From the IMG/VR virus record IMGVR_UViG_3300027749_000089, positions 1 through 64,000 of that record: DNA of 64,000 bases; one strand, 5' to 3'. The first letter of the stretch is position 1. Each line of letters opens with the position of its first letter. The DNA is from a virus. The position numbers were made by a program, and so were the translations under genes. Shown piece after piece: positions 1 through 64,000 of this stretch. The notes below the pieces were generated by a model, which saw nothing but the letters and a program-made list of their open reading frames with translations, made no database searches and was not told the origin of the DNA.

Positions 1-1736
1 TATTCAATAATGCTAGACAAGTTATGGGCCATAATATTATTGGATATGACTTAGCTGTATTAAAGAAGCTATTCAACTATGAATTACCTAAGAGCGTAAA
101 AGCTGTAGATACACTTATTCTTTCACAAGTATTAGACTATAGGAGGTTCGGTAATGATGGGCATGGTTTAAAACGTTGGGGTGAATATTTAGAGTTTCCT
201 AAACAAGAGTTTGAAGACTGGTCTGGATATTCTGAACAAATGGGTGAATACTGTAATAACGACGTTTCATTAAATGTCAAGGTATTAGAGATATTAAAGC
301 AGGAATTGATTGAAGTATCTGAGAAGAGTCCTAAAGTCAAAGAGTATATTAAAGTAGAACATGCAGTAAGTAAGTGGTGTGCCGAAGCTAACTTAGGTGG
401 ATGGCCATTTGATTTAGATAAAGCACATATACTTTATGACAGATTACAAGTTGAAATGGATAAGACGTATACTGCACTAAATTCAAAACTTGGCTTAAAG
501 ATAGTAGCTGTAGATAAGAAGCTTGGTATCGTAGAAGTAAAGAAACCTAAATATAGAAAGGATGGATGCTATGATGCGCATACTGCTCGGTGGTTTGATG
601 TGGATCCTTGGAGTGGGTTCGATCCTGATGATCGCATTGTCGATGGTGAGTATTGCCGTATTCAAGTCGAACCTCTTAGTCTGGACTCGGTAACAGATGT
701 AAAGATATTTCTATATAGACATGGTTGGGTTCCTAATGATTGGAATTATAAAGCTGATCCTATTACAGGAAGAAAAGCGAAAACTACACCTAAGATTACA
801 GAAGATAGTTTAGAATTCTTAGGTGGTGATGGTAAGCTCTATAAAGATTTCTTAACTGCAAAGGCTAGGCAAGGCATTTTAACAACATGGTTAAAGAACG
901 TAGATGATCAAGGCAATCTGCACGGTGATTGTATGACAATTGGTACACCAAGTATGCGTGCTAGACACTCTATTATTGTTAACGTACCGTCAGGAGATTC
1001 ACCATGGGGTAGAGAAATGCGGGAATTGTTCTCATGTAAGCCTGGCTGGAAGCTTGTAGGCTGTGATTCATCAGGTAATCAAGCTAGAGGCTTAGCACAT
1101 TATTTGAATGATGCTACATTTATTGATACATTACTTAATGGTGATATTCATCAATTTAATGCTGATATTCTTACTGAGATCTTAAAGAAAGATTTAAAGA
1201 TGAATTATGTAGTACCAAGAGCGAATGCTAAGAGAATTCTATACGCATTCTTATTCGGAGCCAGTGGTGGAAAGCTTTGGTCATATATCTTTGGCTCACA
1301 TGATGATGTTAAAGGTAAGAAATTGAAATCAGGCTTTATTAAAGCTGTTCCAGGATTTAAAGACTTAAGTGAAAAGTTGGAGAAAATATATGGAAACACA
1401 AAGAAAAAGGGAGATGGTTATATCCCTAGCTTGGCTGGTACTCGTGTGTATGTTGACAGCTTCCATAAGCTTCTTGTCTATCTACTGCAATCAGCAGAGA
1501 AAATTACTTGCGGAGCAGCATGTATGCTTGCAATGGAGCGACTCGAATCTGCAGGAATTCCGTACCAACCCTTGATTATGATGCATGATGAGATTGATTT
1601 TATGGTACCTGAAGAGTTTGCTGAACAAGCAGCTGAGATAGGTAAACAAGCGTTTGCAGACGGCCCTAAACTATTTGGTGTGGAGATTATGGATGGAAGC
1701 GGAAAGATCGGTAACGATTGGTACGAGATTCACTAG
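1..1736 (+). CDS. DNA polymerase, family A (T7-type) with 3'-5' exonuclease; 5' end lies before the window
   Basis: Frame is open upstream of ATG 24. ExoII GHNIIGYDL, ExoIII YCNNDV, motif A GCDSSGNQARGLAHY, motif B RANAKRILYAFLFG, motif C MHDEIDF. Confidence 0.95.
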   Translation, partial: FNNARQVMGHNIIGYDLAVLKKLFNYELPKSVKAVDTLILSQVLDYRRFGNDGHGLKRWGEYLEFPKQEFEDWSGYSEQMGEYCNNDVSLNVKVLEILKQELIEVSEKSPKVKEYIKVEHAVSKWCAEANLGGWPFDLDKAHILYDRLQVEMDKTYTALNSKLGLKIVAVDKKLGIVEVKKPKYRKDGCYDAHTARWFDVDPWSGFDPDDRIVDGEYCRIQVEPLSLDSVTDVKIFLYRHGWVPNDWNYKADPITGRKAKTTPKITEDSLEFLGGDGKLYKDFLTAKARQGILTTWLKNVDDQGNLHGDCMTIGTPSMRARHSIIVNVPSGDSPWGREMRELFSCKPGWKLVGCDSSGNQARGLAHYLNDATFIDTLLNGDIHQFNADILTEILKKDLKMNYVVPRANAKRILYAFLFGASGGKLWSYIFGSHDDVKGKKLKSGFIKAVPGFKDLSEKLEKIYGNTKKKGDGYIPSLAGTRVYVDSFHKLLVYLLQSAEKITCGAACMLAMERLESAGIPYQPLIMMHDEIDFMVPEEFAEQAAEIGKQAFADGPKLFGVEIMDGSGKIGNDWYEIH

Positions 1737-2286
1737 TATTGATAGTGTATTATCAATGCAGGATTTTCTGCGATTAAGACAATATTGTAGAACATCAAAT
1801 TATAAACGAATGCCTAAAGGTAATGGCACATTTGTTTATTATGCTGACATGCCTAGAGATATTAATGATAATATTAACAAAATTATTAATGAAACACTAG
1901 GAAAGAATTTAAAGGATATCATATCATTTGTTCGTTTGAATACTAGCAAACATGACACAGAATTTAGAATACATGCGGATCAAGACATATTTGGTCGAAC
2001 ACCAACTGTAGCCGCGCTCTTTTACTTAGACAGTAGTGATATAACAGGCACAGCTTTCTTCAGTCATCCTGTGTATGGCAACTATGCTAAAGCTAAAGAG
2101 CATTATATATTTGACGAAGATGATGGACAATGGTCAATAGATGAATTCTTTAACGCAAAGGCAAATACATTGTTGATCTATGATGCAAAGCTATATCACG
2201 GTCGACAGCCATGGTTATCTGAAGGCATCAATCAAAGAAACGGCAGAATTGTAATAGTTAAATTTATGAGAGAAAATGATGAATAA
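1654..2286 (+). CDS. 2OG-Fe(II) dioxygenase superfamily protein (true start probably downstream, e.g. 1693 or 1756)
   Basis: HxD (RIHAD), AALFYL, GTAFF, distal His in NTLLIYDAKLYHG and 2OG-binding Arg (RIVIVKF), in double-stranded beta-helix order. Confidence 0.75.
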   Translation: MQTALNYLVWRLWMEAERSVTIGTRFTSIDSVLSMQDFLRLRQYCRTSNYKRMPKGNGTFVYYADMPRDINDNINKIINETLGKNLKDIISFVRLNTSKHDTEFRIHADQDIFGRTPTVAALFYLDSSDITGTAFFSHPVYGNYAKAKEHYIFDEDDGQWSIDEFFNAKANTLLIYDAKLYHGRQPWLSEGINQRNGRIVIVKFMRENDE

Positions 2287-2584
2287 AGAGCAATATTTAC
2301 TTGTATGTTTAATGGAAGAACTATCAGAAGCTGCACAGGAAGCATCTAAATGTTTAAGGTTTACACTTGATCATAAATACGAGCTGTATGAAAAGACTAA
2401 CAAAGAAAAGCTTAAATCAGAACTTTCTGATGTACAAGCTATCTTAATACTTCTTTCATCAGAATGCAATATTCGATTGAATTGTGAAAGAGTACCTGAC
2501 ATTAGAGACAAAATTGATCGCACATTATTAAGAATGAAATTGTCTCAGGAAATGGGAGTTTTAGATGCTGATAGCATTGATTGA
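2276..2584 (+). CDS. MazG-like nucleotide pyrophosphohydrolase
   Basis: All-alpha NTP-PPase acidic pattern EELSE...ELSDV (LMEELSEAAQEASKCLRF; KSELSDVQA). Confidence 0.7.
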   Translation: MMNKEQYLLVCLMEELSEAAQEASKCLRFTLDHKYELYEKTNKEKLKSELSDVQAILILLSSECNIRLNCERVPDIRDKIDRTLLRMKLSQEMGVLDADSID

Positions 2585-3356
2585 TGGTGATATACTTGCC
2601 CACAACTGCTGTTACAACCGTACTGATGGTGTCACATATCTTGATGATGAGGGTAACGTAATACCTCAAGTATTCACTAAAGAAGAAGATACAGAGTATC
2701 GTAAAGCAATATGGCATAACTTTGAAAAAATGCTAGAAGTAATCATGGAAGAAACATTTGCAAGTGATTATTGTATGGCTGTTAAGGGTGAAGGCAACTA
2801 TAGAGACGAAATATTTGTAGATTATAAGAAGCATCGTACAGTTGGTCCGCCTAACTTCTTTGTGCCGTTTGTAAGAAAGATGGCAGTAATGCAAGAGATT
2901 GCTGTAGCTGCAGATGGACGCGAAGCTGATGATCTGTTACGTATATGGGCAAATGAATGCAGGTCTCATAATATAGATTATGTTATATGCTCAATAGATA
3001 AGGATCTATTAATGATTCCTGGAAAGCACTATAATATAAAGCATAAAACAATTACAGAAGTCTCAGAGCTTGATGCTAAAAGAAACTTCTACGAACAAGT
3101 ATTAAAAGGTGATGCCACGGATAATATACCTGGCATTTGGAAAATGGGCCCAGTGAAAGCATCAAAAGCTTTAGCACATTGCACAACAGATGAGGAATTC
3201 CAAGAGGCAGTAATTGAACAATATATAAAAGCTAATGGTGATGAATGGCCTGAATATTTATTAGTTAATGCAAAGCTCATCAACATCCAGAATACATATG
3301 ATGATTATTTCTGTTTTGATAACTGGCCATTAGCACAGGAAATTAGAGATGGCTGA
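2565..3356 (+). CDS. 5'-3' exonuclease / flap endonuclease (T7 gp6-like)
   Basis: LIDGD, EADDL, SIDKDLLMIPG and GDATDNIPGI motifs. Confidence 0.92.
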   Translation: MLIALIDGDILAHNCCYNRTDGVTYLDDEGNVIPQVFTKEEDTEYRKAIWHNFEKMLEVIMEETFASDYCMAVKGEGNYRDEIFVDYKKHRTVGPPNFFVPFVRKMAVMQEIAVAADGREADDLLRIWANECRSHNIDYVICSIDKDLLMIPGKHYNIKHKTITEVSELDAKRNFYEQVLKGDATDNIPGIWKMGPVKASKALAHCTTDEEFQEAVIEQYIKANGDEWPEYLLVNAKLINIQNTYDDYFCFDNWPLAQEIRDG

Positions 3357-3864
3357 ATTTAAAGGTAAAATAAACCACACCGTGTCCAATTCAGATATTA
3401 GTAAATTTGATAATGGACACTGGTGTTTTAATAGACAGATGAACGTAGGAAATAAACAATATGTGGGATTCATCTACATTATATATGATACGGTCTTGGA
3501 TAGATTCTATCTTGGCAAGAAGAATTACAGATCATATGGTAAAGCTACTTATGGACAAGAATCTGATTGGCGTAGATATAAATCTAGCTCTAACAGTTTG
3601 GCGGCTCATTTCGCTAGCAGACCGAAGAAAGAGTTCAAGTTTATTGTCCTTGATGAATACACTACCAAAGGCTCCTTAGCTTGGGCAGAGACATGGTCAT
3701 TATGCCATGTTGAAACCCCAGTAACACTCAAGTGGTATAATAAACAAATCGAGAAAGTATCATGGGATGTCAAAGAAAATGTATCACACGATCACAGAGT
3801 ACGATTAACTATGATTACTAAAATGTCACCAGAATGTTTAATTCAATGGCCAAAAGATGGGTAA
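3349..3864 (+). CDS. GIY-YIG-like endonuclease
   Basis: GFIYII...FYLGKK N-terminal signature, followed by Y-x-SS and conserved-looking E and YN residues. Confidence 0.65.
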   Translation: MAEFKGKINHTVSNSDISKFDNGHWCFNRQMNVGNKQYVGFIYIIYDTVLDRFYLGKKNYRSYGKATYGQESDWRRYKSSSNSLAAHFASRPKKEFKFIVLDEYTTKGSLAWAETWSLCHVETPVTLKWYNKQIEKVSWDVKENVSHDHRVRLTMITKMSPECLIQWPKDG

Positions 3865-5473
3865 AATAGTAATTCACAATCAACCATGTCCAAATCCAGA
3901 TTGCGGTTCTTCAGATGCACTTCAGATCTATGAGAACGGCACAGCTACATGCTTTAGCTGTCAAACTTGGTTTCCCGCTAACAAAAATAAGGAGTTCACT
4001 CACGTGGAAAAACCTAAGAAACCTTTTGTACTAGATGTAGAAAAACTAAGAGTTGCTGGCTTTAAAGATAGAAAGATATCTAAGGAAGTAGCGGAATTCT
4101 TTGATGTTAAATCAGCATTTAATGAAGATGGCGAAGTAGATACACACTATTATCCTTACGGCGAAGGTGTTTATAAAGTTAGAAAGTTACCTAAGATGTT
4201 TTCATGTATAGGTAAACCAACAACTTTATTCGGTATGGATAAGTTTGGCACAGGCGGTAAGAGGTTGATTGTAACTGAGGGTGAATTAGATGCAATGGCA
4301 GTAGCACAAGCATCATTAGATAAGTATGGGAAAATTTATCCTGTAGTCTCAATCCCCTCAGCATCTAATGTTAAGACACTCTTAGCGCATAGAGATTGGG
4401 TAAGATCATTTGACACAGTAGTATTATGTCTTGATACTGATGAAGCTGGTGAAAAAGCTAAAGCAGAAGCTATTAAATATATAGGTGCTGATAAAGTAAG
4501 ATTAGCTAAATTACCTGTTAAAGATCCAAGTCAAATGTTACTTGAGAAAGGCGGCCAACAATTATTAATTGCTATTTGGGACGCGTCTAAATACACGCCT
4601 GTAGGTATCTTAGGTAGAGATGAATTATGGGAAGCTTTAAAAGCTTACAATGATATTGAATCTGTACCATATCCCATGTGTTTAGATGCATTAAATACTA
4701 AGACTAAGGGTATGCGTGAAAATGAGATTGTACTATTTACTTCTGGTACAGGCTCAGGTAAGTCAACTATTCTCAGAGAAATTGTGTGGCATATTATAGA
4801 TACCACCCCTGCAATGGTAGGTATTGTATCATTAGAAGAATCACCTGCTGAGACTACACGTAAACTCTCAGGTATTCCGTTGAATATCAATCCTTCATAT
4901 AGAGAGTTAACAGAGGATGAATTAGAATCAGGCTTTAGATCAGTGTTTGGCGATGATAGAATTATGGTATTAGACCATCAAGGTTCTATGGAAGATTCAA
5001 CTCTGTTTGAAAAGCTAGAGTATATGGCATTATCAGGTTGTAAATATCTATTCATCGATCACATTACAATCCTGGTTTCAGAAGGTGTAGATGGGTTAAC
5101 CGGTAATGAAGCCATAGATAAAACTATGAATGATTTACTTAGGTTATGTAAAAGATATCCCGTATGGATTGGCTTAGTATCACATTTGAGAAAGACACCT
5201 ACAGGTAAGACATCATTTGAAGAAGGTCAATTACCATCTTTAGATGATATTAAGGGTTCAGGCTCAATTAAACAGATTTCAAATGATATCATAGCATTTG
5301 CTCGTGATATGTCACATGATGATGATAGAATAAGAAATCATATTAAGATGAGAGTACTGAAAAGCAGATTCACAGGTCTAACAGGAAACGTACCAGGTGT
5401 TGATTATGACTATCCAACAGGTAGGTTATCAGCTTCAATACTATTACACCCAGATGATTTTATGGAGATTTAA
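3857..5473 (+). CDS. DNA primase-helicase (T7 gp4-like)
   Basis: Zn finger CPNPDC..CFSC, TOPRIM TEGELDA and DTDEAG, Walker A SGTGSGKST, DHITIL, SHLRK, DIKGSGSIKQ. Confidence 0.95.
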   Translation: MGKIVIHNQPCPNPDCGSSDALQIYENGTATCFSCQTWFPANKNKEFTHVEKPKKPFVLDVEKLRVAGFKDRKISKEVAEFFDVKSAFNEDGEVDTHYYPYGEGVYKVRKLPKMFSCIGKPTTLFGMDKFGTGGKRLIVTEGELDAMAVAQASLDKYGKIYPVVSIPSASNVKTLLAHRDWVRSFDTVVLCLDTDEAGEKAKAEAIKYIGADKVRLAKLPVKDPSQMLLEKGGQQLLIAIWDASKYTPVGILGRDELWEALKAYNDIESVPYPMCLDALNTKTKGMRENEIVLFTSGTGSGKSTILREIVWHIIDTTPAMVGIVSLEESPAETTRKLSGIPLNINPSYRELTEDELESGFRSVFGDDRIMVLDHQGSMEDSTLFEKLEYMALSGCKYLFIDHITILVSEGVDGLTGNEAIDKTMNDLLRLCKRYPVWIGLVSHLRKTPTGKTSFEEGQLPSLDDIKGSGSIKQISNDIIAFARDMSHDDDRIRNHIKMRVLKSRFTGLTGNVPGVDYDYPTGRLSASILLHPDDFMEI

Positions 5474-6472
5474 ATGGCACAAATTCTTGAAGAAAGAGAA
5501 TGCTACGGTACAGACTATCCAGCGTTAATTAACTTCGCTGAAGAACAAACGTCCATACTGTGGACAGCAGATGAAATTGAAGTGGAAAAAGATATCCATG
5601 AATTACGAACAAATTGTACAGCAGCAGAATACCACGGGATTGTCAGTGTTCTTTTGCTTTTTGTACACTATGAAGTTAATGTTGGAAATAACTACTGGCG
5701 TGATTATATATGTAAGCATTTTCCACGTCCAGATGTTCAAAGAATGGCTTCAGTATTTGCAATGTTTGAACTGAACATTCATGCACCATTCTATAATAAA
5801 ATTAATGAATTGCTAGGGTTAGATAACCCTGAGTTTTATCTAGCATACTTAGATGACCCCATTCTTAAAGATAGAATGGAATGGTTAGAGAAAGTAGCTA
5901 CACAATCAGAAACAACCTATGATAAGTTAAAATCAGTAGGTGTGTTTAGTATGATTGAAGGCGCTATCCTTTATTCTAGTTTTGCATTCTTAAAGCACTT
6001 TAATAATAATGGCAAAAATAAATTTCAAAATATTAATGCAGGAATTAATTTCTCCGCTATTGACGAGAACATTCATAGTCAAGCTGGTGCTTATTTGTTT
6101 AACACTCTATATCATGAAGCAATAGAAGCTGAGGAATACTTAGCACATGAAAGACTTGCTAATGAACTAGAGATTACTGCATGGATTTTGTTTGAACATG
6201 AGAAACAAATCATTAAAAAGATCTTTGATAAAGGAGATATCCCTGGTATCAACGCATTAATGCTAGAGAATTTTGTACAATCTAGGTTAGATATATGTCT
6301 AGAAAGATTAGGCTATCCAGCTATATTTGAACCTAAGTATAATCCAATTGCTGATTGGTTTTATTTAGATATTGAATCAAGTACATTACATGACACTTTC
6401 ATTGCGCAAGGCAATGATTATCGTAGGGATTGGGCAGAAGCCAAATTTACATGGACACCAAAAAATGTATAG
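5474..6472 (+). CDS. nrdB: Ribonucleotide reductase class I beta subunit
   Basis: W-x3-E near the N-terminus, ELNIHAPFY (E-x2-H plus radical Tyr), IEGAIL, DENIH; adjacent to nrdA. Confidence 0.93.
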   Translation: MAQILEERECYGTDYPALINFAEEQTSILWTADEIEVEKDIHELRTNCTAAEYHGIVSVLLLFVHYEVNVGNNYWRDYICKHFPRPDVQRMASVFAMFELNIHAPFYNKINELLGLDNPEFYLAYLDDPILKDRMEWLEKVATQSETTYDKLKSVGVFSMIEGAILYSSFAFLKHFNNNGKNKFQNINAGINFSAIDENIHSQAGAYLFNTLYHEAIEAEEYLAHERLANELEITAWILFEHEKQIIKKIFDKGDIPGINALMLENFVQSRLDICLERLGYPAIFEPKYNPIADWFYLDIESSTLHDTFIAQGNDYRRDWAEAKFTWTPKNV

Positions 6473-8165
6473 AGAGTTAAGTTTAGAACGTAAACGATTA
6501 CAAGCGGAGGGTAGATTACCACCTTGGATTATCACAAACAGTTGGCAATTATTAAAAGAAAAGTACGTATCAGAGAAGTATCCTGATTTGTTATCAATAT
6601 ACACACGAATAGCTAGACATGCAGCATCCTATACACCTGATCCAGTCACATGGGAAGATAAGTTCTTTGATATCATGTGGAAAGGTTGGTTAATCCCTAG
6701 TACGCCTGTGATGGCAAATATGGGTACAGGTTTCGGATGCCCTGTCAGTTGTTCAGGTGGCTCAATAGAGGATCAAGTATATGACTTTTATGAAAAACAA
6801 AAAGAAGTTGCAGTACTTAGTCAACAAGGTTACGGAACGTCTAACTACCTTGGAAATATCCGTTCTAGAGGTAGCGCTATCAGTGGTGTTGCTGGTAGTG
6901 CTTCTGGTGTATTGCCTGTATTTAAAGGCTTTGTAAAGGTAGCACAAGATATCTCTCAGGGATCACAAAGACGTGGTGCATGGGCAGGTTACTTAGAAAT
7001 TGGCCATGCTGACTTTGATGAGCTTGTGACACACATCACAAAGCACCCTGATGATGCCAATGTAGGTTGGATTATCAATGATGCGTTTATTGAACGCCTT
7101 AACAACGGTGATGCAGATGCTGTCAGACGTTACCAGCGTGCAATGAAGCTTCGACTGCTTGGTAAAGGTTACTTCTTCTTTATCGATAAAGTAAATCGTG
7201 CTAATCCTCCAATGTATGTAGCTAAAGGGTTAGAAGTTAAAGCTTCAAACTTATGTACTGAAATAGCATTATTCAGTGGTAAATATAAAGAAGAAGAATA
7301 TACATTTGCATGTGTATTATCATCTATGAATGCATTATACTATGATGATTGGAGTAAGACAGATGCTGTATTCATTGCTACAGTGTTCTTAGATTGCGTT
7401 AACCAAGATCAAATTGAAATTGGTAAGAAACGTAAAGGTATGGAGCGTATTGTAAGGTTCTCTGAAAAATCTAGAGCATTAGGGTTAGGCATGCTAGGCT
7501 TCCACAGTTACTTACAAGAAAAGATGCTACCATTTGATTCATTTGAAGCTCACAATCTCAGTCAATCAATGTTCTATCACTTGTATGACAGAGCGCGAGA
7601 TGCATCAAGCTGGATGGCTCGTGAATGGGGTGAACCTGAATGGTGTCGTGGTCATGGAATGCGCAATACACATTTAATAGCTATTGCACCTAACTTATCA
7701 TCAGCATTATTTGCAGGGGGTATGTCACAAGGTATTGAACCAATCTACAAGAATGCATTTGTACAAAACACTGCTGGCGGCAAAATGTTTAGATCTTCAC
7801 CTAAGCTTAGAAAAATCATTAAGTCGCACGGTAAAGATGTAACAGCTGCAATGAAGCGTATTGTAGACGATAATGGTTCAGTTCAGAATGAAGACTATTT
7901 AACTGATGAAGAAAAGACTGTGTTTAAAACAGCATTTGAAATTTCACCTGAAGCAATTATTAGACTTGCATCTGCTCGTCAAAGATATATTGATCAGGCT
8001 CAATCTATTAACCTTTTCTTTAGTGCTGATGAAAGTGAAGCTTATATCTCACAGATTCATCAAATGGCATTTGAAGATGAAGGAATTAAGTCACTTTATT
8101 ATATTAGGACTACTAATGGAATTAAATCTAATGCAGCAGGGGAGTGTCTTGCCTGTCATGCTTAG
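6465..8165 (+). CDS. nrdA: Ribonucleotide reductase class I alpha subunit, no ATP cone (start at ATG 6465)
   Basis: PSTPV, SC, RRGA, SNLCTEI, IAPNLSS, SLYY and C-terminal CLAC. Confidence 0.95.
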   Translation: MYRELSLERKRLQAEGRLPPWIITNSWQLLKEKYVSEKYPDLLSIYTRIARHAASYTPDPVTWEDKFFDIMWKGWLIPSTPVMANMGTGFGCPVSCSGGSIEDQVYDFYEKQKEVAVLSQQGYGTSNYLGNIRSRGSAISGVAGSASGVLPVFKGFVKVAQDISQGSQRRGAWAGYLEIGHADFDELVTHITKHPDDANVGWIINDAFIERLNNGDADAVRRYQRAMKLRLLGKGYFFFIDKVNRANPPMYVAKGLEVKASNLCTEIALFSGKYKEEEYTFACVLSSMNALYYDDWSKTDAVFIATVFLDCVNQDQIEIGKKRKGMERIVRFSEKSRALGLGMLGFHSYLQEKMLPFDSFEAHNLSQSMFYHLYDRARDASSWMAREWGEPEWCRGHGMRNTHLIAIAPNLSSALFAGGMSQGIEPIYKNAFVQNTAGGKMFRSSPKLRKIIKSHGKDVTAAMKRIVDDNGSVQNEDYLTDEEKTVFKTAFEISPEAIIRLASARQRYIDQAQSINLFFSADESEAYISQIHQMAFEDEGIKSLYYIRTTNGIKSNAAGECLACHA

Positions 8166-8307
8166 CCCAAGTCATTTCGTGCTGAGCGGTAGTAGCAGAG
8201 ATCGCAGAAAACAGTTACGGGCGTTGTATCGTAAGTATAAGTATGTTCAAGCATATCAATGGGGAACTACCGGTTATCGTATTAATGAATATTTAGCGTG
8301 GAATTAG
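8158..8307 (+). CDS. Small basic hypothetical protein (49 aa, MLSPSHFVLSGSSRDRRKQLRALYRKYK...)
   Basis: ATG overlaps the end of nrdA and the ORF fills the gap to the next gene. The longer 7906 call overlaps nrdA. Confidence 0.55.
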   Translation: MLSPSHFVLSGSSRDRRKQLRALYRKYKYVQAYQWGTTGYRINEYLAWN

Positions 8308-8714
8308 TTATGACAATTGGACCAAGCAGAAAAACAGATTATCCTAGAATTTTTAAAGATACAAAGTGGGATCGTAATTCGCGAAGTGATGATTTCTTTC
8401 TTTGTGACAACATGAATAAATTTGCAAAAGAATTTGATTTGCAAAAACGTATGCCTTTAACTGGACGCCAAGCTAATATATTACATCGAAAATGGAAATA
8501 TTATGCAGATCATTTAGATAGATTTAGATGTAAAGATGGCCGTATTGTTGTAATTACAAGCCCCTACCCAGGCCGTAGACCTGAACTAGAATCACATGGT
8601 CGAACAAGTAATATTCCGGGTCTTGATAGATATATTGATTTGTATTATGAACAAGCTGAAACATATATTATGGTTTTTGATAATGCTGACGTGTTTAGAA
8701 ACTATTTAAAATAA
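8298..8714 (+). CDS. Hypothetical protein
   Basis: 138-aa ORF followed by an intrinsic terminator. Confidence 0.7.
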   Translation: MELVMTIGPSRKTDYPRIFKDTKWDRNSRSDDFFLCDNMNKFAKEFDLQKRMPLTGRQANILHRKWKYYADHLDRFRCKDGRIVVITSPYPGRRPELESHGRTSNIPGLDRYIDLYYEQAETYIMVFDNADVFRNYLK

Positions 8715-8721
8715 TCTTACT

Positions 8722-8743
8722 GGGGAACTTCGGTTCCCCTTTT
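8722..8743 (+). terminator. Rho-independent terminator
   Basis: GGGGAAC-TTCG-GTTCCCC followed by TTTT. Confidence 0.85.
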
Positions 8744-8757
8744 AATCGGAGAAAATT

Positions 8758-8823
8758 ATGTATAAACAATTAGCTGAACTGGCGTGGGATATTATTAAAA
8801 TCTTATTGAGGATTAAGAAATGA
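8758..8823 (+). CDS. 21-aa amphipathic peptide MYKQLAELAWDIIKILLRIKK
   Basis: GGAG RBS upstream; stop overlaps the ligase ATG (ATGA coupling). Confidence 0.5.
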   Translation: MYKQLAELAWDIIKILLRIKK

Positions 8824-10175
8824 CAAGTGATAACGTATACGATTTATTACAAGCAATAGCGCAACAGCCATCTAAAAATGAAAAGATTATAATGTTAGCA
8901 TATGGTCTTGAAGATGAGATGTTTGAAGATATTATATGGCATGCATATGACCCATTCATCATGTATGGTATTAGAAATGTAGAAGAGCCTTTCAAAAATG
9001 GTCGGGATATGTTTAATGATTCTACATTTACTTTGTTAGATAACTTAGCTAAGAGAAGGTTAACAGGTAATCATGCAAAGGCAAACATTAACGATCACTT
9101 GCAAACACTAACATCTAAATCTCAAGTTTTATTCTGTCAAATTCTTAATAAAAGTTTAGATGCTGGCTTTGATGTGAAATCTATTAACAAGGCAAAGCAA
9201 TCTGAATTCATACCTATTAAGAAATATATGCGGTTTAGCCTTCCTAAGAATGTTAAGATGGATAAGTTTCCATTTCCTGCATTCTCCCAAGAAAAGGCTA
9301 ATGGCTTGTTTGTAAACATCACTAAGAGTGCTGGTGATATTTCAATGTTATCACGTAATTACCAGCCAATGAATGTCTATGAGTACTATGATCTGATATT
9401 TGAATTAAGTCCTCATATGAAAGATGGATATCAGTATCATGGTGAATTATTAGTAGAAGTGAACGGGGAGATCCTAGAGCGTAAGACCAGTAATGGTATT
9501 ATACGTAGAGTTAATTTAGGCGGTAGTTTTAAAACGGAAGAAAAACCCGTATTCATGGTTTGGGATCGAGTAAAATTGTCAGGTATTGCTAACGGAACAG
9601 ATGATGAGCCTTATTACTCTAGATTGAATAATTTACACTTTGACTTACTACACTTATCTGATGTTAATCTAGGCATTGCATGTAAATGGACTCGAATAAT
9701 TGATACTCGAAATGTAAATAACCTTCAAGAAGCAGAAACGCATTTCATAGAACTTGTTAGACAAGGTAAAGAAGGCAGTATGCTTAAGAAACAAGATATG
9801 CTATGGAGAGATGGCACTACAACTAATGGTGTTAAGTTTAAGAAAGAGTTTGAGTGTGAGTTAAGAGTCATTGAATTTATACCGGGCACTGGTGCTAATA
9901 AAGATACATTTGGCTCATTATTATGTGTAACAGAAGATGGCGATTTAAGTGTTGGTGTGGGTAATTTAACAGACGCATTAACAGCAGAAATTTGTAAAAA
10001 CAGTGGAGACTGGTTATACGCAATTATAGGTGTAACATACTCAGAGGTGATTTGCGATGAGAAAGGAAATTATTCTTTATTTGAGCCTAAGTTCATTGAG
10101 AGACGCTACGATAAAGATGAAGCAGATACTCTAGAACATTTGTTGAACATTCAGGAGGGTATATATGACGTTTAA
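8820..10175 (+). CDS. ATP-dependent DNA ligase (T4-like)
   Basis: Motif I QEKANG, III HGELLV, IIIa FMVWD, IV EGSMLK, V KFK, and an OB-fold tail ending LFEPKFIERRYDK. Confidence 0.9.
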   Translation: MTSDNVYDLLQAIAQQPSKNEKIIMLAYGLEDEMFEDIIWHAYDPFIMYGIRNVEEPFKNGRDMFNDSTFTLLDNLAKRRLTGNHAKANINDHLQTLTSKSQVLFCQILNKSLDAGFDVKSINKAKQSEFIPIKKYMRFSLPKNVKMDKFPFPAFSQEKANGLFVNITKSAGDISMLSRNYQPMNVYEYYDLIFELSPHMKDGYQYHGELLVEVNGEILERKTSNGIIRRVNLGGSFKTEEKPVFMVWDRVKLSGIANGTDDEPYYSRLNNLHFDLLHLSDVNLGIACKWTRIIDTRNVNNLQEAETHFIELVRQGKEGSMLKKQDMLWRDGTTTNGVKFKKEFECELRVIEFIPGTGANKDTFGSLLCVTEDGDLSVGVGNLTDALTAEICKNSGDWLYAIIGVTYSEVICDEKGNYSLFEPKFIERRYDKDEADTLEHLLNIQEGIYDV

Positions 10176-10293
10176 AGAAATTAGTGATATCATTGTGCAA
10201 ACCTCTTACGATATAATAATAGTATCTACAGCAGTATTTATAGTGTGTGGATTAGTGATTGTAGTTAAAATATTATGGAAAGAGAATGATTAG
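10165..10293 (+). CDS. Small single-TM membrane protein (42 aa)
   Basis: AGGAGG RBS upstream; hydrophobic stretch IIIVSTAVFIVCGLVIVVKILW. Confidence 0.6.
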   Translation: MTFKEISDIIVQTSYDIIIVSTAVFIVCGLVIVVKILWKEND

Positions 10294-10447
10294 CCCAATA
10301 GAGCTTTATAAAGGCCATTTAACTATACTAGTAATAGAAAAGAAACAATCTATTAAATTATTAGAACTAGAGCTAGATAATGCAAGAAGACAGTTTCGTA
10401 ATTTAATTAGAATTCAAGAGGAAATCGAAAATGAAAATAAAACTTAA
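10286..10447 (+). CDS. Small coiled-coil hypothetical protein (53 aa)
   Basis: Hand-translated ORF overlapping both neighbours and filling the gap. Confidence 0.5.
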   Translation: MISPIELYKGHLTILVIEKKQSIKLLELELDNARRQFRNLIRIQEEIENENKT

Positions 10448-11303
10448 CAAGAAGTATAGAACACGTGGTGGTAAAGTAGTAAAAGTGGATAAGATGGTAA
10501 AAAGTGAAGTATATCCATTTTGTACAGATGCCGGCTACTCAGTTACAGCGGAGGGCAAGAGATTTGGTTTTATGGAATCTGAGTTTGATTTGGTGGAACG
10601 CATATATAAGTTTGAGTTTAAAGCTGGTCGTCAATACTTTACACACGAAGGAAATCCTGTAACATTAACAGATATAGAGCATTATGGTAGATATGTATTT
10701 AGTGGTGATAATGGTTATGACTACACAATAGATGGTAAAATGTATATTGATACAAAGTCTGAGTGCGATTTGCTGAGACCTCCTAAAATTAAAGTAGGGC
10801 GTACGTATATAACACGTAATGGTCAAATAGCTAATATAACAAAAGCAACCAGTGATATAGGCTTTTATAGATATGAGTACCGTACGCCTAATGGTTGTAA
10901 GTTTGGTGTAAGTAAATATGGTGAAATATTTGAAAATGAACAGACTGATTATGACATAGTTGATGTATATAAGCTAGAGGACAAAAAACTTTATGTTGAT
11001 GACAAAGATCATGTATATAGAGCTGAATTAGGGGTTGTAACTAAGTTGACAGGACTTCTCAGAGGCCAACAATTTACTGTTTCAGATATGAATCTTGTAA
11101 AAGAATTCAATGGACTTTGCCTGGAAGTTGGTGGCATTTATGTAAATGAACGTAATGACAAATATGAGATAATACACATTAGGAATGATGAACATGTTGT
11201 CGCAATGGACGTAAATGATGATTCCTTACGTACATATACACGTGGGGGTTATTACAATGACTGTGGCGTTTACAGTAATGAAGACTTAATAATGAGGGTT
11301 TAA
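10431..11303 (+). CDS. Hypothetical protein with 4-5 tandem copies of a ~55-aa repeat domain
   Basis: Recurrent [KR]-x-Y-x-T-x2-G ... G ... DL[VI] pattern. Confidence 0.8.
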   Translation: MKIKLNKKYRTRGGKVVKVDKMVKSEVYPFCTDAGYSVTAEGKRFGFMESEFDLVERIYKFEFKAGRQYFTHEGNPVTLTDIEHYGRYVFSGDNGYDYTIDGKMYIDTKSECDLLRPPKIKVGRTYITRNGQIANITKATSDIGFYRYEYRTPNGCKFGVSKYGEIFENEQTDYDIVDVYKLEDKKLYVDDKDHVYRAELGVVTKLTGLLRGQQFTVSDMNLVKEFNGLCLEVGGIYVNERNDKYEIIHIRNDEHVVAMDVNDDSLRTYTRGGYYNDCGVYSNEDLIMRV

Positions 11304-11305
11304 TA

Positions 11306-11410
11306 ATGGAACTTGATACAAATTGGGATACATCAAACAGTGAAGATGATGACTGGATTGACGATGATGAAGAAGAACTTGATACAGATTGGGATGAGGA
11401 GGAAGAATGA
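11306..11410 (+). CDS. 34-aa hyper-acidic peptide MELDTNWDTSNSEDDDWIDDDEEELDTDWDEEEE
   Basis: GAGG upstream; ATGA overlap with the next gene; 20 of 34 residues are D/E. Confidence 0.6.
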   Translation: MELDTNWDTSNSEDDDWIDDDEEELDTDWDEEEE

Positions 11411-11664
11411 GTGATTATGTAGAAATGCTTAAAGAAGGCGTACACATTTCAGATTTATTGAACGCCAATTCGGGCAATGTAGGTGATATAGGGGAGCTAC
11501 TGCAATTGGCTGCTATTCATATTGAGAACCTAGAGGCTGATTTAAAAGATACAAAAGAGTATTTTGCAAAGTTTGATAAAATTGCTAAAACTATTAATTA
11601 TAATAGTACTGCACTTGAGGAAACATTAAGTATAGCCAAAACATTTCGGAGAGTTAAATTATGA
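11407..11664 (+). CDS. Hypothetical protein
   Basis: 85-aa ORF with GAGGAGG RBS, coupled to its neighbours. Confidence 0.7.
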   Translation: MSDYVEMLKEGVHISDLLNANSGNVGDIGELLQLAAIHIENLEADLKDTKEYFAKFDKIAKTINYNSTALEETLSIAKTFRRVKL

Positions 11665-11810
11665 TTTTAGGCAGATTAACTGAAGCACAAGAATTAGACT
11701 ATTCACCCGAACCAGAAGAAGAAAACTGGGAAGAAGACGGTGATCGTATCTTAGGGGCGCATGGCTATAATAGAAACTGCATGTGCTATTCATGCAATCC
11801 ACCGGGGTAG
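11661..11810 (+). CDS. 49-aa acidic peptide with a C-terminal H-x5-C-x-C-x2-C putative Zn site
   Basis: Hand translation MILGRLTEAQELDYSPEPEEENWEEDGDRILGAHGYNRNCMCYSCNPPG; GGAG RBS; ATGA overlap. Confidence 0.6.
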   Translation: MILGRLTEAQELDYSPEPEEENWEEDGDRILGAHGYNRNCMCYSCNPPG

Positions 11811-11813
11811 GTT

Positions 11814-12023
11814 ATGAAAGTCGAAATTCAAAAAAAGTACAAAACGCGATGTGGCTTCAAAACTGAAGTACATCAAATCATCACATCAGTTAAGACCGAT
11901 TATCCAGTGTTAGGGCGTTATTATGACACCGATTATGCAGAATGGATTGATGAAAGATGGATGTTAGATGGGCGATGCGATGAAAGTATTGTAGATAATG
12001 ATTTAGATTTAGTTGCGCAATAA
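11814..12023 (+). CDS. Single-copy member of the ~55-aa repeat-domain family
   Basis: KKYKTRCG...YPVLG...W..DG...DLDLV. Confidence 0.75.
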   Translation: MKVEIQKKYKTRCGFKTEVHQIITSVKTDYPVLGRYYDTDYAEWIDERWMLDGRCDESIVDNDLDLVAQ

Positions 12024-12035
12024 GGGATATCTTAT

Positions 12036-12269
12036 ATGAAATCGTTAACAAACCAAGAGGTTAAGAACATGTTACACAAATTTGATTTAATATCTGCTAT
12101 TATTGGAATGATGATAGCAATAGCTGTATCGGTAGTGGTAGTTGATATGAAGTACGAAGACTATCGTCAAGTCCACCAAACTAATATTGGTGGTGTTGTA
12201 ATTGAAGGCAAGCACATTTATGAGCTTGTTGAATTAAGTGATCCAAGCCAAGGGGTAGTAAGAAAATGA
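12036..12269 (+). CDS. Small membrane protein
   Basis: One hydrophobic helix, LISAIIGMMIAIAVSVVVV. Confidence 0.65.
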   Translation: MKSLTNQEVKNMLHKFDLISAIIGMMIAIAVSVVVVDMKYEDYRQVHQTNIGGVVIEGKHIYELVELSDPSQGVVRK

Positions 12270-12610
12270 TAAATATCAATAAGCAATATAAAACCTGTTG
12301 TGGATTCCCTGTCGTGCTATTAGCAATGGTAGACAAGCAGTATACGGTAAGTCCGTATACTGTAATTGGTCTCTACAAGGATGAAGATAGAGGTTGGGAG
12401 CTTGGGACGTGGTCTGATAAAGGATATTTCAATATTGATGATGCAGATATTGGCAGCCCGCTGAATTTGGTTGAAATCAGCGATGAATCGCCTGTCGTGC
12501 CAGCAGGCGTGCAGGTGCCCAAATTTGGGCCAGAAACTGGGGCAGAGCTGGCAACCGCGTCTGAGGCATGCCTGCAGGGATGGGCCAGATTTATCGTGCC
12601 ACCTGCGTAG
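12266..12610 (+). CDS. Repeat-domain family protein whose C-terminal tail runs into a GC-rich element
   Basis: KQYKTCCG...YTVIG...WSDKG...LNLVEI, then an atypical GC-rich tail. Confidence 0.65.
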   Translation: MININKQYKTCCGFPVVLLAMVDKQYTVSPYTVIGLYKDEDRGWELGTWSDKGYFNIDDADIGSPLNLVEISDESPVVPAGVQVPKFGPETGAELATASEACLQGWARFIVPPA

Positions 12611-12620
12611 CAAAAGCAGG
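12489..12620. other. GC-rich, palindrome-dense island (candidate structured RNA or cis element)
   Basis: 80 of 130 bases G+C over 12491-12620 by hand count. Palindromes GCCCAAATTTGGGC (12517-12530) and AGGCATGCCT (12564-12573); long-range GCAGGTG/CACCTGC pairing (12511-12517 with 12600-12606). Confidence 0.5.
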
Positions 12621-12656
12621 CCATTAACGGGTTCGGGTTGTAATGCGAGTGTGCCA

Positions 12657-12675
12657 ACCCCGTTAAATTAACCCT
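12657..12675 (+). promoter_or_regulatory. 19-bp conserved motif copy 1 (candidate phage-RNAP promoter)
   Basis: ACCCCGTTAAATTAACCCT, exact in five same-orientation copies at gene-module boundaries. Confidence 0.7.
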
Positions 12676-12695
12676 AATTTCAAAAAATAAAAAAG

Positions 12696-12724
12696 TTGAA
12701 GTTAGAAATCCCATCTCGTATTAT
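12696..12724 (+). promoter_or_regulatory. Sigma70-like promoter with A-tract UP element
   Basis: TTGAAG, 17-bp spacer, TATTAT, preceded by an AAAAAATAAAAAA tract, upstream of gene 12798. Confidence 0.55.
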
Positions 12725-12797
12725 TAATGGCAAAAGCGCACCATAATGGAACCGCACGATACATACTTTATATTAATTTATTATTAAGGAATTTATC

Positions 12798-13412
12798 ATG
12801 TCAGTTCAAATCCAACAAGCATTCGTAGTAAACGGTCAAACATTTGCAACTAAAGCAGAAGCATTAAACTTTGTTAGACGTCCATTGATTTTAGCAGCTA
12901 TGTTAACAGCTGTAAGTAATCAAACAGACGTTGCAGAATGGTTAGTTGATAACCAAGACACAGTTGAATCTGCTTTCGAAAGTGGTACTATTCGTCGTGT
13001 GACTAAATCTGATTATAACAAATTGGAAAAAGCACTTGCAGAAATCACTTCAGGTTTCTTATTTGACAATGCAAAATCTGTCTTAGATTCGTTCAGATGG
13101 CCTGCTGTAAAACGTTTAACTGCTGAAGAAAAAGTAGAAGCCGCTAAAACAGAAATCTTACAAGCATCAGGTAATCCTGAACTTGCTGATTATGTTGTTA
13201 GTAACTCTACTGCTATCTTGGAAGCTTATAGCGCTGGTGTTGAAAAACGCGAAGTGTCACCTAAAGCTGCTGCTGGTTTAGCAGAATACCAAGCTAAGAA
13301 ACGTGCTGAAGAAGATGCAGAAGCTGAGTCTAAAGGCCCAGAAGCTGTAGCTGAATTGGCTGCAAAACGTGAAGCTAATCGTTTAAAACGTGAAGCAAAA
13401 GCTGGTAAGTAA
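12798..13412 (+). CDS. Hypothetical protein, probably highly expressed and monocistronic
   Basis: TAAGGA RBS, strongly biased codons (CGT, GCT, AAC, TTC), own promoter elements and terminator, internal helical duplication. Confidence 0.85.
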   Translation: MSVQIQQAFVVNGQTFATKAEALNFVRRPLILAAMLTAVSNQTDVAEWLVDNQDTVESAFESGTIRRVTKSDYNKLEKALAEITSGFLFDNAKSVLDSFRWPAVKRLTAEEKVEAAKTEILQASGNPELADYVVSNSTAILEAYSAGVEKREVSPKAAAGLAEYQAKKRAEEDAEAESKGPEAVAELAAKREANRLKREAKAGK

Positions 13413-13424
13413 TTTTTAACAAAC

Positions 13425-13454
13425 ACCCCTTGACCTTAATGGTTGAGGGGTTTT
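13425..13454 (+). terminator. Rho-independent terminator
   Basis: ACCCCTTGACC-TTAAT-GGTTGAGGGGT stem (two G-U pairs) followed by a T-run. Confidence 0.75.
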
Positions 13455-13477
13455 AATCAAAAACTGGAGATAAAGAA

Positions 13478-14155
13478 ATGATGAGATATTTAACAGCATA
13501 TACAAACAACAGCGTGCGTCTTCAAGTTGAAGATATTGCTCGTAAGGAATTTAAAACATTAGTACAAGTAGCGAATGAACTGATAATCCAGGGCATTGAA
13601 CTAGTCACTATTCAAGACCTTATGGTAACATCTCGTGAAGCAACAATACGTGGTCAAATGCCATTAAAAACTTACATTGAATTAGTTGATAAAATACCTT
13701 TTGTTTCTTATAAACAAAAAGGAAAATGCAACGAGTATCTTGGCTTGGCAATAGAAAAAGCTTTAAAAGCACGCCCTAGAAATGCTATTGTAGATCTTGA
13801 ATATAAAACTTTAAAATGTTCTCTTAACTCTCACATAGACCTGCTAAAGCTTTTATACCCTAATTGTAAAGTCGATGGGATGGAAGTTAAAGTTTCTATT
13901 GGTAGTGATCAAGCATTCTTGCGTTTAAAAGAAATTATCTCTACTCAACCAGGTATTAAACTTAACACTGATCCTACATCTGGTACATTTAGTATTATAA
14001 GTTCAGAAGGTAGGGTTGCTAAGTTTAGAAGAAATGATTATGAATTCTTATTAGAGATTAAAGAGGGGTCTATATTGATTCTAGCTGATAACATCTCTGA
14101 AAATGAGTTAATTGCATTAGGACGCGATGTGTTGGACTTTATTAATCGAGGTTAA
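13478..14155 (+). CDS. Hypothetical protein, possibly with tandem ribbon-helix-helix-like N-terminal segments
   Basis: GGAG RBS. VRLQVEDIARKEFKTLVQVANELIIQGI resembles Arc/MetJ-type helices (weak). Confidence 0.6.
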   Translation: MMRYLTAYTNNSVRLQVEDIARKEFKTLVQVANELIIQGIELVTIQDLMVTSREATIRGQMPLKTYIELVDKIPFVSYKQKGKCNEYLGLAIEKALKARPRNAIVDLEYKTLKCSLNSHIDLLKLLYPNCKVDGMEVKVSIGSDQAFLRLKEIISTQPGIKLNTDPTSGTFSIISSEGRVAKFRRNDYEFLLEIKEGSILILADNISENELIALGRDVLDFINRG

Positions 14156-14157
14156 TT

Positions 14158-14511
14158 ATGAAAGAATTTGAAGTTTTGATTAAAGAAAGGTATTTTATTT
14201 ATAATGCTATTAATGGCACAATTACAAGGCATAATGGCGCTAATGCATGTCTTACACAAAGCGTTGGTAAAAATAGAGGTGTGCGCCATGTAGTTCGTGT
14301 ACCAGGTTCTGCGAAAAAACAAACATCTGCAGCGCGTGTTGCGTGGAGATTGTATTACGGGGAATGGCCTAATGAGCCTATAGCGTTTAAAGACAAAGAC
14401 TCATTTAACATCAGAATCACTAACATGTATACTTTAAACAGCCCATTACCAATCATGGGCAAATTTTCAACACTACTAAATGGTATTTCAAATGAATCAA
14501 AAAGAAGCTAG
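14158..14511 (+). CDS. Degenerate HNH-endonuclease-like protein
   Basis: YNAINGTI...AARVAWRLYYGEWP..IAFKDKDSFNIRITNM matches the phage HNH scaffold but lacks the catalytic His. Confidence 0.65.
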   Translation: MKEFEVLIKERYFIYNAINGTITRHNGANACLTQSVGKNRGVRHVVRVPGSAKKQTSAARVAWRLYYGEWPNEPIAFKDKDSFNIRITNMYTLNSPLPIMGKFSTLLNGISNESKRS

Positions 14512-14953
14512 AAAATTATTCGATTATGACGCGATAACAGGTTGTTTATATTGGAGAGATTCAAAATTTAAGCAAAGCCATAATGCTGTAAGATTCGATC
14601 CTGATAGAAATCGAATCATTCAGGTAAACCATAGGATGTATGTTGCGGCACGACTTGTGTGGACATATCATCATGGCGATGAACTTACACAATTAGATTA
14701 TCTGGGCTATGTTGACAATAATAAACAAAACACTAGAATTGAAAATCTATATCTGAAAGATGGCACAAGCTTTAAAAGTGTTTATAGAAATATTAAACCA
14801 ACAGTATCAGCTGAGAGGGTTGTGTATGATGTCGCTATCAATCACAAAGGTAAAGTTATTTCAAAAAGATGTAGAACACTAACAGAGGCATTAGAGTATA
14901 GAAATGCCCAACGAAGTGAACTTGGTATGAAATTTATTGGGATGGACGTATGA
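14492..14953 (+). CDS. Degenerate HNH protein with AP2-like C-terminal DNA-binding domain
   Basis: LFDYDAITGCLYW, AARLVWTYHHG, LGYVDNNKQNTRIENL (DH replaced by GY), C-terminal YDVAINHKGK...EALEYRN. Confidence 0.65.
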   Translation: MNQKEARKLFDYDAITGCLYWRDSKFKQSHNAVRFDPDRNRIIQVNHRMYVAARLVWTYHHGDELTQLDYLGYVDNNKQNTRIENLYLKDGTSFKSVYRNIKPTVSAERVVYDVAINHKGKVISKRCRTLTEALEYRNAQRSELGMKFIGMDV

Positions 14954-15162
14954 ACATTATAGTAATTAAGAGTACAGAAGATGAGTTAGTTGTACTCAAT
15001 ATTGACCATATAGAGAGTATACGGCTGTATGTTGAAGATACGACTCATCTTTTAAAGGTTAAAGAGGCAGGCTCAATAAGTTTCAAAACCTACACGATAA
15101 GTTACGAAACATGGCATGAGGTAGCACGTATGCTACGATTCCAATGGTCAAAGTTACAGTAA
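14950..15162 (+). CDS. Hypothetical protein
   Basis: 70-aa ORF with ATGA coupling. VVLNIDHIESI resembles VLINLDRISEV in the 15993 ORF. Confidence 0.6.
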   Translation: MNIIVIKSTEDELVVLNIDHIESIRLYVEDTTHLLKVKEAGSISFKTYTISYETWHEVARMLRFQWSKLQ

Positions 15163-15416
15163 TAACGCTCTTATTACTGTCTAATAGTGTTAACGCCTTC
15201 ACGGGCGTTGACATTGATGGTGATAAGTTTGAGTACAAACACAATATGATGTATTCTGAGAAACCTATTGTCATGGCATGGGTTGGAGATATACTTGGTG
15301 GACATCATATTCATACATTTATTGCAAAAGTGGAGAAGCACAATGTTAAAATTAGAAGTGGGCAAAAAGTACAAAAGCATAGACGGACAGATTTGGGAAG
15401 TCGTGTACATCGGTGA
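15144..15416 (+). CDS. Hypothetical protein with an N-terminal signal-peptide-like segment
   Basis: MVKVTVITLLLLSNSVNA-F looks like a Sec signal with an A-x-A-like cleavage site. Confidence 0.5.
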   Translation: MVKVTVITLLLLSNSVNAFTGVDIDGDKFEYKHNMMYSEKPIVMAWVGDILGGHHIHTFIAKVEKHNVKIRSGQKVQKHRRTDLGSRVHR

Positions 15417-15462
15417 TAAAGATATTACGTATCCTGTTATTTTAGTAGAGGAAGTGAAATGA
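15343..15462 (+). CDS. Truncated repeat-domain family member (39 aa)
   Basis: MLKLEVGKKYKSIDG...YPVI; GGAG RBS upstream. Confidence 0.55.
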   Translation: MLKLEVGKKYKSIDGQIWEVVYIGDKDITYPVILVEEVK

Positions 15463-15626
15463 GTTACTGTGCATTATATTTTATTAGCTTAATTGGTACA
15501 CCATATGTTATCTATGATAACGCTGTGTACTCAAATCAACCAATTCCAGGTATGACAACTATTGTTGCCACCCAAGAGATTCTGGATCACTTCATTGAAC
15601 AAAATGAAGCGACCTGTGGAGAATAA
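15459..15626 (+). CDS. Small hypothetical protein (55 aa)
   Basis: Hand-translated; GAGG RBS; ATGA overlap; stop one base before the next ATG. Confidence 0.5.
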   Translation: MSYCALYFISLIGTPYVIYDNAVYSNQPIPGMTTIVATQEILDHFIEQNEATCGE

Positions 15627-15627
15627 G

Positions 15628-15996
15628 ATGCTTGAAGTAGATAAAGAGTATAACAATCTTAATGGTCAACGTATTCGGATATTATTTAAAGAATACGATC
15701 AGTTTGTAGGCGAGAACATGTTTAATGAAGATCTTGAATGGTACAGTAAAGAAGGTCATGGATATGTTGATTTAGTCTTAGAACAACCACTAGATCTTAA
15801 AGTAGGAGATACATGGTTAGATCACTGGAATAACCACGTGTTTATCGCTAGTATTAGCCCTACAGCACAAAGTGGAAGCTATCCTGTTATCGGCATCATG
15901 TACCCTAACACCATCGGGCACAAAGCAGCATGCTATGCTATAGATGGTAAAGCAGCATGCGCTAGTCACTATCCTTTAAAGGAGAAAATAAAATGA
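15628..15996 (+). CDS. Two-copy repeat-domain family protein
   Basis: MLEVDKEYNNLNG...WYSKEG..DLV / LKVGDTW...YPVIG...YAIDG. Confidence 0.7.
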   Translation: MLEVDKEYNNLNGQRIRILFKEYDQFVGENMFNEDLEWYSKEGHGYVDLVLEQPLDLKVGDTWLDHWNNHVFIASISPTAQSGSYPVIGIMYPNTIGHKAACYAIDGKAACASHYPLKEKIK

Positions 15997-16175
15997 ATTT
16001 TGTAAAAGTCACAGGTGTATTGATTAACCTTGATAGGATCTCAGAAGTGTGCATATCAAAGGTTGGAGAAAACTTTGATGTACGGATATCATATGGTGAT
16101 GTTAATGACTGGTCGAGATATTTTTTAAATGAAGAAGAGCTAGCTAAAATTGAAATTGCAATGGGAGTAAGATGA
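15993..16175 (+). CDS. Hypothetical protein
   Basis: AGGAG RBS; 60 aa; coupled to both neighbours. Confidence 0.65.
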   Translation: MNFVKVTGVLINLDRISEVCISKVGENFDVRISYGDVNDWSRYFLNEEELAKIEIAMGVR

Positions 16176-16540
16176 TGATAGAAGTTGGCAAAGAGTATAG
16201 AAATGGGGACAATCATCGTATTTATATAGTATTTGAAAAAGATGATAAATTTGTTGGTGTTGATTTATTCAATGAAGATCTTGATTGGTATTTTGGGAAT
16301 GGTGTATGTACATCTGTTAATGAATCTAGGTTTAATCTAGTGATGCCTATGAAACTAGAAATCGATCACATATATAGTAACACAGACGATGATCGGTATA
16401 TTGTTAAACATTATGATGGTTATGGTAATTATTGGGCCGCTAGACTTGGTCAAGCGTGTAATGGTTCTTGGTTCTATGAGGATGGTAGATATTATAAACA
16501 CGAAGAAACAAGTCATGATTTAATTAAAGAGGTATTCTGA
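16172..16540 (+). CDS. Two-copy repeat-domain family protein, close paralogue of 15628
   Basis: Shares FVG..[ML]FNEDL[ED]WY with 15628; second copy ends WFYEDG...HDLI. Confidence 0.75.
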   Translation: MMIEVGKEYRNGDNHRIYIVFEKDDKFVGVDLFNEDLDWYFGNGVCTSVNESRFNLVMPMKLEIDHIYSNTDDDRYIVKHYDGYGNYWAARLGQACNGSWFYEDGRYYKHEETSHDLIKEVF

Positions 16541-16553
16541 ATTAACCTTTCCC

Positions 16554-16601
16554 CCTCCTACTGCCCTTCGGGGTGGTAGGAGGCCCCTTATTTTTTTTTT
16601 T
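16554..16601 (+). terminator. Strong hairpin plus T-tract closing the accessory region
   Basis: CCTCCTACTGCCC-TTCG-GGGTGGTAGGAGG, then T11 at 16591-16601. Confidence 0.75.
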
Positions 16602-16604
16602 CTT

Positions 16605-16799
16605 ATGAATGATATAATAATAGGCTCCACAATAACAGATACTATCGGTAGAACATTACAGGTAGCATATAAATCACCAACAGTAGTAATAACAGGGCAA
16701 GATACTACAATACAACCATTAGAAACAGAATTTAATTGGTATATGAGTGATGGTTCATATTGTCGATCTTCACGATCAACTTTCTATATTGTCGTATAG
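16605..16799 (+). CDS. Divergent repeat-domain family member (possibly a remnant)
   Basis: IIIGSTITDTIGR...WYMSDG; no clear RBS. Confidence 0.4.
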   Translation: MNDIIIGSTITDTIGRTLQVAYKSPTVVITGQDTTIQPLETEFNWYMSDGSYCRSSRSTFYIVV

Positions 16800-16804
16800 A
16801 CTTA

Positions 16805-16823
16805 ACCCCGTTAAATTAACCCT
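16805..16823 (+). promoter_or_regulatory. 19-bp motif copy 2
   Basis: ACCCCGTTAAATTAACCCT upstream of the packaging genes. Confidence 0.7.
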
Positions 16824-16960
16824 AAAGCCGCTCCCCCTGAATTGTAATCCATTAGTTGTTAATCCTTAGTTATTAATTAATAATAATTAATCTAATAAAT
16901 ATATCCTTTAGGGGATCCCTGACTTTTTCCTAAAGGGCAGAGCGCTGAGACATATAGAAA

Positions 16961-16979
16961 ACCCCGTTAAATTAACCCT
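16961..16979 (+). promoter_or_regulatory. 19-bp motif copy 3
   Basis: ACCCCGTTAAATTAACCCT about 90 bp upstream of the putative terS. Confidence 0.7.
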
Positions 16980-17067
16980 AAGATTAATAATAAATAATTG
17001 TTAATTTTTAAAATAGAGGGCTACGGAGACGTAACTCATTGAATGCAAACTGAAATGTGAGTAAACT

Positions 17068-17505
17068 ATGGACACACAGACAAAGCCACTAAAGAGAGAA
17101 GATGGTGTCAAGATACAACGTCTGAGTAATTTAAGTGCTGGTGGACGTTTGAGTGTAGCTAAGCTTAAAGATTTAGGGTTTGACCCTATTGAAGCATTAG
17201 TACATCAGTATAGATTCTTAGAAGAACAATTACAATACTATAATGATTGGCGTGATAACAAAATAGTACCATTAACATCTACAGGTAAGACTAAATGGTA
17301 TAATGAACAGACACATATGAATCTAATAGATAAGATGACAGCTGTATCAGATAAATTGTTGCGTTATAAATATGGACGTGTTCCAGAGACTAATATTATA
17401 GAAGATAAAATGAGATCCCCATTAGTTATTAACTTAACTAGAGAAGGTGATACACACATCATAGGAGAATACAATGATAGTGACGACAATATTGACTACG
17501 ATTAA
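17068..17505 (+). CDS. Putative terminase small subunit
   Basis: Size and position upstream of terL; helical LGFDPIEAL...LLRYKY core. Confidence 0.5.
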   Translation: MDTQTKPLKREDGVKIQRLSNLSAGGRLSVAKLKDLGFDPIEALVHQYRFLEEQLQYYNDWRDNKIVPLTSTGKTKWYNEQTHMNLIDKMTAVSDKLLRYKYGRVPETNIIEDKMRSPLVINLTREGDTHIIGEYNDSDDNIDYD

Positions 17506-17647
17506 CATATGTGCTTATTTCATGTTAGCATTAACAATGATTGTAGCTATAGTTAAAAAGAAAGTTCCCCAAATGATTATTGATGTATTATTATTTATAT
17601 CATTATGTAATATTTTAACGTTCCTAACAGGACTCTATTATGAGTGA
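17474..17647 (+). CDS. Two-TM membrane micro-protein (57 aa)
   Basis: AGGAG RBS; MIVTTILTTINICAYFMLALTMIVAIV-KKK-VPQMIIDVLLFISLCNILTFLTGLYYE. Confidence 0.6.
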   Translation: MIVTTILTTINICAYFMLALTMIVAIVKKKVPQMIIDVLLFISLCNILTFLTGLYYE

Positions 17648-17795
17648 TTATCAACAATTATTATTTGTATTTAGTCAATTAACGTTAATGATGATTACAA
17701 TTTATTTCATTTGTAAAAACGAACAACTAGCATTTAAGGCCCTACTATGTCAGACAGCAGTAGCGATATTATTATTGATTTGGATTACATCATAA
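17640..17795 (+). CDS. Two-TM membrane micro-protein (51 aa)
   Basis: AGGA RBS; MSDYQQLLFVFSQLTLMMITIYFICKNEQLAFKALLCQTAVAILLLIWITS; overlaps the previous stop. Confidence 0.55.
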   Translation: MSDYQQLLFVFSQLTLMMITIYFICKNEQLAFKALLCQTAVAILLLIWITS

Positions 17796-17923
17796 TGTTT
17801 ACTAATTTAATTATGTTTGCATCGTATGCTTTTTTAGAAACATCAACATGGGTTATTGTTGTATTGGTGTATTTAGGTATATGCGTTTTAAATGACCTCA
17901 TTGACTTAGTATTATATGATTAG
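17795..17923 (+). CDS. Hydrophobic micro-protein (42 aa)
   Basis: TAATG coupling; MFTNLIMFASYAFLETSTWVIVVLVYLGICVLNDLIDLVLYD; overlaps the terL start. Confidence 0.5.
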   Translation: MFTNLIMFASYAFLETSTWVIVVLVYLGICVLNDLIDLVLYD

Positions 17924-19241
17924 CCTTCATCCAGCACAATCTCAAATATATAAAGATTTATTTGTAGATCAAAAATTAAGATATGCTGTAGTATGTTGTG
18001 CTAGGGGTTGGGGTAAATCATATATGGCCGCTGTATGTGCAGTTACAGCTGTATTTGAATTACTCGAACTAGCAGCTAAGGTGCCTAATAAGACAGTGTA
18101 CATCATTGCTCCTACTTATGATCAAGTAAAGGATATTTATTTTCCATTAATTAATTATGATTTAGGAATGGAAGATTATGCTTTAAAATCATCTCGTGAT
18201 CTAGGGCGTTTCTGGTTCGCTAATAATGTTGAATTAAGATTATTATCATATGAATCAGTAGAACGTATGCGTGGCAAGGGTTCTTATTTTGTCGTATGGG
18301 ATGAGATATCATCATGTACCAAAGGTCTTGGTGCTGAAGATGCATGGATGTCTGTAATACAGCCTACTATTGCCACTAGATGGTCTAATAAAAGAGCATT
18401 AAGTTATGGCGCTAGAAGTCCTGGACGTTCATTAGTTATTAGTACACCCAAAGGATATAATTTCTTTCATACACTATCTACATATCATGAATCAGACTCT
18501 GATTGGGGATTTTATCAATATGATTATTTACAATCGCCATTCTTAGATCAACAAGAAATAGAAAAGATTAAAGATAAGATTGACCCAGTAACATGGGCAT
18601 CAGAATACTTAGCACAATTTGCTGAATCAGGCAACAGTGTATTCTACTGTTTTGATCGTAAGAAACATGTTGATGCTACATTAGAAGACCTTATGGAAGG
18701 TGAAGATGTTCATATATGTATTGACTTTAACGTCATGCGTCAGTGTTCTAGTGTCTTCACACTTAGAGGGCATCAAATGCAATTTATTGATGAGTTCCAA
18801 GGGCATCCTGATACAGAATCACTGGCTATTGCTATTAAAGAAAAATATAAAGGCCATAAGATATATGCATATCCAGATCCTTCTGGTCGTGCTAGAAAGA
18901 CTTCAGCTCCAATAGGTCGTACTGACTTTAGTATACTAGAGACATATGGCATTATATGTAGAGCGCACAGGGCTGCACCACCTATTATCGATAGTGTAGC
19001 TGCAGTAAATCGTAAACTATTAACAGCTTCAGGTAAAATAGACCTGTATGTACATCCTAGATGTTCCGGTACTATTTTATCTCTTGAAAGAACAAAATGG
19101 ACAGACCGCAACTTAGATATCGCGACTATTGATAAGTCCGAAAATATAGAGCATTTTTCTGATGGTATTAGATATGCCACAGAATATCTCTATCCAATAC
19201 AAACGGGCGGGAAACGGGTTTCTCGTGGTTTCAACTTTTAA
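17916..19241 (+). CDS. terL: Terminase large subunit
   Basis: Walker A ARGWGKS, Walker B VVWDE, coupling motif ISTPKG, RNase H-like CIDFN and HFSDGIRY. Confidence 0.93.
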   Translation: MISLHPAQSQIYKDLFVDQKLRYAVVCCARGWGKSYMAAVCAVTAVFELLELAAKVPNKTVYIIAPTYDQVKDIYFPLINYDLGMEDYALKSSRDLGRFWFANNVELRLLSYESVERMRGKGSYFVVWDEISSCTKGLGAEDAWMSVIQPTIATRWSNKRALSYGARSPGRSLVISTPKGYNFFHTLSTYHESDSDWGFYQYDYLQSPFLDQQEIEKIKDKIDPVTWASEYLAQFAESGNSVFYCFDRKKHVDATLEDLMEGEDVHICIDFNVMRQCSSVFTLRGHQMQFIDEFQGHPDTESLAIAIKEKYKGHKIYAYPDPSGRARKTSAPIGRTDFSILETYGIICRAHRAAPPIIDSVAAVNRKLLTASGKIDLYVHPRCSGTILSLERTKWTDRNLDIATIDKSENIEHFSDGIRYATEYLYPIQTGGKRVSRGFNF

Positions 19242-19251
19242 GGATAATAAA

Positions 19252-19620
19252 ATGGAAGCACAAGATTGGGTAAATATCGTATTGAGTGCTGGAGGCACGA
19301 TTGCCACAGCCGCATTGGGACTACTCATGTCTAAGTTTAATAAGTTAGAAGCAGATAATGATTCTGTTGCAAAGGCTATTAGTGATGTTAAAATCCTTAT
19401 TGCTAACGATTATGTGAAGAAAGTCGAACTTAATCAACAGCTACAAGATATCTCTAGAAAGTTAGATAAGTTAGAAGATTTAGAAACTCAAATGGCTACG
19501 CAATATGCTCGTAAAGAAGATCTTAAAACTCTAGGTGAAAGCCTGGGAAAGAAATTAGATCAAATACTCGATAAACTAGAAAGAAAAGCTGATAAGACAG
19601 ATTGGAGGGGCAATGGCTAG
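19252..19620 (+). CDS. N-terminal TM plus coiled-coil protein (holin/antiholin-like candidate)
   Basis: TAAGGA RBS; hydrophobic WVNIVLSAGGTIATAALGLLM followed by heptad repeats with a repeated YVKK/YARK motif. Confidence 0.55.
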   Translation: MEAQDWVNIVLSAGGTIATAALGLLMSKFNKLEADNDSVAKAISDVKILIANDYVKKVELNQQLQDISRKLDKLEDLETQMATQYARKEDLKTLGESLGKKLDQILDKLERKADKTDWRGNG

Positions 19621-20194
19621 AAGCAAAATTAATGCACCAACAACTGATTTAGTTACAGATACAGGTAGTGTATTATGGTCATTTATTAAGGGTGAGCAAT
19701 TAGAATTTCCTATTACACTTAAATTTTTAGATGATGCTACTGCTGGTTATACATATGAAGCTGTAGTAATTGAAGCAGATAATGCTAATAATAAAGGATT
19801 ACCTACAGCAGCATTAACTAGTGGTGTACAAACAACAATCGCTACTAGAATACCTACTAATCGCGGTACATGGGGTGCAGCACAAGCTTATAACAGAGAA
19901 GATGTAGTGTTATACAATGGTGTATATTATCGATTATATGATGGCTTGATTCGTGTTAGCGCATTAACGCCTGATTTAGATGCTACGTGGATTACTACTC
20001 AATTAAATAAAATATATATTAGATTTCCTAGTACATTAGGCTATACATGGGTTACACAGCCGATAGTTGCTAAGTCGTCTTATGGATTCTTTGAGTTAAG
20101 AGTCACTGAGAACAGTGCTACATTTCCTCGTACATGGAAACCTGTTCGTGGCTTAGTTGAAATTCAATTCAGTCCAACGGATCTAGTGCCATGA
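19613..20194 (+). CDS. Virion structural protein with a small carbohydrate-binding-like insert
   Basis: WGAAQAYNREDVVLYNGVYY resembles CBM5/12-type modules; beta-rich adaptor-like remainder. Confidence 0.5.
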   Translation: MARSKINAPTTDLVTDTGSVLWSFIKGEQLEFPITLKFLDDATAGYTYEAVVIEADNANNKGLPTAALTSGVQTTIATRIPTNRGTWGAAQAYNREDVVLYNGVYYRLYDGLIRVSALTPDLDATWITTQLNKIYIRFPSTLGYTWVTQPIVAKSSYGFFELRVTENSATFPRTWKPVRGLVEIQFSPTDLVP

Positions 20195-21093
20195 GTGAAC
20201 AACTAGATACTGATTTAGTATTCAGTGAAATAATTACTGATGCTATAATAAATGAAATAACTGCTAATGATGTAGTGACAGATATTGTTACAGATACATC
20301 ATCAATAGAGTTAGAGGCTCTATATGCTACTTTAGAATTACTTTCTACAGTTATTACTCCAGAATTAGTATCTAGTGTGTCCACTAATGAAATAACTGCT
20401 ATAGAAGTTATAAATGAAAGTATAGCCAATTTAGTTGATAAAGACATTATTGGCAATAAAGCTAACTTAGCTGAAAACACAGCAATGTTAGTAGGTGCCT
20501 TTCAATATTTTCCAGAAAAATTATCATCAACTGAATCATTAGTAAAAATACTGCAATACAATAGAGAGTTATTTGAAGAATTCCAAATACCTGAAGAAAT
20601 ATCTTTACAGCTTACTTCTAAGACACTTGATGAATTTTTTAAACGTGAAGAAATAACTTTAAATCCTACCGCCAATAAAGAAGATATTGTAATGATATCG
20701 GAACTGGTCACTGAAGAACTAATTAAAACATTAGTAAAATTCTTTAATGATGAAGTTCGTGCTATTGAATTTATCGATTATTATGCAGGTAATTCTCGTG
20801 GCGGTCACGATGGTAAAAGAAGTGTAGATGATGTTTCTATGCAACCTGTACTTAATCGTGCAGATTCTAAAAATAGTGTAGACTCATTTCTAAAGACTAT
20901 TTATAAAAATATACAAGAATCTATACATGTGCTTGATAATATAATAGCTATTGGCGATGTTTCCGAAATCACCTCTGGAGTGGACGACTCTAAACAAATT
21001 AGGGGTACATTGCAAATATTCCTACAAAATTACTTTGCTGAAGATTATGTCAGTTTTGACTATGTTGCAAGCGACTACACAATTCAAGGATAA
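20191..21093 (+). CDS. Acidic putative structural protein
   Basis: 300 aa, I/E/D/T-rich, C-terminal NYFAEDYV; lies among virion genes. Confidence 0.5.
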   Translation: MSEQLDTDLVFSEIITDAIINEITANDVVTDIVTDTSSIELEALYATLELLSTVITPELVSSVSTNEITAIEVINESIANLVDKDIIGNKANLAENTAMLVGAFQYFPEKLSSTESLVKILQYNRELFEEFQIPEEISLQLTSKTLDEFFKREEITLNPTANKEDIVMISELVTEELIKTLVKFFNDEVRAIEFIDYYAGNSRGGHDGKRSVDDVSMQPVLNRADSKNSVDSFLKTIYKNIQESIHVLDNIIAIGDVSEITSGVDDSKQIRGTLQIFLQNYFAEDYVSFDYVASDYTIQG

Positions 21094-21095
21094 AA

Positions 21096-21551
21096 ATGTT
21101 AACTGAAGAAATTAAGGCTTTAGGGACAGTGTCCTTTGAGCTTACAGATGAATTCGGTAATGTGAAAGACTCTGGTTCTAATAACTTAATTGTTAACACA
21201 GGCCTTAGTTATATTACTAATCGAATTTTACAAAATAGCACAGCACCCGTTGCTTATATGGCTTTGGGCACAGGCACAACAGCTGCACAATTAACTAATA
21301 CAGGATTGGAAATACCACTAGGCGCTCGTATGCCAATTACAGCAAATACACAAGTTACTACTAATGTATTAAATGATTCTGTACAATATACATGTGCATT
21401 TCCTGCTGGTATTGCTACAGGTGGTATTACAGAAGCAGCTTTATTTAATGCTGAAGCAGGAGGCATAATGGTAGCTAGAACAGTATTCCCTGTCATCAAC
21501 AAAGGCCCGCTAGATGTATTAGCGATTGTTTGGAAAATTACAATTTACTAA
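21096..21551 (+). CDS. Virion structural protein (fibre-attachment type), paralogue 1
   Basis: NLIVNTG...MALGTG...TEAALFN...GG.M.ARTVF..INK...D.L.I.WKI. Confidence 0.6.
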   Translation: MLTEEIKALGTVSFELTDEFGNVKDSGSNNLIVNTGLSYITNRILQNSTAPVAYMALGTGTTAAQLTNTGLEIPLGARMPITANTQVTTNVLNDSVQYTCAFPAGIATGGITEAALFNAEAGGIMVARTVFPVINKGPLDVLAIVWKITIY

Positions 21552-21560
21552 GGATTAAAA

Positions 21561-22019
21561 ATGATTAATGATTCGTTAGAGGCCAAAGGATATGTGGAGC
21601 TTGTTGTTACAGACCCTAATGGCAATGTTAAAGAAAAGAAAGTTTCAAATACTGTCGTCAATACTGGTAAGCTATTTATGGTAAATAGATTATTACCAAT
21701 AACATCTGACACTGTTGCATATAGTATTGGTGTAGGTAGTGATGACACAGCTGTGGCACCAAATCAAGTAGGTTTAATAGCCGCGTTAGGTGCTAGAATC
21801 GCTTCTGTAACCCCTGTCTTGGCCATGACTACAATAGCTAATGATAGTGTTCAATTAGAAGCCAATATCGGAGTAGGCGCAACGACTCTTCTTATTAAAG
21901 AAGCGGGTCTATTCTCTGCGTTAACAGGTGGTGTAATGTTAGCTCGTACCACATTTGGGTTAATAACAAAAGGGCCTGAAGATACATTGACTATTACTTG
22001 GAAACTCCAACAAGCCTAA
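21561..22019 (+). CDS. Virion structural protein, paralogue 2
   Basis: Same pattern: NTVVNTG...IGVGS...KEAGLFS...GGVMLARTTF..ITK..DTLTITWKL. Confidence 0.6.
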   Translation: MINDSLEAKGYVELVVTDPNGNVKEKKVSNTVVNTGKLFMVNRLLPITSDTVAYSIGVGSDDTAVAPNQVGLIAALGARIASVTPVLAMTTIANDSVQLEANIGVGATTLLIKEAGLFSALTGGVMLARTTFGLITKGPEDTLTITWKLQQA

Positions 22020-22028
22020 GGAATAGCT

Positions 22029-22796
22029 ATGTCTTCACTCATCACAAGAGCTGGCAAAGGCAGTCCCTTAACCAATGATGAGATGGACGCCAATCTTACA
22101 TATCTTGAGAATAAATCAGCTAAAGCTAATTTAGGGTTTAAATCAGAACGCCTTATTGTCATTGACGGTAAAATAAAGCCTTTCTCAAAACCTAAAAATA
22201 ATATATCATGGAATTGGCTTTTAACTGATACAATGACACCATTATTACCTGGTGAATATCAAAATACTTATCTATTAACTAATAGTAGTTATAATGGTAG
22301 AGAAATCCTCATTACCTATGCGTATGATTTTACTCCGATTAATATTAAAGATACTATAACATGTTATGACAATATTGCAGTTGAAGTCCGAACTCAAAGA
22401 CCTCTCTATGATTCGAGTACTTTATCTGAAAAATCAACTTTCAATTTAAATAAAAGACTATTAAGTACTTATTCGATTGTTGATAATTCTTTTAGAGATA
22501 TACAGTCTAACGTAAAAGATACTGCACTGAGTTCAGACTCTGTCAATAAAGATATAAGCCTTATTTCGAAATCGCAAGGCATCGCCTATGACATTATGCA
22601 AAGTCAATCTGCAGATCATACTTTACCTCAAGATATTGCATATTTAAGTGATACAATTACATACGTATTAGTTGCAGGCGAGTTTGCTATTATAACAGAT
22701 TTAGGTTATGTATATTTAACTCCAGATATCACACGAGATTATGGCTTTATTACTGAAGCCTCTACAAAAACATTTGACTATGGTACCCTATTATGA
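22029..22796 (+). CDS. Putative fibre-associated structural protein
   Basis: N-terminal ITRAGKGSPLTNDEMDANL, a pattern typical of phage fibre N-termini; C-terminal DYG repeats. Confidence 0.55.
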   Translation: MSSLITRAGKGSPLTNDEMDANLTYLENKSAKANLGFKSERLIVIDGKIKPFSKPKNNISWNWLLTDTMTPLLPGEYQNTYLLTNSSYNGREILITYAYDFTPINIKDTITCYDNIAVEVRTQRPLYDSSTLSEKSTFNLNKRLLSTYSIVDNSFRDIQSNVKDTALSSDSVNKDISLISKSQGIAYDIMQSQSADHTLPQDIAYLSDTITYVLVAGEFAIITDLGYVYLTPDITRDYGFITEASTKTFDYGTLL

Positions 22797-24319
22797 CAAC
22801 CGTCGCAGTTCAATCTAGACGCGGTACTACAACTGAACATACAACATTTACAGGTCTTATAGGTGAGTCTACCATAGACACAACAAAGCACACAGTTGTG
22901 GTACACGATGGCAGTACACCGGGTGGTTTCCCTTTACAAAAAGAGTTATCATCTGGACAAAATATAAAAACAATTAACGGAACAACCATCCTTGGTTCTG
23001 GAAATATCACCTTACTTGCAGCAATCCCTGCAGCGACAACTTCTATTCTTGGTGGTGTTAAGGTTGATGGTACAACCATTACAATAAATGGAGCTGGTAC
23101 TATAACAGCTATTGGTGGTGGTGGAGGTCTTTCACCTACAGGCATTAAGACTGCTGCATATACAGCGGCTAAAAACGAATTAGTTAGATGTAATACTACA
23201 GCTGGAGCTTTTTCAGTTAGTATGCCATCGACACCAACAGACGGAGATATTGTAGGTGTTGTGGATATTTATAACACTTTTACAGCTAATAAACTTACTG
23301 TATTGCCAAATGGCGGTACTATTGAAGGCGATGCAACTTCATTAATTTTAGACATTAGCGGTGCTTCTGTTTCTTTTGTGTATAATCAAGCAACAACTAA
23401 TTGGAGATTGTTAGAAACACCAACAGCTGCCGTAAGTCCTCCTGCTGCGGTTACGTCTGTTGCGGCACCAACTATTACTGCAACAGGGACCGATATTACA
23501 ACTTCGGTAGTTACAAGTACATCGACTCCAGTAATTACGATTAATATACCTAGCGCTAGCGCAACGGCTAGAGGTGTCTTAACAGCCGCTGATTGGAGTA
23601 CTTTTAATAGCAAACAGGTTGCTTTAGTTAGCGGCACTAATGTAAAAACAGTCAATGGTAGTTCTATACTAGGCTCAGGTGATTTAACAATTGCTGGTGT
23701 AACTTCAGTAGCTGCATTAACAATCGGTAATACAGGTACGGATATAACATCTAGTGTAGCCACAAGCACATCGACTCCAGTAATTACGATTAATATACCT
23801 AGCGCTAGCGCAACGGCTAGAGGTCTTTTAACTTCTACTGATTGGGGTACTTTTAACTCTAAACAAGCAGCTATTACTTTTGGCACTAATGTTTTAACCT
23901 TTATTGGAACTCCATCTAGTGCTAATTTATCAGCCGCTATTACGGATGAAACTGGTTCTGGCTCTTTAGTATTTGCCACAAGTCCATCTTTAACAACGCC
24001 AACAACTATAGGATTGAAAGGTACTAAAATAGCTATGCCAGCTAATGATATTAATTTAGCTACTGGTGATTATTTTACTAAAACTATTTCCTCAGCCGTT
24101 ACACTTACAGTATCTAATGTTCCTACTGCCGGAACTGTAGCTAGTTTTATCTTAGATTTAATAAATGGTGGAGCAGCAACTATTACTTGGTGGACTACTA
24201 AATGGGCTGGGGGGATAGCTCCTACATTGACTGCTGCGGGTAGAGATAGTTTAGGGTTCTTTACCCATGATGGTGGAACTACTTGGACAGGGTTAGTTCT
24301 TGGAAAGGATATTAAGTAA
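22793..24319 (+). CDS. Tail fibre protein with Mtd-like N-terminal domain
   Basis: VQSRRGTTTEHTTFTGLIGESTIDTTKHTVVVHDGSTPGGFPL; T/S/G-rich repeats; C-terminal KWAGGIAPTLT domain. Confidence 0.8.
   Translation: MTTVAVQSRRGTTTEHTTFTGLIGESTIDTTKHTVVVHDGSTPGGFPLQKELSSGQNIKTINGTTILGSGNITLLAAIPAATTSILGGVKVDGTTITINGAGTITAIGGGGGLSPTGIKTAAYTAAKNELVRCNTTAGAFSVSMPSTPTDGDIVGVVDIYNTFTANKLTVLPNGGTIEGDATSLILDISGASVSFVYNQATTNWRLLETPTAAVSPPAAVTSVAAPTITATGTDITTSVVTSTSTPVITINIPSASATARGVLTAADWSTFNSKQVALVSGTNVKTVNGSSILGSGDLTIAGVTSVAALTIGNTGTDITSSVATSTSTPVITINIPSASATARGLLTSTDWGTFNSKQAAITFGTNVLTFIGTPSSANLSAAITDETGSGSLVFATSPSLTTPTTIGLKGTKIAMPANDINLATGDYFTKTISSAVTLTVSNVPTAGTVASFILDLINGGAATITWWTTKWAGGIAPTLTAAGRDSLGFFTHDGGTTWTGLVLGKDIK
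23519..23824 (+). repeat. 57-bp exact direct repeat (23519-23575 and 23768-23824) within an 83-codon duplication
   Basis: ACATCGACTCCAGTAATTACGATTAATATACCTAGCGCTAGCGCAACGGCTAGAGGT occurs twice, offset 249 bp. Confidence 0.9.
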
Positions 24320-26853
24320 TGAGTGCTACTAAAGATATAATCATGGCGGGATATACACCATTATCTGATAATTTTTGGCACACTACTTTAGATACAGCTA
24401 GTGTAAATGATGTTATTTATGCTAGTGCGTATGATAGTAGCGGTAATGTCTATATTACAGGACAAGCTGGAACTGCTGATACTACTACACCTGCTTTTAT
24501 AGCTAAAGTAAACTCTTTAGGGATTCTACAATGGCAAAGAAAATTAGATTGGTCTCCTTATGTAGATACAGGAACCTCTATTAATTTAGATAGCTCTGGT
24601 AATATTTATATAATCGGTAATACAGCTAATGTAGGAGCTTTTATTGCTAAATATAGCAATAGTGGTACTATCCAATGGCAGCGTACAATTACTAAGGCTC
24701 CTGGAGTATATACAGTATATGATATTATTATTACAAATACAGATATTTATATTGCAGGGCAAGGTTACAACACTGTAACTTCTAAAAATTCAGCAGTTTT
24801 AATCAAATATAATACTAGCGGTACTTTACAATGGTCTAAAGGTCTTTCAGGGTTTTCTGATGTGTCAATAGGAAGGTCAATATCTATAGATACTACTGGA
24901 AATATTTACCTAGCTGGCGACTATTTTATGAGTAGTTCTGTGTATGGGGTATTTTTAAGTAAATTTAACGCAGAAGGAACTTTATTAGCTCTTATTAAAT
25001 TTTCAGTACCTACTTCAGATTGTGTTGTAGGTAAAATACAAGTTAATAGTATTGATAACTCTATTTATCTAGTTATGACCGAATCACTAGTATCAGGGTA
25101 CTCTTCAACTTATATAATTAAAACAGATTCTTCATTAATTTTACAATGGCAACGTAAATTAACTAAAACAAATTCTACGTTTAATTTAAAAAGTGTTTCT
25201 ACCGATTCTGCAGGTAATGTCTATGCTGCTGGAAATTTGAGTAGTAATTCTTTAGGTTATATTTATAAGTACTCGCCTAGTGGTACTATAATTTGGGTTA
25301 GAAATTGGTATTGGTCTGGAGATTATCAACCAGAACTTTACGATATAAATTGTGCTAATGATACCGCTATGTATATAACGGGTTCTATGAAAGTAGGAAC
25401 TATAGCAGTTATTTCTAAATTACCCCAAGATGGTTCACTACAAGGAGTTGCAACTGTAGGTACTTTACCTATTACTTATAATAGCACGGTAACTTTAACT
25501 GATAGTGCTGGCAATGCTAGCGTAAGCAATAATATCAGTGCGTGGTTAGCTAAATCATTAACACCTTCTGGGCTAGCAACTCCTAATAAATTTAAAATAA
25601 TTGGGGATACTGGATGTATTCTTGGAGGTTATAGCCCTACGTATGCCACTAGTGCCTGCTCTCGTTTTAATTCAAATGGTAGCATTTTAAATTCTTTTAC
25701 AATGGCAAGTCCTCCTTCTGTATTTACAGAATCTACAACAGATAGTTCTGGTAATATTTATATTAGTGGTACTGGGACTGCAAAATTTATAGCTAAATAT
25801 ACTTCTGCTGGTATAGTTGTATTTATTAGAAATATGACAGCTATAGGTACTGTCAGATGTATGGGAATGGTTACAGATTCGTCTAATAATGTATATTCTT
25901 TAATTTCTTCTGCTTATGGTGCTAGCACAGCAGATACAACTATTTTAATTAAATATGATTCTACAGGAACTATTTTATGGAAACGTACCTTATACCTAAC
26001 AGATAGAAACGTATCCTCTTTAAAACTTTGTATTGCAAATAATAATTTATATATTGGTAGCAATATTTATACAACTGGTACTCAGGCACCATCTATAGGC
26101 TTACTTACTAAATATAATAGTAGTGGGGTACTGCAATGGAAAGTTAACTTTACTACAGTCATGATTTTATCTGATATTATAGTAGATTCTTTTGAAAATA
26201 TTTATGTTGCAGGTTCAAGTAGTGGTTATTTGCAATCCTATCTTATAAAATTTGATAATACAGGAGCAATTATATCTACTGTTACAACCGTTAGTTATAA
26301 TAATTATCTTACTATAGATTCTTTAGGTAATATCTATATTACTGGGGTGGATTTAAATAATTATAATTATATAGCTATTTCTAAATTTAACTCTACAGGA
26401 ACTTTACAATTTGTTAGAAATTTATATGTACCATCTAAAACTTGTACGTCTCTTGGAATTGGTATGACTTCTACGAATGATATTATGATAGGAGGTACTT
26501 TAAATAATGATTTTCCTGGGCAAGTTGGTTTTGTAGCTAAATTGCCTTCCGATGGTAGTTTAATGGGAACACTATCAGCGGGCACACCTAATATTATATA
26601 TGCGTCAGAAACTGCAACATCTACAGCTGTTGCAGGATTAGCTACTACTAGTTCTTCCGTTTTAGAAGCTGCTGATACAAGTTACTCTGAATCAACTTAT
26701 ACCGGAGGTGCTATAACCTATGCTTCTTCTGGAACTTTTAGTGTAATTTCAGTAAATGATAATATAACAGTATCAACATTAACCACCACAGAAGCTGCAG
26801 GTTCCTTAACTGAGTCTGCTGGAAATATGACAACCGCTAATTTAAAACTTTAA
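24319..26853 (+). CDS. Beta-propeller repeat protein (probable adhesin / receptor-binding protein), likely two propellers
   Basis: Many DSSGN[IV]Y[IV]xG...[IL]xKY[ND]SSGxxQW blades; both halves end in KLPxDGSL. Confidence 0.75.
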   Translation: MSATKDIIMAGYTPLSDNFWHTTLDTASVNDVIYASAYDSSGNVYITGQAGTADTTTPAFIAKVNSLGILQWQRKLDWSPYVDTGTSINLDSSGNIYIIGNTANVGAFIAKYSNSGTIQWQRTITKAPGVYTVYDIIITNTDIYIAGQGYNTVTSKNSAVLIKYNTSGTLQWSKGLSGFSDVSIGRSISIDTTGNIYLAGDYFMSSSVYGVFLSKFNAEGTLLALIKFSVPTSDCVVGKIQVNSIDNSIYLVMTESLVSGYSSTYIIKTDSSLILQWQRKLTKTNSTFNLKSVSTDSAGNVYAAGNLSSNSLGYIYKYSPSGTIIWVRNWYWSGDYQPELYDINCANDTAMYITGSMKVGTIAVISKLPQDGSLQGVATVGTLPITYNSTVTLTDSAGNASVSNNISAWLAKSLTPSGLATPNKFKIIGDTGCILGGYSPTYATSACSRFNSNGSILNSFTMASPPSVFTESTTDSSGNIYISGTGTAKFIAKYTSAGIVVFIRNMTAIGTVRCMGMVTDSSNNVYSLISSAYGASTADTTILIKYDSTGTILWKRTLYLTDRNVSSLKLCIANNNLYIGSNIYTTGTQAPSIGLLTKYNSSGVLQWKVNFTTVMILSDIIVDSFENIYVAGSSSGYLQSYLIKFDNTGAIISTVTTVSYNNYLTIDSLGNIYITGVDLNNYNYIAISKFNSTGTLQFVRNLYVPSKTCTSLGIGMTSTNDIMIGGTLNNDFPGQVGFVAKLPSDGSLMGTLSAGTPNIIYASETATSTAVAGLATTSSSVLEAADTSYSESTYTGGAITYASSGTFSVISVNDNITVSTLTTTEAAGSLTESAGNMTTANLKL

Positions 26854-26862
26854 GGCAATAAA

Positions 26863-27315
26863 ATGCAAGTAGCTATTGTAAATAATAATGAAATATCTAG
26901 TATAGATTCAATTTATACTTTATTCCCAAATGTATCTTTTCCGGTAACAGGAGTTGATAATGCTTTTTTAACTGACCATTCTTTATTACCTCTTCAAGTT
27001 TGGGAAGTTTTTGATAGTACTACTGAAAAATTAGTAAATTGTCAACCCTATATTAAGGATGGTAAAGTTTTTACTTATATAAAAGAGACAAAAACTCAAG
27101 AAGAACTTATAGCTGATTTAGAGCTTACTAGTCTAAGAACTGTAGATGATATTAGATTTAAACGTAACCAATTACTTAAAGATTCAGACTGGACTCAAGT
27201 AGCTGACGCTCCTGTGGATAAAGAAGCATGGGCTACTTATAGACAAGAACTTAGAGATATAACATCTCAAACAGGATTTCCTGACAACATTATATTTCCT
27301 TCACCACCTAACTAG
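26863..27315 (+). CDS. Tail fibre assembly chaperone
   Basis: [20 protein letters not shown]...[19 protein letters not shown] signature. Confidence 0.85.
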
Positions 27316-27323
27316 GAGAAATC

Positions 27324-28055
27324 ATGGCTAAAAATTTATCAGATATTCTCCGTGGTGCTAATTATGGGACATTGCCTATAATTAATGGGGGTACAGGGGT
27401 AACTACTTCTACTGGTAGTGGAAATCTAGTATTTTCTATATCACCAACTTTAGTAACTCCTATTTTAGGAACACCTGCAAGTGGGATTTTAACTAGTTGT
27501 ACAGGATTACCTTTAACTACAGGTATAACTGGTATATTACCTATAGCTAATGGAGGTACAGGGGCAACAACTTTAGCTGGTGCAAACTTACCAGTAACAA
27601 ATGTAGCAAATACCTTTACAGGTACACAGACTTTTAGTGGAACATCAACTACACTAGCGGCTATATTAACTAATGCGGCTGAAACTACTACGGTGTCTGC
27701 TACTGCGGCTACTGGAACGATTGCATACTATACTGCGTCACAGTCTGTAATGTACTATACAACTAATGCTTCGGCTAACTGGACTTTAAATATTAGGCAT
27801 TCAGTAGGAACTACTTTAAATACTGTAATGGCTATAGGTCAAACTGTTACAGCTACTTTTATGGTAACTCAAGGCACTACAGCATTTTATAATAACGTAG
27901 TACAAGTAGATGGAACAACGGTAACACCTAAATGGCAAGGGGGTTCAGCACCAACAACCGGCAATGGAAGTTCTATTGATGTTTATACCTATGCTATTAC
28001 AAAAACTGCTGCTGCGACATTTACTGTCTTAGCTGCTGTTACTAAATTTGCTTAA
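27324..28055 (+). CDS. Second tail fibre / adaptor protein
   Basis: LPIxNGGTG repeats; C-terminal KWQGGSAPT domain similar to that of 22793. Confidence 0.7.
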
Positions 28056-28064
28056 GGATTATTT

Positions 28065-29129
28065 ATGCCTTTAATTTCAAGTTTAGGTTTAATGAATGCT
28101 ATAGGATTTTGGTTTAGTAGTTTAAAATACCCACCGTCGATAGCGATGAGTTCTATGAATGCACCATACCAAGATATTTACCCTTGGGTAACAGGCGTAG
28201 GTTTTGGTGTAAGGTTTACAAATCCAACAACCACAATGGCTATAGGTGCTAAAGGGTTTTCATTTAACACTAACTCATCTGTTGTTTCGTTTGGTATGAA
28301 TGGTTCTCCTTTTATAACTACTTATAAGTGGAGTCCTTTAGGGTATGGGACAAAATATATTGACCCGTCACCTTCTTTTACTGGAGGGTCAAATGGTCCT
28401 GTATTTAACCCTGTAGGTGATACTATTGCTATAGGGCAAACAGCAACACCTTTTATTGGCGCATACCCTTGGAATGATACTACAGGTTATGGTACAAAAT
28501 ATGCTGACCCTTCTATATTGCCAGCCAGCACAGGGAACGCCATTGCTTTTTCTCCCAATGGAAATGATATATTTCTTGGGCATACTACTACCCCAAATAT
28601 GACTGCTTATGCTTGGAGTTCTGGGTTTGGTACAAAATACGCTAACCCCGCATCTGCGCTTTCCGGAAGAGGTCTTGCAGTAGCTATTAACACAGCAGAG
28701 AATGTATTAACAGTTGGTACAAATGGTACACCGTATGTTAATGCCTATATTTGGACAAGTGGAGTAGGGTTTGGAACTAAATATGCTGACCCTTCAACAT
28801 TACCTACAGGAAATATCAATTCCGCAACATTTAATCCTACAGGGACGGTAGTTTCTTACGCATCAAATGCGTCTCCATATGTAATATCGTACCCTTGGAG
28901 CGCAGGTTATGGGACAAAATATACTGACCCTAGCGTATTGCCGGTAATTAGCACAGGAGCAAGCGGTGTAAGTTTTAATTCAACAGGGTCAGATATAGCA
29001 GTAGCTTCAGATGGGACAACTGCTTTAACGGTCTATCCTTGGAGCGCAGGATATGGGACTAAATATACTGACCCAACTACACTTCCAACAGGCAGCAACG
29101 CATCCAAAGTAAGTTTTTCATCAAAGTAA
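28065..29129 (+). CDS. Second beta-propeller adhesin with ~45-aa repeats
   Basis: About 7 repeats of YPWxxG[FY]GTKY[AT][DN]PxxLP...F[NS]PxG. Confidence 0.7.
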   Translation: MPLISSLGLMNAIGFWFSSLKYPPSIAMSSMNAPYQDIYPWVTGVGFGVRFTNPTTTMAIGAKGFSFNTNSSVVSFGMNGSPFITTYKWSPLGYGTKYIDPSPSFTGGSNGPVFNPVGDTIAIGQTATPFIGAYPWNDTTGYGTKYADPSILPASTGNAIAFSPNGNDIFLGHTTTPNMTAYAWSSGFGTKYANPASALSGRGLAVAINTAENVLTVGTNGTPYVNAYIWTSGVGFGTKYADPSTLPTGNINSATFNPTGTVVSYASNASPYVISYPWSAGYGTKYTDPSVLPVISTGASGVSFNSTGSDIAVASDGTTALTVYPWSAGYGTKYTDPTTLPTGSNASKVSFSSK

Positions 29130-29142
29130 TTAGGAATATAAA

Positions 29143-29559
29143 ATGTATTTAACAATAACAAACCAAGACACACTTAATATGCTTGCATTTAACATCGTGC
29201 ATAGAGAAAGAGAAGTAAACGGATACCAAATTAACATTGATAATTTTACTCAAATGTTAACGGTACTTCCACAAGGTGATGTCCCTTCTGATATTGCACA
29301 ATATGTAGGCGCAAAACCGGATAATCATACAAAAATAGACGATTTACCTTTATCTTTTAGTGACGAACAAATTGATTTAATCAGTAAGTATCAATATAGA
29401 GTTGATTTAACGTTAAGGGTACGAACTGAAAAAGCCGAGCAAAATAAAGCTAAAGCGGTTTTAAATGCTTTGAAAGCTCAAATCCCTACTGACCAACTAG
29501 ATGCTTTAGTTGCTGATGCTTTAGTTAAAGTTAATGCTCAATCTGCCCCTTCAGCTTAG
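29143..29559 (+). CDS. Hypothetical protein (possible adhesin chaperone)
   Basis: 138 aa, helical; follows the second adhesin. Confidence 0.6.
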   Translation: MYLTITNQDTLNMLAFNIVHREREVNGYQINIDNFTQMLTVLPQGDVPSDIAQYVGAKPDNHTKIDDLPLSFSDEQIDLISKYQYRVDLTLRVRTEKAEQNKAKAVLNALKAQIPTDQLDALVADALVKVNAQSAPSA

Positions 29560-29651
29560 CTTATAGCTGAAGTAAGATTTTAATGGAAGTATTACGCAAG
29601 GACTTTGTAAAGCCAAAGAAAACCAACTTTTAATTAATTAAGGAGTACAGT

Positions 29652-30554
29652 ATGGCTGACATGACAACACCAAATATTTTTACAATGCCACAAACTGGTG
29701 GTAACAGCGACATGGGTATGGGCGCAATTACACCTTTAATCTTAGGTGCGGCTCTTTTCGGTGGGAAAGGCGGATTGTTCGGTAACAACAGTGGCGTGGA
29801 TGCAGCGGCAGCTGCAGCAGTTCATGGCGCCACCACAACAGAAGTCCAAGGTATCATAAACGGTATTAATACTATTCAAGATATTGGTTCAGTAAGACGC
29901 GAAATCGGTGAAGTTCAAAGAGAAATCTGGAAAGCTGAAGGCGATGTACAAAATGCAGTTACGGCAAGTGCTGGAAATCTTAATAATACGATTTTACAAT
30001 CGCAAATTGCATCAATGCAAGGTCAAGCAGCTATTATGGCTTCTGTTGATATGCATGCAAGTGATTTGTCAGGTGAAATTAGCACTTCATTAGCAGCAAC
30101 TAATGCAGCTTTCGCAGTGACCAATGCAGCTATTGCGGCGGGTACAGCAGCGGCAGCATTAGCAGCTAAAGATGGTGAGATTGCAGGTTTACGTAATACA
30201 CAAATTATTACAGCAACTATTTCTGCTGATGGTAGTTTAACACGTGCCGCTATTGCAGATCTTAAAGATCAATTACCGAATGCTCGCGAATTACAATTAC
30301 AACGTGAAGTTGGTGTGTTAGAAGTTCAATTATCACGTCAATTAGCAGCTGAAAATGTTCGTTCAGGTAATGTTGATGTTATCACTAATGTTAACCAAAC
30401 AGCTACCCAAACTAACCAACAAGTCCAGATTCAAGCAATCTTGGGTGCGATTCAAGGATTGAGTCATAATCAAAGTGCAATGGCTACAAACTTGAATATC
30501 GGAGGCTACCAACGTGGTGTTAATCAAACACCAACTAACGTTGCCGGGTTTTAA
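29652..30554 (+). CDS. Gly-rich hydrophobic N-terminus plus long Ala/Gln coiled-coil, unknown function
   Basis: TAAGGAG RBS; AITPLILGAALFGGKGGLFG followed by extended heptads. Confidence 0.8.
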   Translation: MADMTTPNIFTMPQTGGNSDMGMGAITPLILGAALFGGKGGLFGNNSGVDAAAAAAVHGATTTEVQGIINGINTIQDIGSVRREIGEVQREIWKAEGDVQNAVTASAGNLNNTILQSQIASMQGQAAIMASVDMHASDLSGEISTSLAATNAAFAVTNAAIAAGTAAAALAAKDGEIAGLRNTQIITATISADGSLTRAAIADLKDQLPNARELQLQREVGVLEVQLSRQLAAENVRSGNVDVITNVNQTATQTNQQVQIQAILGAIQGLSHNQSAMATNLNIGGYQRGVNQTPTNVAGF

Positions 30555-30568
30555 AGAGAAATCAAAAT

Positions 30569-30916
30569 ATGGACTCGTCAGTAATCCAAAGACAGATCGA
30601 GCTTCTCCAAGCACAAATGATACCCGTGAGAGCACAAGCGATGAAACGAGTAGAATCGGTGGAAGAGACGGTGAAGAGAGTTCTTCAGACAGAGATGGCG
30701 AAGTTACAACCACCTAGTTTACAAGCAGAACCTATAGTAAGTGAAGAAGGCGTTAATATGCTTTCTGCTATAGGCTCTGCCTTGACTGAAGAACAACAAC
30801 AATGGTTATCATTGCCAGAAAATCAATCCTGTATTATCGAATTCTTTTCTACAATGGAAGGGCAAGCTATAACAAGACGATTCTTTACGGCATATAAGGA
30901 ATACAAATGCAAGTAG
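30569..30916 (+). CDS. Hypothetical protein
   Basis: 115-aa ORF in an operon with 29652. Confidence 0.65.
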   Translation: MDSSVIQRQIELLQAQMIPVRAQAMKRVESVEETVKRVLQTEMAKLQPPSLQAEPIVSEEGVNMLSAIGSALTEEQQQWLSLPENQSCIIEFFSTMEGQAITRRFFTAYKEYKCK

Positions 30917-31161
30917 TACACACAGTAAAACTCTCTACTGAAGAGAAGGATGAATTGCTAAAGTTAGCAGTTAAGGTTGGTACGGTTCAAGAAAGTACAG
31001 CTTATACACCTGAAGAAAAGACTAAGTTAATTAAAGATAATATGGATTGGTTTAATTCATTATTATGTGATTACATTCATGATGCTTTCACATACGGTTA
31101 TAATGAAGGTAAAAATTTAGCCGATATTAAAGATACAGAAATGTATAAACCTACAGTTTAA
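30907..31161 (+). CDS. Hypothetical protein
   Basis: TAAGGA RBS; 84 aa. Confidence 0.65.
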   Translation: MQVVHTVKLSTEEKDELLKLAVKVGTVQESTAYTPEEKTKLIKDNMDWFNSLLCDYIHDAFTYGYNEGKNLADIKDTEMYKPTV

Positions 31162-31173
31162 TTGGAGACAATT

Positions 31174-31305
31174 ATGTCATTTATAGATGATTTGAAAGAC
31201 GCAGTAGAAACAGTTGTAGAAGTAGCAGTACCTGTATTACCTCATGAAGTAGTAGAAACAGTTGTTGATGTAACAATCGACACTATTGCGGATGCTGTAT
31301 CATGA
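31174..31305 (+). CDS. 43-aa Val/acidic amphipathic peptide
   Basis: GGAG RBS; MSFIDDLKDAVETVVEVAVPVLPHEVVETVVDVTIDTIADAVS. Confidence 0.6.
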   Translation: MSFIDDLKDAVETVVEVAVPVLPHEVVETVVDVTIDTIADAVS

Positions 31306-31460
31306 AGAATACTTTAGAAAAAGCGTTTAAAGATGCAGGAAAAGCTATTAATCACACTGTACACGAAGCAGCGGATGTTGCAGAAAAAGTTGTGATTAAT
31401 CCTGATGTACAAGAAGTAGCAAAAGAAGTTGCTATTGGCGTTATTGTTGCAGCGGTATAA
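31302..31460 (+). CDS. 52-aa peptide with a hydrophobic C-terminus
   Basis: ATGA coupling; ends KEVAIGVIVAAV directly before the endolysin. Confidence 0.6.
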   Translation: MKNTLEKAFKDAGKAINHTVHEAADVAEKVVINPDVQEVAKEVAIGVIVAAV

Positions 31461-31462
31461 TT

Positions 31463-31912
31463 ATGGAACTTAGCGATAAAGGCGCAGAAGACTTAAAAGG
31501 TTCTGAAGGGTTTAGATCGCAACCGTATCCAGATGGTGAGGGCGTCCCTACTATTGGCTTTGGTAGTACTCTCTATGAGAATGGTACTAGAGTCACATTA
31601 AAGGACGCTCCCATTACTAAGGAGCGAGCGTTACAAATCTTCAAAGTTACCCTTAAGCAATACACAAGTGCAGTTGATAAAAACGTAACTGTACCGTTAA
31701 CACAAAACGAATTTGATGCATTAGTAGAGTTTACATATAACGTAGGTGTAGCCGCTTTTAAAGGTTCTACATTATTGAAACTACTTAATGCAGGGGCGCC
31801 TAAAGATCAAGTGGCTGCTCAATTCCTTAGATGGAATAAAGATGAAGGTAAAGTCGTTCCAGGCTTAACCAATAGACGTAAACATGAATCAACTAAATTT
31901 TTAGGAAAATAA
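31463..31912 (+). CDS. Endolysin, GH24 (T4/P21-type) lysozyme
   Basis: E-x8-D-x5-T catalytic triad in EGFRSQPYPDGEGVPTIGFG; QNEFDALVEFTYNVG; GLTNRR. Confidence 0.93.
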   Translation: MELSDKGAEDLKGSEGFRSQPYPDGEGVPTIGFGSTLYENGTRVTLKDAPITKERALQIFKVTLKQYTSAVDKNVTVPLTQNEFDALVEFTYNVGVAAFKGSTLLKLLNAGAPKDQVAAQFLRWNKDEGKVVPGLTNRRKHESTKFLGK

Positions 31913-31913
31913 A

Positions 31914-32117
31914 ATGGCAGACCAGCAAGAAACACCAGTCGTAGTGGCACCTAAAGTTATGGCTAAGGTACAACCAAAAGAATTTGTAAATAAAATTACA
32001 TCTAACTGGAATATTACATCTACTGAAGTTGAAGAAGAAATCACAGCTTTGAATAGCGTGACAAATGAATATTTTGAAGGCACTATTGTTGAATTTAATA
32101 GACTATTAGAGGCTTAG
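31914..32117 (+). CDS. Hypothetical protein
   Basis: 67 aa with AGGA RBS, directly before the portal. Confidence 0.65.
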   Translation: MADQQETPVVVAPKVMAKVQPKEFVNKITSNWNITSTEVEEEITALNSVTNEYFEGTIVEFNRLLEA

Positions 32118-32118
32118 T

Positions 32119-33702
32119 ATGACATACGGCCCTACTAAGACAGTTGCGGATCCTTGTCAAGCGTATGAGTATCTTAAACCTTCGTGGAATAAGGCACGTG
32201 CTGTATGCAATGGGGAACGTACTGTAAAAGAGCTGGATCAGTATATTGATCTAATTAGATTTAGCAATTTGCTGATACCCTTCTCTACAACAATGAGCCA
32301 AGCTCAATATGACTTTTATAAGTCAGAAGCTGAATTACCAGGCATTACTGCACAATTTGCTAAGATGCTTGTTGGGGGTTTATTAAGAAAAGCTCCTATA
32401 TTAACATTACCGGATGAAGTTCCTGAAGAAGCTAAGGATTGGCTTATCAATAATATCGGACGTGATGACTCTACACTAGTAGCATTTCTTGATGAATTAT
32501 TGTGGGAAGAGATCAATACATCCCGTGCATGGGTATTTGTAGACCACCCATCCGTTAATAATGTTGAAAACTTAGATAAAGAAACTAGAGATATGATTAA
32601 ACCATATCCTATTTTGCAAAAAGCTGAAACAATTGTTAACTGGGCAACAGCTGTAGATATATTTGGTAAAACAGTTTTAAAATATGTAATTGTTAAAGGT
32701 TACTCAGACGATTATACTATTAATGAATTCCATGCTATGAGAGTCCCTACGGTCTGGGTACATGAATTAAACGAAGAAGGTAATTACCAAATTCGTAAGT
32801 TCATGGGCACAACTAAAGACAATGGCGATCAAACTCTTAAAATAGGAGGTATTGGTGAGAAAGCTCAGCAATTACTACCTTCAGGCCATTTCGAGTTAAT
32901 AGAAACATTTGACAATATACTTAATAGCGGGGAACCACTAAGGCATATTCCTGCATGGCCTGTTAATGGTAGTATAGAACCTATTATGCCATTATTAATG
33001 CCTATCGTAGATAAAGAGATTAGCCTATATAATAAAATTAGTAGACGAAATCATTTACTATACGGTGCAGCTACTTATACACCTGTTATTATGTCAGATA
33101 TGCCTGATGAACAATTTGATGAAATTGTAGACGCTGGATTAGGGTCTTGGATAAGATTACGCCAAGATGATAAAGCAGATGTCTTAAAAACACCCACAGA
33201 CGCATTACAAGACATGCAAAAAGCTATTGAAGCATCTATCGATGAAATGGCTAAACTTGGCATTAGAATGCTTACAACTGAAAATGAACAATCAGGTATT
33301 GCATTAGAAATTCGTAATGCTGCTCAAACGGCACAATTAAGTGTGTTGAGTACAAAAATCTCCAGTACATTAAAGCAAGTAATATGCTTAATGGTTAATT
33401 GGAGATATGGATTAAAAATTAATGCATGTGATATTGTGTTTAATTTATCCGCAGATTTTGATCCAGTGCCTTTAGGTGCTGAGTGGTTGAATCTTGTTAC
33501 TCAATGGTATCAATCAGGGTTATTACCTAGAACTGTGTGGCTGCAGATGCTAAAGGCAAATGATATTCTTAATTCTGAATATGATGATGAAGCCGCATTA
33601 CAAGAAGTAAACGCAGATCCTCAGATCATACCTGCAGCAACTAAATATAATGATCAGTATGCAATGCAAACATCATCACAACAAGGAGTTAATAATGGCT
33701 AA
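32119..33702 (+). CDS. Portal protein
   Basis: 527 aa; position upstream of MuF, scaffold and capsid genes; sequence pattern resembles DUF4055-type siphovirus portals. Confidence 0.75.
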   Translation: MTYGPTKTVADPCQAYEYLKPSWNKARAVCNGERTVKELDQYIDLIRFSNLLIPFSTTMSQAQYDFYKSEAELPGITAQFAKMLVGGLLRKAPILTLPDEVPEEAKDWLINNIGRDDSTLVAFLDELLWEEINTSRAWVFVDHPSVNNVENLDKETRDMIKPYPILQKAETIVNWATAVDIFGKTVLKYVIVKGYSDDYTINEFHAMRVPTVWVHELNEEGNYQIRKFMGTTKDNGDQTLKIGGIGEKAQQLLPSGHFELIETFDNILNSGEPLRHIPAWPVNGSIEPIMPLLMPIVDKEISLYNKISRRNHLLYGAATYTPVIMSDMPDEQFDEIVDAGLGSWIRLRQDDKADVLKTPTDALQDMQKAIEASIDEMAKLGIRMLTTENEQSGIALEIRNAAQTAQLSVLSTKISSTLKQVICLMVNWRYGLKINACDIVFNLSADFDPVPLGAEWLNLVTQWYQSGLLPRTVWLQMLKANDILNSEYDDEAALQEVNADPQIIPAATKYNDQYAMQTSSQQGVNNG

Positions 33703-34003
33703 GAGTGTAAAAAGAAGTATGGCGTTAAAAGGCAATAATAATGCGGCTAAACATGGATTAGGTGCAGGATTTGGTGCAACAATGGGTGCAGGCTTAGCAA
33801 TGCCTTTTGCAAAACCTGCTGCAATGTTTATGGCTAAAAGTGCTGGTCCAATGGTAATTGCACATGCTGCAGGATTAGGTGCATCTAAAGGATTATTGTT
33901 TGGCGGTACTGGGGCGTTAGTGGGGGCAGCTATTGGTGGCGGCTTAAGTTATTTAGCGTATAGTAAATTGCCAATTCAAAATCATGCAAGACACACTAAT
34001 TAA
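33695..34003 (+). CDS. Glycine-zipper membrane-active protein
   Basis: AAGGAG RBS; basic N-terminus (KGNNNAAK), then GxxxG repeats GLGAGFGATMGAGL and GGTGALVGAAIGGGL. Confidence 0.7.
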   Translation: MAKSVKRSMALKGNNNAAKHGLGAGFGATMGAGLAMPFAKPAAMFMAKSAGPMVIAHAAGLGASKGLLFGGTGALVGAAIGGGLSYLAYSKLPIQNHARHTN

Positions 34004-34016
34004 TTAAAGGCTACAC

Positions 34017-37000
34017 ATGATTATTAATAGTAATACACAAATTTATGACAAAACGCTAGATCGCGCAGCGATGATCCGTCTATATGAGAGAAGAGTCTCT
34101 GGTAAAGTTGATTTAGTAATTGATGGTCATGTTGTTAGACTAGATAAATTAATTAAAGATGCAGAATTATCAGGACGAGGTTTCGAAAAATTTAGAGAAG
34201 CTATTGACCAAGAATTAAGAAAGACATATAAATCAATTAATAATTCTGTTCAAAAAGATCTATCATCTCTTGTATCTGATCAACTCTCATATGCTTATCA
34301 AAAAGTAGAAGTGGCAATGGGTAAAATATGGCGTACTGAAAGACCTAAGAATAGAATCTCTGAAGAAATTGTACTTAAAAACCCATTAAGTGAAAACGGT
34401 ACAATGGAGCAGGGATGGTCAGGTATTGCCAAGAATGAAAAAATTAGATTAGAAGCAGTTATACGCAAAGGTATAGCTGACGGAAAAAGCGTAGATGAAA
34501 TAGCTCTACAAATACGTTCAGGAAACGTACATAATATAACTCGCATGCAGTCGAAAGGTCTGGTAATAACAGCCATTACAGCTGTATCCTCTCAGGCTGA
34601 TCATGCTATTTATAAAGCAAATGAAAAAGCGTTACAAGGATGGCAATATGTTGCTGTCCTTGACGCACGAACAACTCCGCTATGTGCTCATAGAGATGGT
34701 GAAATTTATCCGATAAGCGATACAATACATCTTCCACCGGCACACTGGCATTGCAGATCTACTACAGTTCCTGTATTTAAATCATGGAGCGATATAGCAG
34801 ATCTGGAAAGTGTAGCACAAGTAAGACGTAGGAATATTGAGAACTTAACTGATGCTCAAAAAGCTTTTTATGACGGTAACACACCTCTTAGAGAGTCATA
34901 CAACGATTGGCTAAAGCGGCAACCACAAGATGTACAATTAAGGCATCTTGGTGATTATAAAAAAGTTAACATGTTTCAATCAGGACAACTTACTGTTGAT
35001 CAATTTACTAACCCAGAAGGTAACACTATTGGAATTAAAGAATTGAGACGTATGACTGATCCTACATATACACTTCCTAATGATACACAGAAATTTGCTA
35101 ATGCAAAAGCTAAATTAGATGCGATGCAATTACCTATTATGACACCAGATGATTTAATAGGAGATCCTAAATTAATTCAAACATTAAAAGATTATTATTT
35201 ATTACAGGCAGGTGAATTAGATGGTACCTTATCTCTTACCAATTATCGAGGCGCACTTATCCATACAAAGAAAGCTGCCAAGACAAGAGTGCTTAACAGT
35301 CTTCCAACGGAGGACCAACTCATCTTTAACCCCGTTACCGGTAGGTACGAAGATACAAGATTATATCAACCTAATCCATCCGTACTCAATAATAACTTAA
35401 GACTTGCAAAACAAAGTGATGTTTTGAAACCAAAAGATAAAGAGTTTATTAATTCATTTAATACTGCGCTTAGTGAAAAGATGAGTGTTAATGAGCGTGC
35501 CGTTGTGGTAGATAACCTTCGTATTCTATTTACCAGATTTAGAAATAATGGTGAACAGTGGAATAACTTTAAAGCTGTGGTACAGGGTCAAATTAAATTT
35601 GATGTAATGAATGTTTCTGATGCTATTGAAACTCAGATACGTAGTGATATCAACGTATTGAAGAAACTCAAACAAGATAATTATATTGATCCAGTATTAG
35701 GTCCAACTCAATTACAAGACTTGCATGATAATTTCATTGATAATATTCGTGCTAAGAATAACTGGGAAGATACTATATCTCCTAAGATAGCTAGAGAGTT
35801 ACGTAATACATTTGATTACAAGATACCCTTAGTATTAAAAAGAATGCCTAATGGTAAAGAGCGTTTAACTGAATCTGCATTACAACAATTTTATCTAAAG
35901 TTTGCGCACAGATTAAGCATGGCAGATATGCCTGATAGAGATCAATTTGCTATTGCATTAGGAAGAGATTTATACAATCTTGCTAATATGAACGGCACTA
36001 GACGTAAATGGTACGAAACAGGTATGAAGCTTCTTGAAGCTAAAAATGTTAGTAACTTCTTTGAAGTTGAAACATATGGTGTTCAAAAGCGAAGAATGAA
36101 AAGTAGACTTAGTGGTTCCTTGTTTGGCCCTTATTATGACACTCTGTCATATAATATAAGAGTTGTAGACCCTCGAATACAAGAATATTCACAGCTCACA
36201 CGGAAAGTGGACGTTGGCCTACGTGTTGGCGTAACAACAGAAAAGAACAAACTGGTTTTTCGCGAGGGATATAAAACTTATTTTATTGACAGAGGTCTCC
36301 TAGGTTTAGAAGATACAAGAATACCTATTACGTCAACAAATAGTTTTTCAGATTTTCCTGAAGAACTTGTTGATAAAAATATGGCAGATGCGTTAAATTG
36401 GGCATCTAAGTCTAAGTATAAAATTGATAATGACTTTTACGACTTTACACAAAAATTATTATACTTTGAAGATGATCGAGGTAACGCTAAAAAGTATAAT
36501 GATCTAAATGAATACAAACACTATATTTCATCTCGTGGTGATGCATATGAACGATTTAAATCTATGGATTGGCTTAGAAATAATGATTACGCTTTCAGTA
36601 ATCATGCTTTTGTCGATCATCGGGCTAGGATCTATGATCGTGGCCTTATTAGTCCGCAATCGGGAGAATCATTTAGACCTTTCTTAAATACTGAAGTAGA
36701 AAAAGTTCTTGGCGAAGATGGATATAGAAACTTCAGAGATCAGATAGGTGCCTTTATGGGTGGTCTAAATGATGTATTTGAAGGTAGATATAATTCATTG
36801 TCATTTACTGGACGCCAAAAGATTGCTGATAAATTGTGGCCAGATATGGTAGACCTTGGTAATAAAATGTTAAGAGCCAAACCTGCAGATTTACGTGCTA
36901 TTCTGGAATCAGATACGGTGCAATTAATTGAAGGTGAGGAACTTGGTAAGTTCATGAGATTTGCCATGGAAGCTGCTAAGATAGATAATCATCTTAAAGC

Positions 37001-38654
37001 CGGTGGCTCTATGAATGCATACAAAACAGCCTTAGCCTTGGAACAAGATGCATCGTCTTCAGGTGCTCAGATTATTGCATTAACTACAAAGAATAAGCAA
37101 TTAGCTTCATTATCTAATGTTATACCAACAAATCAGAAACGCAGACTATATGATGAAATTGCTGCTGCAACATTTAATGATCCTCGGTTTAAGGTGCTTA
37201 ACGAAAGATTATGCCTCAATGAAAAAGATTTACGTAAAGCTGCAAAAGCTCAAAATATGGTTACGTTTTATGGTGCTGGTGAGAGAACGGGAATTTTAAA
37301 TGTAGAAGGAAAGTTAGCTAAAGTACTTGGGAAGGACTCTTCTACACTAGTAGTAAAAGCTAGTGATCGTGATAAAGTATTAAATGAAATTTCAGCTCGT
37401 GCGGCTAGATATGAAAAGTTTGATCCAGAGACAACTGCAGAGCTTAAACAGCTTAGAGAAAACGTTAAAGATATATTTAACAAAGGCTTAGATCCTGGTG
37501 ATGACATTATGGAACAGTTATATTTCCTGGATCCTGCTACTAAAGACTTAGTAGAAAAAATGACACACACCTATGATATGGTGGTTACACCTAAAGACTT
37601 CCAAGCTATTGCTAAATTAATGTCTGAACATTTAGGTGAGCAGGTTCCTATTCTTAAAGATTTTACTAAATTCTTTGGTAGACTAGCTGAAGATTATTTA
37701 ACTAATGCTAAGCCTTCACAAGCTGCATTAGATTGGAGATCTATAGGCGCTACTAGTATATTAGGTGCCCGTAAAAAAGGTTATGTATTACCTGATAGAG
37801 TTAGTGAAATATTAGGATTGAAGCCTGGAGAAGCTTTGTCTGAAAAGTTTTTAAAGAGATTTGATGGTTGGAAACCTGACGGAACCTTGGCTGATCTTAT
37901 TTATGGTGTAAAAGGCCCAAAAGATCGTAGAACTGGATTTAAAGTATTTAAAGTAGAGCCTATAGAAAAATTAAATATCTCTAAAGGTTTTGAAATATTT
38001 TATGCTAATAAGCTGCCCAAGTCTTGGACTAATGTCCCATGGGTTAATTTTGATGGAAAAGTTATTGAGCAAAACTTTACCCAGTCATTTGAAGAAAGAT
38101 TAGTCTATAAAGACAAAGATGGTAATTGGGTTAATAATTTGGTTCAGGTGCAGCAGAAAACAGAAGCCACTTGGTGGGAACAGGTAGTTAATGCAGACGG
38201 TAAAATAAATGACATTGCAGACGCAACTAAAGCACGAACAGCATATGCAGTTAACGGCAATCACTCAAATGATGCCACGTTGGTTAAGAATTTCCATATC
38301 TGGGGACGAGACAATAAGATTGCCACAAGCACCATTCACGATGCGTTTTTCGCCAATGCAGCCGATATGCTGGAGGCCCGGAAGGGTATAAGAAAACTAT
38401 ATGCTAACGTACTAGATAAGAACCCTGTCAAGGTTACTTTAGATGAAATGTTAGCTAGAGGTTTTCCAAAAGAATTATATGATAAATATTTAGAAGAAGC
38501 TATTGACAAAGGATTAATTCCAGTTGCTGGTAAATCAGTTGTCGGTGGTAAAACATTAACAGAAGCTGACATCTTAACAAAGAAAGATGTAATGAGCGAT
38601 ATCCCCGATCCTACTAAATTTGAGGATGATTGGGGTTTTTACGGCATAGGCTGA
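34017..38654 (+). CDS. MuF (SPP1 gp7-like minor head protein) fused to a T7-family single-subunit RNA polymerase
   Basis: N-terminal WQYVAVLDARTTPLCAHRDG...PPAHWHCRST (MuF). C-terminal DHRARIY (DxxGR-like), QDASSSGAQ (motif A), RKAAKAQNMVTFYG (motif B), NGNHSND, TIHDAF (motif C). Confidence 0.9.
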   Translation: MIINSNTQIYDKTLDRAAMIRLYERRVSGKVDLVIDGHVVRLDKLIKDAELSGRGFEKFREAIDQELRKTYKSINNSVQKDLSSLVSDQLSYAYQKVEVAMGKIWRTERPKNRISEEIVLKNPLSENGTMEQGWSGIAKNEKIRLEAVIRKGIADGKSVDEIALQIRSGNVHNITRMQSKGLVITAITAVSSQADHAIYKANEKALQGWQYVAVLDARTTPLCAHRDGEIYPISDTIHLPPAHWHCRSTTVPVFKSWSDIADLESVAQVRRRNIENLTDAQKAFYDGNTPLRESYNDWLKRQPQDVQLRHLGDYKKVNMFQSGQLTVDQFTNPEGNTIGIKELRRMTDPTYTLPNDTQKFANAKAKLDAMQLPIMTPDDLIGDPKLIQTLKDYYLLQAGELDGTLSLTNYRGALIHTKKAAKTRVLNSLPTEDQLIFNPVTGRYEDTRLYQPNPSVLNNNLRLAKQSDVLKPKDKEFINSFNTALSEKMSVNERAVVVDNLRILFTRFRNNGEQWNNFKAVVQGQIKFDVMNVSDAIETQIRSDINVLKKLKQDNYIDPVLGPTQLQDLHDNFIDNIRAKNNWEDTISPKIARELRNTFDYKIPLVLKRMPNGKERLTESALQQFYLKFAHRLSMADMPDRDQFAIALGRDLYNLANMNGTRRKWYETGMKLLEAKNVSNFFEVETYGVQKRRMKSRLSGSLFGPYYDTLSYNIRVVDPRIQEYSQLTRKVDVGLRVGVTTEKNKLVFREGYKTYFIDRGLLGLEDTRIPITSTNSFSDFPEELVDKNMADALNWASKSKYKIDNDFYDFTQKLLYFEDDRGNAKKYNDLNEYKHYISSRGDAYERFKSMDWLRNNDYAFSNHAFVDHRARIYDRGLISPQSGESFRPFLNTEVEKVLGEDGYRNFRDQIGAFMGGLNDVFEGRYNSLSFTGRQKIADKLWPDMVDLGNKMLRAKPADLRAILESDTVQLIEGEELGKFMRFAMEAAKIDNHLKAGGSMNAYKTALALEQDASSSGAQIIALTTKNKQLASLSNVIPTNQKRRLYDEIAAATFNDPRFKVLNERLCLNEKDLRKAAKAQNMVTFYGAGERTGILNVEGKLAKVLGKDSSTLVVKASDRDKVLNEISARAARYEKFDPETTAELKQLRENVKDIFNKGLDPGDDIMEQLYFLDPATKDLVEKMTHTYDMVVTPKDFQAIAKLMSEHLGEQVPILKDFTKFFGRLAEDYLTNAKPSQAALDWRSIGATSILGARKKGYVLPDRVSEILGLKPGEALSEKFLKRFDGWKPDGTLADLIYGVKGPKDRRTGFKVFKVEPIEKLNISKGFEIFYANKLPKSWTNVPWVNFDGKVIEQNFTQSFEERLVYKDKDGNWVNNLVQVQQKTEATWWEQVVNADGKINDIADATKARTAYAVNGNHSNDATLVKNFHIWGRDNKIATSTIHDAFFANAADMLEARKGIRKLYANVLDKNPVKVTLDEMLARGFPKELYDKYLEEAIDKGLIPVAGKSVVGGKTLTEADILTKKDVMSDIPDPTKFEDDWGFYGIG

Positions 38655-38657
38655 AAT

Positions 38658-38792
38658 ATGAACGCAGAAATTAAAAGATGTACATGTCAACATCCTAATC
38701 AGGATAAACTCCATGGCAATGGAATGAGAGTGATGAATCCAGATCAGAAGAAAGGGTTCACATGCACTGTATGTGGAGCAAAACACAAATGA
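38658..38792 (+). CDS. 44-aa Zn-ribbon-like micro-protein
   Basis: MNAEIKRCTCQHPNQDKLHGNGMRVMNPDQKKGFTCTVCGAKHK (CxC...CxxC); starts 3 nt after the RNAP stop. Confidence 0.7.
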   Translation: MNAEIKRCTCQHPNQDKLHGNGMRVMNPDQKKGFTCTVCGAKHK

Positions 38793-39010
38793 GATTTAGT
38801 CACGCATTAGATTTAATAATTGCAAACCACAAACTAGCACGTACAGGTTGGAACGGTAAAAACATGTATGTCAGTATTGTTAGAAATTTTGGTTCAGTTG
38901 AGCCATTTTTCATATTAACACAACCTACTAAGACGAACACATGGGTTCCTTCAATGTCTGATTTATTATCGGATGATTGGGTTATCTTTCCAGAGACCCC
39001 GTTAAATTAA
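38789..39010 (+). CDS. DUF2829-family protein (Tad2-like candidate anti-defence signal sponge)
   Basis: MRFSHAL...ARTGWNGKNMYV...WVPSMSDLLSDDW signature. Confidence 0.8.
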   Translation: MRFSHALDLIIANHKLARTGWNGKNMYVSIVRNFGSVEPFFILTQPTKTNTWVPSMSDLLSDDWVIFPETPLN

Positions 39011-39014
39011 CCCT
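38996..39014 (+). promoter_or_regulatory. 19-bp motif copy 4
   Basis: ACCCCGTTAAATTAACCCT overlapping the DUF2829 stop codon. Confidence 0.7.
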
Positions 39015-39109
39015 TAAGCGGTCCCCCCTTTAATGAGTCTATTAGTTAATTAGTCCTTTATTTATTCTTTAATAAAATAATAATAAATAAATATATTAAT
39101 GATTAATAG

Positions 39110-39128
39110 ACCCCGTTAAATTAACCCT
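39110..39128 (+). promoter_or_regulatory. 19-bp motif copy 5
   Basis: ACCCCGTTAAATTAACCCT about 80 bp upstream of the scaffold/capsid operon. Confidence 0.7.
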
Positions 39129-39206
39129 AAATACTAAAAACAAATATCCTATAGGGTGAATTGTATTCACTTTATAACACTGAGTTGTACTCAAAGGAAA
39201 CATAAA

Positions 39207-39845
39207 ATGACCGAAAATGTCGAAGAAAAAGAAACTGATAATATTACTCCGGATACTACTGCTACCAATTCTCCTGTGGATGATATGGACACGAAGATCC
39301 AAGAAGCTCTTAAACCAATCAAAGAAAAACTCGATAAAGCGTACAGCGAAAGAGACAATGCGTTAAAGAAAGCTGCTGAGTATGAACAAAAAGAGAAAGA
39401 AGCTGAAATAAAAAGACTTCAAGAAGAAGGAAAACATAAAGAAGTTTATGAACTTCAGTTAGCGGAAGCCAATGCTAAATTGGAAACGATAACAAAACGT
39501 AACATAGAACTCGCTAGAGATTTAGAAGTAAAATCTGCTCTTAGTGGATATACGTTTAGAAGTGATAAAGCTGCGGATATGGCATATATGGATGTGGCAT
39601 CGCAACTTGTACAAAATGAAAATGGAGTATGGGTGCATAAATCAGGAACTGATCTAAGAACCTTTATAAAACAATTTTCTGAAGACGATAACAATTCTTT
39701 CTTATTCAAACCAAAAGTTTCGACAGGGGCCGGTCAGACAAGTTCTAGCAGTACTTCTCAAGATACTTCGAATAAATCTTTATTCCAGTTATCACAAGAT
39801 GAAGTGCTTAAACGTGCTGCTGAAGGATCACTTCGCAGGAAATAA
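39207..39845 (+). CDS. Capsid scaffolding protein
   Basis: AAGGA RBS; acidic coiled-coil, F-L-F-K...G-x-G tail; directly upstream of the major capsid gene. Confidence 0.8.
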   Translation: MTENVEEKETDNITPDTTATNSPVDDMDTKIQEALKPIKEKLDKAYSERDNALKKAAEYEQKEKEAEIKRLQEEGKHKEVYELQLAEANAKLETITKRNIELARDLEVKSALSGYTFRSDKAADMAYMDVASQLVQNENGVWVHKSGTDLRTFIKQFSEDDNNSFLFKPKVSTGAGQTSSSSTSQDTSNKSLFQLSQDEVLKRAAEGSLRRK

Positions 39846-39867
39846 ATACTTTAAGGAAAAATGAAAA

Positions 39868-41106
39868 ATGGGCGCTACAACTTTAAGCCTTACTAATGGG
39901 CCATCGGGATTATCTACTAATTATGTATTACAAGAAGCTATTGGCGCATACAGCGACGAAGCTTACACTAATGCTAGAAAATTATCAGGTACAGGAATTA
40001 CTTCTTCTAACCCACAAATTGATACCAGCACAGAAACCTTTATTGGCCAAATGCGTTGGATGAAACCGTTAAACCCAACTATTAACGTTGCGTCATTAAC
40101 TGATTCTACAGATGGTACTAAAACCAGTTACGACACTGACTACAGCACATATATTAAAACTGTGCGTACACACGGTGCCGAAAAAGTTAACATGCAACAA
40201 ATTGTTACACAACAAGACGGTCTAGCTAAAATTGGTCGTGACTTCGGTGAAACTCGTGCTCAAGACGAACACAATGCTATTCTTTCTGTATTGAAAGGTG
40301 TTGCTGTAGCTGAAGCATTAAACGGTGCTGCTACAGGCTCTGGTTCAACTGGTCTTGGTGGTCAAACATTCTCTAACGATCCTACAGATAAGAAATATGG
40401 TTTCTACGTAGATCTTGGTTCTGAGAAAATCGTTACTGCTAATGGTGTTGCTCCTGGTGCCGTTGTTAACTATGCATATCAAGGTGCTTCACGTGCTGAA
40501 GGTTTCTTAAATGCATTCGGCATGGCATTTAAAGATTATGAACCAGAATGGGCATACTTAGTTGTATCTCCTGAAACTATGGCTTCATTCCGTTCAGCTA
40601 ATTTTGTTGATGAAACAACTATTGTTGATGGTAACATTAATTTTAACACAATCTTCAATGGTAAATTCCGTTTAATCACTACACGTGCTGCTCAGTCGCT
40701 TTCTGCTGCTGAATTAACAATGTTACGTACTGGTGCTGGCGTTGGTGCTACAACTACTTTTGCTGCTAATAAGAAAACTTCATTCATTGTATTGCCAGGT
40801 GCAATTGCAATGGAACAGTTGATGGTTCCTGATTCAGTTGAAGTTTACCGTGACGCTAACAAATACAAAGGTGGCGGTACAACTTCTATTTGGAATCGTT
40901 GGGGTTATGTATTATCTCCTGCTGGTTACGATTGGAATGGTGCTAAAACTGCATTCCCATCTGACGCTGATTACATGGGTGTTGTTGAAAGCGGTACTTC
41001 TAAAGCTCTTACAGCTACAACTACTATTGCTAGCGCACGTGGTACATGGACACGTAAAACACAATCAGCATTATCATTAGGTATCTTACCTGTATTCCAT
41101 TCTTAA
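39868..41106 (+). CDS. Major capsid protein
   Basis: 412 aa, strong codon bias, position after the scaffold gene. Confidence 0.8.
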   Translation: MGATTLSLTNGPSGLSTNYVLQEAIGAYSDEAYTNARKLSGTGITSSNPQIDTSTETFIGQMRWMKPLNPTINVASLTDSTDGTKTSYDTDYSTYIKTVRTHGAEKVNMQQIVTQQDGLAKIGRDFGETRAQDEHNAILSVLKGVAVAEALNGAATGSGSTGLGGQTFSNDPTDKKYGFYVDLGSEKIVTANGVAPGAVVNYAYQGASRAEGFLNAFGMAFKDYEPEWAYLVVSPETMASFRSANFVDETTIVDGNINFNTIFNGKFRLITTRAAQSLSAAELTMLRTGAGVGATTTFAANKKTSFIVLPGAIAMEQLMVPDSVEVYRDANKYKGGGTTSIWNRWGYVLSPAGYDWNGAKTAFPSDADYMGVVESGTSKALTATTTIASARGTWTRKTQSALSLGILPVFHS

Positions 41107-41116
41107 GGAGTAAGTT

Positions 41117-41599
41117 ATGGCACTAGTTAAAGGTGTTAATTCAAATGCTACCGTAACTGAGGCCGATACTTATTTTGAGAACAGACTAGATGTAGCGGCA
41201 TGGACTGACGCTTCCGATACTCAGAAAGAACAATCTCTATGTACTGCTACATTTATGTTGGATGAATTGGATTGGATCGGAGTAGCTACAGATTCAACTC
41301 AGTCACTTGCTCATCCTCGTAAAGATGGTGAATATTTTGATCCTAAGCTTGGCATACTTGTTCCATTAGTTTCCACTGTTGTTGATATAAGAGTCACTAA
41401 AGCTACTTATGAGTTAGCTTATCATTTATTAAATAATGATGGACTTTTAGACAACACAGGCTTAATCAAAGATTTAGAACTTAGTGGCATTAAACTTAGT
41501 GTTATTAGACCTGCGGATAAAATCCCTATGGTTGCAAAAACACTTATCAAACCATTACTCCGGAATAGTGGTAAGAGAACATGGTGGAGGGCTAATTAA
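41117..41599 (+). CDS. Head-tail adaptor/connector
   Basis: NSNATVTEADTYF...W...L..AT..LD...W.G......Q.LAHPR pattern; position after the capsid gene. Confidence 0.75.
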   Translation: MALVKGVNSNATVTEADTYFENRLDVAAWTDASDTQKEQSLCTATFMLDELDWIGVATDSTQSLAHPRKDGEYFDPKLGILVPLVSTVVDIRVTKATYELAYHLLNNDGLLDNTGLIKDLELSGIKLSVIRPADKIPMVAKTLIKPLLRNSGKRTWWRAN

Positions 41600-41943
41600 T
41601 GGCATATAATTCATTAATTGGTAATTCATTAAATAAAGCATTTAATGCAGCTAAAGACTTAGCTATTGATGCAGTGTTTACAAAGACAACTAATTCTGAG
41701 TTTGATTTTAGCACTGGTGAAGTTAACGATACAACTATACCTTCGATAACGACAAAAATAATTATTACAAAAACGTCTAAAACTTCAGAAGCGAAAACTA
41801 TGACTATTATGTTTAAAACAAAAGAAGTCGGAGCGTTTTCAATGACAGACCATGTGTATATAGATAGTGCTAAATGGCATATTGGTAATGTGATTACTTC
41901 AAACAATCATATTTCAGTTGTTGAACTCTATCATGAGGTATAA
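41599..41943 (+). CDS. Head closure/stopper protein
   Basis: Position; FDFSTGEV motif; beta-rich, 114 aa. Confidence 0.55.
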   Translation: MAYNSLIGNSLNKAFNAAKDLAIDAVFTKTTNSEFDFSTGEVNDTTIPSITTKIIITKTSKTSEAKTMTIMFKTKEVGAFSMTDHVYIDSAKWHIGNVITSNNHISVVELYHEV

Positions 41944-41945
41944 CT

Positions 41946-42356
41946 ATGGGTAAGTATACTGATTTAGAAAAAGACGTTTATTCAGTATTTTCATCTAATG
42001 AATGGAAAGCTGAAGAAATAAAAACATTCCCGACAAATTTTGTAGTGATGAATACTACTAATGACGAATTTATACGCGTATCAGTGATACCTAGTGGAAA
42101 CCCTATAGATAGATACTCATTAGCAGGAATTCTCATAATTGATATTTTTACAGCTGCAGGTTCAGGTACTAGACGTGCCTCAATAATAGCAGATACTTTA
42201 GATAGTTATTTAACTAACAAATCTAAAAATACAGGCTCTGGAATGACTCAATTCGGTATAAGTAGTCTAGCACATTTAGGTGCAGATAAAGCTTTGCCTG
42301 TGATTCATAAAAGTACCTATACAATCTCTTTCAACTTCTTCGGAAGTTCTACTTAA
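41946..42356 (+). CDS. Tail terminator protein
   Basis: Position before the major tail gene; GILIIDIF..AG.G...A..IAD.L pattern. Confidence 0.65.
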   Translation: MGKYTDLEKDVYSVFSSNEWKAEEIKTFPTNFVVMNTTNDEFIRVSVIPSGNPIDRYSLAGILIIDIFTAAGSGTRRASIIADTLDSYLTNKSKNTGSGMTQFGISSLAHLGADKALPVIHKSTYTISFNFFGSST

Positions 42357-42372
42357 ATTTAAAGGAATAAAA

Positions 42373-43068
42373 ATGGCTCACATTTCTTCTATTGCTGCGG
42401 CAATGTTTTCAGATTTATCTGTCTGCACTAAAGCACATGACTTGACAACATATAATTTAGAAACACTTATTAAAGAAATTCAGTCAGGTCAATTAACATC
42501 AACAGGTGATGGCTTGTCAACTGCGGGTAAAGCAGTTGCGACACAAGGTTTGTTTCAAACATTAGATTCTGCTACTGATACAGGCGGTTTCTTACGTATT
42601 ACAAACATCAAAGAATTTCCTGCAGTTGGTACGCCTGCAAACGTTGTTAAAGTTCCTGAATATGGTGCTAAAACATCTAAACAAATCCAAGGACAAGCTG
42701 ACTCACCAACGATGGAACTTACTCTGAACTTTGTTCCAGATAAATGGAAAGAAAACAAAGTTGCATACAGTACTGGCTCTTCATCTCCTATTGTTATTGG
42801 TGATGGTAATGTTTATTTGTTTAGATTCACATTATTAGCGCAAGAACCAGAAGGCTATAAAGCTATTACCGATACTGCATCAGTAGATACTGATGCGATT
42901 GGCGGTTCAGGCACAACTTCTTCTGTAATTGGTGCTGTTAAAAACTCTTCTTATTACTTCTTAGGTAAATTTGAAGCGTTAGAAGTAACACCCAGCTTGA
43001 CAGATGCTATGTCAGCGAAATTAACTATTACTGTACAATCAGATATTCGTGGTGCATTCACTGTGTAA
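42373..43068 (+). CDS. Major tail tube protein
   Basis: EFPAVGTPANVVKVPEYG..SKQIQGQADSPTMELTLNFVP; followed by a terminator and chaperone genes. Confidence 0.8.
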   Translation: MAHISSIAAAMFSDLSVCTKAHDLTTYNLETLIKEIQSGQLTSTGDGLSTAGKAVATQGLFQTLDSATDTGGFLRITNIKEFPAVGTPANVVKVPEYGAKTSKQIQGQADSPTMELTLNFVPDKWKENKVAYSTGSSSPIVIGDGNVYLFRFTLLAQEPEGYKAITDTASVDTDAIGGSGTTSSVIGAVKNSSYYFLGKFEALEVTPSLTDAMSAKLTITVQSDIRGAFTV

Positions 43069-43079
43069 ATGATGTACTT

Positions 43080-43104
43080 GGAGGGGATTCGTCCCCTCCT
43101 TCTT
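43080..43104 (+). terminator. Terminator after the major tail gene
   Basis: GGAGGGGA-TTCG-TCCCCTCC followed by TTCTT. Confidence 0.75.
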
Positions 43105-43118
43105 ATTATGGATAGTAT

Positions 43119-43334
43119 ATGTCTCAAAATAAACCATTTAGCTTAGAGTATGTTGTTGGCATTACTGTTAAACATATGCTTAAAAGTATTGATATTAGTA
43201 TTAATAAAACATTCGAACGAACGAAAGATGACACATTGACTCCAGATAAAAAATCTGAAGCTTTCGAAACACTCTCAATTTTACATCAAATGCGAGCACA
43301 ACTAGATGAACGCAAGATTAATCAAGGTAAGTAA
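43119..43334 (+). CDS. Hypothetical protein
   Basis: 71 aa between the tail tube and chaperone genes. Confidence 0.65.
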   Translation: MSQNKPFSLEYVVGITVKHMLKSIDISINKTFERTKDDTLTPDKKSEAFETLSILHQMRAQLDERKINQGK

Positions 43335-43335
43335 C

Positions 43336-43653
43336 ATGTCAGAAGCAAAAGGTATTAAAGCTCTAGTCGGCCAACGTATGACTAAAACAGTTAAATTCTT
43401 AACAGGTGATGTTAAGATTTCTAAGTTAACTGTATCTGAAGTTTTAGAAATTCAAAACAAAGCAAAAGACGCTGATAAAGACGAAAATGCAGGTTTAGAA
43501 TTACTTAAAACGGTTATTCGTATGGGTGTTGAAGGTGGTCAAGAATTAGATGATACAGATTTTGATAACTTCCCTATGGAAGAATTATCTAAACTATCAA
43601 ATGAAATTATGAAATATTCAGGCTTAGGTCAAGATTCGGGAAAGTCTGCTTAG
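43336..43653 (+). CDS. Tail assembly chaperone (lambda gpG-like)
   Basis: Position; ends D-S-G-K-S-A over the slippery heptamer GGGAAAG. Confidence 0.8.
   Translation: MSEAKGIKALVGQRMTKTVKFLTGDVKISKLTVSEVLEIQNKAKDADKDENAGLELLKTVIRMGVEGGQELDDTDFDNFPMEELSKLSNEIMKYSGLGQDSGKSA
43638..43644 (+). other. Programmed -1 ribosomal frameshift site G GGA AAG
   Basis: Same heptamer as lambda G/T, in X XXY YYZ phase. The -1 frame is open and continuous into ORF 43698-43991. Confidence 0.85.
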
Positions 43654-43991
43654 ACTCGGAGACACTTCCAATATTTGAATTAGCATTTCATCTTAAGATG
43701 CCTGTGTATAAAATATACGAAGAGATGACTTATGAGGAATTGCTAGGTTGGTTTAGTTATTTAGAACAAAGACCAATCGAATGGCGTTCCGATGATCGCG
43801 CAGCTAAATTAATTCAAGTACAGGGTGTCAAAGAGAAGCCTTGGCAACTTTTTACTTCATTAGATGCTATTTACAATCCAAAATCTAATAATAATAATGA
43901 TGGTCTTTTTGATCAAAGTAATTTTAAACGCTCAGGCTTCTTCCTAAAATTAGCTGGAGCCAAAGACGGTGACAACATTTTTGGAGAATAA
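43638..43991 (+). CDS. Frameshift extension of the tail assembly chaperone (gpGT-like C-terminus)
   Basis: -1 frame reads GKVCLDSETLPIFELAFHLKMPVYKIYEEMTYEELLGWFSYL... Confidence 0.8.
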   Translation, partial: GKVCLDSETLPIFELAFHLKMPVYKIYEEMTYEELLGWFSYLEQRPIEWRSDDRAAKLIQVQGVKEKPWQLFTSLDAIYNPKSNNNNDGLFDQSNFKRSGFFLKLAGAKDGDNIFGE

Positions 43992-44297
43992 ATGTCTGTT
44001 AAAATAAATATAGATATTAATGCTGAATTTAAAAAACGTGTTGATAGAATAAAAGACAATAAACTCGAAAACATTTTAACTGCACTAAAAGAAGCAACAC
44101 CAGTTGACACGGGTAGAGCGCGAGACGGTTGGGAATTAAAACCTGGCAAAATAATTAATAATGTCGAATATATCGATGACTTAAATGCCGGTCACAGTAA
44201 ACAAGCACCATCGCATTTTATTGAAAAAACTTTACTATCATTTAAAGATGTAAAGTCAAATGGTGTTATTGTAACACATACCCCTGAAGAATCTTAA
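43992..44297 (+). CDS. HK97 gp10-like tail/neck component
   Basis: TPVDTGRARDGW...NNVEYI..LNAGHSKQAP. Confidence 0.8.
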   Translation: MSVKINIDINAEFKKRVDRIKDNKLENILTALKEATPVDTGRARDGWELKPGKIINNVEYIDDLNAGHSKQAPSHFIEKTLLSFKDVKSNGVIVTHTPEES

Positions 44298-44317
44298 AGA
44301 TTCCTTAGGGGTTTTTT
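44281..44317 (+). terminator. Terminator/attenuator just before the tape measure gene
   Basis: CCCCTGAAGAATC...GATTCCTTAGGGG followed by TTTTTT. Confidence 0.6.
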
Positions 44318-44333
44318 ATAGGAGAGTAAAAAG

Positions 44334-47300
44334 ATGTCAGGCATTGTCATTGATGTCGAAGCTAAGATTGATAAAGCGCAGCGTGATCTAAATACATTAA
44401 ATAATTCAGTTAAAAATATTGAAAAAAGTACTAGCTCGGTGGCTAATGCCTTTGATGGTCTTATAGCTTCAGTCGGTAGTTTAACAGCGTTAGGTAGTTC
44501 GTTATATTTTATGCAAGATATAGCCACTTCTTATCGCAATATGGAAAACCAAATAAAATTGGTTACAAATAGTACAGAGGCTTTCACTAAAACGCAAGAA
44601 GAGCTCTACAACATAACCAAAGAAACACATAGCGAATTGAAAAATAGTGTTTCTATTTACTCAACATTAGGCAAGTCGCTAAGCCAAGCTGGAATTTCAT
44701 CTGAAAGATTAGTCAGTGCTACTAAAACTATACAACAGTCTATGAGTATTTCAGGTGCATCTGCTGAGTCGGCTAATGCAGCTATTATGCAGTTAGGCCA
44801 AGGGCTGTCTTCAGGTGCATTACGTGGTGAAGAATTAAACTCAGTGATGGAACAAGCTCCACGATTAGCACAAGCGTTGGCTGACGAATTACACGCCAGC
44901 TTAGGGGAAATGCGTACTCTTGCTGCAGAAGGCAAGCTCACTACCAATGTTGTATTTAAAGCATTAGAAAACCAAGCAGGAAAAATTAATGATCAATTTT
45001 CTAAATTAAAACCTACATTAGCGCAAGGCACACAAGCTTTGAGTCAGAGCCTTAAAAATTATTTTTATGAATTTGACAAAGGATTAGGCTTAACAGATCT
45101 AATGGGTGTGAGAAATGCCAAACTTGCTGATAAAATTGATGAAGCTGCTAAAAAAGCCTTTATATTAGGTAATAATATCGCTATAGTTGCATTAAAGTAT
45201 AAGAATATTTTTGATTATGCACAGAGACCTCTTAGATTACAAGCTGAAATAAATTTTGAAAAATTTAAAATAAGCTTAGAGCAATTAGGCATAACAGCCG
45301 CATTTGAGCATCTTGGAAAAAATCTTGAAGTTTTATTAAATAATATTTTCAATGGGCTACTTGATAGATTTCAAGCACGTAATAAGGGGATAGGCAGTAT
45401 AATTAGTGCATCCGTTTTAGATACTTTTCATGATGCAATGAATTTACAAGCATTAGAAATGGATAGTATCCTTAATAAGCTAACTAGAAGTATTTTTAAT
45501 TTTGTTAGAAATATTAATGCTACCGTCACTGAGTTGAAGTTAAAACCTCTTTTATTTATTGATGACCTTTTTAATAATATCCTTCGAGGTTCACAAAATT
45601 TAGATTTTGCATTAACAGCTATAACTCGATTCGGTAAAGATGTTATTCATGTATTCTTTAATATTTACGATAAAGTGATTGGAAATTCGTGGTGGACAGA
45701 CACTATTAATACAGTTATAAATACGTCTGATTCATTATGGTCTAATGCTAAAAATGGCTTAACTAAGTTTTCAAAAGGCGTCCAAAATATTTTTGAAGGT
45801 TTATATAATGATGTAGTAGACATTGTTGACAGCTTTGGTAGTTTTGATATTAAAACAATAAAAATAGCTATAGTAGTAAGCCGTGTTGAAGAGTTTGGAA
45901 GAGATATTTATACAAGTTTAGTTTCAGGCATTACTAAATTTAGTAAAGAATCGCCTATGCTATTTCAATCAATAGCAGCAGGGTTAGGCGCAATTCTAGT
46001 TAGTATGATGTTTCCTGTATCACGTATCACCCTTGCATTAGAAGCTGCTTTAACAACTTCTGCTTTAAAATCAGGTGCCATTTTTAGTGAATCAATAGGA
46101 AAAGATTTTTTAGATGAAAGTTTATTTTTATCAATAGGTAAGAAACTTGGAGAACTTACTGGCAAGCTAGTTGATAACTTTATAAAACAAATACCAAACT
46201 TGATATCAGCTCTCTTAGGTGTAATAAGCGGGTTTACACGAGGTTTTTTAGAACAAATACCAATAATTGGATTAGCTTTTAAAGCATTATTTAAAATTGG
46301 TGATTTAACTGAAACCAGCGGGCCATTAGGCCTAGTTGGGGGTTTGTTACTAGGGACTATGGGCCTGAAACTTCTTTCCTCTATAGGTATATTTAGCGAC
46401 CAAATTGAAGGTATTTTTGTAGTTGCTAGAAGAGTAGCTATGTTCTTTGCCGGGCGCGGTGGCCTAATGTCGATGTTGCTCTTTGGAGGTAATAGAGCAT
46501 TCTTTACAATTGGTTGGGCAGGTCTTATATTAGATCAGATGGGCGCATTTGACAGTCTTTTTGAAAATTCAGGGCTAATGCACTTAGCCATAAAAGGTGG
46601 ATTGCTTGCAATGGCTTTGTTTGGAATTAATGGTCTTCGCGCTATTCGTGCTGAAATCATTATTCCAATATTACAAAGTTTTCGTGCGTTAATAACAAGC
46701 TTTAGTTGGGGCACATCATTACTTTCTGGCCTAGAAGCGGCTATTGCGGGGAGTGGCAGAGGGTTATTAATGCGATTTGTTGGAATGTTAGCAGCTATGC
46801 GTCGAGGTATGACTGATAGACTATTTGCTATGACATCTGGACAATCTATTATTGAAGCATTAATTTTTGGATCAGCTGGGCCAATAGGTCTTATTGGAAG
46901 TTGGTATTCAAGTATTGTAGGTTTCTTTTCGCGTATAGGCGGCTTAAGTATATTTAACGGAATTGGACCGGCACTTGCTTCAGTTAGCGCATCTATGGCA
47001 ACATTACGCGCATCTGCAGGCGCTACAGGAATCCTCAGTAGATTTCTATTTGGCCCAGCAGGTATTGCAGTCGTATTAGCCGCTATTAGTATGTTTGTAA
47101 GCTCTGTTAATGCAGCTGAAATTGAACTTGGTGGTGATAAACGACAAAAGAAATCCTGGTTTGAAGAATTAAAAGATTCTATATCTTCATTCAATATTTC
47201 TAAATTATTCACTGGAAATCCTTTTCAACCATTAGTTGATTTTTGGAATGATATAGATATTGTAAACACCATATCACAGAATGTTGGGACAGTGATAAGC

Positions 47301-50300
47301 ACTACAACTGCTTCTGTAGGCTTCTTCCTATTTGTATTTAAATCGCAAGTAGCTCAGCTGCTTTCTGTACTATTTTCAGCTGTCAATTTGTCAAGGGTAG
47401 CTATAGCAACTTCACAAGCCGTATCTCTTATTGGAATTGCTGCTTCACAAATTAAAGGTTTTATATATTCCATTGGCGCTGCAATTACCAGTCTTAATTA
47501 TGTAGCAATGTTTTCTTCTTTATCAGGAGGACTAGCTACATTTATTCTTAGCATGCGAGGTATTCTTCTTAGCGGCATGGGAGCTATGGCAGGCGCAATG
47601 GCTGCAAATCTTGTAGGCGGCTCTGATTGGGCAGCTTTAGGTGCAATGATCGGTGCGATGATTGGCTTGAAAATTTCAGAAGCAATTGGAAGAGCAATAT
47701 TAACACAAGCCGGCTTAATAATTGCAAGAGCAATTGCAGTAGTTATAGGTGGCTTGATTGCACTTGCTATTCCTATAGGTCTTATAGGTCTTTGGTTGTT
47801 TGGCGATAAACAGGATTTGGGCAAAGATTTAGATGATGTAATTGACAAAGTTAAAGAACTGATGGGCATGGGTTCGCCCACTAAGAATCTAACTACAGGC
47901 TTATCTAAAGAAGCGCAAGCAACAGCAGAAAAAATCGGTTTAAGCATTACGTATGATTTAAAAAAGATAAATCCTGATTTATTAAGTAAAACTGATAAAG
48001 ATCGATTAGATGAGTCTATTAAGAGTTTAGATGAAGTTTTAGTAAATGGTGGAAAAGATCTTGAAGCGGGGATAGCATTAAGTGGTTCTCAACTTGGTGA
48101 AATACAATTAAAACAATTACGTACATCCAACATTGCTAATAAAGATGCTGCCAAAACAACATTTGAATTAAAGGATTTTGCTGACAGCGTATTAAGCGCT
48201 AATACAAGTAAGCCGCAAGATCGTTTTGATGTTGGGTTAAATTGGATTAAACAAGCTAGTTTAGATCTTAAATATAATATTGAGCATGCAATCCTTTCGG
48301 CTAAGGTGAAGTATCCTGTGTTCAAATCAGAGGATCCACTTAAAAATAGATTAATGCTAAATAATCTAGAAGAATCTAGAAAATATAAGTATACTGCAGG
48401 CGCTAAAGAACTGACAGATAGAGAGTTTTATATGGGGCGAGGCATTCAAAGCCTTGCATTGAATGGACCAGAAGGCCCAAAAATTAAAGAGCAGATGACT
48501 CTTGAAGCAGCAAAGTATACTGAAATTATTAAAAAGTTAAATGACGAGTCTTCAGCTTATACTGCAGCTGACCGTACAATGATGGAAGAGTATAGAAATT
48601 CATCAATGACACGTATGGAAACTTTATTAAAACAACAACAATACTTTCAAAAAGAATCTGCATCTATTGCTAAGTTTAATGCAGAATTAGGAAATCTTGC
48701 AAGTAACTTTAATACTAAAAACTTTGAATTCAAATTAGATACAAATAAATTATTTGCGCAAGATCAAGAAGCATACGATAGACTATTTTCTTTGAGCAAA
48801 GAAGCTAAGAAGCTGGGTGAAGAGTTAGAGAAAACTTCTGATATAAGCAAACGTAATTCTATTATATTGCGTATTGAAGAAATTAGAACAGTCACTACAC
48901 GTCAAGTAGAACAAGCAAATAACCTTAGAAACAGAGCACAATTTGAATTAAAATCGATTGGTGAAAAAGCTGGTGTTAAAGTCCCTAGCGCGTCTGAATA
49001 CTTGCCGACCACTGCTGCAGAAGAATTTAGAACTCGTCTGCAATCCTTACAAGCTAGACGTGAAAATATTAAGACCAAGCCTGCTGCTCCAGCAATGTAT
49101 GCCTTGGGAGATATTCCTAAAGATAGTAAGGAATACACTGCATACATAGACGATTTCAATAAACGTAATGAAGCGTTTAAGAAAGCGGAAATAAATTTTA
49201 AAACAGAATCTGATGCAATTAATACCGAAAGTATTAAAATTCAAAATGATATTATTGAATCTTTAAAGACAAATTCAGATACTAAAGCACAATTCTTAAA
49301 AGATGCTGCTGAATCAGTTAATATAGACTTATTGCAATCTATTTCAGATTTCGGACTAGAGCAGGCTACTGATGCTATTATAAAGATTGCTGCTAAATCA
49401 AATGAAGTATCCGATGCATTAGCTAATAAAGATTGGGGACTGGCGGCTAAGCTTAATGAAGAAATGAAATCAATGAAGTTAAGTATTGATCATATCGATC
49501 CTAAACCTCTTGAAGATCTTTTATCCGTTCTTAATGTTACGGCTTCTAAGCGTGATATTTTAGGCTTTAGTAAAACATCTTTTGATCTATTCAAAGAAGC
49601 TGGAAAGAGCGTTCAAGAATTTGATAGAGCAATTAAAGCAGGTCAAGATACATTATCTCAAGATAGTCTTAATGATTTATTGTCAAAAAGGTTAATGGCT
49701 ACTGAAGCGGCATTTAATGAAATGCTTAAGTATGCTAATACTACTGGCGAAAAAATGTCTCAATCATTTGCTGATATCGGTGTACAAGATGTCGGAGGTT
49801 TAAGTAATGTTTCAGAAGGCGCTTTAAAACGCTTATTAAGTTTACAAACTATGTTGGCTAAATTAAAGCATGATGCTGAAAAACCAATGAATTTATCTGA
49901 GTATAAGGAATATCTTAAAAACCTTAATTTAGTAAATGCTGCATTAATAAAAGCTAAGAGTGTTTTGGCAACGTTTAGTGAAAAAGCTAATACATTTAGA
50001 GAAATATTTAAAGTTGATTTAACAGATTTAGATATTGCGTCAATGGCTGATGGATTAGGCATGCGTCTTGTTGAAGTTGCACAAACTGCAAAAGCAGCAT
50101 TAGAATCAGCAATGAAATCAGATGGTGGAATATTTAGTGATTCTACAAAACAATTAGCGGAAAATTTAAAAGATATTTCTGATATTGGTCCATATATAAA
50201 GTTTTTTAATGATTTTAAAAACAATACTGAAGACTCTTTAACAGACGGCATTAAAACATCATTTGAAAAAGTAAAAGCTGCATTACCTAATTTTGGATTG

Positions 50301-53300
50301 GACTTTAAACAATTTGGAATGTTAAATAAAGCTGATCGTACAACATACACTAAGCAAGCATTAGAGTCGAGTACATTAGATGCTATTTTTACACTTAATA
50401 ATTTAACACAAGATCAAGCTGATATTATTAATAAGCTAGGTTCTGGAATGCCTTTTGACGCTATGATGACCGATTTAGAAAAGTCATTTAGTGAAACTCA
50501 AACAAAAGCTTTTGATAAATTTAAATCTACGCCAATTGATAGTTTAAACACCAATCTTGTAGATTTAAAAGATACTATTATAGCGGATATTGCTTCTAGA
50601 ACAATTAAAACAAATGAGGTTGTTAAAACAGTTGAAGAATCTAAACCTAATACTAATTCGGTATTACGGACAGATTATAAACCGTTGGCTAGTTTTTCAA
50701 AAGATACTCCTGATCTGTTAAATACATTAGTTAGCCAAACAGTGGCTAAATATCCTACAATTAATCCTAATTTGATTAAAGGAGTTATTGCGCATGAGTC
50801 AGCAGGCAGAAATGTTCCTACAGGTATCTTAAATAAAGAAGGTAAACCGGCTAGTACAGCATTCGGTGTAGGTCAGTTCTTAAAAGGTACAGCTGCAGAC
50901 TTAGGTATTGACAGAACCAATATAGAGTCTTCTATAATGGGAATTGGTAAATATTTATCTATATTAGGAAAAGCTTTTGGTGGTAACGAATTCAAAATGC
51001 TAGCAGGATATGCAGCAGGAGAAGGTGGTGCTAAGAAAGGCAAAGGGCAACAATCAGCTAAAGAAGTATTGGCATTAGTTGAAAAGATCAAACAAGACCC
51101 TAATATTGAAAAACAAATTAATGCCAACTTATTAGGCACTAGAGATGTTAGCGATACTATAAAGGCAGCTGCGGCTAACAATGCAAAGATAATTGTTGAT
51201 GCTGTTGCAGCGCCTGTAACATATGAAAAACCTAAGAGCGGTGAAATAGATCCAAGAGCGAAAGCTGAAGCGTTTTATACTCAGAAAATAAGAGGCATAG
51301 ATAAGCCATTTGATACTTATAAGCAAATCTTAGAAGGTAATCAATATGGCAGAATGCTTAGTACTCCTAAAGAGATGTTAGGTAAAAGTCTATCACCTGA
51401 AACTTTAGGAATGCTATCTGATATTCAGACTAAATTTGCTACGGGGATTAATGAAGCATTATTACAAGCACAGCAAGAGTTTAATATTGCGCTAGCTACT
51501 GGCACTGATACAACAACTGCACAAGAGAATATTACTAAGTATTCTGAAGCGTTAAAATCATTTTCAGATGGTGTAGCAGCTGATGCTAAATCTATTGAAT
51601 TGTCAAATATGCAGGCATTTAGTTCAGCTAACCAAAATGATATTACAGCATTTGCTGAAAAGTTTGGTGGGTTAGGTAGTGATGTATCTGCAGCAATGAC
51701 TGAAATGGAAAAGAAAACATTCAATTCTATGCTTATTATGAAAGCTTCTTTGAATGCTGAATTAATAGAAAAGAAAAAGAATAGCGAAACTACTACAGAA
51801 GTTGCTAGGAAAATAGCAGATCTTACTGATGCTGAAAATGAACTTAAAGATAAAACTGTAGAAATGGCAAATGCCGCACGAGAAGCTGGTAAAACTTTTG
51901 CATCAAGCATTACATCATCATTTAAAGATGCATTTAAAGGTTTATTAAATCAGAATAAAGATCAACGTAAATCTGTACTTGGTACCTTTGGTAGCAAATT
52001 AATGGTTGATATTAAAGACCAAGTAGTTAATATGTTTACTGATTCATTTACTAATACTATTGGTCTAGGCAAGGGTGGTGTATTATCTAAAGTATTTAAT
52101 AATGCAGGTAAAGGTATCTCATCTATGTTTAGCGGTATCGGTTCTGGTGTTAAAAATATCTTCACAGGTAATATGACTTGGGATAAAATGACTACTGGCA
52201 TTAGTAGTTGGTGGAATGGTATGACCAGTTCTACTGATATTTCTAATATGTCACCTGAAGAAATTCAAATGTCTGCCGCTGAGAAGTTCTCTGCAGCTGT
52301 TGATAAATTTGCTGGTGGCGGTGGTGTTGTAGGCAATGTGGCAAAAGCAGCTACCAGTGGAGGCATTGGTGATATGATATCAAGCGCTCTACCGTGGCTA
52401 GCAGGCGGTGCAGGCGTAGTTGGTCTTGGTGCGTTATTATCAGGTAGCGGAAAAGGCAGCTGGACAGAAGGCATATCAAGTCTTGGCTCTAACTTTGGAG
52501 CTAAATTTGGAGGAGGGACTTCTGATAATGGCAACCCTACTGAATTATTAAATCCAGTTACGGGAGCATTTGACAAAGTAGGCTCATCTATAGCAGATGC
52601 AACAGCTGGCATCAGACAAATGACTTCTCCAGATACTACTACAGCGCTAGGAGATGTCTCTACAAAATCTATTACTCAATTAGGACAGTCTATGCAAAAT
52701 AGTTTGCCTGCAGCTGAAGTAACTGGATTATGGAATATATTATTATTACCAATCACAGGCCTTTTTAAATTGATTTCCGCTGGAATAACGGGCCTTATGA
52801 GTTTATTTGGAGGTAATCCAGGTGATTCGGGAGCAGCCAATGGAACTAATGTAAGTTCAAATAACGATTTTGTTGGTCCAGTAAAGGCCGCTACTGGCGG
52901 TAAGATTACAGGTGCAGGTACTGGTACATCTGATTCTATACCAACTATGTTATCTAATGGTGAATTCATTATTAATGCCAAAGATGCTAAAGAAAATATG
53001 GCGTTATTAGAATCAGTTAATAATGGAAAAGTTATCAGAAGAGCTGCCGGTGGTATTATTGGCGGTGCAATAGGTGTTGGATCTTCTGTCAACTCTATGA
53101 TGGGCGGTTCGCCTGATCTTTCTAAAGCTATGAATATTGCGGGCGCATTAGGTAATTTATTAAACTTATTTAAAACAGATCCCAATGATAAACTATTAGC
53201 TGCAGCAGAACACTTAGAAGCGGCTGCAACAGCATTAGAAGCTGCAGTAGCCGCAGGAGGATTAGGCGGTGGTGTAGGCGGTGGTGCAAATGCAATTAAT

Positions 53301-54446
53301 TCTAATTTAACGGGCGGTATACCTGAAGGTATGACTAATTTCTCTAGACAAATAGGAATGGATAATGCAACTACTCAAGGTATTGCTGATACGAGTGGTT
53401 ATGGTGCTACACCTGGGTTAACACCATTACCAGGTGCAGGCACTATGGGTGGCGGTCCAGCTCCTTTAGCTGATAAGATAGGTCTTCCAGGTGAAGGTGG
53501 CGGATTCTTTGGTGGTATAATGGATTGGTTTAAGAACCTTGACTTCTCTAAAATGTTCGGATCTCTTGGCTTCGCTACGGGCGGTCAAATCACAGGTACA
53601 GGATCAGCAACTTCAGATTCTATTCCAGCAATGTTATCTAATGGTGAATTCATTGTTAACGCTGCGGCCACCGCAAAGAACTTACCTATGTTACATGGAA
53701 TTAATAATGGCAAAGTTGAGCATCACTTCTTAGGCGAATTAGCAGGTATTATATCTATTGCAAGCTCAGGTATGAGCGTTGGGCAACAAGCTGCGTCTCT
53801 GGCAGACGGTGGCGGAGGTGGCGGTGCAGGTGGCATTATGGGTATACTTTCAAAGATACTTGGTCCACTGTTCAAAATGATTGGACCATTAGCTAAAATA
53901 TTCCCCGCAATCGGAAACTTATTCGGTAATGGCGGTATGCTTGGAAGTCTATTTAGTAGTAGTGGAGCGAGTCCATTAGGTGCCGCAGGTGATGCATCAA
54001 TGGGCAGTATGTTCTCAGGTTCAAACCTTGGATTATCATTCGCTAAAAATGGTGGGTTATTCTTAGCAGGCGGTGGACATGTAAGTGGTCCAGGGACTAG
54101 TACATCTGATTCTATTCCAGCTATGTTATCTAGCGGTGAATTCGTAGTACGTGCATCAGCTGTAAGCCAACATCGTGATTTGCTACATCAAATCAATAGT
54201 GGACAAGTGCCAACATTTGCCACAGGCGGTGTAGTAGATGCAGCTGCTCCAGTGATGTCAACGCCAACAGCCAGTAATTTTAAATCAGTAACAACTAAAC
54301 CAGGCGCTAATAAAGGTCAACAAGTAATAAATCTCAATATAACTGGAGATATCTCTAGACAAACTAAATCAGAGATTTATAAAATGATGCCTTCTATTGC
54401 AGATGGTGTTAATTCTCAAAATAAAGAAACAGGATATAAAAGATAA
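44334..54446 (+). CDS. Tape measure protein (3370 aa) with internal lytic transglycosylase domain
   Basis: N-terminal tape-measure domain (QLGQGLSSGALRGEELNSVMEQAP), long hydrophobic stretch, SLT motifs AHES / GVGQF / AGYAAG near 50750-51050, three GGxxxGxGTxTSDSIPxMLSxGEF repeats. Confidence 0.92.
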   Translation: MSGIVIDVEAKIDKAQRDLNTLNNSVKNIEKSTSSVANAFDGLIASVGSLTALGSSLYFMQDIATSYRNMENQIKLVTNSTEAFTKTQEELYNITKETHSELKNSVSIYSTLGKSLSQAGISSERLVSATKTIQQSMSISGASAESANAAIMQLGQGLSSGALRGEELNSVMEQAPRLAQALADELHASLGEMRTLAAEGKLTTNVVFKALENQAGKINDQFSKLKPTLAQGTQALSQSLKNYFYEFDKGLGLTDLMGVRNAKLADKIDEAAKKAFILGNNIAIVALKYKNIFDYAQRPLRLQAEINFEKFKISLEQLGITAAFEHLGKNLEVLLNNIFNGLLDRFQARNKGIGSIISASVLDTFHDAMNLQALEMDSILNKLTRSIFNFVRNINATVTELKLKPLLFIDDLFNNILRGSQNLDFALTAITRFGKDVIHVFFNIYDKVIGNSWWTDTINTVINTSDSLWSNAKNGLTKFSKGVQNIFEGLYNDVVDIVDSFGSFDIKTIKIAIVVSRVEEFGRDIYTSLVSGITKFSKESPMLFQSIAAGLGAILVSMMFPVSRITLALEAALTTSALKSGAIFSESIGKDFLDESLFLSIGKKLGELTGKLVDNFIKQIPNLISALLGVISGFTRGFLEQIPIIGLAFKALFKIGDLTETSGPLGLVGGLLLGTMGLKLLSSIGIFSDQIEGIFVVARRVAMFFAGRGGLMSMLLFGGNRAFFTIGWAGLILDQMGAFDSLFENSGLMHLAIKGGLLAMALFGINGLRAIRAEIIIPILQSFRALITSFSWGTSLLSGLEAAIAGSGRGLLMRFVGMLAAMRRGMTDRLFAMTSGQSIIEALIFGSAGPIGLIGSWYSSIVGFFSRIGGLSIFNGIGPALASVSASMATLRASAGATGILSRFLFGPAGIAVVLAAISMFVSSVNAAEIELGGDKRQKKSWFEELKDSISSFNISKLFTGNPFQPLVDFWNDIDIVNTISQNVGTVISTTTASVGFFLFVFKSQVAQLLSVLFSAVNLSRVAIATSQAVSLIGIAASQIKGFIYSIGAAITSLNYVAMFSSLSGGLATFILSMRGILLSGMGAMAGAMAANLVGGSDWAALGAMIGAMIGLKISEAIGRAILTQAGLIIARAIAVVIGGLIALAIPIGLIGLWLFGDKQDLGKDLDDVIDKVKELMGMGSPTKNLTTGLSKEAQATAEKIGLSITYDLKKINPDLLSKTDKDRLDESIKSLDEVLVNGGKDLEAGIALSGSQLGEIQLKQLRTSNIANKDAAKTTFELKDFADSVLSANTSKPQDRFDVGLNWIKQASLDLKYNIEHAILSAKVKYPVFKSEDPLKNRLMLNNLEESRKYKYTAGAKELTDREFYMGRGIQSLALNGPEGPKIKEQMTLEAAKYTEIIKKLNDESSAYTAADRTMMEEYRNSSMTRMETLLKQQQYFQKESASIAKFNAELGNLASNFNTKNFEFKLDTNKLFAQDQEAYDRLFSLSKEAKKLGEELEKTSDISKRNSIILRIEEIRTVTTRQVEQANNLRNRAQFELKSIGEKAGVKVPSASEYLPTTAAEEFRTRLQSLQARRENIKTKPAAPAMYALGDIPKDSKEYTAYIDDFNKRNEAFKKAEINFKTESDAINTESIKIQNDIIESLKTNSDTKAQFLKDAAESVNIDLLQSISDFGLEQATDAIIKIAAKSNEVSDALANKDWGLAAKLNEEMKSMKLSIDHIDPKPLEDLLSVLNVTASKRDILGFSKTSFDLFKEAGKSVQEFDRAIKAGQDTLSQDSLNDLLSKRLMATEAAFNEMLKYANTTGEKMSQSFADIGVQDVGGLSNVSEGALKRLLSLQTMLAKLKHDAEKPMNLSEYKEYLKNLNLVNAALIKAKSVLATFSEKANTFREIFKVDLTDLDIASMADGLGMRLVEVAQTAKAALESAMKSDGGIFSDSTKQLAENLKDISDIGPYIKFFNDFKNNTEDSLTDGIKTSFEKVKAALPNFGLDFKQFGMLNKADRTTYTKQALESSTLDAIFTLNNLTQDQADIINKLGSGMPFDAMMTDLEKSFSETQTKAFDKFKSTPIDSLNTNLVDLKDTIIADIASRTIKTNEVVKTVEESKPNTNSVLRTDYKPLASFSKDTPDLLNTLVSQTVAKYPTINPNLIKGVIAHESAGRNVPTGILNKEGKPASTAFGVGQFLKGTAADLGIDRTNIESSIMGIGKYLSILGKAFGGNEFKMLAGYAAGEGGAKKGKGQQSAKEVLALVEKIKQDPNIEKQINANLLGTRDVSDTIKAAAANNAKIIVDAVAAPVTYEKPKSGEIDPRAKAEAFYTQKIRGIDKPFDTYKQILEGNQYGRMLSTPKEMLGKSLSPETLGMLSDIQTKFATGINEALLQAQQEFNIALATGTDTTTAQENITKYSEALKSFSDGVAADAKSIELSNMQAFSSANQNDITAFAEKFGGLGSDVSAAMTEMEKKTFNSMLIMKASLNAELIEKKKNSETTTEVARKIADLTDAENELKDKTVEMANAAREAGKTFASSITSSFKDAFKGLLNQNKDQRKSVLGTFGSKLMVDIKDQVVNMFTDSFTNTIGLGKGGVLSKVFNNAGKGISSMFSGIGSGVKNIFTGNMTWDKMTTGISSWWNGMTSSTDISNMSPEEIQMSAAEKFSAAVDKFAGGGGVVGNVAKAATSGGIGDMISSALPWLAGGAGVVGLGALLSGSGKGSWTEGISSLGSNFGAKFGGGTSDNGNPTELLNPVTGAFDKVGSSIADATAGIRQMTSPDTTTALGDVSTKSITQLGQSMQNSLPAAEVTGLWNILLLPITGLFKLISAGITGLMSLFGGNPGDSGAANGTNVSSNNDFVGPVKAATGGKITGAGTGTSDSIPTMLSNGEFIINAKDAKENMALLESVNNGKVIRRAAGGIIGGAIGVGSSVNSMMGGSPDLSKAMNIAGALGNLLNLFKTDPNDKLLAAAEHLEAAATALEAAVAAGGLGGGVGGGANAINSNLTGGIPEGMTNFSRQIGMDNATTQGIADTSGYGATPGLTPLPGAGTMGGGPAPLADKIGLPGEGGGFFGGIMDWFKNLDFSKMFGSLGFATGGQITGTGSATSDSIPAMLSNGEFIVNAAATAKNLPMLHGINNGKVEHHFLGELAGIISIASSGMSVGQQAASLADGGGGGGAGGIMGILSKILGPLFKMIGPLAKIFPAIGNLFGNGGMLGSLFSSSGASPLGAAGDASMGSMFSGSNLGLSFAKNGGLFLAGGGHVSGPGTSTSDSIPAMLSSGEFVVRASAVSQHRDLLHQINSGQVPTFATGGVVDAAAPVMSTPTASNFKSVTTKPGANKGQQVINLNITGDISRQTKSEIYKMMPSIADGVNSQNKETGYKR

Positions 54447-55078
54447 TGATATATGGTATCTGGGACGGGACTAAAGTTATTGCTTCTTTTGTTGTACCAA
54501 CGATAGTAAGAAGTAATCAACCAACGTTTTCATCAGATACCCTTTCATTAAAAAGAGTAACCTATAGACGCACAGCACAGAGATGGGAAATAGACTCGAA
54601 GCTATTTCCCCTTCATATGACCGCGCAAGACTTAATGGTTAGTTTTATAGTGAACGGGCACGGTGAAATAGTTCAAGCGGTAATGCCGCAAAATGTAGGT
54701 GCAAAAGCAGCAAAGACAATGACATTTCAAATAGGGACATCGTCAGCTGCTAGTGCATATGATTCAACAGTAACAATTGGAGCTGTAAGTAGCGGTAACG
54801 GAAAAGTAATACCTAAAGGTACATTTATTAGGTTTGCAGATCCATTACATACTAAGGTGTATATGTTGACTGCTAATGCTATTATTTCAGGCACGGCACC
54901 GACTACATTATATGTGTATCCACAATTAAGAAAAGCTGTACCTTCAGGTACAATTATAAACTATCAAGATGATGTTATCATCAATTTAAAATATGATACA
55001 GATACGGTTATTGGAATGGTATATGAAAATGGTATACTAATGGATAACGGTACAATTAAACTTATAGAGGCAGTATAA
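54446..55078 (+). CDS. Distal tail protein candidate
   Basis: Position right after the tape measure gene; AQRWEI...F......KVYM...YPQLR pattern. Confidence 0.6.
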   Translation: MIYGIWDGTKVIASFVVPTIVRSNQPTFSSDTLSLKRVTYRRTAQRWEIDSKLFPLHMTAQDLMVSFIVNGHGEIVQAVMPQNVGAKAAKTMTFQIGTSSAASAYDSTVTIGAVSSGNGKVIPKGTFIRFADPLHTKVYMLTANAIISGTAPTTLYVYPQLRKAVPSGTIINYQDDVIINLKYDTDTVIGMVYENGILMDNGTIKLIEAV

Positions 55079-55716
55079 TGATCTCATTCACCCCTAATAT
55101 AACAAAAGCATTAAATAGTGATGCAATCGAGTTTTTCTCATTAGTGCGAATAGAAAGAACCGCAAATGAAGTAGACCCAATACCTATCAATTTATATGCA
55201 ACTACTAGCCATTACAATGATATTCAATTATTAGTAAATGGAAGTCCTTCAAGTAAATATAACTATATTGCTGATGGTACATTATATGCAGTAGATCCTC
55301 CTCAAAACTCTTCAGTAGTTGACAGAGAGCAATATAAGATTGCATTTGCAGACCCTGACTTTTCAAAGCGAGGTGCAACAGAAGATAGCCTTATAGGTAG
55401 AGTTGTTGAGTGTAGATTAGGCTTTGTTGATTCAGACCCTAGTTCTCCTACTCACGGTAAACCTTTTTTAAATATAGACGACACTATTGTAGTGTACAGA
55501 GGAAGAGTAGATGGCGTCTCAGCTAGTATAAAGGTGGGAAGCTTAGGTGAAAGCATATTACAAATAACAGGCTCAAGCCCAATGCGTAATTTAGACATGA
55601 AAAAGCCATTCTTCTTGAGCCGTGAAAAGACTAAACAAAGGGAACCTCTTGATACTTCATGCGATCAAATTTATGAAGGTTCTACCGGTATCATTGTCAA
55701 GTGGGGGAGAAAATAA
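55078..55716 (+). CDS. Tail tip / baseplate hub-associated protein
   Basis: Position; YRGRVDG, and D.SCD...KWGR at the C-terminus. Confidence 0.55.
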   Translation: MISFTPNITKALNSDAIEFFSLVRIERTANEVDPIPINLYATTSHYNDIQLLVNGSPSSKYNYIADGTLYAVDPPQNSSVVDREQYKIAFADPDFSKRGATEDSLIGRVVECRLGFVDSDPSSPTHGKPFLNIDDTIVVYRGRVDGVSASIKVGSLGESILQITGSSPMRNLDMKKPFFLSREKTKQREPLDTSCDQIYEGSTGIIVKWGRK

Positions 55717-58700
55717 TGGGACTTGCATTAGCAGCCGTAATAATAGGCGCAATTTCCTTGATCTTGTCTGTTGTACAGATGATCATGGTTAAGAAGCCAA
55801 AAGGCCCAGATATGTCCGGAGTAGAAGCTCGTAAGGGTTACGAAATGGTTGTAGAGGGTAAACCAGATAATTTAGCGGTAGTATACGGCAGGGCAAAAGT
55901 AGGCGGAGTTAGAACTTATCATGCTACATCTGCGGTGTTCGAATATGTACCGTCTAACGCTGATAAATCATTTGTATCAGGTGTAGAAGGTAATTATAGT
56001 GGTAGTATAACAGAAGAAGTTTATAGCCCCCTCACAGGAGGTAAGGTAACTGTACTCAAAAGTTGGGAATCAGTAATTAATACACAACTAGATGAAACGC
56101 TTGAAGGTCAAAGAAATGAATTTTTATTCTTTGAACAAGCTATTTGTGTTGGTGAAATTAATGAAATTTATGATGTAATTGTAGATGAGTCTAAATACTT
56201 AACAGATCCAAGTCTAGGAACATACGGCAAACCTCAATATAGCTCTACCTATGACGATAACAATTCGCCTGAAGCATATAAATGGCATGATGTGACAAAA
56301 CCACGAGCAGCCTTTAGAATAGACTTGCATTACAGTTCAGATTTTCATCAAGAGCGAAGTGGCGGCTATGGCCAAGCAAATTCTATATTTACAGCCAATT
56401 TTGCTGATAGAAGAACAGCTACATTTACAGGAATGACATATGCAGCGTGCGTAATTAGAGTTGATAAAGATAATCCACAATTTAATCAAACTCCTAATTT
56501 GCAATTCTTAATAGAAGGTAGAAAAGTATACACTATAGATAAAGTCAATGATACGTATTCGCTATCAACTATTAGAACATACAAAAATAATCCATCATAT
56601 TGTTTATTAGATTATTTAATGAATGAAACTTTTGGTGGAAAGATACCTATAGATGAACTGGATTTAGAATCTTTTTATCAATCTGCCCAAATATGTGATA
56701 CTGTTGTATTCCCTAATGCAATTGCTGGTGGACGTATTTGGAATCCTTCAGAACCTGGTTCTCGTAATGGTGAAGATGGTAATGGTAAACGTAATGTACG
56801 ACTATACGAGTGTAATATTCTTATTGATACAAATAAAGCACTTCGTGATAATGTTGAAGAAATATTAGCAACAATGTCTGATGCTCGTCTTGTTTGGTCT
56901 CGAGGTCAATATAGACTATTATTGCAATACACAAATACAGCTGATGACCTTTTGACTGTTGCTGCTACTTTAACAGATGAAGACCTTGTATTAGACCAAG
57001 ATATTGAGATAACATATCCTTCAGCAAGCGATAGATATAATTGTTGTACAATTAAATTCCATAATGAAGCTAATGATTTTAAAGAAGATGCTGTAAACTG
57101 GCCTCATAAAGTTGTTGATAATACATTAAGAGGTTTTAGCGGAATTAAATATCCTTTAGCAGATTTCACATGGAAAGATGAAGGCAGTGGCCGTAGACTT
57201 TTAAATAAATATGGTGTATGGAATAGTACTACTAATCAACTTAATCAAGCAAATGGTTACGGACTCGTATATCATTTAATTGTTAACCCACATAATGATG
57301 GTGATGATTGGACATTAAAGTGCTATGGCGATGATATTATAGAAGTAAGAATTTACAATGTTGATGAAGTTACTGGAGTTAAAGAATTAATAAATGGCTT
57401 TCCAAAAACTGCAACATATGGACATTCAATGGGTATAGTAGAAAATGTACATTTACCTTCTTGGCACTGGTCTGGACCTAATTTAGATGTTAGAATAGAT
57501 AATGGTAGATATTATCGAATTGAAATAGATGGCGGAAGTATCAAAAGTGAAAAAGGTGTGGCAGCAGTAATTTATAATAGTACACGAATACTTTGGTCTA
57601 CGCGAGAAATAGCTTATCAAGGTGTGCAAAGACTTGATTATACAACTGCTATATACAATCAAATGAAAGAAGAAGATAATGGTCTTGAATTAGACTTAGA
57701 AACATCTTTTGCAGGTATTGTAGACTATTATCACGCTATATCTAAAGCAGAGGAATTAGTCAAGACTAGTCGAACAGCATATACAATTAAATTTAAATAT
57801 GTTATTAGAAATAAATATTTAGAACCTGGTGACTATATTATATTGGATAGTGAAACGTTAAATATTCGTTCATTAGCTAATAATGTTGCAAGCGAAGAGC
57901 GTCATACTTATTTTAGAATTAACTCTGTAAAAATATCTGAAGGCAATACGTGTGAAGTTGTAGCGCAACGATTCCATTGGACACAATTAGCATGGACTGC
58001 TAAAGACGGTGAGTATATTAGACCAACTAATAATTACTTAACAAAAATAGCAGCACCATCTGAGGTAGCTTTATTTAGAGACGCTTATAGTCAAAATACA
58101 TCAGGTACTTTACGATGGTCAGATGCTAATGAACCTGATTTTCTTAATTATATTATTTACATGTATGAGGGGGGTTCAGTAAGTGGCGTAGGTGTACCAG
58201 AATTCCATGAGATTGGAAGATCGACTATAAATGAATTTAAATTACCTAAGCTAAGTGTTAGTAGTGCTATCTTTGCTGTTCGTACTCAATCAAGAACAGG
58301 TTTTTCTAATTATGCTTATACTAGTACAACAGAAGCTGAAGTATTTACTACAGATACTTATGGATTTCTTGGATTGTTGCTTTCTAATATTTCTAATCAA
58401 CTTTCTTGGACTGCATTTAGTGTTTATAAAAATGGTGCTAAAGTTATTGATATTAGCGCAGGTTCATATACAGCCGAGATAAACTATAATAAGACACTTT
58501 ATATATATTTTGATACAGACCTAAGATTTTCATATGATATTAACAGCTTTAGAAATAAGCAATTATTAGGTACGTATGTATTTGGTTTAGTTGTACAAAT
58601 GCAATTAAGTTCTGTATATGCCCCTACTTCTATAAATATCTTAGGAAGAACAGATACAACTTTTAATACAAGAGATGCTGAAATTGTATGGAGCAACAAA

Positions 58701-61700
58701 GCTGAAGAGCCTATTCAACCTAGCCGTTATTTAGTTCAAATTTCAAATATTGATAATGTAACTAAAAAGTCTTATACAGTAGATACGCCTTCATTTAAAT
58801 TTACATATGACATGAATAAGGAACTGTTTGTAACAGCTTCCAGAATATTCAAAGTGAGAGTTTATAGTATTGATGCGTTAGGTAATATGACTCAAGGTTA
58901 TATTGAAGCTACTGTTGAGAATGCTGCACCATCTGTTACACAATTTAGTGTATCACCTAGCTTCAGAACAGCATTGGCTAAGGCAACCTTGGTATCAGAC
59001 AGTGATATTACAAAGTATGTATTTAAAAAATTCAGTGAAGCTAACCCTGGTGGAACGGCTGTAATTGTAGAGACACTAAACAACTATGCTAATATTGAAG
59101 CAACAGAAGGTATTGATTATTGGTATACGGTTACTGTGCATGATGAATATGGCGCAGGCACAGAGAGTGCTCGTGTAACAACACAATCAGTTAGTTTCTC
59201 TGGAACAATGAACACTGGTTCTATCTTTATCTATACACGTTCAGCTACTACACCATCTGTACCTAGTGTAAATGTTACATATACATTTTCTACTAAAGCT
59301 GTAACAGGGTTAAATAATAATTGGGCATTAACAGCTCCTACTGGTACTGATCAATTATATATGAGCATGGCGTCTGCATTATCTTCAGAGCTTACAGATA
59401 CTATTTTACCTACAGAATGGTCTGTTCCAGTTAAATATGAAATTAATGCTGTCAATTACCGTAGTGCAATGGTATATGCGTATCAAAGATCAGCTACAGT
59501 ATTGACAACCAACCCTGGAGATGTTACATATGATTTTACTAGTAATGCTATTACTACAGCTAATCTTTCTAATGGATGGTTGAAAGCTATTCCTAGTGGT
59601 TCAGATCCGTTATATATTATAACAGCTATTGCTAATAGTCAAACCAATACAGACACCATATCTGCAAATGAATGGTCTACACCGGTAATATTGGCTAAAG
59701 ATGGTGCTAAAGGTGAAAGTGGTTTAAACGCTGCTGTATTTGGTATTAATAATGCATCTTCTACATTTAATAAAAATGCTGCAGGAGTTCTTAATCCAGC
59801 AACTGGTATCGTATTAACTACTAGTTATCAAAACATAACTGGAACTATTACATATCAATGGCAAAAGAATGGTACAAATATTAGTGGTGCTACAAGTAGT
59901 TCATATACTGTACCTACAACCGATTATGCTAGTGTAACAACTAATGCGTACAAATGTATAATTACAGGAACTATAAATGGTATAGCTAGTTCATTAAATG
60001 ACACAATAACAATCCCACTATTAGTTGATGGTTCATCTTCACCTGTAGTTGTTTTGTCTAATGATAATATTACAGTACCTGCCCCTAATACTGGCTATGC
60101 CGGAATTAACTTTAGCAGTGCTGGATGTTCTGTACAAGCGTATATTGGTACTAATGCATTGGCTTATAGCGCAACAGGTGGTGCAAATACATTTAAAGTA
60201 ACATTGGCTACAACTGGTGTTACAGTTGCCGCTAATACAAATGCAAGCATCCCTGCTCCAACAGCTATGTCGGCTGATGTAGCATACACAGATGTCACTG
60301 TAACAATATATGATTCAAGCAATACTGCTCTGACGCCAATAGTGCAGAGAATTACGTATTCCGTTAGTAGAACAGGCAATACTGGTTCAGCTGGCGATGC
60401 CGTTGATATCATATTCATTCGCAGTGCTTCACAGCCGTTAGTTCCAACAGCGTCTACAAGTACTCCAACTAATTGGTATTCTGACGTAGCGTCTGTACCA
60501 GCTAGTGCAAATGCTTTATGGTCAAGTGTAGGGATTAAATCAACAGGCTCTACTACATACACATGGGATACTCCATCAAGAATCGAAGGAGCAAGTGTAG
60601 CAGAGGTTACAGTATACACTCGTGGTGTGCCAACTACAACACCTACAGGTGGTAGTTATACATTTGGTGCTGCAAGTCCTTTGACAACTGTACCTACTTC
60701 AACAGGTGCTACATGGTCAGCTTCAATACCGACAGGTACTGCCGCTGTGTATACATCTCGTGCTGTGGTAAACACTGCTGCAGGAAATACGAGTGCTGTA
60801 ACAATTACTGGATGGTCAATACCTGTTATTAGTTTACAGAATGGTGTAGATGCTATTATTGTTGATTTATTATCTGAGTCGGATATAACTCCAGCTAATA
60901 ATGATGGAACAGATTACAACTTACCTCCTAGCAATAATTTAAAGCTCTATTCAGGCGGTACAGTTGTCACAAGCGGTGTTACATACTCTGGTGGTGGTGC
61001 TAAAAACGGATTGACAGCTTCTATTGATACTGCTGGCGTAATTACATTCACGGGAGCCTCTTGGACAACTGATAGTGAATCCTTTACATTTACAGCTACA
61101 TATAATAGTGTTGCGTATTCAGCTATTTATACATATGTTAAATCTAAAAAGGGTGCTGCAGGTGTTGTAATAGATCTTAAATCAGAAACAGATGCTGTAT
61201 TTGCAGCCAATGACGGAACAGTTTCTACGTTACCAAGTGGCAATGCTGTATTAGTATATGAAGGTGGTACATTAGTAACTACTGGAATTACTTATGGTGT
61301 AACTGCTGCAACTCTTAATGGATTAACTTTAAGTGTAAATACATCTGGTATAATATCATTAACTCAGACAACTTGGACAAGTGATAGAGAAGTATTTAAC
61401 ATTACTGTTACATATAAAAGTACTACTTATAATGCTTTATATAGTATTGTTAAATCTAAAACAGGTGCAAAAGGTGCTGATGCTGTACGCGCAGATTTAT
61501 TATCAGAATCAGATGTAACTCCAGCAGATAGCGATGGGAAAAATTATTCATTACCTCCTGCAAATAATTTGAAATTATATGTAGGTGCTGCTGTTCAAAC
61601 TACTGGTGTCACGTATTCAGTTAGTGCGGCAGTATCAGGATTAACTGCAGCTATTGATACAAGTGGCACTATAACATTCAGTGGTACATCTTGGGCTAGT

Positions 61701-63905
61701 GACTTAGCTACATTTGTATTTAGCGCTGTATATAATAGTATCACATATCAAGCTACTTACACATATGCTAAATCTAAGAAAGGCGTTAGTACAGTATTAG
61801 TAGATATTAAATCTGATGCTGATGTTGTAGCTGCAACTAATTCGGGTAGTGTAACAACACTTCCTAGTGGAAATGCTATTGCAGTATATGAAGCAGGAGC
61901 ATTAGTTACAACAGGTATTACATATGCCGGTGGAGTTACTAAAAGTGGTCTTACATTAGCTATTGACGCAAGTGGAAATATTTCCTTAAATCAATCATTA
62001 GGACCATGGTCTAGTGATGCCGAATCGTTTACAATTACTACTACATATAAAGGTGTATCATATACTAATATTTATAGTATTGCAAAAGCTAAAGCAGGTG
62101 CTGAAGGTAAGAGTACATTTGCTGCTAAAATATATTCTCAAACTAATAGCACAGCCCCAACGGGCGGTAGTTATAATTTTAGTAATAAAACATTAACAGC
62201 ACCTGCTGGATGGTCTGCAACTCAGCCTGCATCAAGCACAAGCGCAACATATGCATGTGATTTTATTTTTGAAGCAACTAATTCAACAGCAAATATTACA
62301 GCAACAACGTGGTCTGCTCCGTATATATTTACTAAGAATGGTATTGATGGTAATCCAGGTGGACCAGGGGCTTCAGGCACATCTGTATATACAGCTACTG
62401 TATATGCACAGCAAACAAGCACCCCGTCAGCGCCAACAGGTGGTAGCTATAATTTTAATAATAGTACATTAACAGCGCCTTCTGGTTGGACTATAACTCA
62501 GCCTGCAACAACAACTACTCCGACATGGAGTTGTAATTATTTATTTAATACAACAACACCTACTACAGCTGTACCAGCTGGAACATGGGCAAATGTTAAA
62601 ATAGAAGCTCAAAAAGGTGCAGATGGTGTTAGTGTACAAGGAACTGCAGGTAAATCGGCAACACGTGCATTTACTGTGAAAAATATTGGTACTACACCTA
62701 CTATTTCTAATTATACCACTACTAATTCTGTACAGACAGTTCCATCATCTATTGATAGTACTTGGTATACTACAACACAAACAGTAGGTAATGGACAAGC
62801 TCAATGGCAAACAGATGGAATTATTGATGCTACAACAACTACATGGAGTGCTCCATACCTAACTGTATTCAAAGCCGATACATTAGAGGCATTTACTACC
62901 AACACAGGCAATTTATTTGCTACAGGTGATATTGTATTAAATACTAATAATAAGGCAGTTAAGTCTTCAGGTACTGCATTTGGTGGTAGTGGTTTTTATC
63001 TAGGATTGAATGCTAGTGGACAGGGCATATTTTCAGTAGGAAGCTCTACAACAGGTATTTCATGGAATGGTTCTGTGTTTACTATAACAGGCCCCGTTAT
63101 ACAAACTTCTAACTTTACTACAACAACAGCAAATGCTATTACTAATTCAAAAGTAACTTGGACAGACGTAAAAGGTAATGTAGTAACAGGCCTGCCTGAA
63201 GATGGTGCTAATAAAGTGACTACATATCGTCAAAGTACTGCTCCCACAGGCAAGGATAACGATTTATGGATTGATACAACAACTGCTGCATATCCTGTAA
63301 CGAAAACGTGGACCGGTAGTGCATGGGAAGTGGCAACAGGCTTTACAGCTACTCAAGGAAGTAAACTCACAAATATACAAGATGGCGCTACTGTCGGAGC
63401 TACGTGGGGGACTAATATTGCTAATGTAGATACAGCTTATATCAATGCTGAAGCAGTTACAGCCCTTCCTAAGCAAGGCTATATGCTTGCACAATCTCAG
63501 CAATTGGGCACTCAAACAAAAGTAACTAAATCTTTTACAGCGTTTACAGCACCTGCCGCTGGAAAATATCAAATATTTATAACGGCTATATTTCATAATG
63601 TTAGTACAGGAACTAATACGAGAGTACAATGTAGAAGTAGAGTAAATGATGTAGATACTCAAGATTTTTACCCAAGTTACTATGTAAATACAGGAAGTGG
63701 TGGTACACCAATAGACCCTTTTAATCAGTCGGGTATTGGGAATAGTACAACTGCTGGGTCTTCTGTTAAAGTAGATATGCGACAAGATGTATCAGTTACG
63801 CTTGGACAATCAGTTACAGTATCTATAGAAATGACAGCATGGGCAACTAATTCAAGTTTATTCTTCTTAGCTGCTTATTATACAGCTATTCTTTTTAAGA
63901 GATAA
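55716..63905 (+). CDS. Central tail-tip / host-specificity protein (lambda J-like) with long repeat extension
   Basis: VVYGRAKVGG, NPSYCLLDYL...GG, FN3-like segments and several families of ~80-100-aa T/S-rich repeats. Confidence 0.85.
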   Translation: MGLALAAVIIGAISLILSVVQMIMVKKPKGPDMSGVEARKGYEMVVEGKPDNLAVVYGRAKVGGVRTYHATSAVFEYVPSNADKSFVSGVEGNYSGSITEEVYSPLTGGKVTVLKSWESVINTQLDETLEGQRNEFLFFEQAICVGEINEIYDVIVDESKYLTDPSLGTYGKPQYSSTYDDNNSPEAYKWHDVTKPRAAFRIDLHYSSDFHQERSGGYGQANSIFTANFADRRTATFTGMTYAACVIRVDKDNPQFNQTPNLQFLIEGRKVYTIDKVNDTYSLSTIRTYKNNPSYCLLDYLMNETFGGKIPIDELDLESFYQSAQICDTVVFPNAIAGGRIWNPSEPGSRNGEDGNGKRNVRLYECNILIDTNKALRDNVEEILATMSDARLVWSRGQYRLLLQYTNTADDLLTVAATLTDEDLVLDQDIEITYPSASDRYNCCTIKFHNEANDFKEDAVNWPHKVVDNTLRGFSGIKYPLADFTWKDEGSGRRLLNKYGVWNSTTNQLNQANGYGLVYHLIVNPHNDGDDWTLKCYGDDIIEVRIYNVDEVTGVKELINGFPKTATYGHSMGIVENVHLPSWHWSGPNLDVRIDNGRYYRIEIDGGSIKSEKGVAAVIYNSTRILWSTREIAYQGVQRLDYTTAIYNQMKEEDNGLELDLETSFAGIVDYYHAISKAEELVKTSRTAYTIKFKYVIRNKYLEPGDYIILDSETLNIRSLANNVASEERHTYFRINSVKISEGNTCEVVAQRFHWTQLAWTAKDGEYIRPTNNYLTKIAAPSEVALFRDAYSQNTSGTLRWSDANEPDFLNYIIYMYEGGSVSGVGVPEFHEIGRSTINEFKLPKLSVSSAIFAVRTQSRTGFSNYAYTSTTEAEVFTTDTYGFLGLLLSNISNQLSWTAFSVYKNGAKVIDISAGSYTAEINYNKTLYIYFDTDLRFSYDINSFRNKQLLGTYVFGLVVQMQLSSVYAPTSINILGRTDTTFNTRDAEIVWSNKAEEPIQPSRYLVQISNIDNVTKKSYTVDTPSFKFTYDMNKELFVTASRIFKVRVYSIDALGNMTQGYIEATVENAAPSVTQFSVSPSFRTALAKATLVSDSDITKYVFKKFSEANPGGTAVIVETLNNYANIEATEGIDYWYTVTVHDEYGAGTESARVTTQSVSFSGTMNTGSIFIYTRSATTPSVPSVNVTYTFSTKAVTGLNNNWALTAPTGTDQLYMSMASALSSELTDTILPTEWSVPVKYEINAVNYRSAMVYAYQRSATVLTTNPGDVTYDFTSNAITTANLSNGWLKAIPSGSDPLYIITAIANSQTNTDTISANEWSTPVILAKDGAKGESGLNAAVFGINNASSTFNKNAAGVLNPATGIVLTTSYQNITGTITYQWQKNGTNISGATSSSYTVPTTDYASVTTNAYKCIITGTINGIASSLNDTITIPLLVDGSSSPVVVLSNDNITVPAPNTGYAGINFSSAGCSVQAYIGTNALAYSATGGANTFKVTLATTGVTVAANTNASIPAPTAMSADVAYTDVTVTIYDSSNTALTPIVQRITYSVSRTGNTGSAGDAVDIIFIRSASQPLVPTASTSTPTNWYSDVASVPASANALWSSVGIKSTGSTTYTWDTPSRIEGASVAEVTVYTRGVPTTTPTGGSYTFGAASPLTTVPTSTGATWSASIPTGTAAVYTSRAVVNTAAGNTSAVTITGWSIPVISLQNGVDAIIVDLLSESDITPANNDGTDYNLPPSNNLKLYSGGTVVTSGVTYSGGGAKNGLTASIDTAGVITFTGASWTTDSESFTFTATYNSVAYSAIYTYVKSKKGAAGVVIDLKSETDAVFAANDGTVSTLPSGNAVLVYEGGTLVTTGITYGVTAATLNGLTLSVNTSGIISLTQTTWTSDREVFNITVTYKSTTYNALYSIVKSKTGAKGADAVRADLLSESDVTPADSDGKNYSLPPANNLKLYVGAAVQTTGVTYSVSAAVSGLTAAIDTSGTITFSGTSWASDLATFVFSAVYNSITYQATYTYAKSKKGVSTVLVDIKSDADVVAATNSGSVTTLPSGNAIAVYEAGALVTTGITYAGGVTKSGLTLAIDASGNISLNQSLGPWSSDAESFTITTTYKGVSYTNIYSIAKAKAGAEGKSTFAAKIYSQTNSTAPTGGSYNFSNKTLTAPAGWSATQPASSTSATYACDFIFEATNSTANITATTWSAPYIFTKNGIDGNPGGPGASGTSVYTATVYAQQTSTPSAPTGGSYNFNNSTLTAPSGWTITQPATTTTPTWSCNYLFNTTTPTTAVPAGTWANVKIEAQKGADGVSVQGTAGKSATRAFTVKNIGTTPTISNYTTTNSVQTVPSSIDSTWYTTTQTVGNGQAQWQTDGIIDATTTTWSAPYLTVFKADTLEAFTTNTGNLFATGDIVLNTNNKAVKSSGTAFGGSGFYLGLNASGQGIFSVGSSTTGISWNGSVFTITGPVIQTSNFTTTTANAITNSKVTWTDVKGNVVTGLPEDGANKVTTYRQSTAPTGKDNDLWIDTTTAAYPVTKTWTGSAWEVATGFTATQGSKLTNIQDGATVGATWGTNIANVDTAYINAEAVTALPKQGYMLAQSQQLGTQTKVTKSFTAFTAPAAGKYQIFITAIFHNVSTGTNTRVQCRSRVNDVDTQDFYPSYYVNTGSGGTPIDPFNQSGIGNSTTAGSSVKVDMRQDVSVTLGQSVTVSIEMTAWATNSSLFFLAAYYTAILFKR

Positions 63906-63908
63906 TTT

Positions 63909-64000
63909 ATGTACTATATTAAAGTTAATACTATTGGCAAAATTGAAGAAGCTATGATTTCTTCGTCCTCAGAAGTTTTAGTAACCGATGACTATACTTT
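63909..64000 (+). CDS. Start of the next tail-region gene (truncated by window end)
   Basis: ATG 3 nt after the stop; frame open to the window end (MYYIKVNTIGKIEEAM...). Confidence 0.5.
   Translation, partial: MYYIKVNTIGKIEEAMISSSSEVLVTDDYT

Follow-up and report, generated by a model that had tools for sequence, protein, structure and literature searches.

A conserved 19-nt motif as a candidate promoter in a long-tailed phage with two T7-type RNA polymerases

A 64,000 nt stretch of DNA from a lake phage (here, the window) has five identical 19 nt sequences, ACCCCGTTAAATTAACCCT, all on the plus strand, and encodes a T7-type RNA polymerase fused to a MuF domain. The question is whether these 19-mers are promoters and, if so, which enzyme reads them. 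The window is positions 1–64000 of IMGVR_UViG_3300027749_000089, a complete record of 74,798 bp (74.8 kb) labelled G000. The original prediction assigned the 19-mers to the MuF-fused polymerase. Sequence comparisons presented here are best read as pointing to promoters of a phage-encoded polymerase, but probably not of that one.

Copies, placement and conservation of the 19-mer

The five exact, same-strand copies (Table 1) are confirmed by a scan of the window. Shuffling gives 0.02 expected exact matches, and none of 100 shuffles reaches five. No match beyond these five was found in the window with up to three mismatches allowed. The whole-genome scan that was initially proposed gives two more plus-strand copies, one exact (73218) and one with a single mismatch (65974). 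The genome total is seven copies (six exact, one with one mismatch), all on the plus strand, which is the gene strand; the minus strand of the whole record has none.

Approximately 96% of G000 is coding according to a permissive ORF map. Five of the seven copies are entirely within the remaining non-coding 4%. The overlap of the other two is confined to the end of a gene or to an ORF whose call is doubtful, and all seven are intergenic or at gene ends. The 19-mers head five co-directional blocks, i.e., the early, replication, 12798, packaging and head/tail blocks. They are not confined to the early region, as six of the seven head replication, packaging and structural blocks. Gene positions also bear out the proposed location of the window copies at module boundaries, where the downstream genes are the 12798 gene, the small and large terminase genes and the scaffold and major capsid genes.

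Table 1. Coordinates of the 19-mers, second-class motifs and associated genes (window coordinates, except the last row)
Feature	Position	Strand	Description
Second-class motif, the one copy in the window	12013..12039	+	..GCGCAATAAGGGATATCTTATATGA, upstream of ORF 12036
19-mer copy 1, type B	12657..12675	+	47 nt past previous ORF, 123 nt before 12798 gene
204-aa gene, first after copy 1	12798..13412	+	highly abundant among lake metatranscriptome contigs
19-mer copy 2, type A	16805..16823	+	6 nt past stop of ORF 16605-16799
Spacer between tandem copies	16824..16960	+	C-run, AT-rich tract, TTAGTTGTTAATCC element, small hairpin and T-run at 16908-16930
19-mer copy 3, type B	16961..16979	+	89 nt before small-terminase-like gene 17068-17505
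Large terminase, in block headed by copies 2 and 3	17916..19241	+	PF03237
MuF-fused RNA polymerase, 1545 aa	34017..38654	+	in putative transcription block from 16805/16961; PF04233, PF00940
19-mer copy 4, type A	38996..39014	+	covers last 15 nt of Tad2-like gene 38762-39010
19-mer copy 5, type B	39110..39128	+	~80 nt before scaffold gene (ATG 39208)
Major head protein, in block headed by copies 4 and 5	39868..41106	+	phrog_247
Second-class motifs outside the window	66050-66076 and 66588-66614 (G000)		

The core of the 19-mer has the palindrome GTTAA-A-TTAAC, as originally described. The 19-mer as a whole is asymmetric, with flanks ACCCC vs CCCT and halves that are unequally conserved. Type B copies are followed by AA and an A-rich tract. 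After type A copies there is a GC-rich stretch that includes a C5 run, then a spacer rich in AT that contains TTAGT repeats, and another promoter-like site is present within 80–160 nt. The promoter reading does not account for the C-run/AT-rich/TTAGT cassette. Copy 1 has syntenic copies in relatives G001, G003 and G004 and in many IMG/VR loci; the product of the gene that follows it shows no Pfam or PHROG match. The small-terminase-like gene after copy 3 is homologous to gp008 of DSS3_VP1, a cultured phage of Ruegeria pomeroyi. Copy 5 is followed by a family-conserved leader, GATTGTAT..GAGTTGTACTCAAAGGAAA. Rfam and tRNA scans of the whole G000 genome gave no match.

Dozens of uncultured relatives have the core CCGTTnnnTTAACCC in matching positions, with the strand unchanged. 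In the form CCCGTTAAATTAACCC, on the gene strand and at syntenic sites, it has seven copies in G001, eight in G003, five in G004 and four in G002, and orientation is strict in all five genomes, G000 included (G000 7/7, G001 7/7, G003 8/8, G004 5/5 and G002 4/4). G002 has 46% GC and polymerases only 57–59% identical to those of G000. The core is also present in more than 100 IMG/VR stretches, with polymerase identities down to 53–61%. EBPR siphovirus 1 (55% GC) has CCGTTnnnTTAACCC at three sites, two of which correspond to G000 slots (one preceding the terminase block, one following the MuF-polymerase gene). Intergenic flanks diverge among relatives while the motif is kept. Its right half, TTAACCC, is nearly invariant; the left half and the centre are variable, with no compensating changes, and the sequence downstream of the motif is G-rich in GC-richer relatives. 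A megablast of 12 kb against GenBank phages gave no match, and relatives were detected at the protein level only. Placement, orientation, conservation and synteny together give good support to the proposal of a near-invariant promoter of ~20 bp, with a new specificity, for a phage single-subunit RNA polymerase.

The reported identity to phage T3 is also found: AATTAACCCT is identical to the ten bases (-17 to -8) that open four of the 14 T3 promoters, each 23 bp, annotated in NC_003298, i.e., phi4.3, phi6.5, phi10 and phi13. It may be a coincidence, since the start-site register is ambiguous. Alignments to T3, to AAGGG downstream of the motif in G002 and to the DSS3_VP1 motif give three answers that disagree, with putative starts inside the motif, 2–3 nt after it or ~8 nt after it.

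Two T7-type polymerases and two motif classes

The MuF-fused polymerase has a Phage_Mu_F domain at aa 146–250 and a T7-type module that comprises approximately the last 856 aa. The motifs DASSSG, RxxxKxxxMVTFYGAG and IHDAFF are invariant in 8–17 relatives. Sequence and profile searches of the module against PDB sequences gave no polymerase match, and it was placed by fold comparison only: the model has a Z of 26.8 to T7 RNAP, and the module is closer to T7/mitochondrial enzymes (Z 26–27) than to N4 vRNAP (Z 12–20). The MuF domain suggests that this polymerase is packaged in the virion.

A second, free T7-type polymerase of 739 aa is encoded just outside the window, in the early block (G000 68275-70494). 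It shows PF00940 at 9.5e-65, a match to T7 RNAP at 4e-44, a C-terminal ..EYAFA and ~25–27% identity to T7-group polymerases. Its model fits residues 77–883 of the T7 promoter complex 1cez_A with a Z of 24.1 and an rmsd of 3.0; the N-terminal region is shorter, and in the model the alignment begins at T7 residue 77. Both G000 polymerases are T7-type, which gives two candidate cognate single-subunit enzymes, with intact catalytic motifs, for the putative promoters.

Both polymerases are kept in the four near-complete relatives examined. The scan of relatives that was originally suggested shows that motif-bearing genomes that could be checked keep the MuF-fused polymerase, but co-occurrence cannot tell the two readers apart because all relatives examined keep both. 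EBPR siphovirus 1 is without the free polymerase because its record is partial. In Pelagibacter phage Kolga, which combines a plain MuF with a single T7-type polymerase, a simple k-mer scan revealed no clear repeated promoter.

There is another conserved signal, TGCGGAAAnnnnGGTATCTTATATGA (class 2), 26 nt long and without a -35 box. It is present in 2–4 copies upstream of the free polymerase gene and is kept in more than 30 loci. In both G002 and DSS3_VP1, only class-2 signals are upstream of the free polymerase gene, and class-1 signals are found only downstream of this gene and in later blocks, including the MuF-polymerase block. The class-1 motif of DSS3_VP1 differs from the 19-mer (AATAGGGTGCGTTAAAGAGGGGGA, nine copies, partly at syntenic slots). 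Class 2 has been kept between the G000 family and DSS3_VP1, and class 1 has changed. A comparison of the free polymerases of DSS3_VP1 and G000 shows that the specificity-loop window is the most divergent, with 7% identity and a 12-aa gap vs 35% identity overall; within the family that shares the 19-mer the loop is nearly invariant. This argument is only moderate, as in the MuF-fused enzyme, too, the corresponding region has less identity than the average (13–23% vs 28%), and the co-variation of motif and polymerase is from one out-group, DSS3_VP1, with both polymerases always co-occurring. Judged by gene order in G000, G002 and DSS3_VP1, the 19-mers are more likely read by the free polymerase and class 2 by the MuF-fused enzyme. 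With a second, free polymerase and a second promoter-like class before its gene, the original assignment of the 19-mers to the MuF-fused enzyme is probably wrong. In the G000 subclade a 19-mer, at 65974, also precedes the early block, which is compatible with an injected enzyme reading 19-mers.

We consider it likely that the 19-mers are class-1 (middle/late) promoters, most likely read by the free 739-aa polymerase, in a three-step relay. The MuF-fused polymerase would ride in the capsid and enter with the DNA. The injected enzyme would then read the 26-nt class 2 signals before the early genes, leading to synthesis of the free polymerase. This in turn would read the 19-mers at the heads of the replication block, the 12798 block, the block with packaging, portal and MuF-polymerase genes, and the head/tail block, and everything else would be expressed, including the MuF-polymerase for the next round.

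RNA contigs and alternative explanations

Metatranscriptome data came from four RNA runs, all as assembled contigs, which cannot show transcript starts; stretches without contig cover were not taken as evidence, and a tabulation of sites at which many molecules start or stop had no entries. Contig word depth over the 12798 gene is 188–530 vs 3–7 for the next gene (X20, X22, X19). In contigs from three lake studies, depth rises from 0–6 to 157–228 over copy 1 and from 12–19 to 66–72 over copy 3. In X19 and X20, contigs of ~85–96x begin at 16966, inside copy 3, vs ~12–23x upstream. As these contigs start inside copy 3 and others carry the motif, some sites have part of the motif in the transcript, a point against the promoter reading. 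The lake RNA contigs weakly favor the promoter reading.

Host-type promoters were searched as -35 and -10 hexamers spaced 16–18 bp. These sigma-70-like sites are not above shuffles in two of three stretches (36 vs 48.5; 9 vs 13.6), and number 43 vs 30.4 in shuffles (sd 5.6) at 11000–18000. None of the sites in the scanned stretches marks a block start, and no -35/-10 pair is tied to a 19-mer. An N4-type hairpin promoter has a stable 5–7-bp stem with a 3-nt loop, extruded from the template strand. The 19-mer can form only a 4-bp stem (-0.1 and -0.5 kcal/mol for the two strands, no better than shuffles) and its variants are without compensatory changes; a hairpin promoter was rejected.

It is unlikely that the 19-mers are promoters of the MuF-fused virion polymerase, with all blocks transcribed directly after injection. 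That protein does have a complete polymerase module of T7 size, its catalytic motifs being intact, it is kept in every motif-bearing genome that could be checked, and the 19-mer at 65974 lies before the early block in the G000 subclade. However, no class-1 motif precedes the early block in G002 or DSS3_VP1. Transcription of the bulk late genes would fall to the few enzyme copies in a virion, and the free polymerase would have no sites to read but the class-2 ones in its own operon, an arrangement without regulatory sense. The change of class 1 together with the specificity loop of the free polymerase, while class 2 is kept, is also against it. A transcription-factor box, either for an activator of the host polymerase like the T4 MotA boxes or for a repressor, would account for the short palindrome in the core and for the location in control regions, but is quite improbable. 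Two-fold symmetry is not maintained, as TTAACCC is almost invariant while the other half and the centre vary, and orientation on a single strand is strict in all five genomes. No -10-like element keeps a constant distance from the 19-mer, GC-richer relatives are G-rich downstream, and a phage with two polymerases of its own would have little need of such a factor.

A role in RNA or at transcript ends, i.e., as a termination, pause or processing site or as a 5' leader, is very improbable. Several copies are 6–47 nt past a stop codon, type-A copies have the next promoter-like site close downstream, and the motif is found inside RNA contigs, one of which starts in it. On the other hand, the motif has neither a stable hairpin nor a U-run nor an Rfam match, separate classical terminators are nearby (e.g., 16554-16600), and RNA depth rises and does not fall across the motifs. 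Least probable is a function at the level of DNA, e.g., as strand-specific nicking sites of the T5 kind, as packaging signals or as origins of replication. A strand-specific repeated sequence would fit, and type-A copies precede AT-rich tracts, similar to the promoter-plus-origin arrangement of T3/T7, where T3 phi1.05 precedes the annotated primary origin. Transcription is the better fit to their position exactly at operon heads and to the synteny with gene starts that distant relatives show, and the origin reading still requires the motif to be a promoter first.

If the relay through the free polymerase is right, the 19-mer is a promoter of new specificity, read by a compact 739-aa T7-type polymerase, and the 19-mer and class 2 give a directly testable wiring of a host-independent two-polymerase relay in a siphovirus. 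A likely misassignment of the 19-mer to the capsid-fused enzyme is also corrected. Its conservation throughout a freshwater phage family of very high abundance would make the 19-mer a candidate for an orthogonal expression pair. Tentatively, a large, mostly uncultured family of long-tailed phages may carry out its entire programme with two self-encoded T7-type polymerases, with an injected MuF-fused enzyme, a 26-nt early promoter, a free polymerase that reads 19-mers at all other blocks, and type-A 19-mers that double as T7-style transcription-primed origins; this fuller scheme is a possibility, a little less likely than not. If true, there would be two new orthogonal polymerase-promoter pairs, and the N4 strategy would have been invented a second time, independently and in compact form. 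Members of this family come from lake, wastewater and marine samples, and the cultured Naomviridae belong to it. In the literature searched, such a two-polymerase siphovirus relay is not described. Experiments are feasible, as the cultured DSS3_VP1 has the same wiring.

Comparison with known phage systems

The T3/T7 promoters used for comparison are 23 bp in length (-17 to +6) and are read by a phage single-subunit RNA polymerase. Like the class II/III promoters of these phages, the 19-mers are near-invariant sequences of ~20 bp, co-oriented with genes, several per genome and sometimes in tandem. They are situated just past the previous gene and 20–125 nt before the next, and an AT-rich part is followed by a specificity-like CCC part; TTAACCCT is common to T3. 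Unlike T3/T7 promoters, the 19-mer differs beyond the ten shared bases, is without the conserved CACTAAAGGGAGA and has no conserved G start in the G000 subclade. G000 is also a 75-kb long-tailed virus, in contrast to the T7-like podoviruses, and expression of its early genes seems to require another phage polymerase and not the host enzyme.

In coliphage N4, the virion RNAP gp50 reads early hairpin promoters and RNAPII (gp15/16) reads middle genes. G000 is similar in having two phage polymerases, one of them apparently capsid-borne, and two promoter classes, few early and many later. It differs in that the carrier is a MuF head domain and not the 3,500-aa gp50, the 19-mer cannot form a stable hairpin, and late genes also bear the putative phage promoter, with no host-polymerase stage evident.

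The roseophages DSS3_VP1 and DSS3_PM1 are Naomviridae, siphoviruses with dU-DNA (PMC8323127). They share with G000 the gene order, both polymerases (gp108, 27.7% and gp080, 34.8% identical) and a division into two motif classes that are wired alike. For class 2 the homology is clear (GAAAACTAAGGCATCTATAATGA), while their class-1 motif has only CGTTAAA in common with the 19-mer. A tblastn search of G000 with the DSS3_VP1 deoxycytidylate deaminase, pertinent to the dU-DNA idea, found no homologue. The polymerases and promoters of these roseophages are not discussed in PMC8323127 or PMC12697855.

In Thermus phage P23-45, according to PMC10770324, a virion RNAP fused to the tape measure starts infection and turns on a non-virion RNAP. 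The scheme proposed for G000 is alike in that a polymerase fused to a virion protein would activate a second phage polymerase. The P23-45 enzymes are related to multisubunit cellular polymerases and the fusion is to the tape measure, whereas both G000 enzymes are T7-type and the carrier is MuF.

Copies and placement of the 19-mer

The sequence ACCCCGTTAAATTAACCCT is present in five exact copies on the + strand of the window, as originally predicted, where dinucleotide-preserving shuffles give an expected number of 0.02. No additional match is found in the window when up to three mismatches are allowed. The whole genome has seven copies, all on the + strand and none on the opposite strand; the two extra copies are an exact one (copy 7) and one with a single mismatch (AACCCG..., copy 6). 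The window covers the first 64 kb of a 74,798-bp virus record. The two ends of the record share an overlap of about 150 bp, which marks it as a complete genome assembled as a circle. Every long ORF is read from the + strand, and about 96% of the genome is coding in a deliberately permissive ORF map. Non-coding DNA entirely contains 5 of the 7 copies; the other two reach no further than into the final 15 nt of a genuine gene or into ORF calls that are doubtful. Apart from the 19-mer and a second signal (class 2, see below), no k-mer family of comparable length recurs.

Annotation with Pfam and PHROGs reveals five co-directional blocks with a 19-mer at the head of each, in agreement with the proposed position at module boundaries. 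The copies are 6–47 nt past the preceding stop codon and 20–125 nt ahead of the next start codon, distances that are typical of phage-polymerase promoters. Copy 4 overlaps the end of a small Tad2-like ORF. This ORF is missing in more distant relatives, where the 19-mer is directly 3' of the MuF-polymerase gene.

Coordinates of the 19-mer copies, gene blocks and associated features (G000, whole 74,798-bp record)
Feature	Position	Strand	Description
19-mer, type B	12657 (copy 1), 16961 (copy 3), 39110 (copy 5), 73218 (copy 7)	+	next bases AA, then an A-rich tract
19-mer, type A	16805 (copy 2), 38996 (copy 4), 65974 (copy 6)	+	downstream: GC-rich stretch with C run, AT-rich tract, TTAGTnnTTAGTCC-like element
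Cassette after type A	16824-16960, 39015-39109, G000 65993-66050		GC-rich, C5-9 run, AT-rich tract, TTAGT direct repeats (TTAGTTGTTAATCC)
Early block	head 65974	+	small early genes, 739-aa RNA polymerase
Replication block	head 73218	+	SSB-like gene, DNA polymerase, primase-helicase, ribonucleotide reductase, ligase
12798 block	head 12657	+	12798 gene, small genes
Packaging block	heads 16805 and 16961	+	small and large terminase, tail-fibre-like genes, portal, MuF-polymerase, Tad2-like gene
Head/tail block	heads 38996 and 39110	+	scaffold, major head protein, tail genes, 3,370-aa tape measure
12798 gene	12798-13412		204 aa
Class 2, 26-nt block TGCGGAAAnnnnGGTATCTTATATGA	12013-12039; G000 66050-66076, 66588-66614	+	
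MuF-fused polymerase	34017-38654		1545 aa
Free polymerase	G000 68275-70494		739 aa, beyond the window
GC-rich structured islands	12489-12650; G000 65780-65970		immediately 5' of copies 1 and 6
7-bp hairpin	73197-73222		GGGTCTC..GAGACCC, runs into the start of copy 7
Hairpin-plus-T terminators (examples)	16554-16600, 65286-65307, 68119-68133		
Tad2-like ORF	38762-39010		82 aa, Thoeris anti-defence Tad2-like domain (PF11195, 1.6e-17); last 15 nt within copy 4
Scaffold-gene leader	39129-39207		GATTGTATC...GAGTTGTACTCAAAGGAAA
Tape measure	44334-54446		3,370 aa, SLT lytic transglycosylase domain
ORF after tape measure gene	55701-63905		2,734 aa
Free polymerase gene breaks	aa 513/515		relatives G003, G004
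MuF-polymerase gene breaks	near aa 993 and 1106/1108		relatives G001, G003

The C run after the type A copies has 5–6 C in the present genome and up to 9 in relatives, and a second promoter-like site is found 80–160 nt further on. The cassettes are more alike within one genome than between genomes. EBPR siphovirus 1 has G-runs (GGAGGGGGTTGGGGG) at this place. The cassette is a possible origin or leader. The GC-rich islands and the hairpin that precede copies 1, 6 and 7 may be phage-polymerase terminators; hairpin-plus-T terminators are present separately. No Rfam family or tRNA is found in the whole genome.

Host sigma-70 promoters at the block starts were considered and rejected. Of the three stretches scanned, two have no more sigma-70-like sites than the shuffles; the third, 11000–18000, has somewhat more (43 vs 30.4 in shuffles), and none of these marks a block start.

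Assembled contigs from four public lake/freshwater metatranscriptome runs (three studies) contain RNA of the phage or close relatives. Across copy 1, word depth rises from 0–6 (positions 11668–12334) to 157–228 (positions 12335–13001). In the lake contigs, RNA of the 12798 gene exceeds all other phage RNA by a wide margin (depth 188–530 vs 3–7 for the next gene); its product matches neither a Pfam nor a PHROG family. Such large gaps between neighbouring genes rule out contaminating DNA as the source. Across copy 3 the depth rises from 12–19 to 66–72, and contigs of 85–96x start at position 16966 in both runs of one sample. The motif itself is present in some RNA contigs; read-through is expected at tandem sites, and a start inside the motif would also be compatible. 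These depth steps lend weak support to the promoter reading, as assembled contigs cannot show starts.

Conservation and form of the signal in relatives

Two sets of relatives were compared: 78 loci obtained with the MuF-polymerase as query (55–97% identical), and at least 117 stretches from a scan of IMG/VR for the 16-nt core. Core copies are found on the gene strand in syntenic slots of the four near-complete uncultured relatives (7 in G001, 8 in G003, 5 in G004, 4 in G002), all of which keep the MuF-fused enzyme; the scans of genome and relatives suggested with the original prediction thus both recover the motif. The shared slots are the gap between MuF-polymerase and scaffold genes, the regions before the terminase genes and before the 12798 homologue, and the gap that separates the free polymerase gene from the replication genes. 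Fragments agree in these slots, including those with marker proteins of just 40–70% identity. The core is unchanged in G002 despite a GC content of 46% and polymerases at 57–59% identity to those of the present phage. EBPR siphovirus 1 (GenBank, 55% GC, partial record) has CCGTTGAATTAACCC upstream of gp9; CCGTTACATTAACCC and CCGTTATTTTAACCC occupy slots also used in the present genome, ahead of the terminase block and behind the MuF-polymerase gene.

The family consensus is CCGTT-nnn-TTAACCC, where the centre and left half vary and the right half is nearly invariant. Exceptions in the right half are TTAATGAT before the G002 terminase genes and TTAAAGG in locus L053. At about 48430–48700 in G002, 5' of the small terminase gene, two variant sites, AACCCGTTAAATTAATGAT and AACCGTTAGCTTAATGATGGG, have other bases in place of the TTAACCC half; these may be weaker or differently regulated promoters. 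The scaffold-gene leader has a small hairpin adjoining the ribosome-binding site and is conserved family-wide, including loci L035 and L055, where the 19-mer is missing.

The palindrome within the motif could be thought to represent an operator, an alternative that accompanied the original prediction, or the hairpin of an N4-type promoter. The hairpin has only 4 bp (-0.1 and -0.5 kcal/mol), is unstable and is not better than in shuffles, and none of the variants has a compensating change on the other arm of the palindrome. The strict orientation, the asymmetry and this lack of covariation speak against both an operator and an N4-type hairpin, and favour a directional site on double-stranded DNA with a monomer as its reader. 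Nick sites or origins are improbable as the role of the 19-mers; a lead is that the type A cassettes resemble the T3 record, where promoter phi1.05 is paired with an AT-rich primary origin directly downstream; by this analogy the cassettes are candidate origins. For the 19-mer itself, a phage-polymerase promoter is very probable. The predicted likeness to T3 holds: AATTAACCCT opens 4 of 14 annotated T3 promoters and the same bases are present in the 19-mer. Sequence comparison gives three possible registers for the start site. With TTAACCCT at -15 to -8, as in T3, the start would be about 8 nt downstream; with the CGTTAAA shared with the cultured roseophage DSS3_VP1 at -7 to -1, it would be within the motif; and with the purine that follows CCC in relatives (CCCAGG, CCCTGGAAGGG, CCCTAA), it would be 2–3 nt past the motif.

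Two polymerases and a second signal

The MuF-fused polymerase has Phage_Mu_F at aa 146–250 and a weak PF00940 match, and its polymerase motifs are invariant among relatives. A model of its last 856 aa (pLDDT 63.6) aligns over the full length with T7 and mitochondrial polymerases (1s76_D: Z 26.8, rmsd 3.9, 528 residues; N4 vRNAP: Z 12–20). The free polymerase matches PF00940 (9.5e-65) and T7 RNAP (4e-44) and ends in ..SEYAFA, compared with ..FAFA in T7. Its model (pLDDT 72) aligns with residues 77–883 of the T7 promoter complex 1cez_A (Z 24.1, rmsd 3.0, 518 residues, 25% identity); it differs from T7 RNAP in a shorter N-terminal region, the alignment starting only at T7 residue 77. The two polymerases share only about 23–25% identity, over short stretches. 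Both are present in every near-complete relative, so that co-occurrence cannot assign the reader of the 19-mer. Insertions of about 700–750 nt interrupt both polymerase genes in some relatives; the genes of the present genome are uninterrupted. The EBPR siphovirus 1 annotation (gp47-gp48-gp49) names an HNH endonuclease gene at the insertion, and the insertions are therefore probably mobile introns or inteins.

The class 2 signal, TATCTTATATGA, has three copies, two at the early block start (G000 66063 and 66601) and one in the window (12026), followed by a small hairpin AGTAC..GTACC. It is kept in G001–G004 and more than 30 further loci, typically as 2–4 copies 5' of the free polymerase gene, and no -35 box accompanies it in these further loci. 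In G002, class 2 is at 6144 and 8490, before the free polymerase gene (9565); no 19-mer is 5' of this gene, the first being at 13147, after it. Class 2 is probably an early promoter class.

Protein-level searches lead to the Naomviridae roseophages DSS3_VP1, which grows on Ruegeria pomeroyi DSS-3, and DSS3_PM1. They have the same gene order and counterparts of both polymerases (MuF-polymerase, gp108 of DSS3_VP1, 27.7% identical; free polymerase, gp080, 34.8%), a distant tie between this lake family and the marine Naomviridae with their dU-DNA. Tblastn finds no homologue of the DSS3_VP1 deoxycytidylate deaminase in the present genome, and dU-DNA is thus not indicated here. The class 1 (19-mer-type) motif of DSS3_VP1, AATAGGGTGCGTTAAAGAGGGGGA, has nine copies on the gene strand, with slots before the terminase block, the portal/MuF-polymerase block (a tandem pair 89 nt apart, at 19244 and 19333), the tail genes and gp072; homologues of gp072 and gp008 directly follow a 19-mer here. 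Two copies of GAAAACTAAGGCATCTATAATGA, by its sequence clearly homologous to class 2, are found only at the early block start, 5' of the free polymerase gene. No class 1 copy is ahead of the early block in DSS3_VP1.

Assignment of the signals and comparison with known phages

The original prediction held the 19-mers to be promoters of the MuF-fused RNAP. The promoter part stands, and the part on the reader is probably wrong: the free polymerase is the more likely reader of the 19-mer. If the presumably injected MuF-fused enzyme read class 1, its transcription in G002 and DSS3_VP1 would leave out just the early block, and the only promoters remaining to the free polymerase would be those of its own operon, an arrangement without regulatory sense; this assignment is improbable. 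Between the family and DSS3_VP1, class 1 has changed and class 2 hardly. The specificity-loop window of the free polymerase (aa 601–630, aligned to T7 739–770) has 7% identity to DSS3_VP1 with a 12-aa gap, compared with 35% overall, and the loop hardly varies among family members with the shared 19-mer. This co-variation is suggestive of the free polymerase as reader. In the MuF-fused enzyme, too, the corresponding region falls short of the enzyme's average (13–23% vs 28%), which makes co-variation a weaker argument than gene order. With the free polymerase as class 1 reader, class 2 would be read by the pre-existing, presumably injected MuF-fused enzyme and class 1 by newly made free enzyme, a closed relay that would be host-independent.

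Promoters of the 19-mer type are textbook knowledge in T7-like phages. The novelty lies in the specificity of the sequence, in the proposed host-independent wiring of two polymerases in a siphovirus, and in MuF as the carrier. Literature searches brought up no paper on these points, and two Naomviridae papers do not mention polymerases or promoters. The proposed relay is similar to those of N4, phiKZ and P23-45, where few early promoters are read by a virion enzyme and later ones by a non-virion enzyme (PMC5512222, PMC10770324).

Follow-up and report, generated by a model that had tools for sequence, protein, structure and literature searches.

A MuF minor head protein fused to a T7-type RNA polymerase, a probable capsid-carried transcription enzyme of long-tailed phages

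What does a T7-type RNA polymerase do when it forms one polypeptide with a minor head protein? In T7-like phages, the host RNA polymerase transcribes the early genes, including the phage polymerase gene. Phage N4 carries gp50, a single-subunit, T7-related polymerase that is made late, enclosed in the capsid, ejected and directed to a few early promoters; a second, T7-like polymerase, which takes over in the next stage, is among the N4 early gene products (PMC4496689, PMC5512222). In phage P23-45, a virion RNA polymerase fused to the tape measure protein transcribes pre-early genes, among them that of a non-virion RNA polymerase (10.1101/2022.12.01.518664). We examined whether the fusion described here could belong to a relay of this kind.

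The window, by which we mean the whole stretch of DNA analysed, comprises the first 64,000 nucleotides of IMG/VR record IMGVR_UViG_3300027749_000089. The complete genome, of about 75 kb (74.8 kb) and with a G+C content of about 35%, is that of a siphovirus-like phage from lake water, which appears to be lytic; its tape measure protein of 3370 residues indicates an extremely long tail. The assembly is circular and does not fix the position of the early region relative to the DNA end that enters first. The fusion gene and its neighbours are as follows.

32119..33702, plus strand: portal gene (DUF4055-type), directly upstream of the fusion gene
34017..38654, plus strand: MuF-RNA polymerase fusion gene, 1545 residues plus stop codon
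34017..35066, plus strand: MuF/SPP1 gp7-like head morphogenesis region, residues 1–350
34452..34766, plus strand: Pfam Phage_Mu_F core, residues 146–250
35070..35090, plus strand: flexible linker, residues 352–358
35091..35723, plus strand: conserved extra helical domain, residues 359–569
35724..38651, plus strand: single-subunit T7-type RNA polymerase module, residues 570–1545
36615..36629, plus strand: DHRAR, residues 867–871 (T7 DWRGR, 421–425)
37047..37064, plus strand: motif A, DASSSG, residues 1011–1016
37233..37274, plus strand: motif B, R-x3-K-x7-YG, residues 1073–1086 (T7 R627, K631, Y639, G640)
37725..38027, plus strand: insertion of ~100 residues relative to T7, residues 1237–1337
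38262..38348, plus strand: HSND, residues 1416–1419 (T7 H784/D787), and motif C, IHDAF, residues 1440–1444 (T7 H811/D812)
39156..41106, plus strand: scaffold gene (39156–39845) and major capsid gene (39868–41106), directly downstream of the fusion gene

The fusion is encoded by one uninterrupted open reading frame with an ATG start. Pfam identified Phage_Mu_F (PF04233) in its N-terminal part (E 3.9e-14, 53.8 bits against a cut-off of 29.6) and RNA_pol (PF00940) in its C-terminal part (E 2.4e-10, 40.3 bits against a cut-off of 22), and PHROGs assigned head morphogenesis (phrog_241) to residues 3–362 (E 2.3e-62) and RNA polymerase (phrog_414) to residues 864–1092 (E 2.2e-22). An AF2 model of the N-terminal part (pLDDT 86.5) had 106 structural matches in BFVD at E<=0.001, to MuF, head-morphogenesis and minor capsid proteins, with the MuF-ART of Xanthomonas phage Xp12 among the neighbours. 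Since no other gene of the genome matches PF04233, the role of MuF in head assembly must rest on the fusion polypeptide. Its gene is the last of a terminase-portal-MuF late operon, lying between the portal gene (phrog_145, E 1.2e-54; homologs with PF13264) and the scaffold and major capsid genes (phrog_206 and phrog_247), and the synteny is identical in the cultured roseophage DSS3_VP1.

The C-terminal part was modelled confidently and compactly by AF2 (residues 346–1545, pLDDT 86.4, pTM 0.83). Foldseek returned T7 RNA polymerase, POLRMT and Rpo41 as its best matches (E about 1e-17). VIA-align superimposed model residues 225–1200 on T7 RNA polymerase residues 36–883 (Z 29.5, rmsd 4.2 A across 535 residues), against Z 19.3 for the N4 mini-vRNAP, with the T7 alignment starting at residue ~565–570 of the fusion, equivalent to T7 residue ~33–36. 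Despite its divergence (17% identity to T7 in the structural alignment), the module was aligned to T7/T3 RNA polymerase by hhalign at 99.6% probability (E 3e-24), which equated D1011 with the catalytic T7 D537, K1077 with K631, Y1085 with Y639, H1416 with H784, D1442 with D812 and R871 with R425. Fold, motif order and catalytic residues thus agree with the T7/T3 enzymes (PF00940). Across 27 diverse homologs sharing 17–68% identity, the catalytic and functional residues are invariant (R871, D1011, D1419 and D1442) or nearly so (K1077 and Y1085), and the fused polymerase, with an intact catalytic set under selection, is apparently active. T7 RNA polymerase differs in being a free, unpackaged early protein of 883 residues, made via host RNA polymerase and ending in ...FAFA, whereas the fused module ends in ...YGIG and carries the insertion, which has no T7 residues opposite it in the hhalign output, just before a specificity-loop-like beta-hairpin that is present in the model. 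Within the insertion, residues 1309–1331 (model residues 964–986) have pLDDT below 50.

Between the two halves lie the linker, the sole segment of the N-terminal model with pLDDT below 50 and a candidate hinge or processing site, and a helical domain with high pLDDT in both models, conserved family-wide and without counterpart in T7 RNA polymerase; a search for a specific fold match to this domain found none. The initial annotation had described a single 1545-residue reading frame with MuF at residues ~1–260, and indeed the translation is stop-free, both domains exceed their Pfam cut-offs and the MuF region extends to residue 350. The MuF motifs that it quoted (LDARTTPLC at 215–223 and PPAHWHCRST at 240–249) and its five polymerase motifs lie, in that order, exactly where it had placed them. 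Its unrecognized stretch, ~330–780, shrinks from both sides to the helical domain.

How general is this architecture? Databases hold more than 400 proteins of about 1540 residues with both PF04233 and PF00940, among them the fusions of the cultured roseophages DSS3_VP1 and DSS3_PM1, and MuF was found in 25 of the 27 diverse family members. In a search of 1.84 billion representatives, the polymerase part began at residue ~790–900 in every full-length relative, and no free-standing form of the fused polymerase was found. The polymerase of EBPR siphovirus 1 is interrupted exactly after V1082, inside motif B, by a group I intron that carries an HNH gene, and another genome (G004) carries a homing intron at about the same place; homing introns there are typical of essential, conserved genes. 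Judged from these sequences, the fusion seems to be old and obligatory. That it might instead be a mis-assembled chimera, or a decaying pseudogene with an inactive polymerase, has a negligible chance of being right: we found no point in its favor, mis-assembly is excluded by the many independent proteins of the same architecture, cultured phages among them, and decay is at odds with catalytic residues invariant down to 17% identity and with the confident, compact model.

The initial annotation dealt with this one polymerase and grouped it with the 19-bp motifs. Both points need correction. The genome encodes a second, ordinary T7-like RNA polymerase in its early region, which is closer to T7 RNA polymerase than the fused module is (30% identity, PF00940 E 9.5e-65 against 2.4e-10) and ends in ...YAFA. 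A polymerase of this kind, 739 residues long, accompanies the fusion in the early region of 7/7 complete or near-complete genomes checked: G000, DSS3_VP1 and 5/5 others. A motif survey yielded two classes of candidate promoter.

12016..12039, plus strand: the sole class II motif within the window, CGCAATAAGGGATATCTTATATGA
12658, 16806 and 16962: further class I (19-bp) copies
38997..39128, plus strand: pair of class I motifs (CCCCGTTAAATTAACCCT; 38997 and 39111) immediately behind the fusion gene and before the scaffold/capsid operon, conserved in relatives
Genome 65985: class I-like variant that precedes the first class II site by 68 nt and is conserved there in relatives
Genome 66053–66076 and 66591–66614, outside the window: the two main class II copies, upstream of the second polymerase gene
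Genome 68275–70494, outside the window: second RNA polymerase gene, 739 residues
Genome 73219, outside the window: further class I copy

The class I motif fronts the replication (middle) and late operons and is probably the promoter of the second, stand-alone polymerase, a more plausible pairing than that with the fusion. The class II motif, by contrast, is a contiguous element of ~25 nt with the core GTATCTTATATGA (also written G[T/C]ATCT-W4-TGA). In 43 related loci, it matched 71 times upstream and once downstream of the second polymerase gene on the plus strand, and 0 times upstream and once downstream on the minus strand, a strand-specific distribution limited to the part of the early region that precedes this gene. 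The motif does not vary among genomes whose free polymerases share only 50–98% identity, and DSS3_VP1 keeps 10 of its 13 core bases in the same location, directly behind the tail-gene terminator. In 31 of 58 unique cases, the last three bases of the motif are exactly where a hairpin begins, compared with 12–13% in controls, which fits a transcript start there. For the MuF-fused enzyme, the class II motif is a better promoter candidate than the 19-bp motif.

Taken together, these data lead us to favor, as the probable account, a two-polymerase relay like those of N4 and P23-45, started by a capsid-loaded, ejected fusion. The virion polymerase would consist of the phage's only MuF/SPP1 gp7-type minor head protein and a T7-type RNA polymerase joined via the extra helical domain. 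Its gene lies in the late operon, so the fusion would be made late; late synthesis and fusion to the only MuF suggest that it is loaded into capsids. As SPP1 gp7 leads one to expect, the MuF part would anchor it at the portal or procapsid, with a few copies becoming enclosed alongside the DNA. In the next infection, the fusion would leave the capsid with the DNA and use two or three long, invariant class II promoters, located where the early region begins, to transcribe the pre-early genes. These transcripts would include the gene of the free 739-residue polymerase, which would then read the class I promoters that drive the replication and late operons, among them the one encoding the fusion itself. 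A 175-kDa protein would have to unfold to pass the extremely long tail, which counts against delivery.

There is a small but real chance that the fusion is not delivered and acts only in the producing cell, for example as a procapsid-bound transcriptase that works late or is coupled to packaging, or that the polymerase is cut from MuF at the low-confidence linker and stays behind; host RNA polymerase would then read the early genes from the class II sites, as it does in T7-like phages. The packaging of the fusion is something that we infer, and the class II core of DSS3_VP1 contains a perfect TATAAT, which could be a host sigma-70 –10 element. The class II motif is nonetheless long, contiguous and invariant; it does not look like a sigma-70 promoter, lacking a conserved –35 at a suitable distance, a sigma-70 scan did not call it, and the early region showed no enrichment of sigma-70-like sites (13 against 13.4 +/- 3.7 expected). 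The motif is also shared by phages whose hosts must be unrelated, given how far the G+C content here, about 35%, departs from that of Ruegeria. Furthermore, a separate late polymerase would lack a third promoter class, class I fronting replication and late operons alike, and it is hard to explain, if the halves act apart, why practically every full-length relative keeps the fusion and why no free form turned up among 1.84 billion representatives.

Delivery could also be combined with swapped roles, the incoming fusion reading class I, entering the early region via the copy at 65985 and, later on, boosting the late operon that encodes it, while the free polymerase reads class II. We regard this as unlikely. 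The conserved copy just upstream of the first class II site would suit it, and the place of the fusion gene in a class I-driven operon would give positive feedback; moreover, both motif classes are invariant within the freshwater clade, so covariation assigns neither and the pairing of motifs with polymerases rests on analogy. However, the boundary copy differs from those in front of operons: it is a variant, most relatives having G at one of its positions, and a C-run follows it. The swap would leave the free polymerase only two or three promoters, all before its own gene. This enzyme is needed only once made, and its gene lies downstream of the class II sites. In N4 and P23-45, the early-encoded polymerase is the one that transcribes later genes, and a few early promoters belong to the virion enzyme.

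T7 and N4 are established cases of genome entry driven by transcription, and T7-type and mitochondrial RNA polymerases can prime replication. A main role outside gene expression is nevertheless very improbable here. Entry through so long a tail may be slow, but pulling the genome requires promoter-dependent transcription of the entering DNA and is compatible with the relay; primer synthesis is already covered by the Toprim-DnaB primase-helicase of the same phage.

The proposed relay shares its two-polymerase layout with N4 (Schitoviridae), and the differences lie in the carrier and the enzyme. N4 gp50, of about 3500 residues, belongs to a podovirus, has its own N-terminal ejection and C-terminal encapsidation regions (with a metallopeptidase domain) and recognizes DNA hairpins as promoters. 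It lacks MuF, in line with the initial remark that N4 does not package its polymerase as a MuF fusion. The present carrier is MuF, within 1545 residues of a long-tailed phage, and its polymerase is structurally nearer to T7. N4-like virion polymerases were found in N4-like phages only in a 2017 survey (PMC5512222). P23-45 is likewise a siphovirus with a virion structural protein fused to an RNA polymerase, but there the tail tape measure protein carries an unrelated two-barrel enzyme, whereas here a head protein carries a T7-type one. MuF itself is already known to carry enzymatic cargo (PMC5512222), with the Xp12 MuF-ART as a further case, and SPP1 gp7 binds the portal at 1–2 copies per capsid (quoted in PMC5576092). 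Described MuF-effector fusions have the same plan, an N-terminal MuF encoded after the portal gene and a variable C-terminal enzyme thought to travel with the DNA (PMC5576092, PMC5512222), but their cargoes, such as polymorphic toxins and ADP-ribosyltransferases, are toxins or host-modifying enzymes of mostly temperate phages, not transcription enzymes. The word 'polymerase' is absent from the text of the MuF toxin survey (PMC5576092), the 2021 description of DSS3_VP1 leaves RNA polymerase unmentioned, and neither the two systematic surveys, of MuF and of packaged effectors, nor our full-text literature searches yielded a description of the MuF-RNA polymerase fusion.

Thus, a design found in hundreds of database proteins, for which we found no describing paper, probably represents a capsid-carried transcription enzyme that switches on the early genes. 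If the relay holds, these phages would not need the host RNA polymerase for early expression.

The single open reading frame that the initial annotation had placed at 34017-38654 (+) proved to be real and free of interruption, encoding a 1545-amino-acid product (MuF-RNAP, hereafter the fusion), and the motif positions reported with it were all exact on re-examination. In the proposed Pfam comparison, Phage_Mu_F (PF04233) matched residues 146-250, towards the N-terminus, with E 3.9e-14, scoring 53.8 bits where the curated cut-off is 29.6. RNA_pol (PF00940) matched the C-terminal portion with E 2.4e-10 and likewise passed its curated threshold (40.3 bits; cut-off 22). Among PHROGs families, the head-morphogenesis family phrog_241 spans residues 3-362 (E 2.3e-62) and an RNA polymerase family spans residues 864-1092. 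The MuF signatures LD-x-RT-x2-C and PP-x-H-x-CRS are retained across the family, and the fusion is the sole PF04233 match in the genome. Polymerase motifs T/DxxGR, A, B and C are present in order; a profile-profile alignment with T7/T3 RNAP (probability 99.6%, E 3e-24) matched the DHRAR sequence with T7 DWRGR and equated D1011, K1077, Y1085, H1416 and D1442 with T7 D537, K631, Y639, H784 and D812, respectively. Megablast of the gene against 50,697 phage records gave no match, nor did phmmer of the protein against PDB sequences at E≤1. By sequence match and gene position, the fusion can be assigned to the PF04233 family, for which portal binding and low copy number would be expected by analogy. 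Sequence and predicted fold together place it among the PF00940 single-subunit RNAPs, and RNA synthesis that is promoter-specific and primer-independent is predicted.

We then considered the predicted structure. An AlphaFold2 model of residues 346-1545, built from 54 sequences, had a mean pLDDT of 86.4 and a pTM of 0.83, and its top Foldseek matches in the PDB were T7 RNAP and the human and yeast mitochondrial RNAPs (E ~1e-17). VIA-align superposed 535 residues on T7 RNAP (8dh5_E) with Z 29.5 and an rmsd of 4.2 Å (model 225-1200 against T7 36-883); yeast mitochondrial RNAP gave Z 27.1, and chains of N4 mini-vRNAP gave Z ≤19.3. With the T7 complex 3e3j_B, up to 653 residues aligned, which exceeds the 558 residues of the T7 C-terminal domain, so that part of the T7 N-terminal domain also superposes. 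The model therefore predicts the right-hand T7 RNAP fold, including part of the N-terminal domain. The second model covered residues 1-575 (pLDDT 86.5) and matched MuF, head-morphogenesis and minor-capsid proteins in BFVD, among them the orthologue in the cultured roseophage DSS3_VP1 (YP_010105321.1; E 1.7e-33) and the Xp12 MuF-ADP-ribosyltransferase. It is without a solved counterpart, as a Foldseek search of the PDB gave nothing at E≤0.001, and a wide VIA-align search returned generic helical bundles only, with the best Z of 11.0 lying in the noise range for helical models; matches to a cyanophage pre-ejectosome chain (Z 7.7) and to the P68 portal/tail (Z 6.6) were set aside as not interpretable. 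Prediction of a complex between the portal protein (527 aa) and MuF residues 1-360, both with alignments, scored 0.00, which counts neither for nor against binding. Structure models and matches together therefore give an anatomy in four parts (MuF, linker, helical domain and polymerase):

Residues 1-350: MuF, from models and family matches
Residues 352-358: linker, the sole low-confidence stretch of the 1-575 model
Residues 359-569: conserved extra helical domain
Residues 570-1545: full T7-type polymerase
Within the polymerase, ahead of the specificity-loop hairpin: insertion of ~100 aa

The record is 74,798 bp long and rated complete in IMG/VR, the window being its first 64 kb; overlapping ends show the assembly to be circular. 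Every gene is on the same strand, and the G+C content is ~35%. Around the fusion, the upstream order is:

32119-33702: portal gene
Next: 117-aa ORF
34017: start of the fusion gene (+)

Downstream follow scaffold, major capsid, head-tail adaptor, major tail and a 3370-aa tape measure, which implies a very long tail. The order portal, fusion, scaffold/capsid is identical in DSS3_VP1. To judge from the sequence, the fusion gene sits in a siphovirus-type morphogenesis module. Elsewhere there are genes for a T7-style replisome (family A DNA polymerase, Toprim-DnaB primase-helicase and ligase) and for a ribonucleotide reductase, and related DNA was found in lake-water metagenomes. Several further features were observed in this region. 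A 44-aa ORF with two CxxC pairs, zinc-ribbon-like (38658-38792), precedes an 82-aa ORF (38762-39010, +) that adjoins the fusion on its 3′ side and carries a Tad2-like (Thoeris anti-defence 2) domain (PF11195, E 1.6e-17). Towards the 3′ end of the tape measure gene (44334-54446, +) lie three internal repeats of ~90 nt, and the gene at 55701-63905 (+) encodes a distal tail or fibre protein of 2734 aa. Six tandem repeats of ~141-144 nt (28326-29074, +), lying in the ORF at 28065-29129, encode the unit W-x-x-G-(Y/F)-G-T-K-Y-x-D-P in a 354-aa protein with no family match.

The fusion is widespread. With the polymerase part as the query, at least 434 proteins were found, nearly all of them ~1540 aa long, with both Pfam domains, and encoded on 65-90 kb contigs. 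A search of 1.84 billion cluster representatives gave 146 matches; the polymerase begins at residue ~790-900 in every full-length one, and none was a free-standing form of the fused polymerase. Across 27 diverse full-length members (17-68% identity), R871, D1011, D1419 and D1442 show no variation and K1077 and Y1085 almost none, with MuF detected in 25 and RNA_pol in 23. Deposited phage genomes carrying the fusion are EBPR siphovirus 1 and the roseophages DSS3_VP1 and DSS3_PM1, the latter two being cultured members of the Naomviridae; there it is annotated solely as a head protein ('head morphogenesis' in DSS3_VP1). In the EBPR siphovirus 1 gene (JF412302), a group I intron that contains an HNH gene interrupts motif B at a point immediately following the V1082 position (11179-12040; Rfam RF00028, E 1.4e-8, below the gathering score). 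In another related genome (G004:C1:15311-17934), the gene is interrupted at about the same motif B site and again near HSND. Genes that are essential and strongly conserved are the usual hosts of insertions like these, and further ones may be present in database proteins of 1626-1775 aa that are only partly covered.

The genome encodes, beyond the window, a second, stand-alone T7-like RNAP of 739 aa (genome 68275-70494; PF00940 E 9.5e-65), with 30% identity to T7 RNAP and the C-terminus ...YAFA. It shares only 23% identity with the fused polymerase around the motifs, and the two occur together in DSS3_VP1 and in all five further genomes tested. In relatives L019-L021, L023 and L026-L029, the free polymerase gene spans ~2970 nt as against 2217 nt; the difference of ~750 nt comes from an intervening sequence that is absent here, possibly an intron, intein or homing-endonuclease gene.

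Two repeated motifs are candidate promoters. Class I, CCCCGTTAAATTAACCCT, is the 19-bp motif of the initial annotation and has six exact copies and one variant in the genome, fronting the gene at 12798 and the terminase-portal-MuF, scaffold/capsid and SSB/DNA polymerase operons; it is kept in relatives, and the DSS3_VP1 equivalent differs in sequence. Its likeness to the T3 promoter (AATTAACCCT) was rejected as a guide to specificity, because the specificity-loop residues of the second polymerase differ from those of T3/T7. Contigs from RNA libraries are much deeper past the copy at genome 73219, before the SSB operon (324-542 against 8-15, ~30-fold; genome 73175-74482, or 13175-14482 of L003, a stretch outside the window), a comparison made at contig level only in two lake metatranscriptome runs, with the DNA run flat. 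This is a weak hint that class I at 73219 is an active promoter in situ, and the depth step is no evidence on the fusion.

Class I comes in two flavours (16806-16979, 38997-39128 and genome 65985-66020): some copies precede AT-rich leaders and genes; in the other flavour, (A/T)AAGC-G-TCCCCCC and a conserved element of ~50 nt come next, and another copy of the promoter lies 26-156 nt downstream. The copy at 38997 is overlapped by the 3′ end of the Tad2-like ORF. Immediately ahead of the early region, beyond the window, is a non-coding island of ~250 nt (genome 65760-66050; L003 5760-6050) that is conserved, rich in G+C and contains GTGTGG repeats. At its end stands a class I-like copy, after which come a C-run and a second AATTAACCC; relatives share the blocks of the island, which may serve as an origin, as a regulatory RNA or as the pac site or terminus of the genome. 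DSS3_VP1 (NC_055826, 2245-59199) has ~12 coding-strand copies of ATAGGGTGCGTTAAAG(A)GGGGGA before middle and late operons, including a tandem pair ahead of the portal gene, with a CGTTAAA sub-motif in common with class I; these look like promoters of its free T7-like polymerase.

Class II is a ~25-nt motif with the consensus GCGGAAAA-N4-5-GTATCTTATATGA, and its copies lie as follows:

Genome 66053 and 66591: class II copies at the start of the early region
Genome 12016: single further copy

Across 43 related loci (second-polymerase identity 25-98%), the class II core has 71 coding-strand copies within 8 kb upstream of the second polymerase gene and one downstream of it, against 0 and 1, respectively, on the other strand. 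The DSS3_VP1 core, GCATCTATAATGA, is identical to class II at 10 of 13 positions and lies in the equivalent place, directly after the tape-measure terminator. The pattern was not found in the EBPR siphovirus 1 record, which is a 54-kb partial and may lack the early region. In 31 of 58 unique cases, the terminal TGA is exactly where a hairpin of varying sequence starts; the corresponding figures are 12-13% for controls and 3-28% when the register is shifted. Because the windows share phylogenetic descent, the p-value of the register test overstates their independence. Folding energy over the 35 nt past the sites did not differ from that of random windows (p = 0.25). We regard class II as a candidate promoter of the fused polymerase.

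The early region contains the free polymerase gene, and so its first transcription cannot be the work of that enzyme: it must fall to the host enzyme or to one that accompanies the DNA. That the host transcribes the early region, with nothing delivered, is unlikely in our judgment; at class II, no -35 element is conserved at the distance proper to sigma-70, and a scan for sigma-70 promoters neither called the motif nor showed enrichment in the early region. Class II is long, contiguous, invariant, strand-specific and not sigma-70-like, and therefore points to a phage single-subunit enzyme, for which the MuF-fused polymerase is the only candidate. The promoter assignments might be swapped between the two polymerases, and on this pairing a covariation test is uninformative because class I and class II are both invariant across G000-G003 (this genome and three relatives); we hold a swap to be quite improbable. 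A polymerase serving mainly in a non-expression role seems very improbable, and an artefact is scarcely credible, the same fusion being present in cultured phages.

We consider it probable that capsid-loaded MuF-RNAP is ejected and starts a relay of two polymerases. It would be produced from the late operon, and its MuF part, the only one the genome has, would dock the polymerase at the portal or into the capsid, as the fusion itself and its gene position suggest. Once delivered, it would read the early region from class II, including the free polymerase gene. More tentatively, and at somewhat less than an even chance, this freshwater and marine long-tailed lineage, which includes the cultured Naomviridae, may be independent of the host RNAP: portal-docked MuF-RNAP would exit with the leading DNA, start transcription from a ~25-nt promoter of its own (core G[T/C]ATCT-W4-TGA) and perhaps draw the genome in as it transcribes.

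The relay logic proposed here is that of N4 (PMC4496689) and of P23-45, where the virion polymerase is fused to the tape measure and transcribes a gene that encodes a non-virion polymerase. N4 gp50 (Schitoviridae) has ~3500 aa, with a central polymerase between an N-terminal ejection region and a C-terminal encapsidation region containing a metallopeptidase, whereas the fusion has 1545 aa, MuF at its N-terminus and nothing past the polymerase, which is nearer to T7 (Z 29.5) than to N4 mini-vRNAP (Z ≤19.3). In the proposed relay the fusion would be gp50-like in its working, with encapsidation and ejection suggested by the MuF fusion and gene position, yet it does not belong to the gp50 family. 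To our knowledge, packaged RNAPs come from a few unrelated solutions only: N4 gp50, the multisubunit enzymes of phiKZ/AR9-type jumbo phages, the two-barrel enzyme of crAss-like phages and the P23-45 tape-measure fusion. The MuF-family protein of SPP1 binds the portal, with 1-2 copies enclosed per capsid, and the survey of MuF toxins nowhere mentions a polymerase (PMC5576092). A 2017 survey of packaged 'polyvalent' proteins found N4-like virion RNAPs restricted to N4-like phages (PMC5512222), and the paper describing DSS3_VP1 contains no mention of an RNA polymerase (PMC8323127). Full-text searches of the open-access literature found no earlier description of a MuF-RNAP fusion. The virion RNAP relay as a kind and MuF as a cargo carrier are known; their combination is new.

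If this is true, transcriptase packaging would have evolved independently a fourth time, here for the first time with a head-assembly protein as the carrier of a T7-type enzyme, and a new orthogonal polymerase-promoter pair would come with it. MuF-RNAP and class II form a ready polymerase-promoter hypothesis, directly testable since Ruegeria pomeroyi DSS-3 is a culture host of DSS3_VP1. Such a polymerase, compact, self-contained and served by a long, specific promoter, could also be of use for orthogonal expression. The fusion, carried by a phage group that is abundant in lakes and oceans and mostly uncultured, would employ the generic MuF cargo system of tailed-phage heads for a T7-type enzyme, and the range of MuF cargo would grow from toxins and host modifiers to the start-up of the phage's own transcription.
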